The notes under the pieces: model-generated
What the model was told of the DNA's origin: nothing
Seen by the model: the letters and a program-made list of their open reading frames with translations, nothing else
The model's database searches: none
NCBI GenBank assembly: GCA_001779315.1
Contig: MFJU01000035.1
Span: forward strand, 1 to 61,246
DNA: 61,246 nucleotides
Direction: 5' to 3'
DNA from: Candidatus Gottesmanbacteria bacterium RIFCSPLOWO2_01_FULL_42_22
GTDB taxonomy: Bacteria > Patescibacteriota > Microgenomatia > 2-02-FULL-39-11
Part shown: in pieces, positions 1 through 61,246 of the stretch
Layout of the letters: each line of letters begins with the position of its first letter
Numbering within the stretch: position 1 is the first letter of the stretch
Translations under genes and position numbers: made by a program

Positions 1-792
1 TCTGCCTCTCGTTTTTAGCATTTCCTGCGCCGAATCAAAAAGTTTCTTTGAAATGATTGGCTCGTGCTTACCTTCGTGTATTTCACCACCATATTTGAAT
101 AGTCCGATATAAAATGGATTTGAAAGGATAAAAGAAGCTTTAGTTTTGGAGAATATCTTTCCGGAACGCGTAGTGATATGGTTTTTCGCCAAAAAGTTTG
201 ATATATCTTCTAGTCGCATATTTCCTTTGACATATTTTTCAAAAGCCAAGCGCACAACCTTAGCTTGTTTTTTATCTACCACGATTGTCTTTGTTCTCGA
301 ATCGTTGATATATCCGATTGGCGCTTGGCTTGGAAATATTCCCATCCTCACTTTTTGGCGAAGTCCTCGTTTCGTATTTTCGGAAAGAGAATCTACATAA
401 TATTTGCTTTGTCCGAAAGCGATATTGAGCATAAATTTTCCCTGCGAAGTATTTTCAAACCAAAATGTGGGAAATTTCAACATCAACAAATGCCCGCAGT
501 CCACGAGATATATTATTCTTCCACCGTCCACAGAATTGCGCGCGAGACGATCGGGGTTCCATGCCAAAATTCCTTGAGCTTCACCTTGCTCAATTCTTTT
601 CACCATATCGTTAAATATTTTACGCCCTGGAATTTTGGCAGATTGTTTCTCTATCAGTTCCTCGACCACATTCAGATTTTCTTGCCTCGCAAACGCGCGC
701 AATTCTGTGAGCTGTGCCTCAATACTCAAAACCTGCTTGTCCTCAACATCTGTGGACTTGCGGGCATACAAAAAGAATTTTTGTTCATTCAT
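1..792 (-). CDS. Large serine recombinase/integrase, N-terminal 264 codons. The 3' end lies beyond the left window edge. It is absent from the supplied ORF track because no stop codon is in-window.
   Basis: My own reverse-strand translation from the ATG at 792-790 reads MNEQKFFLYARKSTDVEDKQVLSIEAQLTELRAFARQENL...GILAWNPDRLARNSVDGGRIIYL...GIFPSQAPIGYINDSRTKTIVVD...FILSNPFYIGLFKYGGEIHEGKHEPIISKKLF. It has the resolvase-type YARxS catalytic motif followed by a recombinase domain. The frame is open through position 1. Confidence 0.85.
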   Translation of the reverse strand, partial: MNEQKFFLYARKSTDVEDKQVLSIEAQLTELRAFARQENLNVVEELIEKQSAKIPGRKIFNDMVKRIEQGEAQGILAWNPDRLARNSVDGGRIIYLVDCGHLLMLKFPTFWFENTSQGKFMLNIAFGQSKYYVDSLSENTKRGLRQKVRMGIFPSQAPIGYINDSRTKTIVVDKKQAKVVRLAFEKYVKGNMRLEDISNFLAKNHITTRSGKIFSKTKASFILSNPFYIGLFKYGGEIHEGKHEPIISKKLFDSAQEMLKTRGR

Positions 793-801
793 ATTTTTTA
801 A

Positions 802-872
802 AGCAGAAATGGTTATGCTAGGCTCACAATCTCAACGTAAATCAAAATTGTTCTAGCATAACCATTTCTGCT
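802..872. repeat. Perfect 20-bp inverted repeat with a 31-nt spacer, ending 9 nt upstream of the recombinase start codon.
   Basis: Arms 802-821 (AGCAGAAATGGTTATGCTAG) and 853-872 (CTAGCATAACCATTTCTGCT) are exact reverse complements. An inner ACAAT/ATTGT pair (826-830 / 847-851) extends the stem. Confidence 0.9.
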
Positions 873-937
873 GATTTACTAATAATAGTTGTGAGCATAG
901 TTAGTATATCAAAAATATTTCCACAACAAAAATTCTT

Positions 938-955
938 TTTGTCCTTTCGGACAAA
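938..955. terminator. Small hairpin TTTGTCC-TTTC-GGACAAA flanked by A/T runs. It may be a bidirectional terminator or insulator between the tRNA unit and the recombinase gene.
   Basis: It has a 7-bp stem and a tetraloop. It is followed by TTATTTTG on the plus strand and by AAAAAGAATTTTTG on the minus strand. Confidence 0.3.
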
Positions 956-972
956 TTATTTTGTATTGCACG

Positions 973-1059
973 GGATTCCGAACCTGCTTCTTGGCGAAAA
1001 AACAGTGCGCACCGCCCTAGGCGGTGCTGGATTCCGAACCCAGAATTCATTGGCGAAAA
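973..1059. repeat. Two copies of the composite motif GGATTCCGAACC-(N6/N9)-TTGGCGAAAA, with a period of about 56 bp, separated by a GC hairpin.
   Basis: GGATTCCGAACC occurs at 973-984 and 1029-1040. TTGGCGAAAA occurs at 991-1000 and 1050-1059. The hairpin GCACCGCC-CTA-GGCGGTGC lies at 1009-1027. On the minus strand the first motif reads GGTTCGGAATCC, which resembles a tRNA T-arm. Confidence 0.8.
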
Positions 1060-1072
1060 CGGGCGAAACAGC

Positions 1073-1097
1073 GTGGGCGGCGCTTTGCGCCGCCCAC
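1073..1097 (-). terminator. Strong GC hairpin about 35 nt downstream of tRNA-Leu; candidate intrinsic terminator for the tRNA.
   Basis: It has an 11-bp stem (GTGGGCGGCGC / GCGCCGCCCAC) and a TTT loop. On the minus strand it is followed by GCTGTTTCGCCCGTTTTCG, a moderately U-rich tail. Confidence 0.45.
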
Positions 1098-1131
1098 TCC
1101 TTAGTTCGTTCGAAACCGATTGGTTCCGTTT

Positions 1132-1220
1132 TGGTGCCGCGGGTCGGAGTCGAACCGACATGAGCTTTGTGGCCCACAGGTTTTTGAGACCTGCGCGTCT
1201 ACCAGTTCCGCCACCGCGGC
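1132..1220 (-). tRNA. tRNA-Leu (anticodon CAA), 89 nt, class II long variable arm, CCA encoded.
   Basis: The reverse complement is GCCGCGGTGGCGGAACTGGTAGACGCGCAGGTCTCAAAAACCTGTGGGCCACAAAGCTCATGTCGGTTCGACTCCGACCCGCGGCACCA. The acceptor stem is GCCGCGG/CCGCGGC. The anticodon stem is CAGGT/ACCTG with loop CTCAAAA. The T arm is GTCGG-TTCGACT-CCGAC. Confidence 0.95.
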
Positions 1221-1299
1221 AATTGACTGCCCCAATTATATTTTGTTAAACTGGAAGCAGTCAACTTCGGCCTATTATTAAAGGCTGTTTTTTTAGTTT

Positions 1300-2802
1300 A
1301 TGAAATTCACTCTGAAGGTAGCCAAGCCTCACAAATTGGCTGTTGACAGCCTCAATTTGTTTCTCTTCGAGGAAGACTTAGCCAAGTCTTTCAGTGATTT
1401 CCCGCCTCAAATTATAGTTCAAATCAAGGAAGCGTTAAATAAAGAAAATTTTAAAGGGGCCACTTCAGATCAATTAGTCATATCAGGCAGCCTGGACGAG
1501 GCAGCTTTTTATAAAATGAGCGTCAGCGGATTAGGAAAAAAAGCGGAATTCGATTTAGCCGCACTTTACGAATCTGTCGGCCGGTCAATCCGCTTGTCAC
1601 AGGGAACCAAAGCGGTAAAAATTGCTTTTGATTTGCCCCTATTTTGGCTGGATAAATTCGGACCGGAAAAGACGGTTGAAGCTGTTGTTATTGCTGCCAT
1701 GCTCTCATCTTATAAATTTTTAAAATATAAAAGCCAGGTAGAAATAAATAAAATCCGTCCCATTGAAGAAATTATCATGGTAATCCCGGCCCAGAAACTG
1801 GCTCAAGCGGAAGGTGGCATCAGAGGCGGTATTTTAATAGCCGGGGCTACCCTTTATGCGCGTGATTTGGTCAATGAACCGGCACAAATAACCACACCAC
1901 CCTTTTTAGCTGAGGAAGCTGTCAAAATTGCCAAAAATTCCAAAGGGGCGGTAACTGTGAAAATCTGGGAGGAAGATGAAATAAAAAAGAACAAAATGGA
2001 AGCCTTTTTAGGTGTCTCCAGAGGCAGCCACCAGCCCCCCAGATTTATTGTTATGCGCTATAAACCTGCTCGTTCCAGGAAAAAAATTGCCCTGTTGGGC
2101 AAGGGAATCACTTTTGACACCGGCGGTCTGTCTTTAAAGGGATCGGAACATATGGAAACCATGAAATTGGATATGGCCGGAGCGGCAGCAGTTTTGGGAG
2201 TTTTTTCCGTTATCGGGGAAATTAAACCCCCAATTGAAGTAGTCGGCTTAATTGCTGCCTGTGAGAATATGCCCGGGGGACGGGCATTAAAACCCGGTGA
2301 CATTCTTAAAGCGGCCAACGGCAAAACCATTGAAGTTTTAAATACCGATGCCGAAGGCAGGCTGACTTTGGCTGACTCCTTATCGTTTGCCGTAAAATCG
2401 GAAAAACCGGATGAAATGATAGATCTGGCAACTTTAACCGGAGCCTGTGTGGTAGCTTTGGGTGAAAATATTGCCGGGCTTTTCGGTAATGACGTAAAAC
2501 TCCTGGCGGCTTTGGAAAAAGCCTCAAATTCATCTGGTGACCGGGTCTGGCAGTTGCCTTTGGAAAAAAGTTATGCAGAGCTTATCAAAAGTCAAATTGC
2601 CGATATCAAAAATACGCAGACAGGCAAATACGGAGGAGCCATTACCGCCGCCCTTTTTCTTAATGAATTTACAGCTGATGTGCCTTGGGCGCATTTGGAT
2701 ATTGCCGGACCGGCCTTTGCTGAAAAGGTAACTCCACTGACAGCGGTTGGCGGCACTGGTTTCGGTGTCAGGCTTCTTTTAAATTATTTGAAGTCTGTTT
2801 AA
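1300..2802 (+). CDS. pepA: Leucyl aminopeptidase (M17 family).
   Basis: 500 aa. It carries the M17 signature NTDAEGRLTLAD and the GITFDTGGLSLK motif. Confidence 0.9.
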   Translation: MKFTLKVAKPHKLAVDSLNLFLFEEDLAKSFSDFPPQIIVQIKEALNKENFKGATSDQLVISGSLDEAAFYKMSVSGLGKKAEFDLAALYESVGRSIRLSQGTKAVKIAFDLPLFWLDKFGPEKTVEAVVIAAMLSSYKFLKYKSQVEINKIRPIEEIIMVIPAQKLAQAEGGIRGGILIAGATLYARDLVNEPAQITTPPFLAEEAVKIAKNSKGAVTVKIWEEDEIKKNKMEAFLGVSRGSHQPPRFIVMRYKPARSRKKIALLGKGITFDTGGLSLKGSEHMETMKLDMAGAAAVLGVFSVIGEIKPPIEVVGLIAACENMPGGRALKPGDILKAANGKTIEVLNTDAEGRLTLADSLSFAVKSEKPDEMIDLATLTGACVVALGENIAGLFGNDVKLLAALEKASNSSGDRVWQLPLEKSYAELIKSQIADIKNTQTGKYGGAITAALFLNEFTADVPWAHLDIAGPAFAEKVTPLTAVGGTGFGVRLLLNYLKSV

Positions 2803-2818
2803 ACTTCCCAAAAACAAT

Positions 2819-4057
2819 ATGTCATCGTCATACAGAGAGATAATAGGTAATTATTCTTTCCGCGTTTTATGGCTGGCGCAAATTATTTCACAGATTGCCA
2901 TGAACATGCTTTCTTTTGTTCTGGCGATTCAGGTTTATCAGAAAACTTTCTCCAATACCGCTGTTTCTTTAATGCTTTTGACATTCGGTATTCCTTCAAT
3001 CATCTTTGGCGTTTTAGCCGGGGGTATTGTTGACCGCTTTGATAAAAGAAAAATACTCATGTTCTGCAATTTGGGCCGGTTTTTCATTCTGATTGCTTAC
3101 GCCTTTTTCCATGAAAATTTGCTGATGCTCTATTTGCTTTCAATTGCCGTTTCCATTTTAACGCAGCTGTTCATTCCGGCTGAAGCCCCTTCAATCCCCC
3201 AACTTCTACCGAAAAAAAATCTAATGCCGGCCAATTCGCTCTTTACCATCACTTTTTATCTGTCAACCATAATCGGCTCCATTGCCGCCGGCCCCTTTCT
3301 AGGATCTATGGGATCTAGGACGGTCTTTTTAATGATGGCGGTCTTTATGTTTGCCGCTTTTGTTTTAACCAGCCGTTTGCCCGGTTTAATTTCGGGAAAT
3401 AAAACTGTTTTAAAATTAAATTTTCCCGGGTTGATTAAACCAATTTTCGAAGGATTCGTCTTTATTTACCGGCATCCGCGCATAAAACATAGTCTTTACC
3501 TGATGACTTTTTCACAGTCTTTGATTGTTACCTTGGCTGTTTTGGCACCGGGTTTTGCCCACAGGATTTTGATGACAGATATAAAAGATGCTTCTCTTTT
3601 GGTTTTGGGTCCGGCTGCACTTGGCATTATCTCGGGAGCTCTCCTGGTAGGCTCAATCGGTAACCGTTTTTTAAAAGGATCGCTGATTCTGACAGGACTT
3701 ATTATGACCGGGGTAAGTTTGATTCTTCTGGCCATTTTAAGCATGAATGTTTACGGCCCTATGTTATACTTTATCATGTTACTGTTGTTTCTGACCGGTT
3801 TGTCCAATTCTCTCATCAATGTACCGACATCGACCATATTGCAGCAGGAGTCTGAAACCGGAATACGGGGCCGGATATACGGCGTGATGACTTCTTTAAC
3901 AGGAGGTTTTTCCATTTTACCGGTTCTTTTTTCCGGTTTGATGGCAGACTTTGTCGGTATCAGCCGAACCTTGGTTGTTATCGGAATTTTTGTGCTGGGG
4001 ATGGCTGTATTTTATTTTATTAAAAGAAATAAATTAACCGCCTATCAACAGGTATGA
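2819..4057 (+). CDS. MFS transporter.
   Basis: 412 aa with about 12 hydrophobic helices. GGIVDRFDKRK matches MFS motif A (GxxxDRxGRR/K). Confidence 0.8.
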   Translation: MSSSYREIIGNYSFRVLWLAQIISQIAMNMLSFVLAIQVYQKTFSNTAVSLMLLTFGIPSIIFGVLAGGIVDRFDKRKILMFCNLGRFFILIAYAFFHENLLMLYLLSIAVSILTQLFIPAEAPSIPQLLPKKNLMPANSLFTITFYLSTIIGSIAAGPFLGSMGSRTVFLMMAVFMFAAFVLTSRLPGLISGNKTVLKLNFPGLIKPIFEGFVFIYRHPRIKHSLYLMTFSQSLIVTLAVLAPGFAHRILMTDIKDASLLVLGPAALGIISGALLVGSIGNRFLKGSLILTGLIMTGVSLILLAILSMNVYGPMLYFIMLLLFLTGLSNSLINVPTSTILQQESETGIRGRIYGVMTSLTGGFSILPVLFSGLMADFVGISRTLVVIGIFVLGMAVFYFIKRNKLTAYQQV

Positions 4058-4836
4058 TTCCCATTTTATATACTATCGGCAACTATAATGTCTATGCCTT
4101 CGGCTTCTTTTTAGCCCTCTCATTTTTGTTGTCAACTTTTGTGGTCTGGAAATATTCAAAGGATGAGTTTAAAGAAGAAGACTGTTTGGATGCTTACCTC
4201 TACGGTTTTATGACCGCTGTCATTTCCGCACGTCTCATTTATATTCTGAGGAATTTTTCCGATTTCGGCTTTCATTTTTTGCAATATATATTGGTGACGG
4301 AGACTCCGGGTTTGTCGTTGATGGGAGGAGCTTTGGGCGGCTTTTTATTTTTACTGTATTACAGCAGGAAGAGGAAACTGCGCTTTTGGCATATTCTCGA
4401 TATCTTTTCATTAAGTACAGCCGTATCTTTAGTGTTAATCAAAATCGGACAGCAGTTGGGAGGTGCTGCCTTTGGCAGAGAAACGGATTTTTTTCTTAAG
4501 ATCAGGATAGTAGGATTGCCGAATTTTCACCATCCGGCCGAATTTTACGAAGCGTTTTTGTTTTTTAACGTTTTTCTTATCCTGGTTTATCTCTATAAAA
4601 TCAGCCTGCGTAAGAAATGGCCTGAAGGAACAGTTTTTGCCGTTTTCGGACTTTGTTTAGGGCTGATCGTTTTCGCACTTGAATTTTTAAAAGTTTACCG
4701 CGTATACTTATATGGCTTGTCAGTCAGGCAGTATTTAGCTTTGGTTATGATGATCTTAAGTTGTGCTTTTCTGATTCATAAGCTGAATATTCTGAATAAA
4801 ATAAACAGAAAAAATGAAAATGAAATTTCCGCATAA
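4054..4836 (+). CDS. lgt: Prolipoprotein diacylglyceryl transferase.
   Basis: 260-aa polytopic protein. The N-terminus (YTIGNYNVYAFGFFLALSFL), HHPAEFYEAF and the GQQLGGAAFGRET segments are Lgt-like. Its start overlaps the MFS stop codon (ATGA). Confidence 0.75.
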   Translation: MIPILYTIGNYNVYAFGFFLALSFLLSTFVVWKYSKDEFKEEDCLDAYLYGFMTAVISARLIYILRNFSDFGFHFLQYILVTETPGLSLMGGALGGFLFLLYYSRKRKLRFWHILDIFSLSTAVSLVLIKIGQQLGGAAFGRETDFFLKIRIVGLPNFHHPAEFYEAFLFFNVFLILVYLYKISLRKKWPEGTVFAVFGLCLGLIVFALEFLKVYRVYLYGLSVRQYLALVMMILSCAFLIHKLNILNKINRKNENEISA

Positions 4837-5179
4837 TTTAATCGACGGCATCTATCAGAATCTGGTCGGTCTTAAGGACAAGATCGAAAAGAGAATATCC
4901 AGTTTGAAAATGCAGGATCCGTATTCTGATCCGGACCGTGTCAATGATAATGCTGCCTCGGATACGGATGCTAAAGAGGAGAGTACGCATGAACGCACGG
5001 AAGCCATAGAAAAAGTGCTTAAATCCTCTCTTGAGGAAATTAATTTAGCCCTGGAGCGGATAAAAAAGGGAACATACGGCAAATGTCTCAATTGCCGCAA
5101 AAAGATAAGCCTGGACAGATTGGCCATAAAACCGACAGCCCTTTATTGTGTAGAGTGCGAACGGAAAAAAGAAAAATAA
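4814..5179 (+). CDS. DksA/TraR-family C4 zinc-finger protein.
   Basis: 121 aa with a C-terminal CLNC-x17-CVEC zinc finger after a coiled-coil-like region. Confidence 0.75.
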   Translation: MKMKFPHNLIDGIYQNLVGLKDKIEKRISSLKMQDPYSDPDRVNDNAASDTDAKEESTHERTEAIEKVLKSSLEEINLALERIKKGTYGKCLNCRKKISLDRLAIKPTALYCVECERKKEK

Positions 5180-5223
5180 CCCCTCTTTTCCTTTTTTGTC
5201 CCGGAGACTTTATACTGAATTAA

Positions 5224-5922
5224 ATGGATATTTCCGTTAATTTTGAAGATGATTATCTGGCCGTCATTGAGAAGCCGGCCGGTATCACGGTAAACCGTTC
5301 GGAAAATGATCGGGAAAATACTCTGGAGGATTGGTCACAAGATAAATTAGGCTTGAAGCTTTTGGAAAGGGCCGGCATTGTCCATCGCCTGGATAAGGAA
5401 ACGTCAGGACTGATAATTATTGCCAAAGATGAGGAAAGTTTACATAAGCTCCAGCAGCAGTTTGCCGAAAGGGAAGTTAAAAAAAAATATTCAGCCCTTG
5501 TTCACGGTTTGCTTAAAGGCACCAATGGCAGCCTGACGGTATCAGCGCCTATAAGCAGACTTCCCTGGAACAGGCGTAAGTTCGGCATTGTTCCGGACGG
5601 CAGGGAAGCTGTGACTGAAATTGCCATTTTAGACTATTATGAAAGGAAAAATAAAGACTATACTTATATCGAGGCAAAACCGCAAACCGGACGGACCCAC
5701 CAGATCCGGGTTCATTTGAAATATCTGGGGCATCCGATTGTGGCTGATCCTTTATATGCCGGACGGAAAGTTTTCCGGCAGGATATTAAAATTTTCCTGC
5801 GATTATTTCTTCATGCTTCATATCTTTCATTTAAGCATCCGCTAACAGACAAAGTGCTTGAATTTAATTCACCCCTTCCCCACGATTTGGCTGAAAGTTT
5901 AAAAATTCTTGAAAAGAAATGA
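5224..5922 (+). CDS. RluA-family pseudouridine synthase (no S4 domain).
   Basis: 232 aa with the catalytic motif HRLDKETSGLIIIAK and GRTHQIRVHL. Confidence 0.85.
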   Translation: MDISVNFEDDYLAVIEKPAGITVNRSENDRENTLEDWSQDKLGLKLLERAGIVHRLDKETSGLIIIAKDEESLHKLQQQFAEREVKKKYSALVHGLLKGTNGSLTVSAPISRLPWNRRKFGIVPDGREAVTEIAILDYYERKNKDYTYIEAKPQTGRTHQIRVHLKYLGHPIVADPLYAGRKVFRQDIKIFLRLFLHASYLSFKHPLTDKVLEFNSPLPHDLAESLKILEKK

Positions 5923-6917
5923 CAGACTATCGTTTAACAGGCATAGCTAGAAAAAGGTTTTTGCTTTTTACTTTTATTCCGTTGGTTCTCTTAATGATTT
6001 ATCTCAAATTTTCAGCGGGTTGGCATGGTGACAGACGCTATACGGTCGTCTTCCATAATATCTATCCTGAGACAGAATCAGGAGAAAACGATTTGGCCCT
6101 TGTTTCGTTGGAGCCTTCCTCACAAAGAGGCATTTATCTTTATATCAGCCCCAAAATCCTCTTGGATTTGCCTTACGGTTATAAAACATATCCGTCATCT
6201 TCAGTTTTCCGCTTAGGCGCATTGGAATCGGGAGATGCTGCAGGCGGACATCTGCTTCAAAAAAGCCTGGAATTATCCCTGGGAGTGAAAATCGATGCCT
6301 TTGTGGCGGCAAAGAATAACTGGTTTGACTTAAGTAAAAAAAAGGGAGAATTCGATAATTTTAAAAGGGATAATTTCACTCTTTATAAGGGCTTGCCTTT
6401 TTTATTCCGCTTATTAACCGATAAATACGTCTCGAATCTGAACTTTTCGGAAAAATTACGCTTTTTTTTAAAGATGAGAAAAATAAGGCTGGACCAGCTG
6501 GAATTTGTCAATCTGGCCGAATCTTCCAGCGTTTACCCGGAAATTTTACCTGATAAAACAGAAGTTTGGCATATTGATCAGATTAATTTTGACCATAATA
6601 ATTTTTCCCGTTTCGAGGACAGACTGGTCCGTTTGGAAGATATTTCACTGGAAGTGGAAAATGCCTCAGGCGAAGAAAAAGTAGCCACACTCTTTGCCAG
6701 GGTTCTGAAGAATTACGGAGTAAAAGTGGTCGCCAGACTTACAGCCAAAAAGATTATGGCAGAAAACTGTCTGCTTTATTTATATTCAGGGGAAGCGGCC
6801 GAGAGCCGTATAGCTGAAATCATGGTAAATGATTATAATTGTAGACAAGAAAAACGGTTTGACAAAAATTCCCAGGCGGATATCAGGGTTATACTGGGAG
6901 AAAAATTCATCAAATGA
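5919..6917 (+). CDS. Membrane-anchored envelope protein, LCP-like with a LytR_C-like C-terminal domain.
   Basis: 332 aa with an N-terminal TM helix. The C-terminal segment ISLEVENASGEEKVATLFARVLKNYGVKVV...LLYLYSG resembles the LytR_C fold. It is overlap-coupled to the upstream gene. Confidence 0.5.
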   Translation: MTDYRLTGIARKRFLLFTFIPLVLLMIYLKFSAGWHGDRRYTVVFHNIYPETESGENDLALVSLEPSSQRGIYLYISPKILLDLPYGYKTYPSSSVFRLGALESGDAAGGHLLQKSLELSLGVKIDAFVAAKNNWFDLSKKKGEFDNFKRDNFTLYKGLPFLFRLLTDKYVSNLNFSEKLRFFLKMRKIRLDQLEFVNLAESSSVYPEILPDKTEVWHIDQINFDHNNFSRFEDRLVRLEDISLEVENASGEEKVATLFARVLKNYGVKVVARLTAKKIMAENCLLYLYSGEAAESRIAEIMVNDYNCRQEKRFDKNSQADIRVILGEKFIK

Positions 6918-7108
6918 ACAGGGAAATTTATTTTTTCAGCTTTCTTTTTATCATTTCATTTATTCTGGCTGTAAAAGCAGTCGGGCATGAATTGACGGTT
7001 CCTGACAGCGTAAAAAAAATAAAGATCAGAAGGAGAAAAAAAGGTTTATCAGGGGTTATTCTTTTTCTGAAGGAAAAAATTGTCCATTATTCTTCGGATT
7101 CTTCCTGA
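6914..7108 (+). CDS. Possible small membrane protein (64 aa).
   Basis: Its ATG overlaps the previous stop (ATGA) and it has one hydrophobic helix. Its 3' end overlaps the convergent TPR gene, so the call is weak. Confidence 0.3.
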   Translation: MNREIYFFSFLFIISFILAVKAVGHELTVPDSVKKIKIRRRKKGLSGVILFLKEKIVHYSSDSS

Positions 7109-7800
7109 ACTTCTTCATCATCGGATTCTTCTTCCGGAAGAACACCTTTTTTTATTTCTTTTCGGATGGTCGTCGCGAAATCCTTTAAGCTCGCCGGAGA
7201 AAAACTCGGCTGGTGATTCAGTTTTTTACCCCGTGACATTTCCCTGATAAAAACGGAGATATAATTTTTTTGAATATTTTTAATGCAGACTAAATAAGTA
7301 TTGCCCGCTTCAATAAATTTTAACAGACGGAAGGTGACGTCATCAGGTATGGCCCCGTAATATGTTTTATCAATGCCTCTGACTTCGATAGCGTGTTTTT
7401 TCGGATTCAGCTGGACGGTATCGCCGATTGAGAGTTTGGAAATAATTCTGAAAGGAGCGAGATTAATCAGCTGTATGATTTTTGTTCTGCCCGGTTCTTC
7501 AATAAATAGGCTGGGGGAGACTCTGGAACTAATATTGGTTTTAATATGTGTTCCGGAAAGATTAGCAATTTTCAGATAATTTTTTTGCGCCACACAGTTA
7601 TAGCGGTCGGCGGCCAGTATTTTTTTATAGAGCTTCTTGGCTTTATCTATCTCACCATATTGCAGATAGGCATAAGCCAGACGACAGAGCGTTTCCAAGT
7701 CATCTTTGTTGTTTTTGAGAATAGTTTTATTTATCTCAATAGCCCGGTCCCAATTTTGGGCTAATGCGGCGGAAATTGCATCGGAGACAGCGTCCTCCAT
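7087..7800 (-). CDS. TPR-repeat protein with an acidic C-terminal tail; function unknown.
   Basis: 237 aa. It has TPR-like helices (LCRLAYAYLQYGEIDKAKKLYKKIL) and the tail EEESDDEEVQEESEE. Confidence 0.65.
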   Translation of the reverse strand: MEDAVSDAISAALAQNWDRAIEINKTILKNNKDDLETLCRLAYAYLQYGEIDKAKKLYKKILAADRYNCVAQKNYLKIANLSGTHIKTNISSRVSPSLFIEEPGRTKIIQLINLAPFRIISKLSIGDTVQLNPKKHAIEVRGIDKTYYGAIPDDVTFRLLKFIEAGNTYLVCIKNIQKNYISVFIREMSRGKKLNHQPSFSPASLKDFATTIRKEIKKGVLPEEESDDEEVQEESEE

Positions 7801-7873
7801 TTTTTAAGAATGGCAGTAGTGTAAGGGGAGTGTTGAGAAATGTCAATAGTAGGGATATAATTTGGCCACCTTT

Positions 7874-8605
7874 ATGTCCGGTCATTCCAAATGGTCCAAA
7901 GTTAAGCATCAAAAAGCGTCAACCGATGCGGTCAAGGGTAAAATTTTTACCAAAATGGCCAATGCCATCATTATGGCTGTTAAACAGGGTGGCGGTACCG
8001 ATCCGGACAGCAATTTTAAATTGAGGCTGGCCATAGACCGTGCTAAAAATGCCAATATGCCCAAGGATAATATCGTCAGGGCAATTGAGAGGGCCGGGAA
8101 GTCAGGTGAATCGGAATCCGTTTCCGAAATAATATATGAAGCTTTCGGTCCGGCAGGCATAGGCATACTTATAAAAGCAGTGACGGACAATAAGCAAAGG
8201 ACGGTTTCCGAGATTAAAAATATACTGGAGAGGGGAGGAGGGGTTTTAGCCTCCCAGGGAGCTGTTTCCCATCTGTTCCAGCAGGTGGGACTTTTGGAAG
8301 TTGAAAAAAACAGCAGGACGTTTGATGAAATTTTTGAATTAGTTTCCCAAGCCGGGGGCATTGATATGGAAGAAGAAGAGGGGATAATTATGGTTTATTC
8401 AACTTATGCCGACCTTCACAAAGTCAGGGAATTTCTGGAAAAGCATGCTTTCAAAATCCTTTCTGCGGAACTCTACTTCCGTCCGGATTTGCAATTGAAT
8501 ATCGAAAAGACGGATTTGTCGGAAAAAATAGATAAACTTCTGATAATTTTGGAAGACACAGAAGATATCCAGAGAGTTTACACCAATTACAAACCCAATG
8601 TATAA
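7874..8605 (+). CDS. yebC: YebC/PmpR-family transcriptional regulator.
   Basis: MSGHSKWSKVKHQKASTDAVKGKIFTK is the canonical N-terminus. I prefer the ATG at 7874 to the TTG at 7862 given in the track. Confidence 0.9.
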   Translation: MSGHSKWSKVKHQKASTDAVKGKIFTKMANAIIMAVKQGGGTDPDSNFKLRLAIDRAKNANMPKDNIVRAIERAGKSGESESVSEIIYEAFGPAGIGILIKAVTDNKQRTVSEIKNILERGGGVLASQGAVSHLFQQVGLLEVEKNSRTFDEIFELVSQAGGIDMEEEEGIIMVYSTYADLHKVREFLEKHAFKILSAELYFRPDLQLNIEKTDLSEKIDKLLIILEDTEDIQRVYTNYKPNV

Positions 8606-9458
8606 ACGGCTAAAAATAAACGAAGAAAAAAAAAGAAAAAAAAAGACTAAAAAGCCTAATTTCAGGGTCTTAAAAAAAGTCCTCTTTTTTTTGGAAAAAA
8701 GAGAGAGGTTCGCTTTTCAGACGGTAGTTTTAACAGGCGGGGTACTGATAACCCAATTGATTTGGCAGGATGTCCGTTTCCCGATGGTTTTTTTCCTGTC
8801 GTTCCTGTCTTATATTTTGACTGCCTGGTCATTAAAGGAAGATATCGAAGACAAGGAGTGGCTTCTTCTTTTTATCCTGCCGGTGTTTTTTACAGCTTCA
8901 CTTTCACTTTTTTATTTTTTACTGCCGCCGCGCATGATTATCAGACTGACTACCTCAATAATTTTTGCCGTCGGTACCTATGCCATCCTCCTGATTGAAA
9001 ATATTTATAATGTAGCGGCAGAAAGATCTATCCAGTTATTAAGGGCTGCCCAGTCAATCGGTTTACTGTTGACACTGACGGTAATTTTCCTGACGGCCAA
9101 TATCATCTATTCGCTGCGCTTAGGTTTTATGGCCAATGCTATTATTTTAGCCGTAATTTCATTTTTTTTAAGCCTGCAGTCTTTGTGGTCAGTCAAAGTG
9201 GAAAACAGGCTTTCTCCGAGATTAATTACCCATGCGGCCGTAATTGCTACTTGTATCGGCGAGCTGTCTTTGGCTTTATCATTTTGGCCGATTGAAAATG
9301 CCTCCTATTCGCTCTTGATCGCAGCTGCCTATTATTCGCTGGTCGGTATTATCCAGCAGTATCTCAACGAGAGGCTTTTTTTTAATATTGTCAGGGAATA
9401 TATTTTAGTTTTTTTGTTTACTTTCACCCTGACCTTCATAACCACCAGATGGGGATGA
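8598..9458 (+). CDS. Polytopic membrane protein with a poly-lysine N-terminus; function unknown.
   Basis: 286 aa with an N-terminal KKRKKKTKK stretch followed by about 7 hydrophobic helices. Its start overlaps the yebC stop codon. Confidence 0.65.
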   Translation: MYKRLKINEEKKRKKKTKKPNFRVLKKVLFFLEKRERFAFQTVVLTGGVLITQLIWQDVRFPMVFFLSFLSYILTAWSLKEDIEDKEWLLLFILPVFFTASLSLFYFLLPPRMIIRLTTSIIFAVGTYAILLIENIYNVAAERSIQLLRAAQSIGLLLTLTVIFLTANIIYSLRLGFMANAIILAVISFFLSLQSLWSVKVENRLSPRLITHAAVIATCIGELSLALSFWPIENASYSLLIAAAYYSLVGIIQQYLNERLFFNIVREYILVFLFTFTLTFITTRWG

Positions 9459-9510
9459 AAAAATAAAGCCTAATCATAAGCAGCGAAGAGGGGAGGCGCA
9501 TAGAGTCCGC

Positions 9511-9587
9511 TGATATAGTTTGATATAGGCCTATAGTTTATAGCCTATAGTTTTGTTGATAACTTTTCACGGAATAACGTTTCACGG
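9511..9587. repeat. Cluster of short direct repeats and palindromes at the start of the orphan non-coding kilobase.
   Basis: TGATATAG occurs twice (9511-9518, 9521-9528). There is a 12-bp perfect palindrome TATAGGCCTATA (9524-9535). CCTATAGTTT occurs twice (9530-9539, 9544-9553). TTTCACGG occurs twice (about 9566-9573 and 9580-9587). Confidence 0.85.
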
Positions 9588-9747
9588 TTTAATCAATAAG
9601 AAATTCTGATAATGCTTTCAAGGGACTTCCTATTCCTGGAGAAGAGAAGAGAAATGAGGCTAATAATAATGATTTGGAGTATTAGAAAGCTCCATACTCT
9701 TCCCGTTTATAATATATTGAACAATATATTTACGCATAATATTAAGA

Positions 9748-9924
9748 CTTTAGATTGTCCTAATGCTCTAAACTCTGACTATTCTTTACTATATCATTGG
9801 TTATTAGCTTTGAAATAAGAGGTTTAGATTGTTCTAAAGGGCCAAAATATACGAAACCGTATATCTAACTGCTAATAGTCCAGCCTCAAAAATATAAGTT
9901 TAGAGCGTTCTTATAAGCTAAACT
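9748..9924. repeat. Three related palindromic motifs (TTTAGA/G ... CTAAA) spaced about 75 bp apart.
   Basis: The copies are CTTTAGATTGTCCTAATGCTCTAAAC (from 9748), GTTTAGATTGTTCTAAAGG (from 9822) and GTTTAGAGCGTTCTTATAAGCTAAAC (from 9898). Each has TTTAG(A)/(T)CTAAA inverted arms and a shared (T/C)GT(T/C)CT core. Confidence 0.8.
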
Positions 9925-10485
9925 AGAGTACATCCAAAATAACCCGAAAGTGCTTTCTGTCCGATATCATCTTACTCAAAATGAGCAAATAATTGTTAAA
10001 AGAAATATTACGATGAGGTCTATCTTTTTCCTGACTGCAGTATTCATAGCGTTAGTGCTACTGCTTCTCCAAAATAGGTATAAGGAATTCCGACTCTAGG
10101 CAGGTTTCTGCAAATAAACTAAAGGCAGGGAATAAAACCAATATTGTCGCACAATAATTCTTTTGCGACATTTATCAGCCTTGATCCGGAGAAGAGGCTT
10201 TTTTATGCTTTCATACAATAAAGACAATTTGCTGATAAGGTTCATTTTATTTAAACTTCATCTTCTTATAATTATTAAGGGTGTTATTTCCCCGAAATCG
10301 GTCACTATAAAGATAAACCTTCTGGTAAACATCTGCCATTATGAACAGTTGGTCATCGGACCTAATTTAAAGCCGTTCTTGGTCATTACAATCGGTCAGA
10401 TTTTAGCCCCTGTCTGGCGTATATCAATGGATATTCATTCACCAGATTGACTGCATTTGCAGCAGAACTTGACAAAAGAATATGG

Positions 10486-11436
10486 ATGTCGCAAAATATT
10501 TATGTGAACCGTCTGCCTGATTTGGTGGAAAAGTTTTTGGAATACCTGGAAATTGAAAGAAACTGTTCCAGGTTGACTATCCGCAACTACCGCCATTATT
10601 TAAACCGTTTTGTCGGTTTTGCCCATAACTATACCCCTCCCCTGGATAATGCGCAGCTTATTACTACAGACATAATCCGTTCTTATCGTTTATTCCTTTC
10701 GCGATATTCCGATGATAAAGGCATGGTCCTTATGAGAATTACGCAGAATTACCACCTGATCGCCTTAAGAGCTTTTCTGCGCTTTCTTATCAAAACAGAT
10801 GTTAAGACATTGAATCCGGAAAAAGTCGAACTGGGTAAAGCGGAAAGCCGCAGTCTGAAATTTTTAAATTTGGAACAGGTCTCAAGGCTTTTGAATATGC
10901 CGGAAATTTCAACCCCCCAGGGATTTCGTGATAAAGCCATTTTGGAATTATTATTCTCGACAGGCTTAAGGGTTTCTGAATTAGTTAAACTGAATCGGGA
11001 TTCCATTAATCTTGATCGAAAGGAATTCGGAGTGATCGGTAAAGGCGGCCGGTCGAGAGTAGTTTTTATTTCCGATTCGGCAGCCAATTGGATTGAACGT
11101 TATTTGACTGACCGTAGTGATGATTTTCAGCCTTTGTTTATCCGCTATTCCGGCAAAAAAAGCAGTGAAGAACCCGGAGGTAATCAATTTCGTTTAACAG
11201 TGAGAACTGTGCAGCGGATTGTCGAGAAATATGTTAAAAAAGCCAGGTTGCCGATCAAGATTACTCCTCACGGTCTGCGTCATACGTTTGCTACTGACCT
11301 GTTGTCATCCGGAGCTGATCTTCGGGCTATTCAGGAGATGCTGGGGCATAAAAACATTTCCACGACCCAGATCTATACTCATGTCACTAATCCGCAGCTT
11401 AGGGAAATCCACAAAAAATTCCACGGCAAAGGATAA
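10486..11436 (+). CDS. Tyrosine recombinase, XerC/XerD family.
   Basis: LVEKFLEYLEIERNCSRLTIRNYRHYL is an N-terminal SAM-like domain. The catalytic motifs are GLRVSE, HGLRHTFATDLL and LGHKNISTTQIYTHV. I prefer the ATG at 10486 to the TTG at 10447. Confidence 0.85.
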   Translation: MSQNIYVNRLPDLVEKFLEYLEIERNCSRLTIRNYRHYLNRFVGFAHNYTPPLDNAQLITTDIIRSYRLFLSRYSDDKGMVLMRITQNYHLIALRAFLRFLIKTDVKTLNPEKVELGKAESRSLKFLNLEQVSRLLNMPEISTPQGFRDKAILELLFSTGLRVSELVKLNRDSINLDRKEFGVIGKGGRSRVVFISDSAANWIERYLTDRSDDFQPLFIRYSGKKSSEEPGGNQFRLTVRTVQRIVEKYVKKARLPIKITPHGLRHTFATDLLSSGADLRAIQEMLGHKNISTTQIYTHVTNPQLREIHKKFHGKG

Positions 11437-11460
11437 ACTTTAGAAAAGATATCGGACGGG

Positions 11461-12522
11461 ATGAAAAAAATAATGGTAATCATGGCATCGGTAACTTTGC
11501 TGGAACTTGTCTTTTTGGAGATAATTTTGAGTTTAATTTATAAAAACGATCTGCCTATACTCTGGCAAACGACCGGCGCCCATATCCTTGATGCTGATCT
11601 GGTCTACCGCAACCGACCCAATTATCACGGCCGGGATCAGCGGCCACCTGATTTTAATGAGGAATATACGATCAACTCATCAGGATTCAGAGACGAAGAA
11701 ATAAAAAAAGATTTTAAAGGAAAAAAGATTTTATTTGTCGGAGATTCTATGGTTTTCGGCTCAGGTATATCGGATAACGCCAAAACCGTACCCAATTTGT
11801 TAGAGGCAAAACTGCCAAAGACCGATGTTCTTAATGCAGGGGTCAAGGGTTATACACCTGACCAGGAATACCGCTTCATTATCAATAACTCACGGCAATT
11901 TAAACCTGATGTCATCATCTGGCAATTAAATCCCCATGATTATGCCAATTTAGCATACGGATCTGTCTTGTATGATATCAATACACAAAGTCAGCTAGTA
12001 CCGTTAAAAGGCAATCTGACGGCGACCTATTGGTACGGCTGGGCTATCAACAGGTTGCCTGAATTTGTAAAGGACAGAGCGTTAGTCAGGATTCTCATCA
12101 AATCTTTTTGGGGAATTCCGTATTTAAACAGAAGCATGATGATCCCTGAGGAAAAAAAGGAAGACTGGGTTAAGTCAAAACTGAATTTACAAATTGAAGA
12201 AGTAATAAAATATTGCCAGGCTGAAAATATAAATCTTGTTTTTGTATTATTTCCGGTCAAATATTCATATACCGGTAACGGGCAAGCATATAATCTGCAA
12301 TATCCTTTATATGAGAAAATTATAACCGAGGCGGGAAATTTGATTAAGAAAAATGATATTGTCTTAATTGATGTTGGCAGAATAATCTATGACCGGGGAA
12401 GGATTAGTCAGAATAATTATTCCGACGGATTTTTTTACCGGGATGATTATCATTTTAATGAAAAAGGAGCGGAAATGGCAGCAGATATCTTAGCCAAAGA
12501 GCTTACGTTTATCTTTGAATAG
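11461..12522 (+). CDS. Membrane-anchored SGNH/GDSL-family hydrolase.
   Basis: 353 aa with an N-terminal TM helix. ILFVGDSMVFGSG is block I (GDS) and DDYHFNEKG is block V (DxxH). Confidence 0.75.
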   Translation: MKKIMVIMASVTLLELVFLEIILSLIYKNDLPILWQTTGAHILDADLVYRNRPNYHGRDQRPPDFNEEYTINSSGFRDEEIKKDFKGKKILFVGDSMVFGSGISDNAKTVPNLLEAKLPKTDVLNAGVKGYTPDQEYRFIINNSRQFKPDVIIWQLNPHDYANLAYGSVLYDINTQSQLVPLKGNLTATYWYGWAINRLPEFVKDRALVRILIKSFWGIPYLNRSMMIPEEKKEDWVKSKLNLQIEEVIKYCQAENINLVFVLFPVKYSYTGNGQAYNLQYPLYEKIITEAGNLIKKNDIVLIDVGRIIYDRGRISQNNYSDGFFYRDDYHFNEKGAEMAADILAKELTFIFE

Positions 12523-13354
12523 ATTTTTCCGCCGCTATTATTACATTTTCCATCAGCATGGCGACGTTGACGGGACCGACCCCTCCAGGGACCGGTGTGT
12601 AAAATAAGGCTTTTCCGGCAATTTCCTCCTGGTTATAATCCGTGGCTAAATGGTCGTTTTCCGGATGCAACCCGACGCCGATCAGCACCGTTTTTTCTGA
12701 AATCATGTCATGTCGTACAATATTAGGCTTGCCGACCGCGGAAATAATAATATCCGAAGTCAAAGTCAATTGTTTTAAATCACCTGTTCCGCTATGGGCT
12801 ACCGTAAAGGGCAGCTTATTTTTTGTCAGATATTTTGCTATAGGTCTTCCGGCTGTCTCTCCCCTGCCGATGATAAGTATCTTTTTTTCCGCCAGCCATT
12901 TTAATAAATCATTATTGTCATGGGAAAGCCGGTATATGTTTTCCAGTATTTTCATTACCGCCAAAACAATCGGCGGGTCAAAGAGAGACTGCGGATGGAA
13001 GCCGTCGACATCCTTTTTCCGGGCAGGCAGATTGTTAAGTTCATTTGACTCAATTTTAAGGGGAATTGGTCTTTGGATAATAATGCCGTGAATGGCAGGA
13101 TCTTTGTTCCACCAATTGACCAGGGAAATTAGGGATTCCGTTTTAGCTGAATTTTCCAGCCGGGATACAGCCACTTTGATACCCAGCCGCAATCCTAACT
13201 TTACTTTTTGCTCAACATATTTTTCCGATCCCAAATCTTTTCCGACCAGAGCTACAGCCAGTTTGGCAATAATTTCATGCTGTTTAAGCTCAGCTATTTT
13301 TATTTGAAGATCTTCGGCAATGCCTGCCGCAATTTCCCTCCCATTGATGAGCAT
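12509..13354 (-). CDS. folD: Bifunctional methylenetetrahydrofolate dehydrogenase/cyclohydrolase.
   Basis: It carries PVPGGVGPVNVAMLMENV, IIGRGETAGRP and AHSGT. The start is probably MLINGREIA (13354) rather than 13390, which would overlap gyrA. Confidence 0.9.
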   Translation of the reverse strand: MLINGREIAAGIAEDLQIKIAELKQHEIIAKLAVALVGKDLGSEKYVEQKVKLGLRLGIKVAVSRLENSAKTESLISLVNWWNKDPAIHGIIIQRPIPLKIESNELNNLPARKKDVDGFHPQSLFDPPIVLAVMKILENIYRLSHDNNDLLKWLAEKKILIIGRGETAGRPIAKYLTKNKLPFTVAHSGTGDLKQLTLTSDIIISAVGKPNIVRHDMISEKTVLIGVGLHPENDHLATDYNQEEIAGKALFYTPVPGGVGPVNVAMLMENVIIAAEKSIQR

Positions 13355-13377
13355 AAGTCCACTATACAGGAGTATTT

Positions 13378-15852
13378 TTAGGTGAGGCAAGTGGTGGCGG
13401 CGACACTGTCCTGTTTGTCAGAGAATCTCATCAGGATTACTCCTTGAGTTGCACGTGATAATTTAGGCAATGAGGAAATAGGCAGTTTGACCACCTGGCC
13501 TTTGTTTGATGTTAATACCAAATTATGGCAATCCGATGGTATCATCTGGGCGGAGGCGACCTTGCCTGTTTTGGCGGTTATTTCCGCCACTTTGACACCC
13601 TGGCCACCGCGGTGCTGTTTGGGAAAACCGGCAAACGGCGTTTTCTTGCCGATGCCTTTTTCCATAATAGTCAGAAAATCATTCTGCTGATGCTCGCGGT
13701 CAATTATTTCCATGGAAACGACATAATCACCGGCTTGGATTAAAATACCGCGCACCCCCATCGTGTCGCGGGCTGTGGCGCGGACTTCCGTTTCAGGGAA
13801 TTTGATGGATTTTCCTTCGTGAGTCACCAGAAGAACATTGTCCTGACCGGTCGAGTGTTTCGCCCACCTCAATTCGTCGCCTCCTTCCAATTTGACGGCC
13901 ACCAGGCCGTTTCTGCGGATATTTTCATATTCCTTGATTCTGGTTTTTTTGACTGTGCCTTTTTTAGTGGCCATGGTAATATAAGCATATTTTTTAGCTT
14001 CCTCGCCTTTTAAAGCATAGGATAAAACCGAGGTGACAATTTCATTCTGGTCAATATTGATTAAATTGACAATGGCCTGTCCTTTGGCGATTCTGGACCC
14101 CTCCGGCAAATCCCAAACTCTCAACTGATAGACTTTGCCCTTATTGGTAAAAAAGAGGATATTGTCATGGGTGAAGGCAGAGAGAAACAATTCGATGGTA
14201 TCTTCTTCCTTGGTTGTCATACCGATAACGCCCTTGCCGCCTCTGGCCTGAACTTTAAATGAGCTGGGTGATTGTCTTTTGACATAACCCGTTTTGGTAA
14301 TGACGATGACCGTCTCCTCATTGGCAATCAGCTGCTCATCGGAGAATTCCCCGACTTTGGATTTATAGACTTTGGTACGCCGGGGGTCGGCATATTTTTC
14401 TTTAAGCTTGATTAGTTCCTCTTTGACTACTTTAAGAATTTTTTCCGAGTGGGCCAGCAAATCTTCGAGATAGGTAATGGTTTCGCGGATCATGACCAGT
14501 TCATCTTCAATTTTTTGCCTTTCCAAAGCAGCCAACCGTTTCAGCTGCATGTCCAGAATCGCCTGGGCCTGGATTTCCGACAGTTCGAAACGGCTCATCA
14601 GTTTGCTTCTGGCGTCATCGACGTCTTTGGCATTTTTGATGATTTCGATGACTTCATCGATATGATCGACGGCAATTTTCAGTCCTTCCAGGATATGTTC
14701 GCGCGCTTTTGCTTCTTTAAGTTCATATTCACTGCGGCGCTTGATGACACTGTGCCGGTGTTTGATATATTCCTCGAGGATCATTCTCAAAGTCATAGTT
14801 TGAGGTGTGCCTTCAACCAAAGCGACCATATTGACCGGAAAAGAAGTCTGCAAGTTAGTATGTTTGTAGAGATTGTTGAGGATTTTTTTGGGTACCGAAT
14901 CGCGTTTCAGCTCGACTACCACCCTGATACCGTGTCTGTCTGACTCGTCGCGCAAATCGGAAATGCCCTCAATTTTTTTGTCTTTGACCAGTTGGGCGAT
15001 ATGGGCCACCAGCATGGCTTTATTGACCTGGTACGGCAGTTCGGTGACAATGATGGCTGATTTACCCCTGTCCGTTTCTTCGATTTCTGCTTTAGCCCTC
15101 ATCACGATTTTGCCGCGGCCGGTCGAATAAGCATTTTTAATTTCATCAATATCATAAATGGCACCGGCTGTCGGAAAGTCCGGTCCCTGGATAAAAGTCA
15201 TCAATTCGTCAACCGTTGCCTCAAAATGGAAAGTATTATCCGTATGTTTTGTCTTGCCTAACATATGGATTAAAGCGTCAACGACTTCACCCAAATTATG
15301 CGGGGGGATTTTGGTAGCCATGCCGACAGCGATGCCGTCAGAGCCCATCAAAAGAAGATTGGGCAGTTTGGCCGGCAGCCAGTCAGGCTCTTTGAGGGTT
15401 TGGTCAAAGTTGAAGGAATAATTTACCGTTTCCTTATCCAGGTCCAAAAGCATTTCTTCGGCGATTTTGGCCAGTTTAACTTCCGTGTACCTCATGGCTG
15501 CCGGTGGGTCGCCGTCGACAGAGCCGAAATTGCCCTGGCCGTTAATTAATGGATAGCGCATGGAGAAATTCTGGGCTAACCTGACCAGTGCATCATAAAC
15601 GGACATATCACCATGCGGATGATATTTACCCAAAACCTCTCCGACGACTTTAGCACTTTTGGTATGCCTGGAGGTGGCATGAAGACCCATTTGATACATG
15701 GCATAAAGAATCCGGCGGTGGACCGGTTTTAAGCCGTCGCGGACATCCGGTAGAGCCCTGGAGACGATGACGCTCATGGCATAATCGAGGTAACTCCTTT
15801 TCATTTCGGAGGTGATATCAACAGATTCGATTTTACCGATATTTGTGTCCAT
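13378..15852 (-). CDS. gyrA: DNA gyrase subunit A.
   Basis: 824 aa with [39 protein letters not shown] and C-terminal beta-pinwheel repeats. Confidence 0.97.
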
Positions 15853-15878
15853 AAAGCAGTTTGTATAAGATCTAAATA

Positions 15879-17903
15879 CTATTTTCCGATTATCTGAATG
15901 ACGAACGGAGCGATCAATAGTGCCACGATCTGCACAATTTTCATCATCGGATTTAATGCCGGCCCGGCTGTGTCTTTCAAAGGATCGCCCACCGTATCCC
16001 CGACCACGGTTGCTTTATGGGTATCGGAGCCTTTGCCGCCCATATTGCCGTCTTCGACATATTTTTTAGCATTGTCCCAGGCTCCGCCGGTATTGCACAT
16101 AAAAAATGCCAACATTAATCCTGAGATGACCACACCGCCTAAAAAGCCGCCGAGGGCGGCAGCGCCGAAAAGTCCGGTGGCAATCGGTGCCAGGACAACA
16201 ATAGCCGCCGGTATGACCAGTTCCCTTTGGGCAGCCCTGGTGACAATTTCCACCGCCTTGGAATAGTCAGGTTTGGCTTTTCCCTCCATAATGCCTTTAA
16301 TTTCGCGGAATTGGCGTCGGACTTCTTCGACCACTTCATAAGCAGCTTTACCGACACTGTTTATCAGTCTTGAGCTGAAAAGATACGGCAAAGCTCCGCC
16401 TATCAGAAGCCCGACAAAAACCTTAGGTTCGGCGATATTGATGGTTGTCAAGCCGGTGGCTTCAAAATAGGTGGCAAACAAAGATGAGGCAGCCACAGCC
16501 GCTGAACCGACAGCAAAACCCTTGGTCAAAGCTTTGGTGGTATTGCCGACCGCATCGAGGGAAGCCGTCACGGCTCGGGCTTTTCCGGAAAGGCCTGCCA
16601 TCTCGACCATACCCTGGGCGTTATCTGATATCGGTCCGTAAGTATCCAAAGACATGATGATACCGGTTGTCGCCAGCATACCCATGCCGGCCAGTGATAT
16701 GCCGTAAAAGCCTAAGAAACTGTATCCGACAAAAATAGTCGCTGCCACAATAAGGACGGAAATAAAAGTCGATTCCATTCCCAAACCTAATCCGGCAATC
16801 AGATTGGTACCGCTGCCGGTTTGGGAAGCCCGGGCTATGGCAACGACAGGCTTTTCATTGGGGCCGGTGTAATATTTGGTGACATACAAAAGGGCCATCA
16901 TGGACAAAATGCCGCTGACAGCCGCGTAGCCCGCTTTAGCTTCACCGAGAAGGAAAACAGCCAAAAGCATGAATATGACGATGGCCGAAACAGCCGATAT
17001 GGCAAAACCTCTGATCAGGGGTTTGATGGGATTTTCCCGGTCGTTTTTGGCTTTAACGAAAAAGGTACCTAAAATGGAGGTAAGTATCGCTCCGCTTCTG
17101 GCTAAAAGCGGAAAAACCACACCGGGAAGACCGAATAAAGAACCTCCCAAAATCATGGCAGCCACAATTGTCAAAGCGTATGATTCAAAAACATCAGCCG
17201 CCATGCCGGCGCAGTCACCTACATTGTCCCCGACGTTATCGGCAATGACCGCCGGGTTGCGGGGATCATCCTCGGGAATGCCTTTTTCCACTTTGCCGAC
17301 CAGATCAGCGCCGACATCAGCGGCTTTGGTAAAAATACCTCCGCCAACCCGCATAAATAAAGCTAAAAGGGCCGCTCCGAATCCGTAACCGATGAGGACA
17401 TCGGTGGCGTTTCTGGTTACGAACTCGGGGCCCATATGGTTGAAACTGAAATAAGACCAGAGATAAATTAAAGAAACGCCCAGAAGCCCTAATCCCACAA
17501 CCAGCATGCCGTTGACGGTGCCGGCCCTGAAGGCTGTTTGTAAAGCCGGGTTTAAGCCTTTTTGGGCATTATTGGCCGTGCGGACATTGGCTGCCACCGC
17601 AATCCGCATGCCGAAATAGCCTATCGTAGCCGAAAAGACCGCGCCCATTACAAAAGTAACAGCTATGCCGATGCCTAAAGTCAGGCCGATAATTACAGCC
17701 AGGACAGCCATTAGGGGAAGAACGATTTTAAACTGCCGCTTCAAATAAGCCATGGCCCCTTCCCGGATTGCCAGGGCAATGGTTTTTAGTTTCTCCGAGC
17801 CTTCCTCTTCGGACAGGACTTTTTTGGACAGTAAAAATCCGTAAATCAGGGCGGCTATGGCAGTTAACGGGGCTACGAACAGAGCGATAAGTTGTATATC
17901 CAT
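15879..17903 (-). CDS. hppA: Membrane-integral H+/Na+-translocating pyrophosphatase.
   Basis: 674-aa polytopic protein with [41 protein letters not shown] and [10 protein letters not shown]. Confidence 0.95.
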
Positions 17904-17926
17904 ATCATACCTTCCTTAAAATTTTA

Positions 17927-19936
<2,010 letters not shown>

Positions 19937-19960
19937 TCACAAATCAACGTTCTTATATTC

Positions 19961-20000
19961 ACGACGATCCCGGATCGCCGCAGGTACGACGATCCGGGAT
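19961..20000. repeat. REP-like palindromes abutting the 3' end of the RAYT-type gene.
   Basis: CGACGATCC-C-GGATCGCCG (19962-19980) has 8 of 9 arm positions paired. A truncated copy ACGACGATCCGGGAT (19986-20000) ends at the stop codon. Confidence 0.8.
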
Positions 20001-20639
20001 TTATTGCATAATGAGATGTTTTATTTTATCCAAATCTCTTTGATAGTCTTTTCTGTTAATTACAAATTTTGCATATTCTTGTTTTGACCTAAATTGGTTT
20101 AACACTATTGATGGGTCAATTAGAGAATAATTTTTTACCAAATATTGTCTGTAGGATGAATACTCATAGTCTTCAGGCTGTTCGACTAAATAAGCGGTAA
20201 CAGGGTTAAGATGATGATAGCGGCTTAAATGTAAAAGTTGTTCATTAGACTCGATATGAACACTCTTAAATGTAGATTCGAATAAAGGATCTTTTATTTT
20301 ATTTTTCAATTTATAGTAATGCGAAAAACTGTTAAGAATTTTTTGCATAAATTTTTGTATACCGTTTGTACATTCCTGGCGTAATGTAAAATGAAAATGA
20401 TTTGGCATGTAGCAATAACTTATAATAGTAACTAACCTCTTTGTATCAATTTTAAATCTGTCAGGATTAACTCTGTAGTAAGAAAACTTTATTGGCGGTT
20501 TCACCTGCAGATAATATTGAACTAACTGATGGAAAAAGGTTAAATCGCTCTTTTTGGTTAATATCGGTTGTTTGAAGGCGCTTCTGTTGAATATATGATA
20601 ATATTCCCCCTCTGTAAAGAAAGTTTTACGGCGCGGCAT
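20001..20639 (-). CDS. IS200-like Y1 (HUH) transposase of the REP-associated tyrosine transposase (RAYT) type.
   Basis: 212 aa. The sequence GEYYHIFNRSAFKQPIL...YCYMPNHFHFTLRQ...LFESTFKSVHIES...LSRYHHLNPV...EDYEYSSYRQY contains an HUH motif (HFH) and a catalytic-Tyr region typical of this family. Confidence 0.8.
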   Translation of the reverse strand: MPRRKTFFTEGEYYHIFNRSAFKQPILTKKSDLTFFHQLVQYYLQVKPPIKFSYYRVNPDRFKIDTKRLVTIISYCYMPNHFHFTLRQECTNGIQKFMQKILNSFSHYYKLKNKIKDPLFESTFKSVHIESNEQLLHLSRYHHLNPVTAYLVEQPEDYEYSSYRQYLVKNYSLIDPSIVLNQFRSKQEYAKFVINRKDYQRDLDKIKHLIMQ

Positions 20640-20658
20640 AACTACAAAATATGCAGAA

Positions 20659-20698
20659 AATCCCGGATTGTCAAATATATGACGATCCGGGATCGTCA
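20659..20698. repeat. REP-like palindromes just upstream of the RAYT-type gene, overlapping the holB stop codon.
   Basis: AATCC-C-GGATT lies at 20659-20669. A perfect 9-bp-arm palindrome TGACGATCC-G-GGATCGTCA lies at 20680-20698. Both share the core ACGATCC(C/G)GGAT with the 19961-20000 copies. Confidence 0.85.
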
Positions 20699-21349
20699 GG
20701 ATTGAGGGAAGCCGAGGAGGAGGATGTCGATGACCAGCTTGTAGTTGACGTTCCCTTCCAAAAATTTTCGCGCCTGTAAAGAACGCCTTATGGAATTGGC
20801 TATTAGGACATGGCCTTTTTGGGTCGACATTAACTGTTTTTCCAAAGTTGCGGTCAGTTTGTCCAGAAAGACTAAAGCATCTTCACGTGTTTTGATCCAA
20901 TTTTCCGACAACTCTAATCTCTGACCGGCAGAGGCAGACATAATTTCAGCCAGATTTTCTTCCGGCAGATAATTTGATACCGGCGTCTCACCTTTTTTAT
21001 CTCTGATAATTTGGCTTCTGGAGAGGACTGTCGGTAAAATTTGATTATCATTCCTTGCCGTCATGACGATGACAGTTGATTCAGGTGCTTCTTCCAAAAT
21101 TTTGAGGAGGGCATTTTGAGCTTCAACGGTTGCATGATCGATACCTTCAATTATCAGCATTTTAGTTTCCCCGGATAAAGGCCGGTTTTTCATATTGGCT
21201 AAAGTCTGCCGTACTTGGGCAATACCGATGGAGGTTTCCGCTTTAATCGGGAAAGTATCGACATCGGCTACCGCATATTTTTTTTTAAAGCCGTTGATTT
21301 TTTCCTGACTGAAATTCGGGCTGTTACTTAAAATCAGATAAGTCTTCAT
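20696..21349 (-). CDS. holB: DNA polymerase III delta-prime-like clamp-loader subunit (short form).
   Basis: 217 aa. AQNALLKILEEAPESTVIVMTARNDNQILPTVLSRSQII matches the sensor-1/SRC region of delta-prime. Confidence 0.65.
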   Translation of the reverse strand: MKTYLILSNSPNFSQEKINGFKKKYAVADVDTFPIKAETSIGIAQVRQTLANMKNRPLSGETKMLIIEGIDHATVEAQNALLKILEEAPESTVIVMTARNDNQILPTVLSRSQIIRDKKGETPVSNYLPEENLAEIMSASAGQRLELSENWIKTREDALVFLDKLTATLEKQLMSTQKGHVLIANSIRRSLQARKFLEGNVNYKLVIDILLLGFPQS

Positions 21350-21358
21350 ATTGTTTCA

Positions 21359-21388
21359 TTGACAATTATAAGTCAAAAAATTGATAAT
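21359..21388 (+). promoter_or_regulatory. Candidate sigma70-type promoter for the pilus operon.
   Basis: TTGACA lies at 21359-21364, followed by an 18-nt spacer and GATAAT at 21383-21388, about 40 nt upstream of the pilB ATG. The leader contains CCTCCC...GGGAGG, which could pair with the SD sequence. Confidence 0.35.
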
Positions 21389-21429
21389 AAAAATATCCCT
21401 CCCCGGTCAGATCAGGGAGGAGCCTGCCT

Positions 21430-23124
21430 ATGGATCACGCTCAGAAGATTCTGCAAATACTCACCGACCAGGGTGACCTGACGCCTGAGATGGCGGAAAA
21501 AGTCAGAGTGGATGCCATCAACTCCGATACTCCGGTCGCGGAAATACTCCTTAAGAACCGCTTGGTGGATGAAGATAAATTATTAAAGGCCAAAGCTAGC
21601 GCTTTGAATGTGCCCTTTATTTCCCTTCTGGGCCGCGGGATTTCCCCTGATATCCTTCTCCTTTTGCCTGAACCGGTCGCCAAAAGATATAAGCTGATTC
21701 CTTTTGAAATAGATAAAGAAACCGGGAAATTGGCGGTGGCCATGACAGATCCTTTAAACTTGCCTCTTATTGAATTTTTGGAACAAAAAAGCGGCAAAAG
21801 CATAATTCCCTATTTAGTCAACGAACAGGAAATTATCGCTAAAATCGATGAACAGTATGCCCAGGGTTTGACGACTGAAGTGACAGAGGCTTTAAAAGAT
21901 GCTTCGCCGGGGATAAGGACAGTCAAAGCTGAGAATTTAAACCAGATTATCAAAGAAGCCCCCATCGCTAAAATCGTCTCGACTGTCCTTGATTTTGCCG
22001 TCAAAAACCGCGCTTCAGATATCCATATCGAACCTCAAGAATCAAGAACCAGAATAAGATACAGGATTGACGGTATGCTGGTCGAGAAACTGGCCTTGCC
22101 ACGCTCGGTCCATGATGCTGTATTATCCCGCATCAAAATTTTGGCCGATATGAAAATTGATGAAAAAAGACTGCCGCAGGACGGCCGCTTTAATTTCAAA
22201 ACGGCGGCGGAAGAGATTGATTTAAGGGTTTCGACACTGCCGACGGTCTTCGGTGAGAAAGTAACGATGAGACTTTTGCGTAAGACAGGCGGCATACCGA
22301 CACTTCAGGAATTAGGTATGTCCGGTGTGGCCCTAAAAAATTTGCAGACAGCGGTCACCAAACCCCACGGCATAGTTCTGGTAACCGGACCGACCGGTTC
22401 AGGCAAGACGACCACTTTATACTCAATTTTGTCCCGCTTAAACGTCATTAATGTCAATATTATTACTCTGGAGGATCCGGTAGAATATGAAATTCCCGGT
22501 TTAAATCAGGTCCAAGTAAATCTGCAGGCGGGTTTGACTTTTGCTTCCGGCATGAGAGCCTTTTTGAGGCAGGATCCCAACATCATATTAGTCGGCGAAA
22601 TCCGTGACAGCGAAACAACGCAATTGGCTATCCAGGCCGCTTTAACCGGCCATCTGGTTTTCTCAACCCTTCATACCAATAATGCGGCCACCGCCATCCC
22701 CCGGCTTTTGGATCTGGGAGCAGAACCCTTTTTGATAGTTTCCGTCCTGAATGCGGTTGAAGCCCAAAGAATCATCAGGAAAATCTGTTCTTCCTGCAAA
22801 CAGGAATTTCTCCCGGACGCAAAAGCAGAGAGTGATATCCGCTCGGTTTTGGGTAAATTAATGCCGCCCGGTCAAATAAAACTTTATAAAGGTGCAGGCT
22901 GTAAGGAATGCAATAATTCAGGTTATTTGGGCCGGGGAGGCATTTTTGAAACAATAGTGGTGACGCCAACCATTGCCAGATTAATTGTGGAAAGATCTTC
23001 AGCGGAAGACATTGAAAAACAGGCAGTTGCCGAAGGCCTGATAACTTTAAAACAGGACGGTTATCTGAAAGTACTGGCCGGTGTGACGACTTTGGAAGAA
23101 ATTTTCCGGGTGGCCCAGGAATAA
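21430..23124 (+). CDS. pilB: Type IV pilus assembly ATPase (GspE/PilB family).
   Basis: 564 aa with an N-terminal T2SSE_N-like domain, Walker A GPTGSGKTTT, and the zinc motif CSSC...CKEC followed by GYLGRGGIFE. Confidence 0.9.
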   Translation: MDHAQKILQILTDQGDLTPEMAEKVRVDAINSDTPVAEILLKNRLVDEDKLLKAKASALNVPFISLLGRGISPDILLLLPEPVAKRYKLIPFEIDKETGKLAVAMTDPLNLPLIEFLEQKSGKSIIPYLVNEQEIIAKIDEQYAQGLTTEVTEALKDASPGIRTVKAENLNQIIKEAPIAKIVSTVLDFAVKNRASDIHIEPQESRTRIRYRIDGMLVEKLALPRSVHDAVLSRIKILADMKIDEKRLPQDGRFNFKTAAEEIDLRVSTLPTVFGEKVTMRLLRKTGGIPTLQELGMSGVALKNLQTAVTKPHGIVLVTGPTGSGKTTTLYSILSRLNVINVNIITLEDPVEYEIPGLNQVQVNLQAGLTFASGMRAFLRQDPNIILVGEIRDSETTQLAIQAALTGHLVFSTLHTNNAATAIPRLLDLGAEPFLIVSVLNAVEAQRIIRKICSSCKQEFLPDAKAESDIRSVLGKLMPPGQIKLYKGAGCKECNNSGYLGRGGIFETIVVTPTIARLIVERSSAEDIEKQAVAEGLITLKQDGYLKVLAGVTTLEEIFRVAQE

Positions 23125-23125
23125 T

Positions 23126-24190
23126 ATGGATCTGACCGAACTTTTATCGCTGACAATTACCAGAGGTGCCTCCGATCTGCATTTGGTAGCGGAGTATCCC
23201 CCTTCTCTTCGCATCAACGGCGAGTTGAAGCCTTTACTTTCAATGAACATCCTAAACAGCCAGGATATTGAAAATATGATTTTTTCCTGTTTATCAGCCG
23301 CTCAAAAAGAATTACTGATAGCCAACCGCGAACTTGATTTTTCGGCGGTTTTTAAATTGAACAGTGAGGAAAAACACCGCTTCCGGGTAAACAGTTATTT
23401 CCAGAAGAATACGTTAGCTGCTTCTTTCAGGGTGATCCCCACAAAAATCAAATCATTGGCAGAACTGAATTTGCCGCAAATATTAGCCAATTTTGCCACT
23501 CTCAGAGACGGTTTGGTCCTGCTGACCGGGCCTTCCGGACAGGGAAAATCAACCACGATCGCCTCCATCATCCAGATCATCAATGAAAACCGGCAGGCTC
23601 ATATTATTTCCATAGAAGATCCGATTGAGTACGAGTTTGCCCGGGCAAAAGCCATTATCTCCCAGCGCGAGATGTACCAGGATACCCATTCCTGGCTGAA
23701 TGCGCTTAAATATGCTGTCAGGGAAGATCCTGATGTGGTATTTATCGGCGAGATGCGTGATTATGAAACAATTTCTGCAGCTTTGACAATTGCTGAAACA
23801 GGACATCTGGTTTTCTCGACTTTGCATACCAATTCCGCCTCCCAAACAATCGACCGCATCATTGATATTTTTCCTTCCGGGCAACAGGCCCAGGTCAGAA
23901 TGCAGCTGTCCATGGTCATGCGCGGTATTATTTCCCAAAGGCTGGTACCGATGGTGGCCGGCGGCAGACTGCCTATCTGTGAAGTTCTTTTGGGCACGGA
24001 TTCGGTGAAAAATACCATCCGCGAAGGCAATACGCATATGATTGACAATATTATCCAGACATCGGGAGAGAGCGGCATGATGCTATTCGAAGAACATTTG
24101 AGACAAAAAGTTGACCAGAACCTGATTGCCAATGAGATAGCTGTGCAGTATGCTTTACGTCCGGCTACTTACCTTCAATTAATTCGCTGA
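23126..24190 (+). CDS. pilT: Type IV pilus retraction ATPase.
   Basis: 354 aa with ASDLHLVAEYPPSLRINGEL, Walker A GPSGQGKSTT and GHLVFSTLHTNSA. Confidence 0.85.
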   Translation: MDLTELLSLTITRGASDLHLVAEYPPSLRINGELKPLLSMNILNSQDIENMIFSCLSAAQKELLIANRELDFSAVFKLNSEEKHRFRVNSYFQKNTLAASFRVIPTKIKSLAELNLPQILANFATLRDGLVLLTGPSGQGKSTTIASIIQIINENRQAHIISIEDPIEYEFARAKAIISQREMYQDTHSWLNALKYAVREDPDVVFIGEMRDYETISAALTIAETGHLVFSTLHTNSASQTIDRIIDIFPSGQQAQVRMQLSMVMRGIISQRLVPMVAGGRLPICEVLLGTDSVKNTIREGNTHMIDNIIQTSGESGMMLFEEHLRQKVDQNLIANEIAVQYALRPATYLQLIR

Positions 24191-24192
24191 AT

Positions 24193-25392
24193 ATGTCCAG
24201 ATTTACTTATAAAATTAAGGATACGGAGGGAAAGACAGTTGACGGCATTATCGAGGCTAATTCTCTTAAACAAGCCCAGAACCTTCTGCATGAGCGGGGT
24301 TATTTCATTATCAGGCTGAAAGAAAAGCAACAGGGATATTTCAAAGCGGCAGCCGGTAGCGGTGTCTCTTTTCAGGATTTGGTGCATATAACCAGACAAT
24401 TGTCGACCATGATCACGGCCGGGTTGACTTTGGACGAATCACTTTTAATTCTGCTCCAGCAAATTAAAAAACCGAAACTGATTGTGCTTTTGAGGAAAAT
24501 TGAGGAAGAGGTTAAATCCGGCAAATCCTTTGCTTTGGCTTTGGAAAAATATCCCAGGGTTTTTCCGCCGGTTTATCTGGCTCTGGTCCGGGCCGGTGAA
24601 GCTTCCGGAAAGCTGGATACAATCCTGGCGCGCCTTTCTGAAAACCTGGAGAAAAGCCGCGACTTCCGCAATAAAATCAAGGGGGCCATGATTTATCCGG
24701 CTATCGTTGTCTCCGGTATGGTGGTGGTGACATTTATTGTCATGACTGTCGTCGTTCCGCGGTTGACCTCGCTTTATTCTGAATTTGATATCGAATTGCC
24801 GCTACCGACAAGAATTTTAATAGGCATTTCTTCACTCTTGGTAAACTCCTGGTATCTCTTTGTGCTATCAGCAGTTTTACTGTTTATAACTTTTTTCTAT
24901 ATGCGCCGTTCCAAATACGGGCAATTTATTATCTCGACAGTTGTCCTCATGATTCCCATCTTCGGTCCGATTATCAGGCAATCAACATTGGTTGAAATCA
25001 CCAAAACCCTGGCCCTTTTAATTGACGGAGGAGTACCTATTCTGACTTCTCTGGAAATTGCCCAGAATACCACCGGCAATGTGATTTACCGTGATGCCTT
25101 TATGGAAGCAGCACGCAAAGTGGAAAAAGGCTTTCCGCTGTCCGATCCATTATTGGAAAACAAGATGATGCCGACTATTTTGGGTCAGATGGTGGCTGTG
25201 GGTGAGCATACCGGTCAATTAGGCGATGCCCTGAATAAATTATCGGTTTATTTCGAAACAGAGGCCGATAGCGCTGTCAGGACATTGACGACCATGATAG
25301 AGCCTTTGATCATGATAGTCCTGGGATTGGGTGTCGGTTTCCTGGTTATGGCGGTCCTTTTGCCTATTTATTCCCTGACTAGTAAGTTCTGA
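24193..25392 (+). CDS. pilC: Type IV pilus platform protein (GspF/PilC family).
   Basis: 399 aa with two T2SSF-like repeats and three TM helices. Confidence 0.85.
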   Translation: MSRFTYKIKDTEGKTVDGIIEANSLKQAQNLLHERGYFIIRLKEKQQGYFKAAAGSGVSFQDLVHITRQLSTMITAGLTLDESLLILLQQIKKPKLIVLLRKIEEEVKSGKSFALALEKYPRVFPPVYLALVRAGEASGKLDTILARLSENLEKSRDFRNKIKGAMIYPAIVVSGMVVVTFIVMTVVVPRLTSLYSEFDIELPLPTRILIGISSLLVNSWYLFVLSAVLLFITFFYMRRSKYGQFIISTVVLMIPIFGPIIRQSTLVEITKTLALLIDGGVPILTSLEIAQNTTGNVIYRDAFMEAARKVEKGFPLSDPLLENKMMPTILGQMVAVGEHTGQLGDALNKLSVYFETEADSAVRTLTTMIEPLIMIVLGLGVGFLVMAVLLPIYSLTSKF

Positions 25393-25431
25393 TTGACAAA
25401 GTATTTTGATTATGCATATGATAATGTTATT

Positions 25432-25953
25432 ATGAAAAATAAATTTTTTTCCTCCGGGTTTACGTTAATTGAAATTCTGATCGTGGTGGCACTTTTAGGC
25501 GCCCTGGCCATCGGGCTGATGGCCACCCTCGATCCTTTCCAGCAGTTGAGGAAAGGCACGGATTCCACCAGGAGAAGTTTAGCCAATGATATATACAGGG
25601 CCTTTATCTCTTACCAGGCAACTAAGGGAGCATTTCCCTGGTCAGTCGACTTGGCCACCACGGCCGGAGATGATGCCAGTATGACAACGGCTGATACGGG
25701 TTATATCGACATGCTGGTTGATAACGGGGAACTTAAGAGTAATTTCGTCGCTTCGGCCGGTACGCATCTGGGTAAACTGAATATTACTTCGACAGCAACG
25801 GCTGGTGTTTATGATTTGAATGTCTGCTATTTACCTGAATCCAAATCATTTATTAATGACCCCAGTGCAATTTACAATATTGATGGAACGGACGGTACGA
25901 CCTGTGTGGCTAACGGTGGCGGCAGCGACACCTGTTATATCTGTATCAAGTAG
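25432..25953 (+). CDS. Type IV pilin (candidate major pilin).
   Basis: MKNKFFSSG|FTLIEILIVVALLGALAIG is a class III signal with Glu at +5. Cysteines sit near the C-terminus (CVANGGGSDTCYIC). I prefer the ATG at 25432 to the TTG at 25393. Confidence 0.8.
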   Translation: MKNKFFSSGFTLIEILIVVALLGALAIGLMATLDPFQQLRKGTDSTRRSLANDIYRAFISYQATKGAFPWSVDLATTAGDDASMTTADTGYIDMLVDNGELKSNFVASAGTHLGKLNITSTATAGVYDLNVCYLPESKSFINDPSAIYNIDGTDGTTCVANGGGSDTCYICIK

Positions 25954-25959
25954 ACACTA

Positions 25960-26721
25960 TTGATTTTTCTTACTTTCCTTCTCGGTCTGGCAGTTGGATC
26001 ATTTATCAATCTATTGATTGACCGCTTGCCAAAGGGTGAGGATATCATCTTCAAAAGATCCCACTGCGACTTCTGCCGCAAAACACTTAGAATTGCCGAC
26101 CTGGTGCCTCTGATTTCCTTCTTATTTCTTAAAGGCCGCTGCCGCTATTGCCGCCGCCCCTTATCCTTAAAATACCCTCTTTTTGAACTGTTGACTGCCT
26201 TTCTTTTTGTCTTTGTATATCTCAAGTATCCCCTTTCGGCTAGCTTCGAAAGCTTTGTTACCCTCTTTTATTACTTTTTGGCAGTTTCAGTCCTTCTGGT
26301 TATTTTCTTTATTGATTTGAGGCACCATATAATTCCGGACGGTCTGACCCTCATATTGACGTTAACCACCCTTTTCTACCAGTGGTTATACCTTCCGCAG
26401 TTTTTTTTAAGTAATATCCTCAGCGGCGCCGGTTTCATGCTGCTTTTCCTGTTTTTATTCCTGGTTACCCGCGGCCGCGGCATGGGCTTTGGCGACGTCA
26501 AACTTTCCTTTTTTATCGGTATGTTTGCCGGTTTCCCCAAAATAATTGTTGTTTTTTATCTGGCTTTCTTGACAGGAGCACTGCTTTCTCTGATACTGGT
26601 ATCAATGGGTAAAAAGAAGCTCAAAAGCACCATTGCTTTCGGTCCCTTCCTGGTAGCGGCTGCCTTTGTCGGCCATTTTTACGGAGATTCTCTTATTCGC
26701 TTTTTCAGTCAATTCGTTTAA
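25960..26721 (+). CDS. pilD: Prepilin peptidase (A24 family).
   Basis: 253 aa with the zinc motif CDFC...CRYC, the aspartate motif GMGFGDVKL and a polytopic profile. It has a TTG start. Confidence 0.85.
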   Translation: MIFLTFLLGLAVGSFINLLIDRLPKGEDIIFKRSHCDFCRKTLRIADLVPLISFLFLKGRCRYCRRPLSLKYPLFELLTAFLFVFVYLKYPLSASFESFVTLFYYFLAVSVLLVIFFIDLRHHIIPDGLTLILTLTTLFYQWLYLPQFFLSNILSGAGFMLLFLFLFLVTRGRGMGFGDVKLSFFIGMFAGFPKIIVVFYLAFLTGALLSLILVSMGKKKLKSTIAFGPFLVAAAFVGHFYGDSLIRFFSQFV

Positions 26722-26725
26722 TAAA

Positions 26726-27169
26726 ATGGCTGCCCGACGTTCTTTAGGGTTTACCCTGATTGAAATAATTATCGTCATGGCCCTTTTGGCCATTCTCTCG
26801 ACTGCCCTTTGGTCAAATTTTATTTCAGCCATCAATAAGGGTAAGGATTCGCGCCGTAAACAGGATTTAAAGACAATTGTGGAAGCTCTGGAGCTTTATT
26901 ATAACGATGAGGCTTATTATCCCCTGGAGCTTATTTGGGGCGGTTCCCTTGCCAATCCGGACGACGCCAGCTTAATCTACCTTCAAAAAATCCCCAATGA
27001 CCCTTTATCAAACAGAAGTTATTGTTATGACAGAAGCGATGAAAACACTTTTATCATTTATACCAATCTGGAGAATCCCAACGATTCTGAAAGACTGTCA
27101 ATCCCGGTAACTTGCAGTGCCGACGGGCTGGAATATAACTATGTATTAAAAAGCAGTAATCAGGAGTAA
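26726..27169 (+). CDS. Prepilin-type protein (pseudopilin, GspG-like).
   Basis: MAARRSLG|FTLIEIIIVMALLAIL followed by KGKDSRRKQDLKTIVEALELYY. Confidence 0.8.
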   Translation: MAARRSLGFTLIEIIIVMALLAILSTALWSNFISAINKGKDSRRKQDLKTIVEALELYYNDEAYYPLELIWGGSLANPDDASLIYLQKIPNDPLSNRSYCYDRSDENTFIIYTNLENPNDSERLSIPVTCSADGLEYNYVLKSSNQE

Positions 27170-27170
27170 T

Positions 27171-27566
27171 ATGAAAAAAGGCTTCACCTTAATTGAAATC
27201 TTAGTGGCCATCGCCATTGTCTCTGTGATTTCTGTAGTGGTTGTCCCCAATTTGGTTAATATCAGGCAAAAGGCCCGCGATACCAAACGCAAAGTTGATC
27301 TTCGTGAAATAAAAAACGCTCTCGAACAATATTACACAACTTGCGGCAACCAATATCCCCTGCCGGAACCTGACGGAAGTTTTGTCGGCATAATCTGTTA
27401 TGCCGGAACCGGGGATATCAATATTCTGTCTAATTTGCCGGAAGATCCAAAAACAGGCGATCCCTATGTCTGTCCTGATTTAAATGAATGCGATGCTACT
27501 AAATATAATATCTGCGCTACTCTGGAGACAGAGGCAGACCCTTATTGCGTCGGGAGTCTGCAATGA
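27171..27566 (+). CDS. Prepilin-type protein.
   Basis: MKKG|FTLIEILVAIAIVSV followed by KARDTKRKVDLREIKNALEQYY. Confidence 0.8.
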   Translation: MKKGFTLIEILVAIAIVSVISVVVVPNLVNIRQKARDTKRKVDLREIKNALEQYYTTCGNQYPLPEPDGSFVGIICYAGTGDINILSNLPEDPKTGDPYVCPDLNECDATKYNICATLETEADPYCVGSLQ

Positions 27567-27973
27567 AAAATAGTTACGGTTTTACCATTATCGAAATCCT
27601 GGTTTCAGTAGGGCTGATCGCTCTTTTGTCCACCATAGGCATTACCGGTTTTCAGGCGATTACCCGCGGCGGCCGCGATGCTCTTCGTAAAACCGAACTG
27701 GAAAAAATCAGAAGCGCTTTGGAAATCTTTAAATCTGATTACAGTTATTATCCGGAAAATGACACAGAGTGCGGGCCTGCTATCGGCCCAACTTATATAG
27801 CTAGTTATCCCGAAGACCCTAAATCTCCCGATTTTCAATACTGCTATATAAGGTTAAACGAATTAACTTATAAAATTTGCGCTCATCTGGAAAACGGGGA
27901 TGCATCTGAATTATGTACTGAAGTATTGAGTGCCTGCACTTCTAATTGCAATTACATGGTCAGCAATCCCTGA
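27563..27973 (+). CDS. Prepilin-type protein.
   Basis: MKNSYG|FTIIEILVSVGLIALL. Its ATG overlaps the previous stop (ATGA). Confidence 0.8.
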   Translation: MKNSYGFTIIEILVSVGLIALLSTIGITGFQAITRGGRDALRKTELEKIRSALEIFKSDYSYYPENDTECGPAIGPTYIASYPEDPKSPDFQYCYIRLNELTYKICAHLENGDASELCTEVLSACTSNCNYMVSNP

Positions 27974-28512
27974 TGGCAAATTCAAAATTCAAAATTCTAA
28001 AAAACGGCTTTACGATTATAGAGATTCTGGTGACGATTGCTATAATCCTGATTCTGGTAGGAGGCTCCTATACCGGTTATGCGACGATTGCCGACCGCCA
28101 GAAATTAGTGACCGCCGGGCAGAATATGAAGAATATTTTGAGGGATGTCCAAAGCCGTGCCTACAACCGGGAAATAGACTGCACGGTTTGCGACTGTTCC
28201 TTAGATGCCCAAGATATCTCCCATGGCTGGGTGGTTGATTTCAGCAACAAGGTTTTCTACGGCAATTGTTACTATACACCTCCCGATCCTACCCCTTATA
28301 CGGAAACCGCTTTCAATCTCGGCAGTGATATTTCTTTGACCGTCTATCCGGAAATATGGGTTGTTACTTTTTCCGCTGATCCGCCCGGCGTCGATGAGGA
28401 TGTGACTGTCTGTCTGTCAAAACAGGGTATGGCGGGCAGTTATTACAAAATAAATATCAGCCGATCCGGAGAGATCACTGATTCCGGAGGATTGACCGAA
28501 ACATGTCCATAA
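27973..28512 (+). CDS. Prepilin-type protein (minor pilin).
   Basis: MANSKFKILKNG|FTIIEILVTIAIILIL. TGATG start/stop overlap with the previous gene. Confidence 0.75.
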   Translation: MANSKFKILKNGFTIIEILVTIAIILILVGGSYTGYATIADRQKLVTAGQNMKNILRDVQSRAYNREIDCTVCDCSLDAQDISHGWVVDFSNKVFYGNCYYTPPDPTPYTETAFNLGSDISLTVYPEIWVVTFSADPPGVDEDVTVCLSKQGMAGSYYKINISRSGEITDSGGLTETCP

Positions 28513-28964
28513 AATCCGGCCAAACCATGATTGAAGTCATTGTCGCCCTGACTTTGATCATCCTTTTTCTGTCGGGAGTGGTAGTCGTCGAGCTTTATGC
28601 CATCAGGAATGCCGATTATTCCCGCAACAGAAGTACCTCAACCCAACTGGCTAAACAACAGATCGAAAGGGCCAGGGTGATGCGTGATTCCGGCCGGATC
28701 GATTCATTATGGCAATATTGCAGTTCGATTTGTTATATTAATAACCAGCTGACTCCCATACCGGATGTGACCTCTACCGGTAAATTCGGCCAATCATTAA
28801 GCATCTATAGTGCTTCTGCCGATGATTGTCTCCAGCCTGACGTGACCATCACTCCTGAGCCGATTTTTTATAAAACAACGGCATCGGTCACCTGGGATAC
28901 GGCAGGGATTATTACCCCCCACCCGCAGGTTGAATTATCGTCATGCATTACTGATTGGAGATGA
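28503..28964 (+). CDS. Prepilin-type protein (minor pilin, PilV/GspI-like leader).
   Basis: MSIKSG|QTMIEVIVALTLIILFL. Confidence 0.7.
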   Translation: MSIKSGQTMIEVIVALTLIILFLSGVVVVELYAIRNADYSRNRSTSTQLAKQQIERARVMRDSGRIDSLWQYCSSICYINNQLTPIPDVTSTGKFGQSLSIYSASADDCLQPDVTITPEPIFYKTTASVTWDTAGIITPHPQVELSSCITDWR

Positions 28965-29506
28965 GCATGAAAATTAAAAATTCAAACAATTCCGGTTATT
29001 CGTTTATAGAGTTATTGGTGGTTATCACACTTATGTCTATCCTGGGGACGATAACCACCGAAGCCTTTATCCTGGGTATCAAAGCCCAGGGCAAAGGGGA
29101 AATCATGAAGGATGTCAAGCAAAATGCCGACTATGCCGGCCAGGTCATCGACTCGATGGTGCGTAATTCCGTCTATATCGATGAGAGTTTATGCAATATC
29201 AATAATACATCTTTGACCATTACCAACCGCGACGGTTACCAAACGACCTTTGAGTGTACCGGTGATGTTTTAGCCTCGGTCAGCGGCGAAATTCTCCAGC
29301 CGACTATCCAGCCTTTAATCGGCAGCCGGGTCAAAGTCGAAAGTAACAGCTGTGTCTTCAGCGTCATTTGTCCCACCCCTCCCCTCTCCCCCAAATACGT
29401 CTTTGTCAATTTCACCCTTTCCCAAAGCGGTACCAGCGCTCTGCCTGCCGAACAGCAATCCAGCCTCGAATACCAGAACACCATCTCTCTGCGCAATTAC
29501 GAATAA
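28961..29506 (+). CDS. Prepilin-type protein (minor pilin, PilW/GspJ-like).
   Basis: MSMKIKNSNNSG|YSFIELLVVITLMSIL. The ATG at 28961 overlaps the previous TGA; the track uses the TTG at 28955. Confidence 0.7.
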   Translation: MSMKIKNSNNSGYSFIELLVVITLMSILGTITTEAFILGIKAQGKGEIMKDVKQNADYAGQVIDSMVRNSVYIDESLCNINNTSLTITNRDGYQTTFECTGDVLASVSGEILQPTIQPLIGSRVKVESNSCVFSVICPTPPLSPKYVFVNFTLSQSGTSALPAEQQSSLEYQNTISLRNYE

Positions 29507-29638
29507 AACATGTTATTTCACAAAACAGGCTGCAAAATCCTTCAAAACCCCCAAAGAATATCAGTTGAAGAACAAATATAACTTATCAATAAAGTATGTC
29601 AATTACACTTACCCTGACAAGACGATAGGATAGTATTG

Positions 29639-30928
29639 TTATGAGAAAAATTCTGCAGCTGAAATAATTTTTATTTCTTGAGGTGGTTTATAATTATCCG
29701 GTTTCTCCAAAGTTAAAAGATTAAGGTTTCGGCATTTAAGGTTATTACCTGCTTTTATAAGTGCCCTTACTTCCCTGCTCTGGGTTTCCTCATCAGTTAA
29801 ATCAAAACAAACCTGATATAAAGCGGTAGTTTTGCCTTCTGAGAGTATGGCAAAATCAACCTCGTTTCCTTTATCGTCTTTATAATAGTGTTTAGTATCG
29901 TTTTCTCTGGCCAGTTTATGAAAAACTATATTCTCAAATAACCTCCCCATGTTCTTTGAAAATTTCGTAGAAAGGGCGGTCATAAAGCCGGTGTCAACAA
30001 AATAGACTTTACGCGGATATTGCAATTGGTTGATGACTGCCCGATTGTAAATATACAGCTCGTTCATAAAGTACGAGCTTTCTATATAAGAAAGGTAATT
30101 ATCTACGGTTGACTTTCCTACCGGTATATTCATGCTTTTTAGGGAATTTGCCAGTTTTGAAATGGTTATATAGCTTGAATTAAGAAGCAGTTTAAGAAGA
30201 GTCCTTAGTGCTGTATCGTTGTCTATTTTATACCTTTCGGCTATATCCCGTTGTACGACTGTTTGAAAATAGGTTTGCAGAAGTTCCTGTTTCTTTTCTG
30301 TTGCGGTTAACGCTACTGCCGGTAATGCGCCATATACCAGGTACTCATCAAAAAGAAATCTGAATCGGGCCATTTCGTCTTTTACAAAGTCTAATTTCTC
30401 AAAATCAATATTAGTTTTTTTGAATCTTAAAAATTCTTTAAAAGTCAAAGGGTTGACCATTATTTCCCATGACCTGCCCCGGAGCTCGGTCGGTAATTCC
30501 GCACTGCTCATTTTTGATGAGGAGCCGGTTATATATAGCTGTATGGTTTCACTGTCTAATATCCTGCGCACCCATTTTGACCAGTTAGGAACGAGCTGTA
30601 ATTCATCTAATAAGAGATATTTAGGTTTCTTGCCAAAAGTTGCCTGTATTTCCGGTATTAGGCCGGTCAATAAATCTGTAGAGGGTGTTATTATTCTCTC
30701 ATCTTCAAAGTTTATATAAACCACTTCTTCGCGGGGATGTATTTCTAACAGCTTTTCTATAGCCTGGTAGAGTAGATATGTCTTCCCTACCCGCCTGAAG
30801 CCGGTAATAACGGTAACATTATTGGTTCCCTCTTGCAGTGAAGTGTCCAAGTGAGTATCACGCTCTATTATCGGGGGCAGCTTCCGGTCTTTCCATTCAA
30901 ATAAAAGTGTCCTTAATATCGTGTTCAC
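29639..30928 (-). CDS. AAA+ ATPase of the AAA_14 + DUF4143 (COG1373-like) type.
   Basis: 429 aa with Walker A GFRRVGKTYLL, Walker B LLLDELQ and a C-terminal region with EVDFAI resembling the DUF4143 nuclease-like module. Confidence 0.7.
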   Translation of the reverse strand: MNTILRTLLFEWKDRKLPPIIERDTHLDTSLQEGTNNVTVITGFRRVGKTYLLYQAIEKLLEIHPREEVVYINFEDERIITPSTDLLTGLIPEIQATFGKKPKYLLLDELQLVPNWSKWVRRILDSETIQLYITGSSSKMSSAELPTELRGRSWEIMVNPLTFKEFLRFKKTNIDFEKLDFVKDEMARFRFLFDEYLVYGALPAVALTATEKKQELLQTYFQTVVQRDIAERYKIDNDTALRTLLKLLLNSSYITISKLANSLKSMNIPVGKSTVDNYLSYIESSYFMNELYIYNRAVINQLQYPRKVYFVDTGFMTALSTKFSKNMGRLFENIVFHKLARENDTKHYYKDDKGNEVDFAILSEGKTTALYQVCFDLTDEETQSREVRALIKAGNNLKCRNLNLLTLEKPDNYKPPQEIKIISAAEFFS

Positions 30929-30945
30929 AAAACAAGATTACTACT

Positions 30946-31149
30946 TTATTGTCCTATTTGCAAGACGATATTCCTAGATTCATCTATGACTTTCTTTAGA
31001 TATAACATTTTCTGATTTCCGCTTTTTCCATTTCTTAACACTTGATAAGACGACAGGTTTCTTATACAGTCTGGTCTGCCCTTTTTTGTTTCATGGTAAG
31101 CATAAGTACTCCTTTTCCGGGCAGGAATATTTGGAGTACATTCTCCCAT
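30946..31149 (-). pseudogene. Remnant of the 3' end of a GT2 glycosyltransferase gene.
   Basis: The 67-aa ORF ends ...RNGKSGNQKMLYLKKVIDESRNIV. This parallels the C-terminus of the intact GT2 at 33286-34203 (...RRGRSGNRKMVYLKKVINEFHGTL). The two are about 88% identical at the DNA level over 60 bp. Confidence 0.7.
30978..31037. repeat. Left copy of a 60-bp imperfect direct repeat (GT2 3'-end sequence).
   Basis: ATTCATCTATGACTTTCTTTAGATATAACATTTTCTGATTTCCGCTTTTTCCATTTCTTA matches 33309-33368 at 53 of 60 positions by hand alignment. Confidence 0.85.
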
Positions 31150-31228
31150 GATTCAACGAATCAGTTTCCGGTACATTTCTGATGATTCAACGCGTATCAT
31201 TGACAATATATTCTACCAAATATATAAT
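31149..31228 (+). promoter_or_regulatory. Consensus sigma70 promoter with an upstream 10-bp direct repeat; candidate operator for the Phd/YefM gene.
   Basis: TTGACA lies at 31200-31205, followed by an exact 17-nt spacer and TATAAT at 31223-31228. TGATTCAACG occurs at 31149-31158 and 31183-31192. AAGGA lies 8 nt before the ATG at 31266. Confidence 0.6.
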
Positions 31229-31265
31229 CATAATGTTTACATAAAGTTTTCTTAAGGATATCATT

Positions 31266-31562
31266 ATGGATTTAATACAGTCAACCTTTATTGGAGCATT
31301 CGAACTCAGAAAAAATCTTACCAGCCTTTTGCAAAAACTACAAAAAAGAAAAGAGGAAATTGTGGTTACCCAGAATGGCAAACCCGCCGCCATGCTCTTA
31401 TCATTGGAAAAATATCTGGAAATGAAAGAGATGAATGAGGAACTGAAGGAAGCTTTGAATGAACTGACAAATAAGCAATATATAAAAACCCTCAAAAGTG
31501 AAGTTGAACTAGTCAGGAAGGGTAAGGGTCAAAAGGCAGAAAAAGTAATAGAAAAATTTTAA
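31266..31562 (+). CDS. Phd/YefM-family type II antitoxin with no adjacent toxin gene.
   Basis: 98 aa. FELRKNLTSLLQKLQKRKEEIVVTQNGKPAAMLLSLEKYLEM is the typical Phd/YefM N-terminal fold. Confidence 0.75.
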   Translation: MDLIQSTFIGAFELRKNLTSLLQKLQKRKEEIVVTQNGKPAAMLLSLEKYLEMKEMNEELKEALNELTNKQYIKTLKSEVELVRKGKGQKAEKVIEKF

Positions 31563-31630
31563 TCATCGCCGATATCAGACGAAGAACCAGTACAGCCTAT
31601 CAGTAAACCATTTACTGTAAAGGATGAAAC

Positions 31631-32056
31631 CTATTTATTTTTTTCCAGGAAATCTAAAATTTGGGAGCCGAAAATTCTTAAATCATTTACATCATCATGA
31701 TAGTCTCTAAAAAGCAGACGGAAATCAAAATCATTATATCCATGAACCACCCGGTTTCTGAAATCAGCTGCTCTTCCCATCCGTAAAGACAAATCTCTGG
31801 AAATAATATTCTGTTCTCCTAAAAGTAAAAAAGCATCTTTGGCGGTTTCCTTTCGGGGAAGATTCAGCTCGGCAATAACATGAACCGCTACATCTATGCA
31901 CGTTTCTACAGATTGCTGAAGTCTGAAGGTTAAAAGATCATGAATATCAGCTTGACCGACAAATTCATCTTCGGCAAAATCCATGTTTTCTATTTTTGCC
32001 AGATTTTCATTCAGAAAATCAAGCTTTTTGGCAAGTATTGTCTTATTGATGGGCAC
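31631..32056 (-). CDS. hepT: HepT-family (DUF86) toxin.
   Basis: 141 aa with the RNRVVHGY (Rx4HxY) catalytic motif. It overlaps the upstream MntA gene by 14 nt. Confidence 0.8.
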   Translation of the reverse strand: MPINKTILAKKLDFLNENLAKIENMDFAEDEFVGQADIHDLLTFRLQQSVETCIDVAVHVIAELNLPRKETAKDAFLLLGEQNIISRDLSLRMGRAADFRNRVVHGYNDFDFRLLFRDYHDDVNDLRIFGSQILDFLEKNK

Positions 32057-32456
32057 GGGGAAATTTATCCGTTAAATATGAGTAATATATTTTTCTCAGA
32101 TATCCGGTATCGTAATATTTATGTAGGACTTTAGCTTCAAAATCTGCCATTTCTTCCTTATTCCTCTCATAAATCCGCTCTCCCCGGATTATTTCAAATA
32201 AAAAAAGCGGTGAAGATTTCCTGTCCGCCACGGATAAATCCAAATCTTTGGGAAACGGCAAATGCCGGATATATTCATAGACTTTTTCATCGCCTAAAAC
32301 CTTTTTATCATCCACCAGAACCGCCAGATCAAAATCGCTGTCAGATCTTTCTTTTCCTTTGGAATATGATCCGATAAGATAGGCCGCTGATATCCCCTTT
32401 TTTGATCTGAAAATATCCGCTAACCGCTTTTTCAGAATTTGATTCATAAGCATCAT
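32043..32456 (-). CDS. mntA: MntA-family nucleotidyltransferase antitoxin.
   Basis: 137 aa with the minimal NTase motif GSYSKGKERSDSDFDLAVL (GSx9-10DxD). Confidence 0.8.
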   Translation of the reverse strand: MMLMNQILKKRLADIFRSKKGISAAYLIGSYSKGKERSDSDFDLAVLVDDKKVLGDEKVYEYIRHLPFPKDLDLSVADRKSSPLFLFEIIRGERIYERNKEEMADFEAKVLHKYYDTGYLRKIYYSYLTDKFPRAHQ

Positions 32457-32515
32457 GATTATACCTAAATTTAAAGCCCGATCTCAAGTCCGGTCGATCT
32501 GTCTATCAGGTGATT

Positions 32516-32941
32516 TCAAAACAAACTTCCCGCCAGTTTAAATCCCTGCTTCTTATACCAATTGTCAAATGAAAAAATAGTATCTATGGAATATTTTTTA
32601 GCAACAGCAGCCACAATTGCGTCAAAGAGCGTGTTTTGTTTTGAACCGCCGGGGTCAAACAGATTAGCCGCCTGTTCTAAAACACCTTGATCGACGGTTT
32701 CGACGGTCAGCTTGCTTTCCTTTACTTGTTTGGCAATGACGCCGGCTAAGACCGGTTTATTCAATTTTCGTTGTAGTGTGGTAATAGCCTCAGTGATAGC
32801 GGTTACCGGATAGATAATACCGCCGCCGGAATTGATCAGTTTTTCAAGTATCGAAAAGGCTTCAGAGGAATGGTTATCCTCCTTGTTAAAGAGTGCAATT
32901 AAACCATCGGCGTCACCAACAATGATGGTAGGGATAGCCAC
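32516..32941 (-). CDS. PIN-domain protein (VapC-like toxin).
   Basis: 141 aa. Acidic residues have PIN-like spacing (IVGDADGLIAL ... TEAITTL ... LFDAIVAAVA ... FSFDNWY). Confidence 0.65.
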   Translation of the reverse strand: MAIPTIIVGDADGLIALFNKEDNHSSEAFSILEKLINSGGGIIYPVTAITEAITTLQRKLNKPVLAGVIAKQVKESKLTVETVDQGVLEQAANLFDPGGSKQNTLFDAIVAAVAKKYSIDTIFSFDNWYKKQGFKLAGSLF

Positions 32942-32949
32942 GTTTATTT

Positions 32950-33213
32950 TTATTCCCAGGTGTATTTATCGTGTTTCTCAGATAAATCCCTAGGCAATTT
33001 TTCATTTTTAAGTAATTTTCTTACCTCTTGAGCTAAGTCCAGAAGTGCTTTGCTGGAAACAGACGGCTTAACCTCGATGGTTTTAACTCCATTGCGCAGA
33101 GCTTGCCGGATAACCTCGGCTTTAGGTCTGCCTGTGGCCAGAGAAAGCAGAGTGACCTGCTTTTTTAAATATTCATCTAAATAAACGGTAGTGGGATATA
33201 AATTGCCCCGCAT
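32950..33213 (-). CDS. Ribbon-helix-helix (CopG-like) antitoxin partner of the PIN protein.
   Basis: TTVYLDEYLKKQVTLLSLATGRPKAEVIRQALRNGV is an RHH pattern. The start is probably MRGNLY at 33213; the track extends to 33264. Confidence 0.65.
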   Translation of the reverse strand: MRGNLYPTTVYLDEYLKKQVTLLSLATGRPKAEVIRQALRNGVKTIEVKPSVSSKALLDLAQEVRKLLKNEKLPRDLSEKHDKYTWE

Positions 33214-33285
33214 ATTTACCCATATTACCAAATACCAACTTAAATTACAATATGCAATGTCCAAACACCTGTTGGCAAACCTGTA

Positions 33286-34203
33286 TTAGTTTGATAGTGT
33301 GCCGTGAAATTCATTTATGACTTTCTTAAGATATACCATTTTCCGATTTCCGCTTCTTCCCCTTCTTATTTTCCAAAAAAATAATCTTAACAAACTGCCC
33401 AGATATAGCATCCGGATACCGGTTTTGGCGTATATTTCGTTGTGATATTTCCTTAAATATTTGTATAAGCTTCTTAAATAATAAGCGCCGTCAGTCACTC
33501 CTCCCGAACTTTTTTTACCATAATGGAAAACCAGAATTTCGGGATCAAAAATTATCCGATAACCCGATTTTCGGACTCTGCGGCATAAATCCAAATCCTC
33601 AAAGTACAGAAAAAACCTATTATCCATACCGCCTATTTTATGAAAAACATCCTTTCTGACGGCAAAATATGTACCTTCGACAGCTTCCACACGTTGTGTT
33701 TGACTGTAAAGTACCGGATTGGCTTTAGATTGAGGCAGAAACGGCAATAGTTTATAGAGAAAGCTCTGCTCGAGGAAAATATTCCACAGCGATGGCTCAA
33801 AATTAACAGACAGTTGCAGTTTATTGCCGGGATTTATAATTTTCGGTCCGACTATTGCCGTATGCTTATCCGGGAAATACTTCTTAAGCCCCCTGAAAGC
33901 GGCAGGATCGGTTTCCGTATCCGGATTGACTATTACTAGCCATTTTCCGCTTGCCAATTTAGTTCCGAGATTTATACCTTCAGCATAGCCGTGATTTATT
34001 CCGTCATGGAAAATCCTTGCTCCTTTTATTGAGTCATAGCCTTTTTTATGCCCATCGTTGATGACTATGATGATTTCCAGTGACAAATCTGCTTTTTCAG
34101 CAGACTTTTTCAGGCTCCTGGCGCAGTTTCCGAGATATTTTTGGCTGCGAAAGCAAACGAGGACTGCTGATAAGTCAGGTTTTCGCATATGATTTGATTT
34201 CAA
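33286..34203 (-). CDS. GT2-family glycosyltransferase with a C-terminal hydrophobic helix.
   Basis: 305 aa with LSAVLVCFRS, IIIVINDG, FEDLDLCRRVRKSGYRI and the C-terminal helix MLYLGSLLRLFFW. Confidence 0.85.
   Translation of the reverse strand: MKSNHMRKPDLSAVLVCFRSQKYLGNCARSLKKSAEKADLSLEIIIVINDGHKKGYDSIKGARIFHDGINHGYAEGINLGTKLASGKWLVIVNPDTETDPAAFRGLKKYFPDKHTAIVGPKIINPGNKLQLSVNFEPSLWNIFLEQSFLYKLLPFLPQSKANPVLYSQTQRVEAVEGTYFAVRKDVFHKIGGMDNRFFLYFEDLDLCRRVRKSGYRIIFDPEILVFHYGKKSSGGVTDGAYYLRSLYKYLRKYHNEIYAKTGIRMLYLGSLLRLFFWKIRRGRSGNRKMVYLKKVINEFHGTLSN
33309..33368. repeat. Right copy of the 60-bp imperfect direct repeat, inside the 3' end of the intact GT2 gene.
   Basis: ATTCATTTATGACTTTCTTAAGATATACCATTTTCCGATTTCCGCTTCTTCCCCTTCTTA matches 30978-31037. 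Confidence 0.85.
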
Positions 34204-35332
34204 TCAGCTTTAAGTAATTCTTAATCTGAATTGGCCAGGAATATAGTTTTGCCAGATTAATCCTCTTCTGCCTCAAAATTAGGCTATTTTCATTTATGGC
34301 TATTTGACAGTTTTTAACAAATTCCTGAGAAGTTTTGGCCGTATAAATCAACTTTTTCTTTTTAAGTTCAGACAGTGAAGGCATATCGGAAGCCACCACC
34401 GGAATTCCACAGGATAAATATTCCATCACTTTTACCGGGTAGGCAGCCTGGCCGTAGCTGTTAAGTTTATAAGGAATAATTCCGAGATTAAATCTTTTAA
34501 TATATTGCGGAATTTCTTCTTTCTTTTTTAGTCCCAGATAATAAAAATTAGGATATTTTCCAACATAATGCCTAATATTGAAAACTTCATCCCTGATTAT
34601 TCCGATCAGTACCAGGGATGCGTCAGGTATTGTCTTCATGAGCTCTTCCAGTAGTTCCTCCCAGATTTTATTTTTAAAAGTAATTGATCCGGCAAAACCG
34701 ATTATCGGTTTGGGAAGCTTTCTTAAATCATCGGGGATTTCAGTTATTCCTCTGACGAAGAATTGCTCAATTTCAACAGGAGTCGGAAAGAGGGATATTC
34801 TTTTTTTTGAGGCAATAAATTTTTCTTTAAGTTTCTCCGAAACGACAATTATTTTTCGGCATCTGGCGACAGCTTCTTTTTCCAAAAATTTCAGCTGCTT
34901 TCTGGCAAAAAAATTATTCCACCACGGTAAAGCGCCATATTCATCCAAAACATGATAAATCAGCGGGATTCTCCCGGGGTTCGGTAGGAAAGCCGCTTCA
35001 GGAGTCAGAGATATAATCAAATCATATTTTTCCTTCAGTAAATAAGTCAACAGCCAATAATTGAGAAGATGGTTCAGGAGATTAAAAAGAATGAATGTTT
35101 TGCCAAAGGGAAATACAGCGAAGGAATGAAAGACAGTCAGGCGTTGATTTAAATTCTCTATAAGCTTGTTCCTTTTTGCCAAAAGGGTTAAAGTGCGGTT
35201 TATCCTGGGAAATTCAAAAACAGTCACGTTATAATAGCGGGAGAGGTGGAGAGGAAGATAGTGTTCTATCTGGTCAATCTGACTGTTATAATTATCTCCG
35301 ATAAACGCTAAAATATTTTTCTGTCTATGCAT
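34175..35332 (-). CDS. GT1/GT4-like glycosyltransferase (GT-B fold).
   Basis: It carries FAGSITFKNKIWEELLEEL and VKVMEYLSCGIPVVASDMPSL. It is a paralogue of 56103-57215. The ATG at 35332 agrees with the paralogue's N-terminus; the track uses the GTG at 35359. Confidence 0.75.
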   Translation of the reverse strand: MHRQKNILAFIGDNYNSQIDQIEHYLPLHLSRYYNVTVFEFPRINRTLTLLAKRNKLIENLNQRLTVFHSFAVFPFGKTFILFNLLNHLLNYWLLTYLLKEKYDLIISLTPEAAFLPNPGRIPLIYHVLDEYGALPWWNNFFARKQLKFLEKEAVARCRKIIVVSEKLKEKFIASKKRISLFPTPVEIEQFFVRGITEIPDDLRKLPKPIIGFAGSITFKNKIWEELLEELMKTIPDASLVLIGIIRDEVFNIRHYVGKYPNFYYLGLKKKEEIPQYIKRFNLGIIPYKLNSYGQAAYPVKVMEYLSCGIPVVASDMPSLSELKKKKLIYTAKTSQEFVKNCQIAINENSLILRQKRINLAKLYSWPIQIKNYLKLIEIKSYAKT

Positions 35333-36550
35333 ATCCTGCAAATCAATAAATTTTATCACATCGTCGGCGGTGTAGAACGGTATTATCTCGAACTTTCAAA
35401 TCTACTGGAGAAAAAAGGCCACCAGGTTGCCTATTTTTCCATGGATCACCCGCGCAATTATAAAACAAAATGGTCGAAGTACTTTGTCAGTAACGCCTCT
35501 TTTACAAAACCCCGTTTTGGCCGGAGTATAAATCTCTTTTCCCGCATGATATATTCCCGTGAATCCAGAAGTAGAATAGCTAGATTATTAGATGATTTTC
35601 AGCCCGACATTGCTCATCTTCACCAGATTTATCATCATATTTCCCCGTCAATTCTATTGGAATTAAAAAAAAGAAAGATTCCGATTGTCCATACAGTTGG
35701 CGATTTTCATTTAATTTCTCCCCATCATAACAACTTATTTCACCAAGACCATATTTGTGAAGTCTCCAAACCGCACAAATATTACCAGACAGTTATTCAT
35801 AAATGCATCAAGAATTCATATTTGGCCAGCTTTGCCGAAAGCTTAGAACAGTATTTCCATTATTTCCTGAAGATATATCAAAATAATATTGATTTGTTCA
35901 TATCGCCAAGTGAATTTATGACAACGAAGTTGGTCGAGTACGGTATACCTTCTCAGAGGATTAAGATTCTCCCCTACTTTGTTGATTACCGAAAATACCA
36001 CCAAAGTCGAAAAATCGGAAGTTATATCCTTTATTTCGGTAGGTTATCAGAAGAGAAAGGATTGAAATTTTTGGTTGAGAATGTAGGACGATTACCTAAT
36101 GTCAAACTTATCATTGCCGGAGAAGGACCTCTTGGAATTGAATTGAAAAATATGATAAAGGTAAACAAATTCAGAAATATTGAAATAAGATCAGAATTTA
36201 TTCCCGAATCTGATTTGAAAAAAATCATCAGTGAATGTCGCTTTATAGTTTACCCTTCCCAATCATATGAAATCTTCGGGATATCACTTCTTGAAGCTTA
36301 TGCTTCAGGAAAACCGGTTCTGGCAAGCAGAATCGGGGCACTTCCGGAAATTGTTAAAAACGGCGAAACGGGTTTATTGTTTGAAGTCAACAATCATGAC
36401 CAATTCCGAAAAAAACTCCTAAAGTTATGGCAAAATCCAAAATTATTAAAATTAATGGGAAGAAATGGTCGTATGCTAGTAGAAAAAAAATTTAGTCCGG
36501 AGTTACATTATAGTCAATTGAAAGAAATATATCAGGAAATTATCGACTAA
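35327..36550 (+). CDS. GT4-family glycosyltransferase.
   Basis: 407 aa with FGRLSEEKGLKF and EIFGISLLEAYASGKPVLASRIGALPEIVKNGETGLLF. It is a paralogue of 57223-58485. Confidence 0.85.
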   Translation: MHILQINKFYHIVGGVERYYLELSNLLEKKGHQVAYFSMDHPRNYKTKWSKYFVSNASFTKPRFGRSINLFSRMIYSRESRSRIARLLDDFQPDIAHLHQIYHHISPSILLELKKRKIPIVHTVGDFHLISPHHNNLFHQDHICEVSKPHKYYQTVIHKCIKNSYLASFAESLEQYFHYFLKIYQNNIDLFISPSEFMTTKLVEYGIPSQRIKILPYFVDYRKYHQSRKIGSYILYFGRLSEEKGLKFLVENVGRLPNVKLIIAGEGPLGIELKNMIKVNKFRNIEIRSEFIPESDLKKIISECRFIVYPSQSYEIFGISLLEAYASGKPVLASRIGALPEIVKNGETGLLFEVNNHDQFRKKLLKLWQNPKLLKLMGRNGRMLVEKKFSPELHYSQLKEIYQEIID

Positions 36551-36559
36551 TCCGAATTA

Positions 36560-37654
36560 ATGAGAAAACACCGAAAAAGGCTGTTTATTATTTTGCTTAT
36601 TATATTCCTCGTGATCAGTTTGGAAGTATTTTTCCGATACCTCTTTCTGCAAACGTCCTTCCTGGATAATCATTACGTTAACAATGATGCCTGGTGGAGA
36701 TTAAGATGGATTAGAAACAGAAGATATGTTGAAGAAGATGTCGCCAATTATTTTTCCATATACCGTTACGATAAAATTTTAGGTTGGAACCCCAGATCAA
36801 ATTTAAAAAATCACGATATTGGAAAAGGAGCTTTTTTAACTACCAATTCAGTAGGAATAAGAGATGATAAGGAGTTTAGTAAGTTGAAGCATGAAGGAAA
36901 AACCAGAATTCTGATATTGGGCGACTCTTTTTCTTTTGGTGAAGAAGTTTCAGATAACCAGACGTTTTCTTATTTACTGGAACAATTACTAACTGAATCA
37001 GAAGTCATTAATATGGGGGTTGGTGGATATGGTCATGACCAAATGTTCTTAAAACTTAAAACAGAAGGAATAAAATATCAACCCGATATGATTATTGTGG
37101 GATTTCTCGAAAGTGATATGGATAGAAACATTCTTTCTTTTCGTGATTACAGCAAGCCGATTTTTACATTAATCAATAATGAGATTATTACTGCAAACAA
37201 TGAAATTCCTGAAGTGGATGAAATTTTAAAAAGAGAAGCATTCAAATTTAAAATTGCTGATTTTTTTTCCTTATTAAGTTCAAAAATAAGAGAGAGACAA
37301 ATAAAAGCGGAAATGGAAGAAATGACAAAGGCTATTTTGGATTTTATGACAAAGACGTCAATGGAAAATAAATCTCAGATACTATTTGTCTATTTGCCTG
37401 TTTCGAAAGAGATTTTCACAGATAACAGGAATATGGGGGAAGAATTTTTTAAAGAATATTGCCGGTCGACTCGGAAGAAATATCAGAACGGTTTTAATTG
37501 TTTTGATTTGCGTCCAGTTTTCAGAGAAGCCTCAAATAAAGGGGATAAATTCCGTGGCGGACATTTTCCTGGTCATTATGATGTTCTGGCTCATGCTTTA
37601 ATAGCCAATTCAATTAAAAATTTTTTAGTTCAATATAATTATTTTCCCTATTGA
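36560..37654 (+). CDS. Membrane-anchored SGNH/GDSL-family hydrolase.
   Basis: 364 aa with an N-terminal TM helix, ILILGDSFSFGEEV and GVGGYGHDQ. Confidence 0.75.
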   Translation: MRKHRKRLFIILLIIFLVISLEVFFRYLFLQTSFLDNHYVNNDAWWRLRWIRNRRYVEEDVANYFSIYRYDKILGWNPRSNLKNHDIGKGAFLTTNSVGIRDDKEFSKLKHEGKTRILILGDSFSFGEEVSDNQTFSYLLEQLLTESEVINMGVGGYGHDQMFLKLKTEGIKYQPDMIIVGFLESDMDRNILSFRDYSKPIFTLINNEIITANNEIPEVDEILKREAFKFKIADFFSLLSSKIRERQIKAEMEEMTKAILDFMTKTSMENKSQILFVYLPVSKEIFTDNRNMGEEFFKEYCRSTRKKYQNGFNCFDLRPVFREASNKGDKFRGGHFPGHYDVLAHALIANSIKNFLVQYNYFPY

Positions 37655-37748
37655 CAATACTATAGGCTTATGATATAAGGTAATTTAATTATAATCTATT
37701 GAACTATGGTTAAGTTTGTTAGGTTTAAAAAGTATAAAGGAAATTAAA

Positions 37749-37775
37749 TAACCCCGAGAAAGTCGGGGTTTATTA
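37749..37775 (+). terminator. Candidate intrinsic terminator after the SGNH gene.
   Basis: The stem is AACCCCGA / TCGGGGTT (8 bp) with loop GAAAG, followed by TATT. The U tract is weak. Confidence 0.4.
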
Positions 37776-37779
37776 AAAA

Positions 37780-39207
37780 ATGAAAACATTGGAAGCATCT
37801 CATGGGAATAATGAGATATATTCCGGAATTCCGGATTTTGCTTTAAGGCCAATAGAAGGAATAAAGCCAATAGACGTGGATGGAAGAGAAATCCTTGAAT
37901 ACGGATTCAGTTTAGGTCAAGGTATGAGGAAATTTCATAGAGCGACAGAAGGAGAATTTGAACGTATTACTTTTGAATCTGATAATTCAAAGTACGAATT
38001 AAAAGGAATAAATGAAAAAACCGCAAAAGGGTTTATTGATTGGTTAGACGGTGCTGTCCAGATTTCCGAGAATGGACCAAAAGTCGCTGCGATACTTGGA
38101 GGTGGAGGAGCTATATACTACGGATATAAAACTCTTCCGTTGACAACAAGAAAAGAATTTCTTCATAACGGTTTAAAAATACTAAAAATGGGTGCATTAG
38201 GAGTCTTGGGTGGATTTCTAGCCGGATGCACCGCCCAGGAAGCAATGGCTCAAATCGCTGCTACATTGGGATTAGAAGGAACATCTGAGGCAGTGACAGC
38301 GACTGCGATAGCAAACGGTCAGATTAAACCGACTGAAACACCGCAGGTATTTCAAACTGCAACAGGATTTGTCCAGGTTAGTCAAACTCCTGAAGGTCAA
38401 ATTACTATTAATTCATCTCCTACTCCGACATTAATACCTACTGAAACCTCGAGTCCGACACTGACTATTACACCCACAGCTACCGAGATTTTAGTTCCCT
38501 CCTGGGAATTTTCAAGTCCACAAACTACATTAAATGAGAATACACAATTAGAATGGAATCCGAACTTATGGTTTCATAAGCATATAAACCCGCCAGGAGT
38601 TGGAGAAATCGAATTACAAAAAGATCCCCAAATTGGAGATATATTGCATTATAATGTTATTAGTGAACTTGACCGGGGTGCACCTTTTTGGAATCAGATG
38701 GTATTGATGGGACCTACTATTCGACCGCCTTTAGAAATTGAAATTCCGATTTGTATCAACGATTTGTATTATCAGGGTAATTTATTAACTGTATGGAATG
38801 ACACTTCTTTTTTTAATGAATCCGTAAAAAAAGGTACGGAACTTGAAAATGTTGAAAGTATTTTATTTGCTATTGACTTGGAAAACTATATGCCACGGTT
38901 AGTTGCGCATCCTGCATATTGGAAATATGGGACTACTGATGTTGTGAGGAGTAGAAAAAAACTCGTTCCGGAACAATGGAATTTATTTAAAATAAAATTA
39001 GATGAGACTGGTACTGCCCGTTTTATTTTGAGTGATGAGGAAATCGGTTCTGTAAATGTAAATCAAATTCCTCCTGATGTAAATTCCGATCCTGATCTAA
39101 ATGGCGGGATTGGTATTAGAGGAGTGCATGGGGGAGAACACAGTAGTGATTTAAAGCCGGGAGCTACAGTCGATAATGGTCCAATAAAAATCACCAGTTT
39201 TGCATAA
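37780..39207 (+). CDS. Hypothetical surface protein with an internal signal/lipobox-like segment and a Thr/Pro linker.
   Basis: 475 aa. A hydrophilic region of about 120 aa precedes TTRKEFLHNGLKILKMGALGVLGGFLAGC. This is followed by SSPTPTLIPTETSSPTLTITPTATE and a C-terminal domain of about 230 aa. Confidence 0.65.
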   Translation: MKTLEASHGNNEIYSGIPDFALRPIEGIKPIDVDGREILEYGFSLGQGMRKFHRATEGEFERITFESDNSKYELKGINEKTAKGFIDWLDGAVQISENGPKVAAILGGGGAIYYGYKTLPLTTRKEFLHNGLKILKMGALGVLGGFLAGCTAQEAMAQIAATLGLEGTSEAVTATAIANGQIKPTETPQVFQTATGFVQVSQTPEGQITINSSPTPTLIPTETSSPTLTITPTATEILVPSWEFSSPQTTLNENTQLEWNPNLWFHKHINPPGVGEIELQKDPQIGDILHYNVISELDRGAPFWNQMVLMGPTIRPPLEIEIPICINDLYYQGNLLTVWNDTSFFNESVKKGTELENVESILFAIDLENYMPRLVAHPAYWKYGTTDVVRSRKKLVPEQWNLFKIKLDETGTARFILSDEEIGSVNVNQIPPDVNSDPDLNGGIGIRGVHGGEHSSDLKPGATVDNGPIKITSFA

Positions 39208-39364
39208 GATATTGGTTAATCAAAATAATCCTTCTTCATACTTTTAATCTTCATTATTTATTTTATACTAGGATAGATGATAGTTTGTCTATTTTTTTAG
39301 ACGGATATTCTTGGTTAAACTTAGCAAATGCTTGTCAGTTTGATTTAATTGGTATTAAGCGGGA

Positions 39365-40354
39365 ATGACTAACTTTAAAAAAATATATCTTTTTATATTT
39401 ATTTCTTTTTTACTATTGTTAGTTTTCATTTTGTCAATAAATGTTACTAATAAATATAAGAAGCGAATAAATTCACTTTCAAATGAAAATTATTCATATG
39501 AAATAAATAAAAAGAATAATACTTTTGGTAATTCAGAACTGACTTCCTTTTATGAACCTAAACCAAATTCAACCGAAAATATTACTGCGGATTGGCTTGG
39601 ATATGAAATAGAAATTACTATGAATAATGATGGTTTAAATGACAGATATGATTACGAATTATATAAGCCATTGAATACTTTCAGAATTGTAACTCTTGGT
39701 GATTCACATACATATGGAGTATATTTAAAAACACAAGATAATTGGTCAGAAAAATTGGAAGATATATTAAATAGGCAATTAAATTGTCCTCAATATAAAA
39801 AATTTGAGGTTATTAACTTAGGGGTACACGGTTATGATTTAATGTATTCATTCGAACGATTTAAAAAGCGTGGTTTAAAATATAATCCCGATCTTATAAT
39901 TTGGTTTGTTAATAATTGGAATTTTCAAAATATAAATGAATATTATTATCCAAGACGGGAGGAATTGCTGAAAATGGGATATAAAGATTTTAATGGAAAA
40001 AATTCTAAATTTGAGATATCGGAAAAAATATTTAAAGAATTACCAGAAATGTACGGCAAAAATGGTATATTGGATTATCAAAAAAAAGTAATAGACAATT
40101 TGAGAGTTGTTTTTAAAAATAGATTATTATTTGTTAGTTATAATGATTTGGGAAAAACTAGTGAAGAATTTTTTGAAGATTTCACTAAAACAGAAAAGAG
40201 AATTTCTTTTTTAAAGTTATCTTTCAATTCAAATTCATCCCAAGAATTATTTTTTCCTGACCGGCATCCTAACCAGAAGGGACATTTTAAAATTTCTGAA
40301 GAGTTATATAAAAATTTAATAAGCTCCACTCTTAAAGGGTGTATTACAAATTAA
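39365..40354 (+). CDS. Membrane-anchored SGNH/GDSL-family hydrolase (AT-rich block).
   Basis: 329 aa with an N-terminal TM helix, IVTLGDSHTYG and FPDRHPNQKGH. Confidence 0.7.
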   Translation: MTNFKKIYLFIFISFLLLLVFILSINVTNKYKKRINSLSNENYSYEINKKNNTFGNSELTSFYEPKPNSTENITADWLGYEIEITMNNDGLNDRYDYELYKPLNTFRIVTLGDSHTYGVYLKTQDNWSEKLEDILNRQLNCPQYKKFEVINLGVHGYDLMYSFERFKKRGLKYNPDLIIWFVNNWNFQNINEYYYPRREELLKMGYKDFNGKNSKFEISEKIFKELPEMYGKNGILDYQKKVIDNLRVVFKNRLLFVSYNDLGKTSEEFFEDFTKTEKRISFLKLSFNSNSSQELFFPDRHPNQKGHFKISEELYKNLISSTLKGCITN

Positions 40355-41934
40355 TTATAAAAAAAGTACTTCCATATTTATTAATCGGATCATTTTTTTC
40401 TTTTATTTACTTTATAATTTCAACTCTAAATTTGGAAGCACAGGGACTTTATTACGACGAAGTTTCATTTGCACCCGCCGCATTAGTTTTTAGAGGTATA
40501 AAATCTGAATATTCAGTATTTTATTCATTTAACGGATTCCCCTTATTTATTACTTCATATCAAGGAGCGATATTAAGTTATATATACGGATTATATCTGC
40601 TTCTATTTAAAACATCTTTTTCTATAGCTAGTTGGCGGATGTTTAATCCTTTTATATGGAGTATAACAATTTTAATTTTCTCGATTTTATGTGTCCGTTT
40701 AATTAAACCAGTTCAATTATTTGTTTTTCTATTTCTATTAATCTCGGATGTATCTTTACTGCTCTCTTTCAGATTTAATTTTGGTCAGGTTTTAATTCCT
40801 GTAATTGCCAGTTTATTTATTATTTTGTTTGCTCTAAATGCAGTTAACAAAAATAAACTGAGATTTTTAGATTATTTTATACCTTGTTTCTTGCTTGGTC
40901 TTGCAATTTATGCCAAATTAAGTGCTATTATGTTGCTGATTCCAACTACCTTGATAATTTTATTCTTGATTTATAAAAAAATAGCTAATTTATATAATAT
41001 TCTAATATCTTTAACCGGATTAATTTTAGGGGTTTTACCCGTGATCGTTTTGAATTTGAATTATTTAATTAAGGATAAAAAATTTTTTTCATTAATAAAC
41101 ACAGAACAAAATCACTTTTTAAGTGCTTCAGTTTTTTTTATAAAACTTTATAATTTTTTGTCAATCGGAACTGGTAATACTTTAGTAAAATCCATTTTTG
41201 CTGAAAGTTTATTTAAATTAAATATTCATACAGAAATTATTCTATTATTACTGATAATTATTATTTTTAGCTATTTATTCATTCGTGGAAGTAATTATTT
41301 TTTACCTTATTTTTTTCTGAGTAGTTGGATAACGATCTTCCTGTTCTTATATCTTCTCCCTATGGATACTTTTATATACCATTATTTATTTGCCGTACCA
41401 TTCTTGTACATTTCGATCTCGATTTCTTTAAATATTTCTAATTTAAAGTATAAGCGAACTAGGTATGTATATGTTTTATTTTTAATATTTCTAAGTTTTT
41501 TGACTATAAATAGAATATTGAATTATTCAAATGTATTAAACAAATTGTCTAAGGGATCTTATTCTGAAATATTTCATCCTGAATACACAACTCTGGCTAA
41601 ATTAGCATCTCAAAAGGCAACTGATTCAGTTTTTATTGCTGCCGATTGGGGTTTTGGCATTCAAATATATTTATTTTCTAATGGAGCAGAAAAGGCAGTT
41701 TACGAACCTTTTTGGAATTATAATAGTATTGATCAATTAGAAAATACTATATTAAATAGTGGTAAGAAATACCTTTATTTGGTAAATCATCGTGCTCCAT
41801 CAAACATTCGGAAAGAGAATACTATTAAAATAATGTCTGATATTAATAAAATAAATTTTTTAACTCAAGTAGAAATTGAACAGGAATTTAAAAATCTGAA
41901 ATTATTCAAAATAAATAAATATAAAATTATCTAA
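40339..41934 (+). CDS. Polytopic membrane protein, GT-C-fold glycosyltransferase-like.
   Basis: 531 aa with more than 10 hydrophobic helices. The acidic motif GLYYDEVSF follows TM1, and there is a C-terminal soluble domain. Confidence 0.55.
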   Translation: MYYKLIIKKVLPYLLIGSFFSFIYFIISTLNLEAQGLYYDEVSFAPAALVFRGIKSEYSVFYSFNGFPLFITSYQGAILSYIYGLYLLLFKTSFSIASWRMFNPFIWSITILIFSILCVRLIKPVQLFVFLFLLISDVSLLLSFRFNFGQVLIPVIASLFIILFALNAVNKNKLRFLDYFIPCFLLGLAIYAKLSAIMLLIPTTLIILFLIYKKIANLYNILISLTGLILGVLPVIVLNLNYLIKDKKFFSLINTEQNHFLSASVFFIKLYNFLSIGTGNTLVKSIFAESLFKLNIHTEIILLLLIIIIFSYLFIRGSNYFLPYFFLSSWITIFLFLYLLPMDTFIYHYLFAVPFLYISISISLNISNLKYKRTRYVYVLFLIFLSFLTINRILNYSNVLNKLSKGSYSEIFHPEYTTLAKLASQKATDSVFIAADWGFGIQIYLFSNGAEKAVYEPFWNYNSIDQLENTILNSGKKYLYLVNHRAPSNIRKENTIKIMSDINKINFLTQVEIEQEFKNLKLFKINKYKII

Positions 41935-43246
41935 TTGGAAAGAGTAGATTTCTGACGTTATAATCTTGTTTTTCAGGATTTAAATACTTTATTGCATCTA
42001 AATATTTATCTTCTTTATAAACTAAAGCTGCTTCTTGTAGAATATCCACCAATAATTCATTTATTTCTTGTTGTGACTCCACAAACCATATTTCAGCGGA
42101 TAGTTGATCATACGGCCATTTTTCCTTCCCCTGAATATAAGGTATTAAAAAATCTAATGCCTTCTTAAGACTTCGGCCATCTTTTGAAGTGTGGTTCCAC
42201 ATATCGATATTTACATGACGAGCTAATTCGGCTAAATGGAATAAAGCTCTTAAGTTAAAAACTGAATACCACCAGGATTTTGATCGTGAAATTTCATAAG
42301 TTTGTTTACCATCTTGTTCGATCTGTTTTTCTATTCGTTTAATAAGGGCATCATTTAATATTTTTTTAGCTAAATCTTTTTTCCCTACGAATAATGAAAA
42401 ATCAGCGGTTAAAATGTCATTCCATGTTCCGTGATTATTTAAACTTTCAGCATCTTCTAATTGAATTTTTGATGTTAAAAACCAGTTTAATAATTCATCG
42501 AACCATAATTCTAACTTCTTGTGATCTTCATTCGTCCATGAAACTGATTTTGTTAATAATCCATCTGCTTCAATAACCATAGGGAGAAACATGCCTTCAA
42601 TACTTCCTCCTTGACCTTCCTGGCCATTTGGCGTACTCAGTGCCCAGTTAAAATTAGGATTCATTTTAGTTTTATCGCCTAAAAACCATTTTCTTATTTG
42701 ATCTGCAGATTTGGAGGCATACTTTTCTTCGTCCGTTAGAAAGTAAGCCAAGGCCAATTTAAAACTACTAGTGGCCATAGTTTGCAATCTATAATTATCT
42801 TTATAATTTAAGATCTCAGGATTAACATAGCCATCTTTATTGATATATTCTCCACTTTCGTTCTTCCATGAGTAGGGTAATATACTGTAATAATCGTGTT
42901 TATCATTTGACGGAGGTAACAATATTTTTTGAGTAACTGAAAATGGTTGACCTTCCAGGAGATTTTCTGCTTCCTTGATTAAATGGTTGAATGGATCTTT
43001 TAAATTCCGATCATTTGAATTGATTCTTTTTTTTGCATCAATTAAATTATCTCTATTGAACAAAAATAAGGAAGGTAATAATAAATTTACATTTTCGTCC
43101 AGATTGTAATTTATATATACCTGATTGTAACCTTTTATCTTATAGATTAAATAAGTTATATATATATTAAATAAGAAAGTTAAGATTACAATAACAATTA
43201 ATATTTTATGCACTTTAAATTGATATTTTAAATATTCAAAAACCAT
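41927..43246 (-). CDS. Alginate-lyase-family (PF05426-like) polysaccharide lyase, N-terminally anchored.
   Basis: 439 aa with an N-terminal TM helix. NNHGTWNDIL and EISRSKSWWYSVFNL resemble the NNH...R...Y catalytic arrangement of alginate-lyase-type alpha/alpha toroids. Confidence 0.5.
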   Translation of the reverse strand: MVFEYLKYQFKVHKILIVIVILTFLFNIYITYLIYKIKGYNQVYINYNLDENVNLLLPSLFLFNRDNLIDAKKRINSNDRNLKDPFNHLIKEAENLLEGQPFSVTQKILLPPSNDKHDYYSILPYSWKNESGEYINKDGYVNPEILNYKDNYRLQTMATSSFKLALAYFLTDEEKYASKSADQIRKWFLGDKTKMNPNFNWALSTPNGQEGQGGSIEGMFLPMVIEADGLLTKSVSWTNEDHKKLELWFDELLNWFLTSKIQLEDAESLNNHGTWNDILTADFSLFVGKKDLAKKILNDALIKRIEKQIEQDGKQTYEISRSKSWWYSVFNLRALFHLAELARHVNIDMWNHTSKDGRSLKKALDFLIPYIQGKEKWPYDQLSAEIWFVESQQEINELLVDILQEAALVYKEDKYLDAIKYLNPEKQDYNVRNLLFPIR

Positions 43247-43390
43247 AAGATAAATGTGTTTACTTTCCCTGATCGAATTATAATAAGCATCGATATTAAT
43301 ACACTAATATTTACAAAATGTCTACTCGATTACAATGTTAAAAAAAAATGAAATTTTATATTAATTAATTAGATCTGTCATTTCTAAATC

Positions 43391-44662
43391 GTGAAAAAAA
43401 TTATTCTATTTTTGATCGTTTTCACTACTGTTATACTCACTTATAGATTATTTAGTTTCATAAATAAATATGCTGTAAATTTGCTGTATGACGATCAATG
43501 GTGGATTGCGGATATGATTATTGAAAATAAACCTTTTAAAGAATTGTTTTTTTATTTATATAGTGAACATCGTATAGGAGTTGGCTTAATAATTATGAGA
43601 ACATTAGCAGTATTAACTTATTGGAATACGAGATTTGAGAATTTTGGTTTCGGTATTTCAGTAATAATAATAGCTTTATTTTCACTGGCATTAAAATATA
43701 AATTAGCAAAAAAATTTGAAGTTACAGATATTGCCATTCCAATTATTATTATAAATTTACATCATCATGAAAACTTATTGGAAGGATTTCGGGTTATGTA
43801 TTTAATTCCGGTTATAATAATGTATATATATTTTTGGCTATTTAACCTTAAATTTGGGTGGAAATATATTGCGATACTTATATTAGTCATCTTAAGCACA
43901 TTTTCTGGTTTTCATGGAATTTTTTTAAATTTGTTTGTTTTCTTATTTGAAATTTTAAAATTTATCAAAGCTAAAAATCTTAAAAGTAAAATTGCAAATG
44001 TCATCGTATTAATAACTGTTATATTGATTACGTCTTCTTATTTTATAGGTTTTTCATCTGATCATAGCGATTTTACAATTCCGACGTTATATTATTTTTA
44101 TGAGACACCAACAAGAATGATAAATCAAATTTTTGGAACCACATTAAGATTTCCATTTAATTTAATTTCTCCTTTAATAATTTTAGGTGCTCTTATTATA
44201 TTTATTACACAATTTATTAAAAAAAGAAATTTAAATTTATTCCCGATATTTTGTTTGTATTTTTATTCTATCCTATTTATCATTACGATTATATTTGGCC
44301 GCAATAAGTTTGGACCTGAAGTGGCTTCTTCAAGTCGTTATGTCAGCCATATAGTTTTTCTTTATTTGGCATCTTATTTGACTTTAATACTTTTTTTAAA
44401 TAAGAAATTGAAAAAAATTCTATTTATAACCATCGGAATTCCAATACTATATTTTATTCTCTTTAATAATAAAAGCAGCTACGAAGTTGGTAATTATTAT
44501 AAAAATAATAAAAATGCTTGGATAAAGTGCTATTTAAAGAAAAAAAACGTACATGACTGTAATGATTTTTTTATATTTGACAAAAAACACAGTAATTATT
44601 TACAAACAAAAGTAGACCAGCTTGAAAAAAAGAAATGGTCGTTTTTTGCTGAAATTCAATAA
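43391..44662 (+). CDS. Polytopic membrane protein, possibly GT-C-like.
   Basis: 423 aa with a GTG start and more than 10 helices. LLYDDQWW follows TM1. Confidence 0.5.
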   Translation: MKKIILFLIVFTTVILTYRLFSFINKYAVNLLYDDQWWIADMIIENKPFKELFFYLYSEHRIGVGLIIMRTLAVLTYWNTRFENFGFGISVIIIALFSLALKYKLAKKFEVTDIAIPIIIINLHHHENLLEGFRVMYLIPVIIMYIYFWLFNLKFGWKYIAILILVILSTFSGFHGIFLNLFVFLFEILKFIKAKNLKSKIANVIVLITVILITSSYFIGFSSDHSDFTIPTLYYFYETPTRMINQIFGTTLRFPFNLISPLIILGALIIFITQFIKKRNLNLFPIFCLYFYSILFIITIIFGRNKFGPEVASSSRYVSHIVFLYLASYLTLILFLNKKLKKILFITIGIPILYFILFNNKSSYEVGNYYKNNKNAWIKCYLKKKNVHDCNDFFIFDKKHSNYLQTKVDQLEKKKWSFFAEIQ

Positions 44663-44666
44663 CGGT

Positions 44667-46139
44667 TTAATTTCCCAAGCCACGGAATTTATAAATCGTC
44701 TTCTTTTTAATATAAAAAGCCGTTTCCTGTGGTTGCCCAAAATTGTATTCCATAATAAATTTGTTTTGGCACAAAGTTTCGAAATAATTGATTGAATAAT
44801 CCTCGCAGATGAGATAGATGTTTCGGTTATTTGTATTAAGGCCGGCATCAATCCAGTTGCCGGAGGGGTGGAGAAGGTATAGGGGTTTTCCGGCCAGTTT
44901 TTCCATGAGGAAGACGTAATAGACGGTGTTATAGTTGGTGTGGTTATAGGGTGTATCTGTGAAAATTGAAAAAGACTTTCCCCCGCTGTCTTTTAAGATA
45001 AACTCGGCGATTTCCACGCTACTTTTTATCTCATCAGATTTATTGGTGGAAATATAGAAGCGGTAATAATTGAAATTTGAATAAATAAATATAAACATAA
45101 ACGGAAAAATAACAAACTTCGGGAATTGTGAAAAAAAATATGATACCAGCAAAATAAATAAGGGATAAATGGCTGACCAGCGGTGGGGATAAGCATCGCG
45201 CTGGTAAATGCCGATGAGGAGAATGGCGGAGATCAGTGTATAGGAAATCCATTTCAAATGGAGGTTTTTTCTCAAATAAGGGATAGTGATAAAAAGTAAA
45301 AAAATTATTATTGTGGCGAACACCGGACCGGTGTTAATCGGCAGGAATGAGTGCAAAAACACAGAGAATTGAGTGTTTATATTCCGTAAATAATTACCTG
45401 ACTCTGAAACGGGAAAGTCTCTCATCGGATTTAATGAGGGGAAATTGTTCGTTAATTCAAAAGATATATTCGGAAAGTAAAAAAGAGCGAAAAAAAGAAT
45501 GTAGATATAAAAATTTATAAGAAATGGGGGTGTTGAATCCGAATCGATTTTTATGAGGACGGAATATGTCAGGAAGAAAAAAGCGGGCAGGATGAGGAAG
45601 GAGGAAACATACATCAGGGAAATGAAAAATAAGAATATGGAAAGCAGGAGAAGTGGAAAATTTTTCCGGTTTAGAGCTTTATGGGCAAAATAAAGGGCAA
45701 TAATTACAAAAAACGGTACAAAGTGGGGTTCCCAGATATTTCGGCTGTATTTAATTAAAGTAAAGGAAAAAGTATAAAAAAAAGCGGCAATTAAGGCTGT
45801 TTTAGCAGATAAAGCCATTTCTTTAGCCAATAAGAAAATTAATGGGATTGACATAATTCCGATAAAAGTAAAAGCCAAAGATACTCCCAGTTCACTTCTC
45901 CAAAAAAAATAAATCAGGGTGACGATATAGTAATAAGTCGGAGGTAAAATATTGACTCCATAGAAAGAGGTATTGGGTCCGACTAATAAAATATGTCCAA
46001 AATTTATAATGCGGTTGGCTAGAAGAAAGGCCATGGCCTGGTCTGATTCAAGAAGTAAAGTATGATCAAACTTAAAAAGTCTCAAAAAAGTTCCTGTAAG
46101 TATAAGCAGGGTCAGGAGCCATAAGCTTTTTCTGGACAT
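44667..46139 (-). CDS. GT-C-fold (ArnT/PMT-like) membrane glycosyltransferase.
   Basis: 490 aa. LRLFKFDHTLLLESDQAMAFLLANRII follows TM1. It is a clear paralogue of 49115-50623. Confidence 0.6.
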   Translation of the reverse strand: MSRKSLWLLTLLILTGTFLRLFKFDHTLLLESDQAMAFLLANRIINFGHILLVGPNTSFYGVNILPPTYYYIVTLIYFFWRSELGVSLAFTFIGIMSIPLIFLLAKEMALSAKTALIAAFFYTFSFTLIKYSRNIWEPHFVPFFVIIALYFAHKALNRKNFPLLLLSIFLFFISLMYVSSFLILPAFFFLTYSVLIKIDSDSTPPFLINFYIYILFFALFYFPNISFELTNNFPSLNPMRDFPVSESGNYLRNINTQFSVFLHSFLPINTGPVFATIIIFLLFITIPYLRKNLHLKWISYTLISAILLIGIYQRDAYPHRWSAIYPLFILLVSYFFSQFPKFVIFPFMFIFIYSNFNYYRFYISTNKSDEIKSSVEIAEFILKDSGGKSFSIFTDTPYNHTNYNTVYYVFLMEKLAGKPLYLLHPSGNWIDAGLNTNNRNIYLICEDYSINYFETLCQNKFIMEYNFGQPQETAFYIKKKTIYKFRGLGN

Positions 46140-46144
46140 TTAAA

Positions 46145-46897
46145 TTAGAAAGTAAAACCGAAGAATTCGCTGATGGTTAATTTAGAACCTGGAGCTAAGG
46201 ATAGTCCTAAATAAAATTTCTTGTCAGGAAATAAGCCCTGGGAAAGGGTGGGCGGATAAATTTTTGGCAAATCAAGTTCTTTGATGGTTGTGCCTTGGGG
46301 TGACAGGATTTTCACTGTTTTGCCGCTGTCTTTGAAAATTAGATATATGGAATGAAAGCCGTTTGATTCGGCGGGAACTTTTTGACTCATCAGCTCAATC
46401 TGGTCTTTGGAATCGCCTGTTTCCAGGTAAATTTTAAGATAATCGTATTCTGCAAAGAGGTTAAGGCCAATCCTGTCGTTCCACCATTCGCGGCCTTCGG
46501 CGGGGAACCTGCCGACAAAGCTGACACCGGCCTGTTTGCCTTCGTTTTTGAAAGACAGTTTGACCGTCAAATCTTTATTGTTTAAGGATATGGCATAGCC
46601 GTTATGGGTAATGCCGAACCAGTTGACATCCTTGTTTTCCAGCTCAATGCAGTATTGGCCTTCGGTACATTTTTTAAAATCAGCTACATTTTCCAGGATT
46701 CTCTGGCCGTAAAAATAGCCCTTCGTGCGCTGCTTAAATTCCTCAATCAGCGGGGTAGTTACTGATGACCTGGATTTTACGAAAAAAATAGGTTTGCCCT
46801 GAATGGCACGGGAGACAGCATAGAAAAAAATGATGAGAAGGCAGACTAAAAGAACGATTCTTCTTTTAGTCATTATTTTCTTTTTTAGAATCTTCAT
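46145..46897 (-). CDS. Hypothetical N-terminally anchored exported protein.
   Basis: 250 aa with a TM anchor followed by a beta-rich region. No family was recognised. Confidence 0.6.
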   Translation of the reverse strand: MKILKKKIMTKRRIVLLVCLLIIFFYAVSRAIQGKPIFFVKSRSSVTTPLIEEFKQRTKGYFYGQRILENVADFKKCTEGQYCIELENKDVNWFGITHNGYAISLNNKDLTVKLSFKNEGKQAGVSFVGRFPAEGREWWNDRIGLNLFAEYDYLKIYLETGDSKDQIELMSQKVPAESNGFHSIYLIFKDSGKTVKILSPQGTTIKELDLPKIYPPTLSQGLFPDKKFYLGLSLAPGSKLTISEFFGFTF

Positions 46898-46937
46898 TTT
46901 CTTGCAACCCGGCTTTTTTCAGCTAAAATAGCTGGTG

Positions 46938-48278
46938 ATGCCGCAGATACTTTTTCCTTTGCTTGTCTTCTATTCCGTCCAGTTTTTTTTCAGCAGCAAA
47001 CTGTTTTATTTTCTGTCGTTCTTCATTTTAGCATTTTTTCTGTGGCGGGCAACCCGGAATTTAACAAAATCTCTGTCATACGCTCTGGTTTTGGCTTTAT
47101 TTTCCGAAATCGGCTTGGCCGGTAGCCTGTTTGTCATGGAGCCGAGACAACTGAATCCTGATATTGGCTGGTGGATTTCACCTATTTCCCTGATTGTTTT
47201 ATGTCTTCTGCCATTATCTTTAGCCAATCGGTTGGTAAAGAAAATAAAAATAACCGATTTGCTGGTAGCGGCCTTTCTATTTTGGAATAGTTTAGTGATT
47301 GTTTTCTACCCGTTTTCGCAAAATGTCCTATATAGCGTTTTTGGCCTGACAGAGCTGACCGCCGCCTATTTTCTTTTAAGGATAAATTTGTCTAAAGAAG
47401 ATTTGAAACCTGTTGTCTATTTGATCGTCTCTGCTTTACTGTTCCAATCGTTTCTGGGAGGTTTGCAGGCCTCCTATGGCAGGAATGTCGGTTCGGTGGT
47501 CGAGCCGGTTAATTTAATTTCTCCTTACGGTTTGACAACCATCGAGTCCGATGACCTATTCCGGGTAACCGGAGGCAGCGGTCATGCTAATTTATTTGCC
47601 GTCAATCTTGTCACCCTGATGCCTTTTCTCTTCATGCTTAAAATCATGATAATCCCTTTGCTTATTGTCATTCCACTGATGCTCCTTTTGACTTTCAGCC
47701 GTCTTGCCTGGGCAATCGGCGGGATAATCTTTCTGTCGATGATTGTCATTTTTAAAAAAAAGCAGGTAATCAAACTTAAATATTTATTGGCTTTCAGTTT
47801 ACCGTTTATAGTGTTTTTACCGCTGGTCAGCTTAAGAATATTCTCCTTTAGTGAAGCTTTTTCCCCTGGCGGTTCATGGGATGTAAGGTATAGAGTCTGG
47901 CAGGAAGCCTTTGGTTTTTTGAAGCAGTATCCGCTGACCGGCATCGGGCAAAACAGGTTCCAGCAATTGGCGCAGGAACAGCGCACTTCATATGTTTTCC
48001 GCTCGCCTACACTTTCGCCTGCGACCAAAATACATAACATATTTTTAGAGATTGCTACGGAAACAGGGCTGACCGGCTTGACTGTTTTTGTTATTTTTAT
48101 CATATCTTTATTTAATTTATTGAGAGTAGCCATAAAAAAAAATAAAAAAAATGAAATGAGCAAAACACTTCTTTTGAGTTTGATCGGGCTTCTGGCGATG
48201 TCGCAATTCCATCCTTTATTCCATACCGCCCAATTCAGACTTTATTATCTTTTGGCTGTTTTGATTACTGTCGTATAA
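46938..48278 (+). CDS. O-antigen ligase / Wzy_C-family membrane protein.
   Basis: It carries FSRLAWAIGG, LTGIGQNRFQ and HNIFLEIATETGLTGL (a Wzy_C-type motif), with about 10-12 helices. Confidence 0.75.
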   Translation: MPQILFPLLVFYSVQFFFSSKLFYFLSFFILAFFLWRATRNLTKSLSYALVLALFSEIGLAGSLFVMEPRQLNPDIGWWISPISLIVLCLLPLSLANRLVKKIKITDLLVAAFLFWNSLVIVFYPFSQNVLYSVFGLTELTAAYFLLRINLSKEDLKPVVYLIVSALLFQSFLGGLQASYGRNVGSVVEPVNLISPYGLTTIESDDLFRVTGGSGHANLFAVNLVTLMPFLFMLKIMIIPLLIVIPLMLLLTFSRLAWAIGGIIFLSMIVIFKKKQVIKLKYLLAFSLPFIVFLPLVSLRIFSFSEAFSPGGSWDVRYRVWQEAFGFLKQYPLTGIGQNRFQQLAQEQRTSYVFRSPTLSPATKIHNIFLEIATETGLTGLTVFVIFIISLFNLLRVAIKKNKKNEMSKTLLLSLIGLLAMSQFHPLFHTAQFRLYYLLAVLITVV

Positions 48279-48290
48279 TAAACAGAGCGT

Positions 48291-49118
48291 ATGATGAAAA
48301 AGATTATTAAAAGACTGAAAAACAGCAGACTGATCCAGCTTCTTCTGGCTTGCCTGGTTCTCTTGATTTTTACTTTATTTTACTTTTTCTATAACCAGTT
48401 CCGGCAGGCTCAATATCTTTATGTCTTCGGGCCGGTTCTTAAAAACATCAACTACCCGGATACCCCTTACTACTATGCTCCCTATTGGGTAAATGATGTT
48501 ATCCGGGTAAATGATCGGGATTTATCGCCCTTTGGCAGTGCCAATGCCGTAATTGTCGACAAAGAATTTGTTCCGGGAAACTACCTGACTTTATTAGTCA
48601 AAGTCCGGACTATAAAAGACCGCTCCGGTCATTTCCTTTTCCGTAACAAACCTTTGGCTGTGGGTAGTGTTTTGGAATTGAGATTCCCGAAGACTAATGT
48701 AAATATGATCGTTCTTTCCATGGAAAATAAGACTCCAATTTATAAATATAAAATACTTGTTTTGGATACTATTTTTAAGGAAATTGATCCCTGGAGAACT
48801 GAAATGGTTCCGGAAGGCAGCCTGATTAAGAATAATAAGGGAATGACTATCGCCAAATTTATCAGTAAAAAAATCAGTTTAGCCGAATTATCAGGACAGA
48901 ATGACCGAGGGCAGCGGGTAGTGACTATCGATCCCTTGAAAAGAGATATGGATGTTAGAATCGAAATATTGGTTAAGGAAATTGACGGCGAATATTATTT
49001 CCAGGATTTGAGTAAGGTTAAAGCAAATCAGAGTGTCTTTATACCCTGGAATGAAGGTGATTTAAATCATTTCATCCGCTCGATTGTTGAGGTAAAAGAT
49101 GTCAGCAATAAACTTTAA
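48291..49118 (+). CDS. Hypothetical N-terminally anchored exported protein.
   Basis: 275 aa with a TM anchor. No family was recognised. Confidence 0.6.
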   Translation: MMKKIIKRLKNSRLIQLLLACLVLLIFTLFYFFYNQFRQAQYLYVFGPVLKNINYPDTPYYYAPYWVNDVIRVNDRDLSPFGSANAVIVDKEFVPGNYLTLLVKVRTIKDRSGHFLFRNKPLAVGSVLELRFPKTNVNMIVLSMENKTPIYKYKILVLDTIFKEIDPWRTEMVPEGSLIKNNKGMTIAKFISKKISLAELSGQNDRGQRVVTIDPLKRDMDVRIEILVKEIDGEYYFQDLSKVKANQSVFIPWNEGDLNHFIRSIVEVKDVSNKL

Positions 49119-50623
49119 TCCCCTCTGATTTTATAGATGAAATCATCCCCTTCGGGTATGGAGACTTCCGGAAGCGGCAGACGGTATTCTTTGAGGAAAT
49201 ATGAAAGGCAGTCGGAGGATGCCTCTGTTTCAGCCTGATACTCTTTACAGATGAGAAATATCCATGGGGTGCGCTGCAGGTTCTGGTCGATCCAGTTGCC
49301 CCGGTCATTCAGGTCAGCCAGTTTTTTGCCTGCCAGTTTTTCCAGAGCCCAGTAGTAGGAGGTAGCGTGGTGGTTGAATCTTTCGAAAGGGGTTATGACA
49401 AAGACGGAAAAATCTTTGTTTTCAGCCTGTTTTAAGATGAGGCTGGCGGTTTTGAATGGTGAGGTAAAAGCGGACATATCCGCTGATTTGATGATAGTTG
49501 AGAAGCCGGAAAGATTGGAAAAAGCATAAATAACCATAAGCAAAATAGAGACGATTTTGAAATGAAGCGGTGAAGCGGGTTGGGTGAAGCGGTTGGATAG
49601 AAAGCCCCAGATTAGAAAGATCACTGGATAAAGGGCAGCCAGGCGGTAGACTTCCGGCTTGTCCTGCCAGATGACGGTCGAAACCAAAGCTGTGATAATC
49701 ATCCAGGATAAAATCCGGCCGTCAAAAACCTGCCTGCCTGATTTTTTAATTGACAGAAAAAGAGCACTTAGCCATAGCGGCAACATCAAAATAACCGGCA
49801 GATTAAAGTTAAAGAGCGAATCGGATAGAAGTTGCATGTGAGAAATAACCGGCTGAATAAAATTCCCCCAAGACAAACCGATATATGGTGTCCTGCCGCC
49901 TAAAACCTGCAAAAAGTATTCAAGTGAGGGATAACCGTGTGTTGCTTCAAAGATAATTACAGGTAAATAAAATATAAATCCAAAACTTAGAGTCAGAATG
50001 ATAATCTGTAAAAAAGCATTCTGCCGCTTCCCTCCCCTGATTGCCAGATAGGCTTTGGTCCAAAGAAAAAGCATGAGCGGCAGAATGAGGATTGATGAGA
50101 CATACATCAGGCTGAAAAAAAAGACGGGCCAGGAAAGCAGCAGTAATTTTAAAGATGAGCGTTTAATTGCCTTTTGGATCAAATATAAAGCCAGGATGAC
50201 AAAAAGGGGCACCAGATGGACTTCCCAGATATTCCTGGAATATTGAGTCATGGTCAGTGACAGGCTATAAAAAAACGCGGTTAAAAGAGCAGGACGTTTT
50301 CCCCAAAGTTCTTCGGCTAATAAATAAATCAGGTAGACGGTTAAGATGCCGCCAGCGGCAAAAACAGCCGAGACGGTCAGTTCATTGCCGAAAAGGTAAT
50401 AAAGCCCGGCAATCAGGTAATAATAAGTCGGTGACAGGAGGTTGATTTGCCAGATGGAAGTTAAAGGCCCGACTAAGAGGAGATGGCCGTCATTGATAAT
50501 TCTGTCGGCCAGAAGATAGGCGGCTGCCTGGTCTGTCTCCAATGAAAGGGTCTCTTCAAAGCGGTAAAGCCGGAGGGAAGCGGCCAGGACGATGATCAGT
50601 AACAGCAGAATTTTGAATTTCAT
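49115..50623 (-). CDS. GT-C-fold (ArnT/PMT-like) membrane glycosyltransferase.
   Basis: 502 aa. LRLYRFEETLSLETDQAAAYLLADRII follows TM1. It is a paralogue of 44667-46139. Confidence 0.6.
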   Translation of the reverse strand: MKFKILLLLIIVLAASLRLYRFEETLSLETDQAAAYLLADRIINDGHLLLVGPLTSIWQINLLSPTYYYLIAGLYYLFGNELTVSAVFAAGGILTVYLIYLLAEELWGKRPALLTAFFYSLSLTMTQYSRNIWEVHLVPLFVILALYLIQKAIKRSSLKLLLLSWPVFFFSLMYVSSILILPLMLFLWTKAYLAIRGGKRQNAFLQIIILTLSFGFIFYLPVIIFEATHGYPSLEYFLQVLGGRTPYIGLSWGNFIQPVISHMQLLSDSLFNFNLPVILMLPLWLSALFLSIKKSGRQVFDGRILSWMIITALVSTVIWQDKPEVYRLAALYPVIFLIWGFLSNRFTQPASPLHFKIVSILLMVIYAFSNLSGFSTIIKSADMSAFTSPFKTASLILKQAENKDFSVFVITPFERFNHHATSYYWALEKLAGKKLADLNDRGNWIDQNLQRTPWIFLICKEYQAETEASSDCLSYFLKEYRLPLPEVSIPEGDDFIYKIRGD

Positions 50624-50626
50624 TTT

Positions 50627-51811
50627 TTAAAAATAGAAAAGCTGATTTAAATAACCCCAATATAGATAGCCTGAAAAGATCATAAAAAGACATAATATCA
50701 GAATTTCAATTATTTTATTTCCGGTTCGGCGAAAAAGCAGAAAGAAAGTGAAGGCCGGCAGCGCGTAGCGTGATTCAATTAGCCAGATGGTTGCCAGTGA
50801 CATAATTGATAAAGGATAAATTATATAATATTTTCTTTTAAGTAAAGACTGAAAACATAAAGTTAAAAGAGCCAAAATAGCGGCCATCAGAAACAGGAAT
50901 TTTCCTATCCCCTGCTTTGCGGACATCAGAACAAGATTTCTCAGATGCTCGGGAAACTGGTTCCAGGGATGGGAGGAATGAAAAGCAAACCAGCTGACCG
51001 TAAGAAATAATAACGCGGCCAATATGAGGCCGGGATATTTTTTAAGGGAAAAGAAGATTTGAGGCATGGTTTTTAAGATTAGCGGTAGGAAAAGAATAAA
51101 AAACAAAAATAATGCCCAGTAGAGATTGCCCAGGGAGAGGAAAAAGTCAGGATGGGCGCTTTGTGTGCCGATGGCCACTCCCCGATTGGCGATCATAAAA
51201 ATAATAAACAGCAACAGTGTCAGGAAATTCAACCAATTTTGCCGAAGGCATAGTTTCCAATTGAGAGTCTGGCCTCTTATAAACGGCAGCAGCATGAACA
51301 GAGGCAGCCAGACGATATAAATCTGCTTGGTGGCCACCGTCATCAGCAAAAATAGGGAACTGAAAAAAAAGCGTTTTTGAAAAAGAAAATAGAGAGAGAT
51401 CAATAAAAGCAAAACAGCCAGGTTTTCAACGTAAAGAAGGAAGCGGTATGGAAAAAATACGGGTAAAAAAGCAAATTGGGCGGTTTTAAGAACGGAATTA
51501 TTAAAATCTAAAAGACTGGATAATTTATAAAAAATAATGATGGAGAAAAGACTAAAGATGAAGCTGACGGTTCTTAATATTTGCACGGAATCAGTCTTTA
51601 AAATTTTTGCCGACCAGGAGAGTGTCAGATGATAGAGCGGGATGACCGATATATTTTCATAAACGCGGTAATTTCCCTCATAGAAAAGTTTTATCTGTCC
51701 GTAATGGGCTGATTCATCGTCATACAGAGGAATAAGGGAAATATTCTTAAAAAGCAGAATGAACAAAAGTAAAATCAGCAATAACCTAATTTTATCTATT
51801 GATTTAAACAA
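50627..51811 (-). CDS. GT-C-fold-like membrane glycosyltransferase.
   Basis: 394 aa and polytopic. PLYDDESAHYGQ follows TM1. Confidence 0.55.
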   Translation of the reverse strand: MFKSIDKIRLLLILLLFILLFKNISLIPLYDDESAHYGQIKLFYEGNYRVYENISVIPLYHLTLSWSAKILKTDSVQILRTVSFIFSLFSIIIFYKLSSLLDFNNSVLKTAQFAFLPVFFPYRFLLYVENLAVLLLLISLYFLFQKRFFFSSLFLLMTVATKQIYIVWLPLFMLLPFIRGQTLNWKLCLRQNWLNFLTLLLFIIFMIANRGVAIGTQSAHPDFFLSLGNLYWALFLFFILFLPLILKTMPQIFFSLKKYPGLILAALLFLTVSWFAFHSSHPWNQFPEHLRNLVLMSAKQGIGKFLFLMAAILALLTLCFQSLLKRKYYIIYPLSIMSLATIWLIESRYALPAFTFFLLFRRTGNKIIEILILCLFMIFSGYLYWGYLNQLFYF

Positions 51812-51812
51812 T

Positions 51813-52490
51813 TTACCCTATCCGCTTGCTTAAATAGTTTGCGCCCTCCTCGAGAAAGAAGGATCGTACATCTTTTATAATTTTTCCCTGTTTTTGCTCC
51901 GATTTTTCCGTAAAGTAAGGTTTCAGCTCAGGCAGCTTTTTCAATGCTTTAGCGCATTCACTCCAAAAGATAAAATCATCAAAATGAACTCCAAATTTGT
52001 TATGGACTAAAGTCAGTAATTCGGGTACCGTAAATTTTTTTCTTTTAAGAAGAATATAGACGTCATAAAGATCTTTGCTATGATTGCGGTCGATCAGTGC
52101 CATGGTTTTATTGGCTGCCATATCCGGAAGAGAATCAATCAGCAGTCCGCGGTATTTTATTAGTTTGGCAAGCCGTTTTTTTTCATGGTTATAATGGACA
52201 AATTCAAAACGTGTTTCCGGCTTAGTGGCATGTATCACGAATTCCCATCGGTCATGAATTTTAACCTCTTCCAGTTCTTCGATTTTTAAGGATTTTTTTA
52301 CTGCTGTTAAAAAATTGGCTAAATCCTGATAACTGAAAGGAGAATCGCTGAAAAAATCCAAATCATATGAATAGCGGTGTTTCAGGTAATAATGGGATAA
52401 AAGTGTTCCGCCCGTCCAGTAAAACTTTTCCGAAAGGCCAGAACCGGCGAAAATATCCAGGATTGTTTCTTGTTGAGGAGTCAGGATCAT
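51813..52490 (-). CDS. AbiEii/AbiGii-family nucleotidyltransferase (type IV TA toxin-like).
   Basis: 225 aa. FYWTGGTLLSHYYLKHRYSYDLDFFSD matches the GGTAL...S.DiDf signature. Confidence 0.65.
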   Translation of the reverse strand: MILTPQQETILDIFAGSGLSEKFYWTGGTLLSHYYLKHRYSYDLDFFSDSPFSYQDLANFLTAVKKSLKIEELEEVKIHDRWEFVIHATKPETRFEFVHYNHEKKRLAKLIKYRGLLIDSLPDMAANKTMALIDRNHSKDLYDVYILLKRKKFTVPELLTLVHNKFGVHFDDFIFWSECAKALKKLPELKPYFTEKSEQKQGKIIKDVRSFFLEEGANYLSKRIG

Positions 52491-52699
52491 TTTGACTGTT
52501 TCAAATAATAGTCAATCAGGAGAAATTTGCCGGGATCGAGTTCTTTTTTAATTCCGGGCAGGTGTTTTTTTAGTTTAGCTTTGGGAATTCCTGTTAAATC
52601 ATTATAATTAATTTTTCGGATCAGATATAATTCCCACTCACTGTTGGTAACAGGTTTCCAATTGTTATCTAAATTATAGTCCCAGATGCGCGGTTTCAT
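52487..52699 (-). CDS. Small (70 aa) hypothetical protein translationally coupled to the AbiEii-like gene.
   Basis: It has a 4-nt ATGA overlap with the downstream gene. No recognised motif. Confidence 0.55.
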   Translation of the reverse strand: MKPRIWDYNLDNNWKPVTNSEWELYLIRKINYNDLTGIPKAKLKKHLPGIKKELDPGKFLLIDYYLKQSK

Positions 52700-52745
52700 T
52701 CGCCTTAATTATACACTAAAGTAGAATTCACGGGATGGGAGACAA

Positions 52746-53516
52746 ATGAGACGGATGGATTATAATTACATTCATCTCTCAATAAATATGCATTTTAGCG
52801 AATATCAGCGGATTGAGAAATGGGAAAACCGCCATTTTTGGTACCGGGCCATGGAGGAGCAGGTATTGGAGCTGATGGCTAAGCAGTCTATAACGGCCGG
52901 AAAAATATTGGATGCCGGTTGCGGCACCGGCGGCTTTTCGGCGAAATTAATGGAATTCGGAGAAGTTTACGCGGTTGATATTAATCCGGTGGCCATTAAA
53001 CATGCCCGGAAAAAAGGCTTGCCGCATCTTTCCCGGGCTTCGATTGACAAGCTGCCCTACCCTGCCGATTTTTTCGAGACAGTTCTCTGCCTTGATGTTC
53101 TATACCATGAACAGGTGAAGGACGATTTAAAGGCATTACAGGAGCTTTATAGGGTCTTAAAACCGGGTGGTCTGCTAATCCTTCGTCTGCCGGCTTTTGA
53201 AGCTCTTCGGGGAGCACATGATGTGGTGGTTAGGACCAGACACCGCTATACCGTAGCGGAGGTCCGTCTGAAGCTTTCTAAAACCGGCTTTTCCATAAAA
53301 AAAATAAGCTATGTCAATTTCCTTCTGAGCCTGCTTTTATTGGTTAAAAGAAGCCTGGAACGGCGAAAAAATAGCCATTATTTCCATTCCGATACCGCTC
53401 CCCTGCCCCCTCTTTTAAATGAAATGTTTTACCGGATTTTGAAAAGCGAAAATAAACTTCTAAATTTCCTCAACCTGCCGTTCGGTTCTTCCCTGTTGGC
53501 GCTTGCCGTGAAATAA
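52746..53516 (+). CDS. Class I SAM-dependent methyltransferase.
   Basis: ILDAGCGTGGFSAKL is motif I, and LKPGGLLILRLP is also present. GGGAGA lies upstream of the ATG. Confidence 0.8.
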   Translation: MRRMDYNYIHLSINMHFSEYQRIEKWENRHFWYRAMEEQVLELMAKQSITAGKILDAGCGTGGFSAKLMEFGEVYAVDINPVAIKHARKKGLPHLSRASIDKLPYPADFFETVLCLDVLYHEQVKDDLKALQELYRVLKPGGLLILRLPAFEALRGAHDVVVRTRHRYTVAEVRLKLSKTGFSIKKISYVNFLLSLLLLVKRSLERRKNSHYFHSDTAPLPPLLNEMFYRILKSENKLLNFLNLPFGSSLLALAVK

Positions 53517-53565
53517 GAAGGAGCCGGGCTTTGTATATCGAAAAAAATTATGCTATCTTTAGCTT

Positions 53566-53964
53566 ATGAAATTGAATAAGAATCAGATTAACAGGGTAAA
53601 AAAAGCCGGAGTATCTCTGGTTTATTTATTTGGTTCCCAGGTAGAAAAAAAGCAATCAGCTTTCAGCGATATAGATATTGGTGTAGTGTTTGACAATACT
53701 GAGATTTTGAAAGAATCTTTAAATTCCGTCTATAACGGGCTTTACGACATATTTACCGATTTGTATCCGGGAAAACAGGTTGATATTGTTTTTTTGCAAA
53801 AAGCCCCTCTTGAGCTGAGATTTGACGTAATCAGACATGGAAAAACGATATATACCAGTTCTATTGATGATCAATTAAACTTTGAAGAAAAGACAATACT
53901 CTCTTATGCTGATTTTAAACCGATCTTAGAGAAATTTAACAGGGCAGTACTCAACCGTCAATGA
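53566..53964 (+). CDS. Minimal nucleotidyltransferase (MntA-like) with no HepT partner adjacent.
   Basis: 132 aa with VYLFGSQVEKKQSAFSDIDIGVVF. Confidence 0.7.
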   Translation: MKLNKNQINRVKKAGVSLVYLFGSQVEKKQSAFSDIDIGVVFDNTEILKESLNSVYNGLYDIFTDLYPGKQVDIVFLQKAPLELRFDVIRHGKTIYTSSIDDQLNFEEKTILSYADFKPILEKFNRAVLNRQ

Positions 53965-54001
53965 TGCAAACAAAAAGAATTAATAAAAAATCCGGAAAAA
54001 T

Positions 54002-55183
54002 TTAATCTTCAGGTTGAATAACAATCTTTTCTGATCTCCAATAACTTCTTATTTGCCGGAAATAGACAAGGGCAAAGATTAGCGTGAGAATAATCGAGAT
54101 AAGCGGATTTTTGCTGACGTTTATTAAAGGAATGCCTGTCAATCCGTAAAAAAAAGAAAGGTTGGTAAAATTAATCAATTCGCTCATCAGAAGAAGGATG
54201 ATGGTGTGAAGATTCGGATTTCTCAAAAAAAGCATAAGGCTTAATATGACCGGTATATAAAAATGGTTTTCATGAACTGCCGGAGAGATCATGAAGTAGC
54301 TAAAAAAGACAAGCTGGCCGCTCAACAGGAAGAAATTAAATCCTGACCGATTTTTCAATTTTCGGGTAAATTGAATCAGGATTCCCGTATAAACCAGCAG
54401 AAAAATCAGTCGTCCGCTAAACATCAACGAATAGAAGGGATTGTTTTTGCTTATTTCTAAAAAATATACTCCTGCCTGGTTCGGCAGCGCCCTCCCGGAT
54501 GATATCAGGTATTGGGTTACCAGCCAGGGCAGATTGAGGGCAGCAGACAGGATGGGATCGTTCAAAGCACCTGACAGGAATAATTTTAAAGTGGTGACAG
54601 GATCAGCTTTAAACCAAATTAATATAAATTGGGGAACGATCATGCCTACTAGGAAAATCCCCGGTTTGAATAGCCCGTTTTTGCCTTTTTGGGAAAAAAA
54701 GAGATAAACAAGGATAAGCGGCAGGAGGATGACAGGTTGCCATTTGAAAAAACAAGCCAAACCGAATAAAAGTCCGGCCGGGAAATGTTTATTTCTGGAG
54801 AGCAAAAACAGTGATCCGATCAGCTGGGGCAGGAAAAAGACATCAGTATAACCTAAACCCTGCGAATTGATGATTAATGAGGGAAGTCCGAGATAAACAA
54901 CCGCTGTGATCAAGCCGGGATGAAAGATCAATAAAACTGCCAATCCCAAAAGATAAAATGAGAAAACGGTGATTTTAAAAAGGAGGTGAGGATTAATATT
55001 TACGGGAGCTATTCTGCCTAAAACGTAGACTATCAGAAAATGCCCCGGAGGATAGGTAGCCGGATAGAAGACACCGCAGCGGTAATTCAAACACTCCGGA
55101 AAAAGGGAAGAATCAGGATTTGTGCGGACATAATTTATAAGTCTCGTCCAGTTATCGACATCACCGGTGCCTTTGGCCGGCAA
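54002..55183 (-). CDS. Polytopic membrane protein, GT-C/DUF2029-like, possibly 5'-truncated.
   Basis: 393 aa with a TTG start. It begins in a hydrophilic loop (PAKGTGDVDNWTRL) rather than a TM helix and has no obvious SD sequence. Confidence 0.5.
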   Translation of the reverse strand: MPAKGTGDVDNWTRLINYVRTNPDSSLFPECLNYRCGVFYPATYPPGHFLIVYVLGRIAPVNINPHLLFKITVFSFYLLGLAVLLIFHPGLITAVVYLGLPSLIINSQGLGYTDVFFLPQLIGSLFLLSRNKHFPAGLLFGLACFFKWQPVILLPLILVYLFFSQKGKNGLFKPGIFLVGMIVPQFILIWFKADPVTTLKLFLSGALNDPILSAALNLPWLVTQYLISSGRALPNQAGVYFLEISKNNPFYSLMFSGRLIFLLVYTGILIQFTRKLKNRSGFNFFLLSGQLVFFSYFMISPAVHENHFYIPVILSLMLFLRNPNLHTIILLLMSELINFTNLSFFYGLTGIPLINVSKNPLISIILTLIFALVYFRQIRSYWRSEKIVIQPED

Positions 55184-55215
55184 CAGGCGGATATTAAGAA
55201 TTAAGAGGAAAATAA

Positions 55216-56106
55216 TCAGCGTGATATAAACAAGCTTTCGCGTATAGCCTCCGTAAGAAAGTTAATTTTTTTCCGATTCCCCAAAACTGACCAGAGAATC
55301 AGTCTGATTAATGACCCGAAAGCAAAAATAAACAGGGAAAGTATGACATAAAGCTGATTATGGTATTTCCCGAGAATTTTTTTTAATGATTTGACATAAA
55401 GAGAGCCGTCTGTTTGCCCGCCGGTTGAAGCATGGGGAAAATGAAAAGCTGCGGCAGCAGGTTGGTAGATAATTTCAAAGCCGGCCCGCTTTATCCTGCG
55501 GCAGAGGTCAACATCCTCAAAATAAAGGAAAAAGCGCTCATCAAATCCGCCGGCCAGACGGTAGGCTTTTTTCTGAAACAGCCAGCAAATAGCCGCTGCT
55601 GCGGAGACTTTTTGTTTTTTCTGATAGAGGAGTTTATCCGAAAACGGTAAGCGGAAAATAGAGGGAAACAGCCGGTAAAGGAAACTTTGTTCCAGAAATA
55701 TCTGCCACAAGGAAGGTATCGGCAGGATTGTTTCCTGTGTTTGATCGTTAATTAATATCCGCGGAGCAATGATGCCTATTCTGTCAGCTGTTTCCTTTAT
55801 CAGGATTTTAAGGGAATTGTCTTTTAGCTCCACATCCGGGCAGAGCAGAAGAACCCATTTATTTTTCACTGTTTCCATGGCCGAATTGACGGCTGTCCCC
55901 AAACCGCCGTTTTCAGAAAGATTCAGAATTTTTATGCCTTTCTTTAAATTGACCGGCAGGGAAAGCGAAGTAGCATTGGCAACGACAATTGTTTCCGTTT
56001 TTAATCCAGCTTTATGGCATGCCAGCTTTAAAGCTTTCAGACAGCGGGGTAATAATTTCTTGTCATTCTCTACCGCGACAATAATAACTGAAATTTCCAT
56101 TCTCAA
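55216..56106 (-). CDS. GT2-family glycosyltransferase (paralogue of 33286-34203).
   Basis: 296 aa with ISVIIVAV, FEDVDLCRRIKRAGFEI and the C-terminal helix LFIFAFGSLIRLILW. Confidence 0.85.
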   Translation of the reverse strand: MRMEISVIIVAVENDKKLLPRCLKALKLACHKAGLKTETIVVANATSLSLPVNLKKGIKILNLSENGGLGTAVNSAMETVKNKWVLLLCPDVELKDNSLKILIKETADRIGIIAPRILINDQTQETILPIPSLWQIFLEQSFLYRLFPSIFRLPFSDKLLYQKKQKVSAAAAICWLFQKKAYRLAGGFDERFFLYFEDVDLCRRIKRAGFEIIYQPAAAAFHFPHASTGGQTDGSLYVKSLKKILGKYHNQLYVILSLFIFAFGSLIRLILWSVLGNRKKINFLTEAIRESLFISR

Positions 56107-57215
56107 TTTTTTAAAAGTTTAATTAAATATTTTTTTTGAGCCGGCCAGCTTTGAGACAGAGCCTCTTTTATCCTGGCTGATTTAAGAGAGGGGTTTTCTT
56201 CCGTCACCGCTTTTTTGAGATTGAGTATAAATTCGCGGTCTGTTTTTGACCAGTAGAGTAAGCGTCTGTCTGCCTGATTTTTAAGAGCAGGCAGGCTGGT
56301 TGAAACAACAGGTAAGCCAAAGCGGAAATATTCGTTGACTTTGACTGGATAAGCATATCGGCCGTAAGTATCGGTTTTATACGGGATAAGTCCGGCTGAG
56401 AAATTGGCCAGATATGAGTCAAGTTCATGATCTTTTTTATAACCTAAATAATGAAAATTAGACAATGGTAATTTAGTTTGTGCTTGGCCGATAAAAACAA
56501 AGGAATATTGGGGATAGGCTTTTAAAAGTGAGATCAGAAATTCAGGATCCGTCCTCCAATCGTATAGACCGCCGGCAAAACCGACATATGGCGGTTTCAA
56601 CCGCGCCAAATCCTCCGGTATCCTCCCCGCGATTTTATTTTCTGAAGGAAAATCTATAGGTGTGGGAAAATGAACGACTTTTGGATGAAGTTTGCGGTAG
56701 CGTTCATATAAAGGCCAAGATGAGGTGATTACCAGACCGGCTTTTTTCAAAAACTGTTTTTCAAGATAGCGGAAGTGTCGTTGTGAACTGGGATGTTTCC
56801 AGGCCGGCAGGGACGGATAATCATCCACAACAAAATAAATAATTTTGGCAGCCTTACCCAAAATCTCAGGCAAAAACACGGCTTCCGGGGTAAAGGTAAG
56901 CAGAATTGTTTGTTTTAAACTGTTTTTTATATCCCTCGGTAAAATCAGCCGGTTGAAGCCATGATTCAGGCGATTTAGCCATAGACACTGCCGGGCAGAG
57001 GGAAGACCGAACGAGTGGATAATTTTTAAGTGATGGTTTATTCTTTCAACAAGGGAGTAGCGGCCTATCAGAAGATGAAGGAGGTTTTTAAAGCGGGGAT
57101 ATTCCACCCCCGTCACCTCAAAGCTGTCAGAGAGTTTCCGGCAGACAGCCTCTTCGATCCGGGGTAATCCTTCCTGAAAGGTACCGCCGATTAAAACTAA
57201 TAAGGGTGTCATCAA
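56103..57215 (-). CDS. GT1/GT4-like glycosyltransferase (paralogue of 34175-35332).
   Basis: 370 aa with FAGGLYDWRTDPEFL and VKVNEYFRFGLPVVSTSLPAL. Confidence 0.75.
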   Translation of the reverse strand: MMTPLLVLIGGTFQEGLPRIEEAVCRKLSDSFEVTGVEYPRFKNLLHLLIGRYSLVERINHHLKIIHSFGLPSARQCLWLNRLNHGFNRLILPRDIKNSLKQTILLTFTPEAVFLPEILGKAAKIIYFVVDDYPSLPAWKHPSSQRHFRYLEKQFLKKAGLVITSSWPLYERYRKLHPKVVHFPTPIDFPSENKIAGRIPEDLARLKPPYVGFAGGLYDWRTDPEFLISLLKAYPQYSFVFIGQAQTKLPLSNFHYLGYKKDHELDSYLANFSAGLIPYKTDTYGRYAYPVKVNEYFRFGLPVVSTSLPALKNQADRRLLYWSKTDREFILNLKKAVTEENPSLKSARIKEALSQSWPAQKKYLIKLLKN

Positions 57216-57222
57216 ACTCCAT

Positions 57223-58485
57223 ATGAATATACTTTATGTCAATAAATTTTTCCATCTGGTCGGAGGTGTGGAAAGATATTTTCTGGAATTGGATCGGCTC
57301 ATGAGGAAAAAAGGCCATCAAACAAGCCTTTTTTACATGCAGCATCCCCTGAACAACCGCTCCAAATGGCAAAAATACAGCGTCAGCCAAATCTCATTCC
57401 ATGATCCGGGATTGACAAAAAGATGGCGGCAATTGGCCAGACTGTTCTATTCAATCGAAGCGCGTTCAAAAATTAGCGCTCTGATTGAAGAAACTTCTCC
57501 TGATATTGTTCATCTGCACACCATCTATCATCATCTCTCCCCCTCTATCATTTTGGCTGTTAAAAAAAGAAATCTCCCCCTTATCCAGAATCTGGGCGAT
57601 TACCATCTGGTATCGGCCAATTACAATCTTTTCCATAACGGAGCGATTTGCGAAATCTCCCAAGGGGGGAAATTTTATAAGGCTTTTTTCCACCGCTGTG
57701 TCAAAAATTCATATTATTACTCTTTGGTTGAATCAGCCGAGAAATATCTTCAGGCACTTTTAGGTTGGGAAAAAGGACTGGTTGATCTCTTTATCGTGCC
57801 TTCGCTTTTTATGAAAAATAAACTGCTTGAATACGGTCTTCCGGAAAACAAAATCACCTGCCTTCCTCATTTTATTGATACCGGTAAATATAAATATTCC
57901 GGCAGACAGGGCAGCTATCTTCTTTATTTTGGCCGGCTTTCCGAGGAAAAAGGACTGAAATTTCTTCTGGAAGTTATGAAAGAGCTGCCGCAAATCAAAT
58001 TGAAGATTGCCGGTACCGGTCCTGAAGAGGATAACCTGAAGGATTTCGTCCGTGGGCATAAATTGAAAAACGTCACTTTCCTGGGATTTCTTGAAGGTCA
58101 AAACCTGATAAAAACAATTGCCGGAAGCTTGGCGGTTATCGTTCCTTCGCTTTGGCCGGAGGTTTTCGGCATGTCAGTTTTGGAGGCTTATTCTTTGGGC
58201 AAACCGGTCATTGCCGCCGATTCAGGCGCCCTTCCTGAATTGGTTAAGGATAATCGGACCGGTTTTCTATTTAAAACTGCCGATAAAGAAGATATTCTGG
58301 AAAAAATAAAATTTTTGCTTAATCAGCCTGCCCTTATTAAAAAGATGGGAAAAGAAGCGTTAAAAATTGCTGGTGAAGACTACAGTCCCGAACTACACTA
58401 CCGGAAAATTATGAAAATTTACGGAAATTTTGCCGCTGGGAAGAAATTAAAAGGCAATTTCAGTCCCGGGAAGGGATTTTTTTAA
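57223..58485 (+). CDS. GT4-family glycosyltransferase (paralogue of 35327-36550).
   Basis: 420 aa. MNILYVNKFFHLVGGVERYFLEL parallels MHILQINKFYHIVGGVERYYLEL. It also carries EVFGMSVLEAYSLGKPVIAADSGALPELV. Confidence 0.85.
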   Translation: MNILYVNKFFHLVGGVERYFLELDRLMRKKGHQTSLFYMQHPLNNRSKWQKYSVSQISFHDPGLTKRWRQLARLFYSIEARSKISALIEETSPDIVHLHTIYHHLSPSIILAVKKRNLPLIQNLGDYHLVSANYNLFHNGAICEISQGGKFYKAFFHRCVKNSYYYSLVESAEKYLQALLGWEKGLVDLFIVPSLFMKNKLLEYGLPENKITCLPHFIDTGKYKYSGRQGSYLLYFGRLSEEKGLKFLLEVMKELPQIKLKIAGTGPEEDNLKDFVRGHKLKNVTFLGFLEGQNLIKTIAGSLAVIVPSLWPEVFGMSVLEAYSLGKPVIAADSGALPELVKDNRTGFLFKTADKEDILEKIKFLLNQPALIKKMGKEALKIAGEDYSPELHYRKIMKIYGNFAAGKKLKGNFSPGKGFF

Positions 58486-59307
58486 ATTGTTTATGGACTC
58501 CTGGTCGATCTGATTTCCCAAAAGGTCCAAAACTTTCAAATTAGTCATGTTTTTTAAGACTTCAGGCACGCTTGTCAGCTGGTTATCACTCAAATATAAA
58601 ACGCCCAAACCGCTCAGCTGTCCGACGGCTGCCGGCATTCTGCTGAATTTATTATTGCCTAAGAATAATGACCAAAGCCCGGACAGATTTCCGATTGTCT
58701 CAGGCAATTCGCTTAAATTATTGTAACTTAACTCCAAAGATTCCAGGGTTTTTAGGTTGCCGATTTCGGGAGGAAGAATGTTTATGCTATTCCAACTGAC
58801 ATTGAGATCGGTCAAAGCAGGCAATTGGTCTATGCCTATCGGAATTTCCGTAATTTGATTGGCGGAGAGGTCGATACGGGTTAAGGAAGGCATTTCCAGC
58901 AAAACCGGCGGGAACTGCTCAATTTTATTATCGTTGAGGATTATTTCCTTAAGTCTGGTTAAATTAGCCGTCTGAGACGGTAAAGAAGTCAAAAAATTAT
59001 AGCTTAAGTCTAAATATTCCAGATTGGTCAGGGTAAATACTTCATCCAATACGGTTTCCAAACTCCGTTTTGAGAGGTTTAGTTTGCAGACAGCCGCCGG
59101 ATTTTCCAAAGCTTTGTCCAAAGAATCAAAATCATATAGTGTTTCATCACTGCAATTTGAAGAAGTAATAGGATTTTCCTGCTGAACAGATACCTCGTCG
59201 GTGGCATTGGGGTTTTGGAAATAAACATAGGCAATTCCGGCAATGATCGAGAGAATTACGAAAACTGTTGTTAAAAGAAGATATTTTTTTTCGCTCATAA
59301 CGCTCAT
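58447..59307 (-). CDS. Membrane-anchored leucine-rich-repeat (LRR) surface protein.
   Basis: 286 aa with an N-terminal TM helix, a Cys-containing cap (CSDETLYDFDSLDKALENPAAVC) and about 8 repeats of about 23 aa (LxxLxLxxNxLxxLPxxIgxL). Confidence 0.8.
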   Translation of the reverse strand: MSVMSEKKYLLLTTVFVILSIIAGIAYVYFQNPNATDEVSVQQENPITSSNCSDETLYDFDSLDKALENPAAVCKLNLSKRSLETVLDEVFTLTNLEYLDLSYNFLTSLPSQTANLTRLKEIILNDNKIEQFPPVLLEMPSLTRIDLSANQITEIPIGIDQLPALTDLNVSWNSINILPPEIGNLKTLESLELSYNNLSELPETIGNLSGLWSLFLGNNKFSRMPAAVGQLSGLGVLYLSDNQLTSVPEVLKNMTNLKVLDLLGNQIDQESINNLKKSLPGTEIAF

Positions 59308-59346
59308 AAATTTAGTATAGCATAGAATAAAATAAGCATGTCAAGC

Positions 59347-60150
59347 TTAAAAAACAGACGGAAGTTCAATTTGCTGAAGCAGAGGCAGTTTCGGTAATTG
59401 CGGCGCTTCTTTGAAGGGATTGTTTTTCATATGCAGCACTTCGAGATTTTTTAATCCATTAATGACAGAAGGTATCTCTGAAAAGAGGTTGTCATTTAAA
59501 TATAATTCCCGAATGGGTACACGATTTAAATTAGCTGGTAAGTCTTTCAGCTGATTGCCGGTTAATTCCAGACTCTTTAAATTTTCCAAATCCCCCATCG
59601 AATCCGGCAACGAAGCCAGCTGGTTCCGGTTCAAAGACAGGAAGTTTAATTGTTTAAGCTCTCCGATTGACAGAGGTATGCCGGTCAGCCGGTTAAAGCC
59701 CAGTTCCAGTTTGGCCAACGAGGCAAGCTTAGTCAAAACCGGCGGCATTTCCGTAAACAGATTGTCGCCAAGGTCAATTTCCTTAAGTTTTTTCAGATTT
59801 TCCAGTCCATCCGGCAAACTTGTCAGACGGTTGCCGTGAAGATCGAGGATTTCCAGATTGGTTAAAAGCAGCAGTTTATCGGGAAAGTCGGTCAGATTTT
59901 GGCCGGCGGCTGAATAGCGGCAGATTTTTTCAGGGTTGGCCAGGACGTCATTAATATCCCGGTAGACTGTCAGATCGCTGCATTTATCAGGATTAAAGGC
60001 TTCAGAAGGTTTGGATTGCTTATTTAAAAACAAATCTTCGGCAAAATGTTGGTAAAGCGTGGAAACCCGGCTGACATAAAGAATTGATGACAGGCTGATC
60101 AATAGTATAATGGCAGAAAGCCAATCAACATTTCTGGTCAGTTTTTTCAT
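59347..60150 (-). CDS. Membrane-anchored LRR surface protein (tandem paralogue).
   Basis: The architecture is the same (CSDLTVYRDINDVLANPEKIC cap plus LRRs). I prefer the start at MKKLTRNVDW (60150), because the track start at 60213 would overlap asnB. Confidence 0.75.
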   Translation of the reverse strand: MKKLTRNVDWLSAIILLISLSSILYVSRVSTLYQHFAEDLFLNKQSKPSEAFNPDKCSDLTVYRDINDVLANPEKICRYSAAGQNLTDFPDKLLLLTNLEILDLHGNRLTSLPDGLENLKKLKEIDLGDNLFTEMPPVLTKLASLAKLELGFNRLTGIPLSIGELKQLNFLSLNRNQLASLPDSMGDLENLKSLELTGNQLKDLPANLNRVPIRELYLNDNLFSEIPSVINGLKNLEVLHMKNNPFKEAPQLPKLPLLQQIELPSVF

Positions 60151-60159
60151 CAAATACAT

Positions 60160-61246
60160 ATGTGCGGTATTGCCGGCAAATTGCATTTTAAACCCCATAA
60201 ATTCGGGAGGCAAGCAGAATTATCCCGGATAAAAAAAACACTGCAAATTCTTAAACACCGCGGGCCGGATGACCGGGGTTACTTTCTCGGGCAGAATATC
60301 TGGTTAGCTGCTGCCCGTTTGGCTATTATCGATTTGTCCCCGAAAGCGCACCAGCCGATGGTTTCCCGTGACGGCAATCTGGTTTTGGTTTTTAACGGTG
60401 AAATTTATAATTACCGGGAGATACGGAAAACACTTAAAGACAGGTATAATTTTAATTCTGAAAGCGATACGGAAGTACTGTTGGCTCTTTACCGGGAATA
60501 CGGAGTCGATTGCCTTAAGTTTCTGCGGGGTATGTTTGCTTTTGCCCTGTGGGATAAAAGATTAAGCCGCCTTTTTCTGGCGCGGGACCGTTTGGGAAAA
60601 AAACCTCTGAAATATCATATTGACGGCAAATTTCTGGTTTTTGCTTCCGAACTTAAGGCTTTTATCAATTCTCCCGGAGTCCCGAAAGAAATTGATTATC
60701 AGGCTCTTTCGGATTTTATCTCCCTAGGTTACGTGCCTTCCCCTAATACCGGTTTTAAACAGATAAAAAAACTTCCTGCTGCCCATTATCTTTTAGCTGA
60801 TGCTTCAGGCCGGATATTTATTAATCGTTATTGGCAGCCCCAATATGAACCAAAATTTGATATGCCCCAAGCCGACAGATTAACTTTGATTAAGAATAGT
60901 TTGACTGAAAGCATAAGGTTGCGCTTAAGAAGCGATGTGCCTCTGGGTTTTCACCTGTCAGGAGGTACTGATTCAACTTTAATTGCAGCTTTAGGATCAA
61001 GGATTGCCAAAAAGAAAATAAAAACCTTTACCGTCGGTTTTGAATACGGATATATGGATGAATCAGAAAACGCGCGTGAGACAGCTCTATTGATTGGGAG
61101 TGAACATCATGAAATAACAGTCAAAGAAGACAGTCTTAATCATTTACCCGAAATCATCAGGGCATATGAAGAGCCTTTTGCCGATGCTTCAATACTGCCA
61201 ACCTGGGCTTTAATGAAAGAAACCGCAAAATACGTGACCGTCGCTC
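60160..61246 (+). CDS. asnB: Asparagine synthase (glutamine-hydrolysing), N-terminal about 362 codons. It runs off the right edge and is not in the ORF track.
   Basis: My own translation from the ATG at 60160 reads MCGIAGKLHF...RLAIIDLSPKAHQPMVSRDGNLVLVFNGEIYNYREIRK...SDTEVLLALYREYG...LRGMFAFALWD...SDVPLGFHLSGGTDSTLIAA. It has the Cys2 nucleophile and the SGGxDS PP-loop. Confidence 0.85.
   Translation, partial: MCGIAGKLHFKPHKFGRQAELSRIKKTLQILKHRGPDDRGYFLGQNIWLAAARLAIIDLSPKAHQPMVSRDGNLVLVFNGEIYNYREIRKTLKDRYNFNSESDTEVLLALYREYGVDCLKFLRGMFAFALWDKRLSRLFLARDRLGKKPLKYHIDGKFLVFASELKAFINSPGVPKEIDYQALSDFISLGYVPSPNTGFKQIKKLPAAHYLLADASGRIFINRYWQPQYEPKFDMPQADRLTLIKNSLTESIRLRLRSDVPLGFHLSGGTDSTLIAALGSRIAKKKIKTFTVGFEYGYMDESENARETALLIGSEHHEITVKEDSLNHLPEIIRAYEEPFADASILPTWALMKETAKYVTVA

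Follow-up and report, generated by a model that had tools for sequence, protein, structure and literature searches.

Phage-type large serine integrases are mostly encoded by phages of 40-130 kb and target protein-coding genes, and the site that a large serine recombinase (LSR) needs is about 50 bp long. The Hin invertase, an enzyme of about 190 aa with a C-terminal helix-turn-helix, acts on 26-bp hix sites and requires an enhancer and Fis. LSRs also mobilize the SCCmec/Ccr cassettes, which hold cargo without phage or conjugation genes and are inserted where a conserved housekeeping gene has its 3' end. The tycheposons of Prochlorococcus are small cargo elements on the 3' side of particular tRNA genes, where they build variable islands in which older material is pushed outward by newer insertions (10.1101/2020.12.28.424599). 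The same source gives a tyrosine recombinase, present in 474 of 501, as their hallmark and partial tRNA direct repeats as their ends (10.1101/2020.12.28.424599).

The window analysed here, a whole stretch of 61,246 nt, opens with what a sequence-only reading had taken for the edge of an inserted element that runs out of the sequence beside a tRNA gene, and our analysis broadly agrees. We put at about 0.7 the probability that positions 1-1136 are the tRNA-proximal end of a compact, LSR-mobilized integrative element located at the discriminator/CCA of tRNA-Leu(CAA) and integrated by crossover at the short core found there. Very probably, the recombinase of the window belongs to a family of elements that lie at tRNA ends and in which the LSR gene is flanked by repeat arms. 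The features are collected in Table 1; promoter and terminator assignments, there and throughout, are consensus matches only.

Table 1. Features at the left end of the window, ordered by position
Feature	Position	Strand	Basis
Recombinase gene, 5' part, 264 codons	1..792	-	Open frame, Pfam, match to locus L136, repeat depth at contig end
Stretch from arm to ATG, leader or promoter region belonging to the recombinase	793..978	-	Length and sequence kept in relatives
Perfect 20-bp inverted repeat (hairpin), 802-821/853-872, ending 9 nt before the ATG	802..872	.	Inverted-repeat scan
Near-palindromic A/T box, conserved, upstream of the leader hairpin	925..942	.	Inverted-repeat pair I4
Arm, one copy of a 158-nt inverted repeat that flanks the LSR gene in complete relatives	979..1136	.	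Aligns to arms of other cassettes
Terminator-like GC hairpin and T run within the arm, reading away from the tRNA	1009..1027	-	Consensus match alone
CACCA core, made up of the final acceptor base of the tRNA, its discriminator A and the CCA; also the outer end of the arm	1132..1136	-	Junction comparisons
tRNA-Leu(CAA), integration target	1132-1220	-	ARAGORN; Rfam tRNA 1135-1220, 57.3 bits
Promoter-like site, TTGACT-18-TATAAT, upstream of the tRNA	1235..1264	-	11/12 consensus match alone

The gene at the left edge is almost certainly an LSR gene cut by the end of the contig. As the sequence-only reading had proposed, the reverse strand is free of stops from an ATG at 792 down to position 1, leaving a 3'-open frame whose residues 9-14, YARKST, fit the serine motif Y-x-R-x-S-T. 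Above the Pfam cut-offs, aa 7-151 match Resolvase (PF00239, E 1.1e-18) and aa 175-262 match Recombinase (PF07508, E 1.3e-18). The two antisense open reading frames of the supplied track (146-400 and 265-801) are present mechanically, and Pfam returns a sub-threshold match for one (E 0.021) and none for the other. A full-length homologue, at locus L136, shares 98% aa identity with the window frame over the 262 residues common to both, and 92% nt identity. The zinc-ribbon domain (Zn_ribbon_recom, PF13408), which would fall in the part of the window gene beyond the contig end, is found in L136 (E 1.9e-10) and in a paralogue on contig C28 of the same genome (E 3.3e-08). Among solved structures, a PDB sequence search gave the A118 integrase and SPbeta SprA/YokA as relatives (E ~1e-6). 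A small serine DNA invertase of the Hin/Gin kind was rejected as a candidate, as full-length relatives have 500-550 aa with recombinase and zinc-ribbon domains and the repeats measure 80-200 nt.

Position 1 of the window is the first base of its contig, C35, so the gene is truncated by the contig end and not by mutation. Summed word depth in the stretch at the contig end reached 175-22050 over four runs, compared with 7-45 in the single-copy flank, and for stretches at least 95% alike to the window's gene and arm the depth excess was hundreds-fold in four communities. Being community-wide repeats, the 3' half of the LSR gene, the second arm and part of the adjoining unit called FlankA below (about 0.94 kb) were left unassembled. 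When the genome was searched for the 3' half with the C28 paralogue and the C-terminus of L136, only the window's own arm and the paralogue matched, and the genome assembly held no further copy of the window's arm or spacer. Neither an excised circle, nor an empty and a filled site within one population, nor a joint between strands turned up in four runs; these read data are contigs built from 31-letter words, which cannot cross the arms, and are silent on inversion either way. In these data the bin 801-900 was uncovered in runs X1 and X2, which carries no weight. Loose contig ends occurred at 1066 in all four runs compared with the window and at 1117 in X7; they are best read as other cassettes having part of the arm in common, and L080 matches 1066-1136 at 96%.

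The tRNA gene and the recombinase gene lie on the same strand with 339 nt between the tRNA 3' end and the ATG, in line with the distance of about 340 bp given before, and the interval holds hairpins and repeats, as had been noted, with no supported gene. Besides the 20-bp inverted repeat, these are GC-rich hairpins and a 12-nt direct repeat (973-984/1029-1040). The part next to the tRNA is an arm: it aligns with each of the two arms in other cassettes (L078, L073 and L061 among them), is 98% identical to the arm of L136 and, read on the plus strand, codes at 981-1136 for a peptide 96% identical to the final 52 residues of the L136 recombinase. The match to L136 and L135 begins exactly at 1136. 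Only 6 of the 42 tRNA genes of the source genome encode CCA, and the tRNA-Leu(CAA) of a genome of the same genus (G012) is without the CA of CCA; the window tRNA gets its CCA from the arm. The CACCA core, from the junction comparisons, is the putative crossover region. Both L136 arms also carry the terminator-like hairpin and T run. Between arm and ATG, the spacer of relatives is 164-192 nt long and conserved in sequence, and the RNA fold of 785-985 is far below that of shuffled sequences (z = -7.7). The leader hairpin is also seen in L078 and is matched in L081, L120 and L122, while the A/T box recurs ahead of the ATG in L007, L008, L009, L022, L023 and L078 as well.

Complete relatives reveal the element of which the window appears to hold one end. 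From the tRNA, the order is arm, leader, LSR gene and inverted arm, then FlankA, cargo and inverted FlankA, followed by the displaced trailer of the tRNA. With the tRNA and this trailer as bounds, the element is 4.1-6.3 kb long in 4/4 long or closed contigs, the LSR is the sole recombinase in the elements examined, and the cargo amounts to 2-4 kb of assorted accessory genes. The arms, 80-200 nt long and often 100% identical, start with the terminal bases of the tRNA (final acceptor base, discriminator and CCA), and one copy encodes the C-terminal ~50 residues of the LSR. Inverted repeats of 78-103 nt, 96-100% identical, flank the gene in all nine complete loci of the family with at least 50% identity, and recombinase-flanking inverted repeats are present in 118 of 160 loci from metagenomes and species genomes; the 95 pairs uncut by contig ends have a median length of 137 nt, and 44 of them are 100% identical. 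In 72 loci, each of the two arms opens with the final acceptor base specific to the tRNA, its discriminator and CCA. FlankA is a non-coding unit of 50-490 nt whose end is a promoter-like site pointing across the junction. It resembles the FlankA of another locus in 59 of 70 cases, and we take it to be part of the element. The arms were also considered as terminal repeats of a minimal IS-like unit; this was rejected, as FlankA is conserved and mobile too and the displaced trailer lies past the second FlankA.

The sequence-only reading had suggested a search for a second copy of a boundary repeat. Repeats exist; they are not the simple direct repeat of a tRNA fragment, but a core of a few nucleotides with two nested pairs of long inverted repeats. 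In six of nine loci the distal and proximal FlankA are identical up to CAC and then diverge, and in the four long or closed contigs the sequence common to the three types of junction ranges from CAC to CACCAA. Only these 3-6 nt are common to all three, as would be expected for the 2-nt crossover of a serine recombinase. Past the core, the distal flank in L219 and L220 is a terminator-like hairpin, taken to be the displaced trailer. Integration by itself does not account for 150-nt arms that are 100% identical, and a mirrored repeat that holds the LSR's own C-terminal coding end has no ready account in serine-recombinase biology. A GGTTC motif in the arms (strand bias 66:15) was considered as T-arm mimicry and dropped, as it overlaps codons of a conserved tail motif; 47 of 102 FlankA ends have a GGTTC-like motif that begins 21-23 nt from the core, within the spacer of the promoter-like site. 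L068 was rejected as a circular contig, as the direct repeat between its ends spans 89 nt and is just 83% identical; it is a chain of three FlankA-arm units. L204 and L205 are 99.96% alike and diverge 12 nt past the arm, within the tRNA T-arm, which may reflect a different rearrangement or a mis-join.

These dimensions bear on the proposal that the window shows the edge of a prophage, ICE or islet. Were it the edge of a prophage, an ICE or a large island, the LSR would be its integrase and many genes would follow to the left. In favour of that proposal, the window has an LSR gene next to a tRNA where a contig stops, a few relatives lie at the ends of contigs filed as viral, and the interval between dnaB and the tRNA is a variable hotspot in the bacterial family. 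It is opposed by the 4.1-6.3 kb of the four long or closed contigs and by the cargo: in 20 proteins from the cargo or next to it, Pfam recognized a racemase, a methyltransferase, a deacetylase-like protein, a hydrolase, a type IIG restriction-modification enzyme and membrane proteins, and families for capsid, terminase, portal or conjugation functions were absent. Only two relatives, both truncated, occur in 2.9 million viral contigs, against at least 584 and at least 572 in the other two collections, and contig C20 of the source genome reaches dnaB in less than 4 kb. A prophage or ICE is therefore largely refuted and, with the large island, most improbable; what stands of the earlier proposal is the edge of an inserted element that runs on past the window.

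The native site in relatives is consistent with an insertion. tRNA-Leu(CAA) and pepA are kept together in 17/17 genomes of the family with enough flank, and in each of them dnaB lies on the 3' side of the tRNA, 0-3 kb off, with no recombinase in the gap, which bears out the suggestion that an empty site next to this tRNA might be found. The source genome has dnaB on C20, and the end of that contig adjoining dnaB carries FlankA copies around a gene for a 674-aa protein. Positions 1-68 of C20 are a 100% inverted copy of 2259-2326, the pair bracketing this cargo gene, which is 87% identical (nt) to the cargo of L172; the FlankA copy at 2259-2541 terminates in the core CACCA, as at the window tRNA. 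A FlankA-arm junction contiguous in L136 is split in the source genome over C20 (2421-2546, 86%) and the window (1136-975, 98%), as would be the products of recombination between attP and attB. By synteny and repeat logic, the C20 end is likely the continuation of the window element, giving an inferred total length of ~4.6 kb, and the cargo that had been predicted to the left would be found there. Past the distal core, C20 continues with arm-like sequence resembling the arms of L101 and not with a plain tRNA trailer, so the local history is more complex than a single insertion.

Relatives of the recombinase are widespread. They occur in 154 of 401 sampled Patescibacteria genomes, often in several copies, and in 16 of the 21 genomes of the bacterial family, with at most five matches per genome; many genome and metagenome matches begin 300-470 nt from a contig end. 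All loci were chosen by similarity to the window protein and are related by descent, so that the counts given here are not independent. Inverted repeats of length were absent, in a scan of the family loci, from members below ~45% identity. Rfam found tRNAs alone on ten loci. PepA and DnaB are missing from 80 metagenome loci, so none of these is the chromosomal site of the window. In addition to what had been noted before, the window has one copy of a very abundant family, in the rarer of two orientations.

This distribution speaks to whether the gene is an immobile relic or a domesticated recombinase, one of a set of old cassettes inherited vertically at tRNA genes. Such a history would account for related recombinases at the same tRNA types in different genera within the family (Trp in G000 and G007, Glu-CTC in G009 and G004, Asn in three genomes) and for broken copies, namely L020 with four stops and the short frames of L093, L100, L128, L159, L181 and L213. 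It is hard to square with cassettes 92% identical in nucleotides at different tRNAs, Leu-CAA in the window and Leu-TAA in L136, or with proteins 67-98% identical under many different Patescibacteria groups, as judged by record titles. Nor does it sit well with the lack of a recombinase at tRNA-Leu(CAA) in all 17 relatives or with the hundreds-fold depth excess in four communities. We regard a relic as improbable.

Orientation raises a different alternative. Among the 160 loci from metagenomes and species genomes, gene and tRNA are convergent in 100 and co-oriented in four, two are flanked by a tRNA on either side, and no tRNA is seen at 54, of which many run into a contig end. Within the bacterial family, a tRNA accompanies the LSR gene at 26 of 30 loci; 24 of these genes converge on the tRNA 3' end, and two are co-oriented upstream, those of the window and of L013, its closest family relative. 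The 5' end of the window LSR gene thus faces the tRNA, the rarer state. Possibly the arm-LSR-arm segment is a resident switch comparable to that of Hin, flipped in place by the LSR or by RecA acting on the 80-200 nt arms, with the window in the flipped state. The switch would choose which promoter, that of the tRNA or that of FlankA, reads into the recombinase, and the target of the FlankA promoter. The identity of many arm pairs, while arms vary between loci, implies ongoing exchange between the two copies and speaks for such a switch, as do the two orientations and the two types of flipped junction that occur: L071 and L070 are 100% identical over 1828 nt, with a tRNA left of the core in one and FlankA in the other, and a second arm followed by inverted FlankA is found in L058, L074, L198, L128 and L068. 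Contigs in the rare orientation also nearly always break off no later than at the other arm (the window, L013, L071, L146, L211, L058, L074 and L128), as mixed populations would produce. However, the recombinase and cargo keep their relative strands in comparison with L172, where a flip of the LSR segment alone would oppose them, although this is one pair and the cargo has inverted repeats of its own. The bias of 100 to 4 is also unlike a freely switching segment, and LSRs are not known to pair attL-type and attP-type sites in their normal reactions, which counts against a switch acting in situ. A switch is compatible with integration, since an element may integrate once and flip later. On balance, we consider the switch possible but doubtful.

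Under the preferred reading, an integrative element with its crossover at the core, the LSR would recombine an attP-like FlankA-arm junction of the element with the attB-like junction of tRNA and trailer. A 2-nt staggered cut within the common CAC core would yield tRNA-arm and FlankA-trailer junctions as products, and the arm would provide the tRNA with its CCA and a terminator. The excised form would contain two inverted copies of the FlankA-arm unit, and the two orientations could arise from use of either copy or from later flipping by recombination between repeats. If the copies are equivalent att-like sites, the 100:4 bias would need an extra cause. Excision, inversion and the join of the contigs are steps that we infer. 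A fuller scheme, which we offer tentatively, is that excised elements are circles in which LSR and cargo segments are parted by inverted, att-bearing repeats. These circles might land on the discriminator/CCA of almost any tRNA, in either orientation, rebuilding the CCA and terminator, with outward FlankA promoters driving the recombinase, the cargo or a host neighbour. The orientation in the window, with the recombinase transcribed from the tRNA promoter, could then be an "on" or pre-excision state.

Elements of this family carry restriction-modification, transport and metabolic genes in the tiny genomes of Patescibacteria and may be a main route of gene exchange. They also break contigs systematically at tRNA loci when genomes are assembled from metagenomes, and the window is an example. 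Serine integrases with short defined sites underlie many genome-engineering tools, and the present family offers a natural set aimed at conserved tRNA gene ends, for which genome sequences reveal the two partner sites and which could be tried directly. Patescibacteria are almost without genetic tools, and these integrases could supply some.

No description of the mirrored arm and FlankA layout was found in openly accessible full-text literature, and the family provisionally appears to be undescribed. In full-length members its recombinase has the domain order of the phage-type large serine integrases (A118/LI integrase, SPbeta SprA, Bxb1 and phiC31), namely resolvase catalytic domain, recombinase domain and zinc ribbon. 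Unlike their phages, the elements here measure 4.1-6.3 kb, are without phage genes and target the last bases of many tRNA genes, and the inverted repeats around the LSR gene, long and perfect, take in the 3' end of its coding sequence. As in the Hin segment of Salmonella and its counterparts (Gin, Cin and Pin), a recombinase gene lies within a segment bounded by inverted repeats and is found in both orientations. However, the full-length enzyme here has at least 500 aa and a zinc ribbon, the repeats are 80-200 nt long, a tRNA gene stands at one end, and the unit as a whole looks like an insertion. With the tycheposons, the family shares small cargo elements at the 3' side of tRNA genes, but differs in its LSR, its 3-6 nt core and its two inverted-repeat pairs; membership was rejected, as the hallmark tyrosine recombinase is absent and the LSR is the only recombinase in the elements examined. 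SCCmec/Ccr cassettes are similar as LSR-mobilized cargo without phage or conjugation genes, but they target rlmH, are larger, use paired CcrAB or single CcrC and lack the arm/FlankA mirror. In architecture alone, the element resembles the yeast 2-micron plasmid with FLP/FRT since, if excised, it would be a circle of two unique segments and two long site-bearing inverted repeats; neither a circle nor a replication function was seen for the element, whereas FLP is a tyrosine recombinase and the 2-micron a replicating eukaryotic plasmid.

The reverse-strand frame that opens the window was assigned by Pfam to the Resolvase (E 1.1e-18) and Recombinase (E 1.3e-18) families, both above their cut-offs, and carries the serine motif YARKST at residues 9-14, confirming the serine recombinase gene proposed in the sequence-only reading. 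The co-oriented tRNA-Leu placed about 340 bp away in that reading was likewise recovered, with 339 nt between the 3' end of tRNA-Leu(CAA) and the recombinase ATG. The two plus-strand ORFs of the supplied track had no supporting family match in Pfam. By sequence, the enzyme belongs to the large serine recombinases, with two of three domains in the window and the third in a 98% homologue. As the window is positions 1-61246 of contig C35, one of 42 in this 1.42 Mb, 93% complete genome (G000), the gene is truncated by the contig end. Summed word depth in four public runs, drawn from different studies, was 7-45 in the single-copy flank (1300-3000) versus hundreds to 22,000 for pieces of the gene and its upstream region; C35 breaks off in sequence common to much more community DNA than G000 supplies. 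Very many homologues in a phylum sample and in metagenome loci also start 200-550 nt from a contig end, and the elements thus repeatedly cause assemblies to break at Patescibacteria tRNA loci.

Features of the element, its probable continuation on C20 and a paralogous cassette in G000 (L numbers are compared loci)
Feature	Location	Strand	Remarks
Recombinase gene, 5' part	C35: 792 (ATG) to 1	-	open frame, 264 codons, no stop
tRNA-Leu(CAA)	C35: 1132-1220 (Rfam: 1135-1220)	-	same strand as recombinase
Arm	C35: 979-1136	.	matches both arms in other cassettes; 98% identical to L136 arm
Complete second cassette	C28:3783-5494 (L002 1133-2845; L024)		recombinase 54% identical
Cargo gene, 674 aa	C20:215-2239 (L054)		
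dnaB	C20:4034-5383		4 kb from C20 start

Recombinase homologues (E <= 1e-10) were present in 16 of 21 genomes of the bacterial family, with up to five matches per genome. A tRNA gene adjoins the recombinase gene in 26 of 30 family loci, many different tRNAs being used, and in 24 of these 26 the tRNA 3' end meets the gene 3' end. The tRNA is upstream on the same strand in two, the window and its nearest family relative (L013, 77% identity), both with the gene cut by a contig end. Relatives number at least 584 in a metagenome collection and at least 572 in a species-genome collection; the best 80 of each (67-98% identity) made up a set of 160 loci, in which 100 are convergent with a tRNA, four are co-oriented (L071, L146, L154, L211), two are flanked by a tRNA on each side (L176, L190) and 54, many of them contig-cut, have none visible. 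Among the matches listed, record titles name many Patescibacteria groups, and an even sample of the phylum gave matches at E <= 1e-40 in 154 of 401 genomes (142 of the 339 of high quality). Three cassettes have a tRNA at both ends (L190, Arg/Leu; L176, Arg/Tyr; L154, Met and a Met-like second end), suggesting that cassettes at different tRNAs recombined or that a cassette was inserted between two convergent tRNAs.

The gene lies between inverted repeats, here called arms. All nine complete family loci with at least 50% identity have arms of 78-103 nt that are 96-100% identical, one of the nine being the 54%-identical paralogue of G000 on contig C28, beside tRNA-Trp. Family members at 24-41% identity have the tRNA, and our scan found no long inverted repeat in them. 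Arms are present in 118 of the 160 loci; the 95 pairs uncut by contig ends have a median length of 137 nt (range 35-201) and are 100% identical in 44 cases, 97-<100% in 29 and lower in 22. In 72 loci, both arms start with the last acceptor base, discriminator and CCA of that tRNA: CACCA at Leu, Val and most Arg tRNAs, (G)CTCCA at most Gly and Thr tRNAs, and GCCCCA at His. In the direction leading out from the tRNA, the arm contains GC hairpins and a T run; in the opposite direction, at the gene 3' end, it codes for the C-terminal ~50 recombinase residues. That the arms are perfectly alike yet vary from locus to locus implies that the two copies go on exchanging sequence, putatively by gene conversion or flipping.

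A full-length cassette, L136, lies at tRNA-Leu(TAA) in the common orientation and is 92% identical in nucleotides overall; likeness to it and to L135 starts precisely at window position 1136. The CA of the CCA of the window tRNA comes from the arm, and the same-genus genome G012 has an identical tRNA end with unrelated sequence after CAC. CCA is encoded in only six of the 42 tRNA genes of G000, including this one; the remaining five (Gly-CCC, Pro-CGG, Arg-GCG, Arg-TCG and Pro-TGG) might carry solo arm remnants. The 186-nt spacer between arm and ATG (164-192 in relatives) contains an A/T box, which is conserved, together with a 20-bp hairpin, and its fold is much stronger than in shuffled versions (z = -7.7). 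The 3' 28 nt of the tRNA (1134-1161) are 96% identical to C35:116301-116328, the 3' part of a tRNA-Phe close to the opposite end of C35, a likeness that may be accidental or due to a common acceptor/T-arm.

Beyond the upstream arm is a unit (FlankA) kept across loci at different tRNAs, 59 of 70 having a look-alike elsewhere. At its end is the region's best promoter-like site by consensus match, directed across the junction. Many loci have a second, inverted FlankA 1.6-4.2 kb farther out with varied genes between, and in nine listed loci the two copies are identical as far as a short core (CAC in six of the nine), then unlike. All four long contigs, two from closed genomes, have the order tRNA, arm-recombinase-arm, FlankA-cargo-FlankA', other DNA, with CAC to CACCAA common to all three junctions and an element size of 4.1-6.3 kb. 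A terminator-like hairpin follows the distal core in L220 and L219, as in a tRNA trailer. Cargo products range from an ABC transporter and a type IIG restriction-modification enzyme to a deacetylase-like protein, methyltransferases and membrane proteins. In L061 (1020-1050), the promoter-like end of the distal FlankA directly precedes the start codon of a host-side gene (194 aa), and the element may therefore drive its neighbour.

Several observations bear on mechanism: the domain make-up, three junction types with a short common core, trailers that have been displaced, relatives with the site empty, almost identical cassettes located at different tRNAs, and both orientations. The recombinase would join the FlankA-arm junction, both halves of which are element-derived, to the tRNA-trailer junction, presumably by the usual 2-nt staggered cut inside CAC. 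Because the element has two inverted FlankA-plus-arm copies, integration via either would give two orientations, leaving one intact FlankA-plus-arm inside the element. Orientation could also change by a flip. L070 and L071 have 1828 nt in common at 100%, with FlankA versus a tRNA left of the core, and five loci have a second arm followed by inverted FlankA; both observations would fit either route. A cargo gene common to L172 and G000 keeps its strand with respect to the recombinase in either state, and this one comparison fits alternative integration better than a single flip. In another pair, L204 and L205 are 99.96% identical over 4548 nt and split 12 nt beyond the arm, in the T-arm of tRNA-Leu(TAA), the remainder of which is missing from L204.

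An empty site beside tRNA-Leu(CAA) was borne out by the relatives. In all 17 whose flank was long enough (an eighteenth contig fell short), pepA (Peptidase_M17) adjoins the tRNA, dnaB converges on it from the 3' side and no recombinase is present. The gap between dnaB and the tRNA is about 0-74 nt in five genomes, 277-738 nt in five and 1.3-3.1 kb in seven, and this variability marks the site as a hotspot. Downstream of the intact tRNA by 20-110 nt, L042 (G016), L044 (G019) and L050 (G001) have partial tRNA-Leu copies that begin at the anticodon or T arm and reach the 3' end, and that of G001 leads into an arm-like start. They resemble scars left by previous integrations at this site.

The probable continuation of the window element is on contig C20, which carries dnaB. 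Its positions 1-68 are a perfect inverted copy of 2259-2326, the pair bracketing a 674-aa gene 87% identical in nucleotides to the cargo of L172, a locus with a recombinase 83% identical to that of the window. C20 2266-2546 matches the FlankA directly before the arms of L135, L136, L139 and L142 and ends with a promoter-like site and CACCA; thus the contiguous FlankA and arm of L136 are split in G000 between C20 and the window. We infer the order tRNA-Leu, arm-leader-recombinase, about 0.94 kb unassembled (the gene 3' part, the second arm and the rest of the inverted FlankA), C20:1, cargo, FlankA and core, then 125 nt of arm-like DNA, a racemase, two small genes and dnaB; core to core, the element would measure about 4.6 kb. 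The small genes (C20:3453-3963, L054) are adjacent and encode a DUF5678 protein (69 aa) and a retropepsin-like aspartyl protease (95 aa), with no match found in the locus of a same-genus relative. Sub-threshold Pfam matches of the 674-aa protein to a PARP catalytic domain and DUF3990 (aa 169-254) hint at an ADP-ribosyltransferase-like fold.

The C28 cassette has 113-nt inverted repeats (90%), one of which abuts tRNA-Trp(CCA) at its 3' end, the orientation being the common convergent one. At L002 869-951, and just upstream of the ATG in L008, L009, L022 and L023, are interleaved inverted repeats A-B-A'-B', with B/B' conserved and GC-rich and A/A' variable yet complementary. They lie outside the arm in C28 and inside it in the other four, the window having a plain hairpin only, and could form a pseudoknot-like leader or a protein-binding site. 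Weak copies (75-96%) of sequence upstream of this cassette occur at C19:21695-21828 and C19:22579-22634, adjoining tRNA-Thr/Tyr, and at C28:474-553, possibly remnants of related elements.

The sequence-only reading of an inserted element continuing beyond the window stands; its prophage or ICE does not, given relatives of 4.1-6.3 kb, no phage or conjugation families among the cargo proteins scanned with Pfam, and only two relatives, each truncated at a contig end, in a viral collection. Prophages and ICEs, Hin-type invertase systems and tycheposons were each compared, and the element lacked a defining feature of each. A full-text search of literature outside the subscription journals found no description of this architecture. 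Based on its genomic features, the element acts like a tRNA-targeting integrative island; it matters for the mobile-element biology of Patescibacteria, and its family is a source of serine integrases with sites readable from genomes.

Follow-up and report, generated by a model that had tools for sequence, protein, structure and literature searches.

A surface-glycan locus dense in membrane glycosyltransferases

Positions 33286-61246 of the window (the whole 61,246-nucleotide stretch of DNA analysed) hold a gene cluster that builds or decorates a surface glycan, with unusually many membrane enzymes acting outside the cell. Our leading, though tentative, reading is that it belongs to an island in which a monoderm CPR bacterium encodes the assembly and decoration of an envelope glycan, starting at 33286 and continuing for at least 10 kb beyond the window. 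The organism is most likely Ca. Gottesmanbacteria; the sole syntenic genome found comes from this group and Rifle-type groundwater MAGs contain an identical contig, both in agreement with the CPR-type organism supposed in the earlier note. That note's central description, a surface-glycan locus dense in GT-C-fold enzymes with one Wzy_C protein, is well borne out: independent tests support five of the six GT-C candidates and leave the sixth as probable, and Pfam recovers the two GT2 enzymes, the four GT-B enzymes, the SAM methyltransferase, the AsnB protein and the Wzy_C protein.

The glycan locus does not stop with the window. An AsnB-type glutamine amidotransferase gene (60160..61246, +; GATase_6 158 bits, Asn_synthase 118 bits) is truncated at the window end (full-length product 615 aa) and is followed outside it by genes for a Wzy_C protein, a p275-like protein, a GT4, an NTP_transf_5 protein and a Wzy_C protein with TPR (flank from L007). 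These two further Wzy_C genes lie within at least 10 kb of continuing glycan locus, giving a whole locus of >38 kb in which Wzy_C genes number three and GT-C genes at least six. As the earlier note claimed, Wzx, Wzz and sugar-nucleotide genes are missing: neither these nor an initiating phosphoglycosyltransferase had a Pfam match among the ORFs at 33-61 kb that code for 100 aa or more, or in the precomputed Pfam data for the next 10 kb. Pfam also found no ABC exporter, chain-length regulator or LCP-type wall ligase in the 28-kb locus plus the next 10 kb, and tblastn over the whole window and flank found no DPMS/GtrB-like synthase (the first 33 kb of the window were Pfam-scanned in part only). 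Since initiator, flippase or exporter, sugar-nucleotide and synthase genes are missing, the pathway cannot be closed from this sequence.

GT-C enzymes

All six polytopic proteins of the earlier note (here A-F) were confirmed, each with 5-10 Kyte-Doolittle TM peaks and an acidic motif after TM1, and the post-TM1 acidic residue is conserved in every family alignment built (A, B, C/D, E, F). On the tested evidence, A, C, D, E and F are GT-C glycosyltransferases, and B is probably one. D (49115..50623, -; LSLETDQ) is a PMT_2-family member (Pfam 37.3 bits, cut-off 26.1) and E (50627..51811, -) is DIE2/ALG10-like (51.4 bits, cut-off 27), its PLYDDE motif being conserved in three sequences, including those of L017 and L022. 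The PMT_2-type protein C (44667..46139, -; LLLESDQ; PMT_2 19 bits) is a paralog of D (37% identity, E = 3e-85) with orthologs in L015 and L017; the D of the shared E-x-D-Q is invariant in eight sequences.

F (54002..55261, -; GTGDVDNW) is GT87/PimE-like. It scores 21 bits against GT87, while two homologs exceed the cut-off (32.9 and 31 bits), and GTGDV is invariant in nine sequences. Its AF2 model is confident (pLDDT 80.5, pTM 0.85; TM1 pLDDT >90) and matches PIG-M, ALG6, ALG3 and PimE in Foldseek at TM 0.5-0.6 (prob 1.0), bearing out the predicted fold. The listed ORF begins at TTG 55183, 3' of TM1; TM1 itself, KLVYITLIIFLLILNIRLL, is coded in frame upstream (55237-55184), where there is no ATG, GTG or TTG and where it overlaps the 3' end of the GT2b gene.

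No Pfam model covers the families of A and B. A (40339..41934, +; 531 aa; QGLYYDE) has no Pfam match itself and belongs to a largely unannotated family of 372 representative clusters; D40/E41 is invariant in 71 sequences, 12 of which match PMT_2 and two PMT_4TMC. B (43391..44662, +; 423 aa; YDDQWW) reaches only 21 bits against DUF6057, under the cut-off, and D35-Q36-W37 is invariant in five sequences. The top Foldseek probabilities for its AF2 model (pLDDT 61) are with AglB, AftA, AftB and ArnT, but at E 0.04 or worse, and it is this weak fold match together with gene context that makes B a probable GT-C.

Distant homologs of F and B have a small GT2 gene immediately upstream; for the B homologs P0007 and P0005, this GT2 is DPMS-like. 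In L019, the GT2 beside the B homolog gives matches to DPMS (5mlz), GtrB (5ekp) and ArnC, and the other two GT2s are 31-33% identical to it. The related locus L020 has the order DegT-MTase-DPMS-like GT2-PMT_2. From these neighbours, we infer that the F and B families use polyprenyl-phosphate-sugar donors. Relatives in PMT_2, GT87 and ALG10 include enzymes acting on proteins or on lipids, so these families leave the acceptor unfixed.

The likeness to established polyprenyl-phosphate-sugar systems (ArnC/ArnT, GtrB/Gtr, Ppm1/PMT, PimE and mycobacterial Aft/Emb) lies in the polytopic architecture, whose first external loop bears a catalytic acidic residue, the family assignments of D, E and the F homologs, the superposition of the F model on PIG-M, ALG6, ALG3, PimE and also ArnT, and the pairing of F and B homologs elsewhere with DPMS/GtrB/ArnC-like GT2s. 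In contrast to those systems, a DPMS/GtrB/ArnC-like synthase and a GtrA-type flippase are both missing from window and flank, six different GT-C genes, two of families outside Pfam, are clustered with Wzy_C genes, and neither lipid A nor arabinogalactan or PIM is known from this organism, a CPR monoderm.

Cytoplasmic glycosyltransferases

A GT2/GT-B/GT4 triplet occurs twice, the copies being 36%, 34% and 47% identical, respectively. In the first, GT2a (33286..34203, -; Glycos_transf_2 42.7 bits), a WbbL/HpsN/EpsD-type enzyme that ends in a single amphipathic or hydrophobic helix, adjoins the TuaH-like GT-B TuaHa (34175..35359, -; Glyco_trans_1_4 44.6 bits), whose NCBIfam TuaH score of 87.7 bits is far under the equivalog cut-off of 550; GT4a (35327..36550, +; Glycos_transf_1 114 bits) is divergently oriented from both. 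The second comprises GT2b (55216..56106, -; Glycos_transf_2 39.4 bits; C-terminal TM 254-272), directly upstream of F, the TuaH-like GT-B TuaHb (56103..57215, -; Glyco_trans_1_4 28.7 bits, TuaH 45 bits) and GT4b (57223..58485, +; Glycos_transf_1 129 bits).

The earlier suggestion that the two GT2s may be polyprenyl-phosphate-sugar synthases is not supported by comparison with known structures. GT2a has no DPMS, GtrB or ArnC match in the PDB and GT2b no PDB match at all, and the best named relatives of both in NCBIfam are glycan-chain GT2s (HpsN, MftF, EpsD, rhamnosyltransferase). By these searches GT2a and GT2b are not DPMS/GtrB/ArnC-like and hence not evident synthases of this kind. Genuine DPMS-like GT2s adjoin F and B homologs in other genomes.

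Wzy_C protein and conserved core

The Wzy_C protein (46935..48278, +; Pfam Wzy_C 71.8 bits) is a polytopic member of the O-antigen ligase/polymerase family, with a weak match to WaaL (7tpg, E = 0.0017) and orthologs in L015 (37%) and L017 (85%). Its gene is followed by that of p275 (48291..49118, +), an N-terminally anchored protein always found downstream of a Wzy_C gene; a second such pair lies past the window end (L007 8189-6033). The N-terminally anchored p250 (46145..46897, -), co-transcribed upstream of C, has orthologs in L015 (35%), L017 (70%) and L020 (27%). Neither p275 nor p250 has a family match in Pfam or NCBIfam. The SAM-dependent methyltransferase (52746..53516, +; Methyltransf_11 74.6 bits) has a 61% identical ortholog adjoining E in L022.

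These genes form a core, MTase-E-D-p275-Wzy_C-p250-C, which is kept in Ca. Gottesmanbacteria GW2011_GWA2_43_14 (35-61% identity) and, in the same order, in the closer relative L017 (54-93%). A TuaH-GT2-GT-C module is also present in both, with a different type of GT-C. That the order of the seven genes holds across 35-90% identity speaks for one coherent pathway or more.

Wzy_C proteins alongside several cytoplasmic GT4, GT2 and GT-B enzymes recall Wzx/Wzy loci, including the teichuronic acid (tua) locus of Bacillus subtilis, TuaH being the best named relative of the GT-Bs here, though far under the equivalog threshold. Modification enzymes (AsnB, methyltransferase, SGNH proteins) are a further likeness. 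However, a TuaA/WbaP/WecA-type initiator, Wzx (TuaB), Wzz (TuaF) and UDP-glucose dehydrogenase (TuaD) are all missing from the 71 kb here, and tua has no GT-C enzymes.

Relation to the pilus genes

Upstream of the glycan genes lie PilB, PilT, PilC and seven pilin-like genes (pilins 25393-29506). The earlier note called the two loci neighbours; the pilus locus is indeed upstream, but across a 3.8-kb gap (29506-33286) containing an AAA_14/DUF4143 ATPase (Pfam-confirmed) and two toxin-antitoxin (TA) pairs, HepT/MNT-like and PIN/RHH, named from translations only. It also proposed pilin glycosylation as one role of the locus. In a dedicated system of this kind, the Wzy_C protein (like TfpO/PglL) or one GT-C (like TfpW) would modify these pilins; this is possible but unsupported, and we consider it improbable. 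Both kinds of enzyme have pilin-modifying precedents, TfpO/PglL being Wzy_C and TfpW GT-C proteins (10.1101/2020.04.19.049825), the pilus locus is complete, and pilin O-glycosylation is predicted, though not shown, for Saccharibacteria (PMC11623550). However, tfpO and tfpW directly follow pilA (10.1101/2020.04.19.049825), whereas here 21 kb separate the major pilin gene from the Wzy_C gene, and the nearest GT-C gene lies ~11 kb past the pilin cluster, behind the ATPase and TA genes.

The relatives also speak against a pilus link. Neither the loci carrying the conserved core (L015/L022 and L017) nor the TuaH-anchored ones (L020-L034) had a match to PilB, PilC, PilT or pilin in the up to 23 kb in view, and these relatives show no pilus locus alongside. 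A TPR C-terminal domain is absent from all six GT-C proteins. In size (>38 kb) and in its numbers of Wzy_C genes (three) and GT-C genes (at least six), the locus far exceeds any pilin system known to us.

Acceptor and proposed pathway

Several genes bear on the acceptor. Both SGNH proteins of the earlier note are present, the first only as a weak match: SGNH1 (36560..37654, +; one N-terminal TM) scores 19.5 bits against Lipase_GDSL_2, under the cut-off, while the N-terminally anchored SGNH2 (39365..40354, +), a GDSL/SGNH esterase or acyltransferase, exceeds it (Lipase_GDSL 26.4 bits). The two share 32% identity over 112 aa, and an SGNH2 ortholog adjoins an A-type GT-C in L015. Between them lies a 475-aa protein (37780..39207, +) without a Pfam or NCBIfam match, in which a Gly-rich hydrophobic segment ending LAGC precedes 110 aa at 38% Ser/Thr/Pro; judging from this composition, it may be a surface protein and O-glycosylation acceptor. 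Two paralogous LRR surface proteins (58447..60213, -; LRR_8 105.6 and 81.5 bits; 37% identical) are N-terminally anchored by one TM each. A polysaccharide lyase (41927..43246, -; Alginate_lyase 223 bits), also with one N-terminal TM, is PL38-like (PDB 3nfv 1e-59, 8bdq 3e-47).

Such a membrane-anchored polyuronide-lyase homolog and the SGNH proteins are shared with alginate-type loci (AlgL, AlgX/AlgJ); AlgX-like matches occur on SGNH relatives at window 11461-12522 and in L015. In contrast to those loci, the lyase is PL38-like rather than AlgL, it lies within a compositionally foreign segment, and there is neither an Alg8/Alg44 synthase nor an MBOAT (AlgI) partner.

We think that the acceptor is most likely a heteropolysaccharide associated with the wall, which may contain uronic acids and whose side-chain decoration would vary. 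The three Wzy_C proteins, TuaH-like GT-Bs, PL38-like lyase, SGNH proteins, AsnB and the B-family homologs, found in polysaccharide loci with Wzm/Wzt or UDP-glucose dehydrogenase, lean this way, and the lyase, GT-B, AsnB and B-homolog contexts would point to a polysaccharide at least as much as to protein. Surface proteins are the second choice. General protein O-glycosylation, with the GT-Cs and perhaps a PglL-like Wzy_C modifying Ser/Thr-rich segments of exported proteins (S-layer protein, the 475-aa protein, LRR proteins) as in actinobacterial PMT and Neisseria PglL, strikes us as doubtful but worth weighing. D passes the PMT_2 cut-off, C matches weakly and the A family in part; the Ser/Thr/Pro-rich protein shares the gene string and orientation of A; both anchored LRR proteins are within the locus; PglL and TfpO belong to the Wzy_C family; and 33-61 kb plus the next 10 kb hold no polysaccharide export gene. 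However, the Ser/Thr/Pro-rich protein is not conserved in L015/L022, PMT_2 is broad and also covers ArnT-like lipid-directed enzymes, the B homologs keep polysaccharide company, and the lyase, TuaH-like GT-B, AsnB and three Wzy_C proteins are unexpected in a protein-only system.

For the heteropolysaccharide island, we would infer the carrier, donors and order of steps as follows. The two cytoplasmic sets (GT4, TuaH-like GT-B, WbbL/HpsN-type GT2) would make short glycans on a polyprenyl carrier, with the initiating enzyme and flippase presumably coded elsewhere. Outside the membrane, the Wzy_C proteins, each with one small anchored p275-type partner, would polymerise or ligate the polyprenyl-diphosphate-linked units, and the five to six GT-Cs, whose first external loops carry the catalytic Asp/Glu, would add further sugars from polyprenyl-phosphate-sugar donors. 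The SGNH proteins, methyltransferase and AsnB amidotransferase may trim or modify the product, and the anchored lyase may cut a uronic-acid polymer.

Probably acquired segments and variability

SGNH2 (GC 0.246), A, the lyase and B form a low-GC island at 39.4-44.7 kb (GC 0.24-0.30 vs 0.36-0.45), SGNH2 being its first gene. A relative with 77-95% identity is without the island and has a different PMT_2 gene in its place. The lyase-bearing segment was probably acquired, and the substrate of the lyase may be a foreign polymer, for example a host's, instead of the cell's own product. Two further elements seem foreign to glycan synthesis. An AbiEii toxin gene with an upstream 70-aa gene (51813..52699, -; AbiEii 63.8 bits), the latter called in L001 and a probable AbiEi-type partner, is a TA module that has inserted here and not a glycan gene. 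A Pol-beta-type, MNT-like nucleotidyltransferase (53566..53964, +; Polbeta 62.9 bits), missing at this position in L017, is probably also a TA or defence element.

Perhaps the locus is a variable hotspot in which independent modules (GT2+GT-C, Wzy_C+p275) with different acceptors accumulated by duplication and lateral transfer. The duplicated triplet and paralog pairs, the low-GC island and its lack in the close relative, the embedded TA modules and the varying GT-C downstream of TuaH-GT2 are all consistent with this, but the conserved order of the seven-gene core favours at least one coherent pathway. We consider such a hotspot unlikely as a separate explanation, and it overlaps largely with the envelope glycan island that we prefer. 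If true, it would mean that the surface coat has been diversified, for example in escape from phages or through changed host recognition.

Organisation and setting of the locus

The earlier note had described a glycan locus rich in GT-C-type proteins, an observation that we confirm and extend here. The locus opens with a GT2 glycosyltransferase (GT2a, 33286-34203, minus strand), a TuaH-like GT-B enzyme (34175-35359, minus) and a GT4 enzyme (GT4a, 35327-36550, plus). This triplet recurs as GT2b (55216-56106, minus), a second TuaH-like GT-B (56103-57215, minus) and GT4b (57223-58485, plus), with 36, 34 and 47% identity between the respective copies. Between the triplets lie, among others, six polytopic candidate GT-C proteins, here named A (40339-41934, plus), B (43391-44662, plus), C (44667-46139, minus), D (49115-50623, minus), E (50627-51811, minus) and F (54002-55261, minus). 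C and D are paralogs (37% identity, E = 3e-85), as are two SGNH proteins (SGNH1, 36560-37654, and SGNH2, 39365-40354, both plus) and two leucine-rich repeat (LRR) proteins. The locus extends beyond the window end, which cuts an AsnB gene (60160-61246, plus). The next 10 kb (L007, 1-10000) hold the full-length AsnB (615 aa), a second Wzy_C protein (462 aa), a p275-like gene (see below), a GT4 enzyme (340 aa), an NTP_transf_5 protein whose N-terminus weakly resembles S24 peptidases, a third Wzy_C protein (543 aa) that carries fused TPR repeats, and a 744-aa protein without a family.

The window corresponds, reversed, to positions 118087-56842 of the 118,780-bp JGI contig Ga0209211_10000254 (sample 3300025308), where D and identical neighbours are also found. 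The same neighbourhood occurs in the MAGs GCA_001779135.1 (MFJH01000033.1) and GCA_001779415.1 (MFKC01000045.1), as well as in several ENA groundwater assemblies. An alternative genetic code was ruled out; code 11 fits the window, since TGA terminates 12 of its 46 ORFs. Distant from the glycan locus, a tyrosine recombinase (Phage_integrase, 152 bits) followed by an SGNH/AlgX-like protein (ALGX, 41 bits) sits at 10447-12522 (plus), among gyrA, gyrB, an H+-pyrophosphatase and Lgt.

Conservation and turnover

Within the GTDB representative set, the only syntenic locus was found in Ca. Gottesmanbacteria bacterium GW2011_GWA2_43_14 (loci L015 and L022); the window probably stems from a CPR bacterium of Gottesmanbacteria type. 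In these loci, the order of a seven-gene core is kept at 35-61% identity: a methyltransferase (52746-53516, plus), E, D, the N-terminally anchored protein p275 (48291-49118, plus), Wzy_C (46935-48278, plus), the likewise anchored p250 (46145-46897, minus) and C. L017, the locus of a more closely related genome, preserves this order too, with identities of 54-93%. Beyond the core, L015 adds another pair of PMT_2 genes, three genes of SGNH type and two polytopic proteins, and the richness in GT-C proteins is therefore a property of this lineage's locus.

The segment at 39365-44662 (SGNH2, A, a lyase and B) has a GC content of 0.24-0.30, versus 0.36-0.45 in its neighbours and 0.43 in the first 33 kb of the window. 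It looks recently acquired or replaced; in L015, A and SGNH2 have orthologs without the low GC content, and L017 has a different PMT_2 gene in place of the segment. Together, the low-GC island and the differing PMT_2 gene of L017 suggest that GT-C cassettes were recently replaced by lateral transfer.

Genes of toxin-antitoxin or defence type also occur in this region. Inside the glycan locus are an AbiEii/AbiEi-like unit, in which AbiEii has a 70-aa partner (51813-52699, minus), and a solitary Pol-beta/MNT-type nucleotidyltransferase (53566-53964, plus), and two toxin-antitoxin-type pairs (HepT/MNT-like and PIN/RHH-like) flank it at 31631-32456 and 32516-33264 (both minus). In the further related locus L020, an AbiEii gene adjoins a gene for a Wzy_C protein with TPR repeats.

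GT-C candidates

By hydropathy scan, A, C, D and E each show 8 transmembrane (TM) peaks, B about 10 and F 5 strong ones; about 11 membrane helices are present in F's predicted model, and the set falls in the range of roughly 8-13 helices used for GT-C proteins. An Asp or Glu straight after TM1, in the first extracytoplasmic loop, is invariant within every family alignment (D40/E41 in A, D35 in B, D31 in C and D, YDDE in E and D34 in F), as in GT-C enzymes. Curated GT-C families were matched by five of the six, in different ways. D matches PMT_2 (37.3 bits, cut-off 26.1), C is assigned through its paralogy with D, and E matches DIE2_ALG10 (51.4 bits, cut-off 27). F itself falls slightly under the GT87 cut-off (25), which two of its homologs (35-38% identity) pass at 32.9 and 31 bits. 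A has no Pfam match of its own and is connected only transitively, and B has no such match.

A belongs to a family of 372 representative clusters of full-length relatives, a figure from an exhaustive search (a word-indexed search gave only A itself). In an alignment of 71 of its sequences, D40 and E41 of the motif QGLYYDE are invariant; 12 of the 71 match PMT_2 (best E = 1.8e-6), two match PMT_4TMC and one DUF6056. A 10-sequence subset of this alignment was used to search for loci. With members in Omnitrophota, Bacteroidales, Chloroflexia, Terriglobia and further groups, the family is not CPR-specific. B is rarer, with five homologs, and its family matches only DUF6057, below threshold.

For F, an AlphaFold model built from nine sequences (mean pLDDT 80.5, pTM 0.85) had only GT-C proteins among its 12 best PDB matches in Foldseek (PIG-M, ALG6, ALG3, PimE, ArnT, PIG-U, AftB and STT3), with TM-scores of 0.5-0.6 to PIG-M, ALG6 and PimE and a maximum of 0.60. 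The B model is poorer (pLDDT 61), and its highest-probability matches were GT-C enzymes (AglB, AftA, AftB and ArnT) at E 0.04-1 and TM-scores of at most 0.41. The structural match to GT-C enzymes is clear for F and weak for B. Neither sequence nor profile searches of PDB chains gave anything useful for A, B or F; these negatives count for nothing, because F was missed despite its GT-C fold. Likewise, hhalign comparisons between family profiles (B with A, B with F, A with PMT_2 and F with PMT_2) all gave probabilities below 3% and are uninformative, since the control of F against PMT_2 fails as well. From the curated models, paralogy, homologs, the fold of F and the invariant acidic residue, we conclude that A, C, D, E and F are GT-C enzymes, as the earlier note had read them; B, for which the gene neighbourhoods of its homologs also speak (see below), is probably one too.

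Gene callers cut F to 393 aa. Its TM1 is encoded within 55262-55184 (minus), overlapping the 3' end of GT2b, in a stretch that is in frame upstream of the first ATG, GTG or TTG and bounded by TAA (55264-55262) and TTG (55183). TM1 seems to be part of the translated protein, with initiation presumably at a non-canonical codon, because it aligns with TM1 in all homologs, is modelled at pLDDT >90 and, in the coding stretch, differs from a 77%-identical relative (L017) by three synonymous changes and one conservative change in F's frame. Near-cognate candidates are ACG (55243), ATC (55225), CTG (55219) and ATT (55216), of which ACG lies 4 nt past a GGAGG at 55252-55248. Fusion of GT2b and F through a -1 frameshift at the A-run 55270-55264 was rejected, as the -1 frame of the window immediately meets the TAA at 55264-55262.

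Cytoplasmic glycosyltransferases

GT2a and GT2b had been proposed as polyprenyl-phosphate-sugar synthases, which our searches do not support. GT2b had no PDB match and GT2a matched only the generic glycosyltransferase 6p61, with neither matching DPMS, GtrB or ArnC. Their closest named relatives in NCBIfam (HpsN, MftF, EpsD and a rhamnosyltransferase, all below cut-off) are chain-building GT2s. As a positive control, the small GT2 beside a distant B homolog in locus L019 matched 5mlz, 5ekp and 9hwj at 1e-13 to 1e-15. With three DPMS-like GT2s as queries, tblastn gave no match for the window and its flank, nor for the syntenic L015, L017 and L022; it found one in L020, inside a DegT-methyltransferase-GT2-PMT_2 string.

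In other genomes, small GT2s are paired with relatives of B and F. Two distant B homologs (in L019 and L038) each lie directly downstream of, and overlap, a small GT2. Of these GT2s, that of L019 has DPMS, GtrB and ArnC structures as matches, and that of L038 is 31% identical to it; a distant F homolog is likewise paired with a small GT2 upstream. By analogy with these neighbourhoods, the F and B families may use polyprenyl-phosphate-sugar donors. A GT-C gene also directly follows TuaH-GT2 in two genomes, where it is F (window and L017) or encodes an A-type protein (L015), and therefore some kind of functional coupling is likely. The Tua names denote best relatives only; equivalog-level matches to the teichuronic acid (tua) pathway of B. 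subtilis are absent, with TuaH reaching 87.7 and 45 bits for the two GT-Bs and TuaC about 49 bits, against cut-offs of 550.

Wzy_C, lyase and putative surface proteins

The Wzy_C protein in the window belongs to its family (PF04932, 71.8 bits, cut-off 31.7), with about 9 TM helices and a weak local match to WaaL (7tpg); to our knowledge, CPR bacteria are without LPS. A Wzy_C gene is followed twice by a p275-type gene on the same strand (46935-49118 in the window and 8189-6033 in L007). The proteins p275 and p251 form one unannotated family of N-terminally anchored proteins of about 250-275 aa, 26% identical, and the anchored p250, encoded just ahead of the PMT_2 gene C, has orthologs in L015, L017 and L020. 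Whereas loci of the Wzx/Wzy-dependent pathway contain an initiator, Wzx and a chain-length regulator, we found no initiating phosphoglycosyltransferase, Wzx flippase or chain-length regulator among ORFs of at least 100 aa at 33-61 kb, nor in the next 10 kb. Their genes could lie on other parts of the 118-kb contig or of the genome. As initiator, flippase and donor synthase are missing, no complete pathway can be drawn up from the sequence at hand.

A membrane-anchored lyase that the earlier note did not mention (41927-43246, minus) matches PF05426 over its full length (223 bits, 275/275 profile positions) and the PDB entries 3nfv (1e-59) and 8bdq (3e-47). The PDB names these "alginate lyase family protein", and we take their CAZy family to be PL38. 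The enzyme may serve to trim a polyuronide made by the cell itself, or to attack the exopolysaccharide of a host.

We favour reading the region as an envelope glycan island. The cytoplasmic glycosyltransferase sets would build lipid-linked units, which the Wzy_C/p275 pairs would polymerise or ligate; the GT-C enzymes would attach side sugars from polyprenyl-phosphate donors produced elsewhere, and the product would then be modified by the SGNH proteins, the methyltransferase and AsnB. For the acceptor, we lean towards a polysaccharide because of the PL38-like lyase, the TuaH-like GT-B, the three Wzy_C genes and the polysaccharide contexts of the B homologs. Protein O-glycosylation is a serious rival, favoured by the PMT_2-type enzymes, the absence of export genes and an S/T/P-rich protein in the locus. 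This 475-aa protein (37780-39207, plus) has no family and contains a Gly-rich hydrophobic segment ending in LAGC (lipobox-like), followed by a stretch of about 110 residues with 38% Ser/Thr/Pro. The protein, a candidate for O-glycosylation at the cell surface, lacks a conserved counterpart in the second Gottesmanbacteria locus. For a lipoprotein reading in which translation begins internally at LAGC, the in-frame Leu codon is TTA, and the ATG at 38188 offers neither a positively charged n-region nor an evident ribosome-binding site. The two LRR paralogs (58447-60213, minus) each have a single N-terminal TM anchor; a binding role at the cell surface is likely, which makes them interesting with regard to how an episymbiont attaches to its host.

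Link to the pili

The earlier note had also read the locus as a candidate system for pilin glycosylation, a reading that our results do not support. A pilus locus is indeed present, with PilB, PilT, PilC, a prepilin-peptidase-like gene and seven pilin-like genes at 25393-29506. Between the pilins and GT2a lie an AAA_14/DUF4143 ATPase (29639-30928, minus; from Pfam) and the two toxin-antitoxin pairs, named from their translations; the ORF at 31187-31495, whose translation is of low complexity, is probably no gene. For pilin transferases of the Wzy_C type (TfpO) as well as the GT-C type (TfpW), the known genes directly follow pilA (10.1101/2020.04.19.049825). Unlike the genes for TfpO/PilO and TfpW, neither Wzy_C nor a GT-C gene here directly follows the major pilin gene (25393-25953); the nearest GT-C starts at 40339 and Wzy_C at 46935, with the ATPase and both pairs in between. 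No matches to PilB, PilC, PilT or pilins were found in the related loci examined, of which L015 and L022 show 23 kb around the core. Given the intervening genes, the relatives without pilus matches and the pilA-adjacent precedents, adjacency to the pilus is weak evidence. In CPR, pilin glycosylation is so far a prediction (PMC11623550), and the locus corrects the assumption that it can be read from the nearness of pilus genes.

Implications

CPR bacteria rely in their way of life on contact between their surface and host cells, yet we know of no experimental work on the surface glycoconjugates of CPR/Patescibacteria, and our search found no literature on their GT-C enzymes or Wzy_C proteins. 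It seems a rather unlikely prospect that, in Gottesmanbacteria-type CPR, a conserved but strain-variable GT-C battery, with at least two families lacking curated models, and the Wzy_C/p275 pairs build a diversified coat on surface proteins, including type IV pili, with cassette swaps tuning host attachment or phage escape. Every component comes from known superfamilies; new are the arrangement, conserved within a CPR lineage, and two GT-C-like families without curated models, one widespread (A, 372 clusters in many phyla) and one rare (B). The practical gain is modest, namely targets for heterologous expression and enrichment glycoproteomics. For the biology of the lineage, the locus offers a testable seven-gene core (methyltransferase, ALG10-like, PMT_2, p275, Wzy_C, p250 and PMT_2), two GT-C-like families outside the curated databases, and a clear case of GT-C cassette turnover among close relatives.
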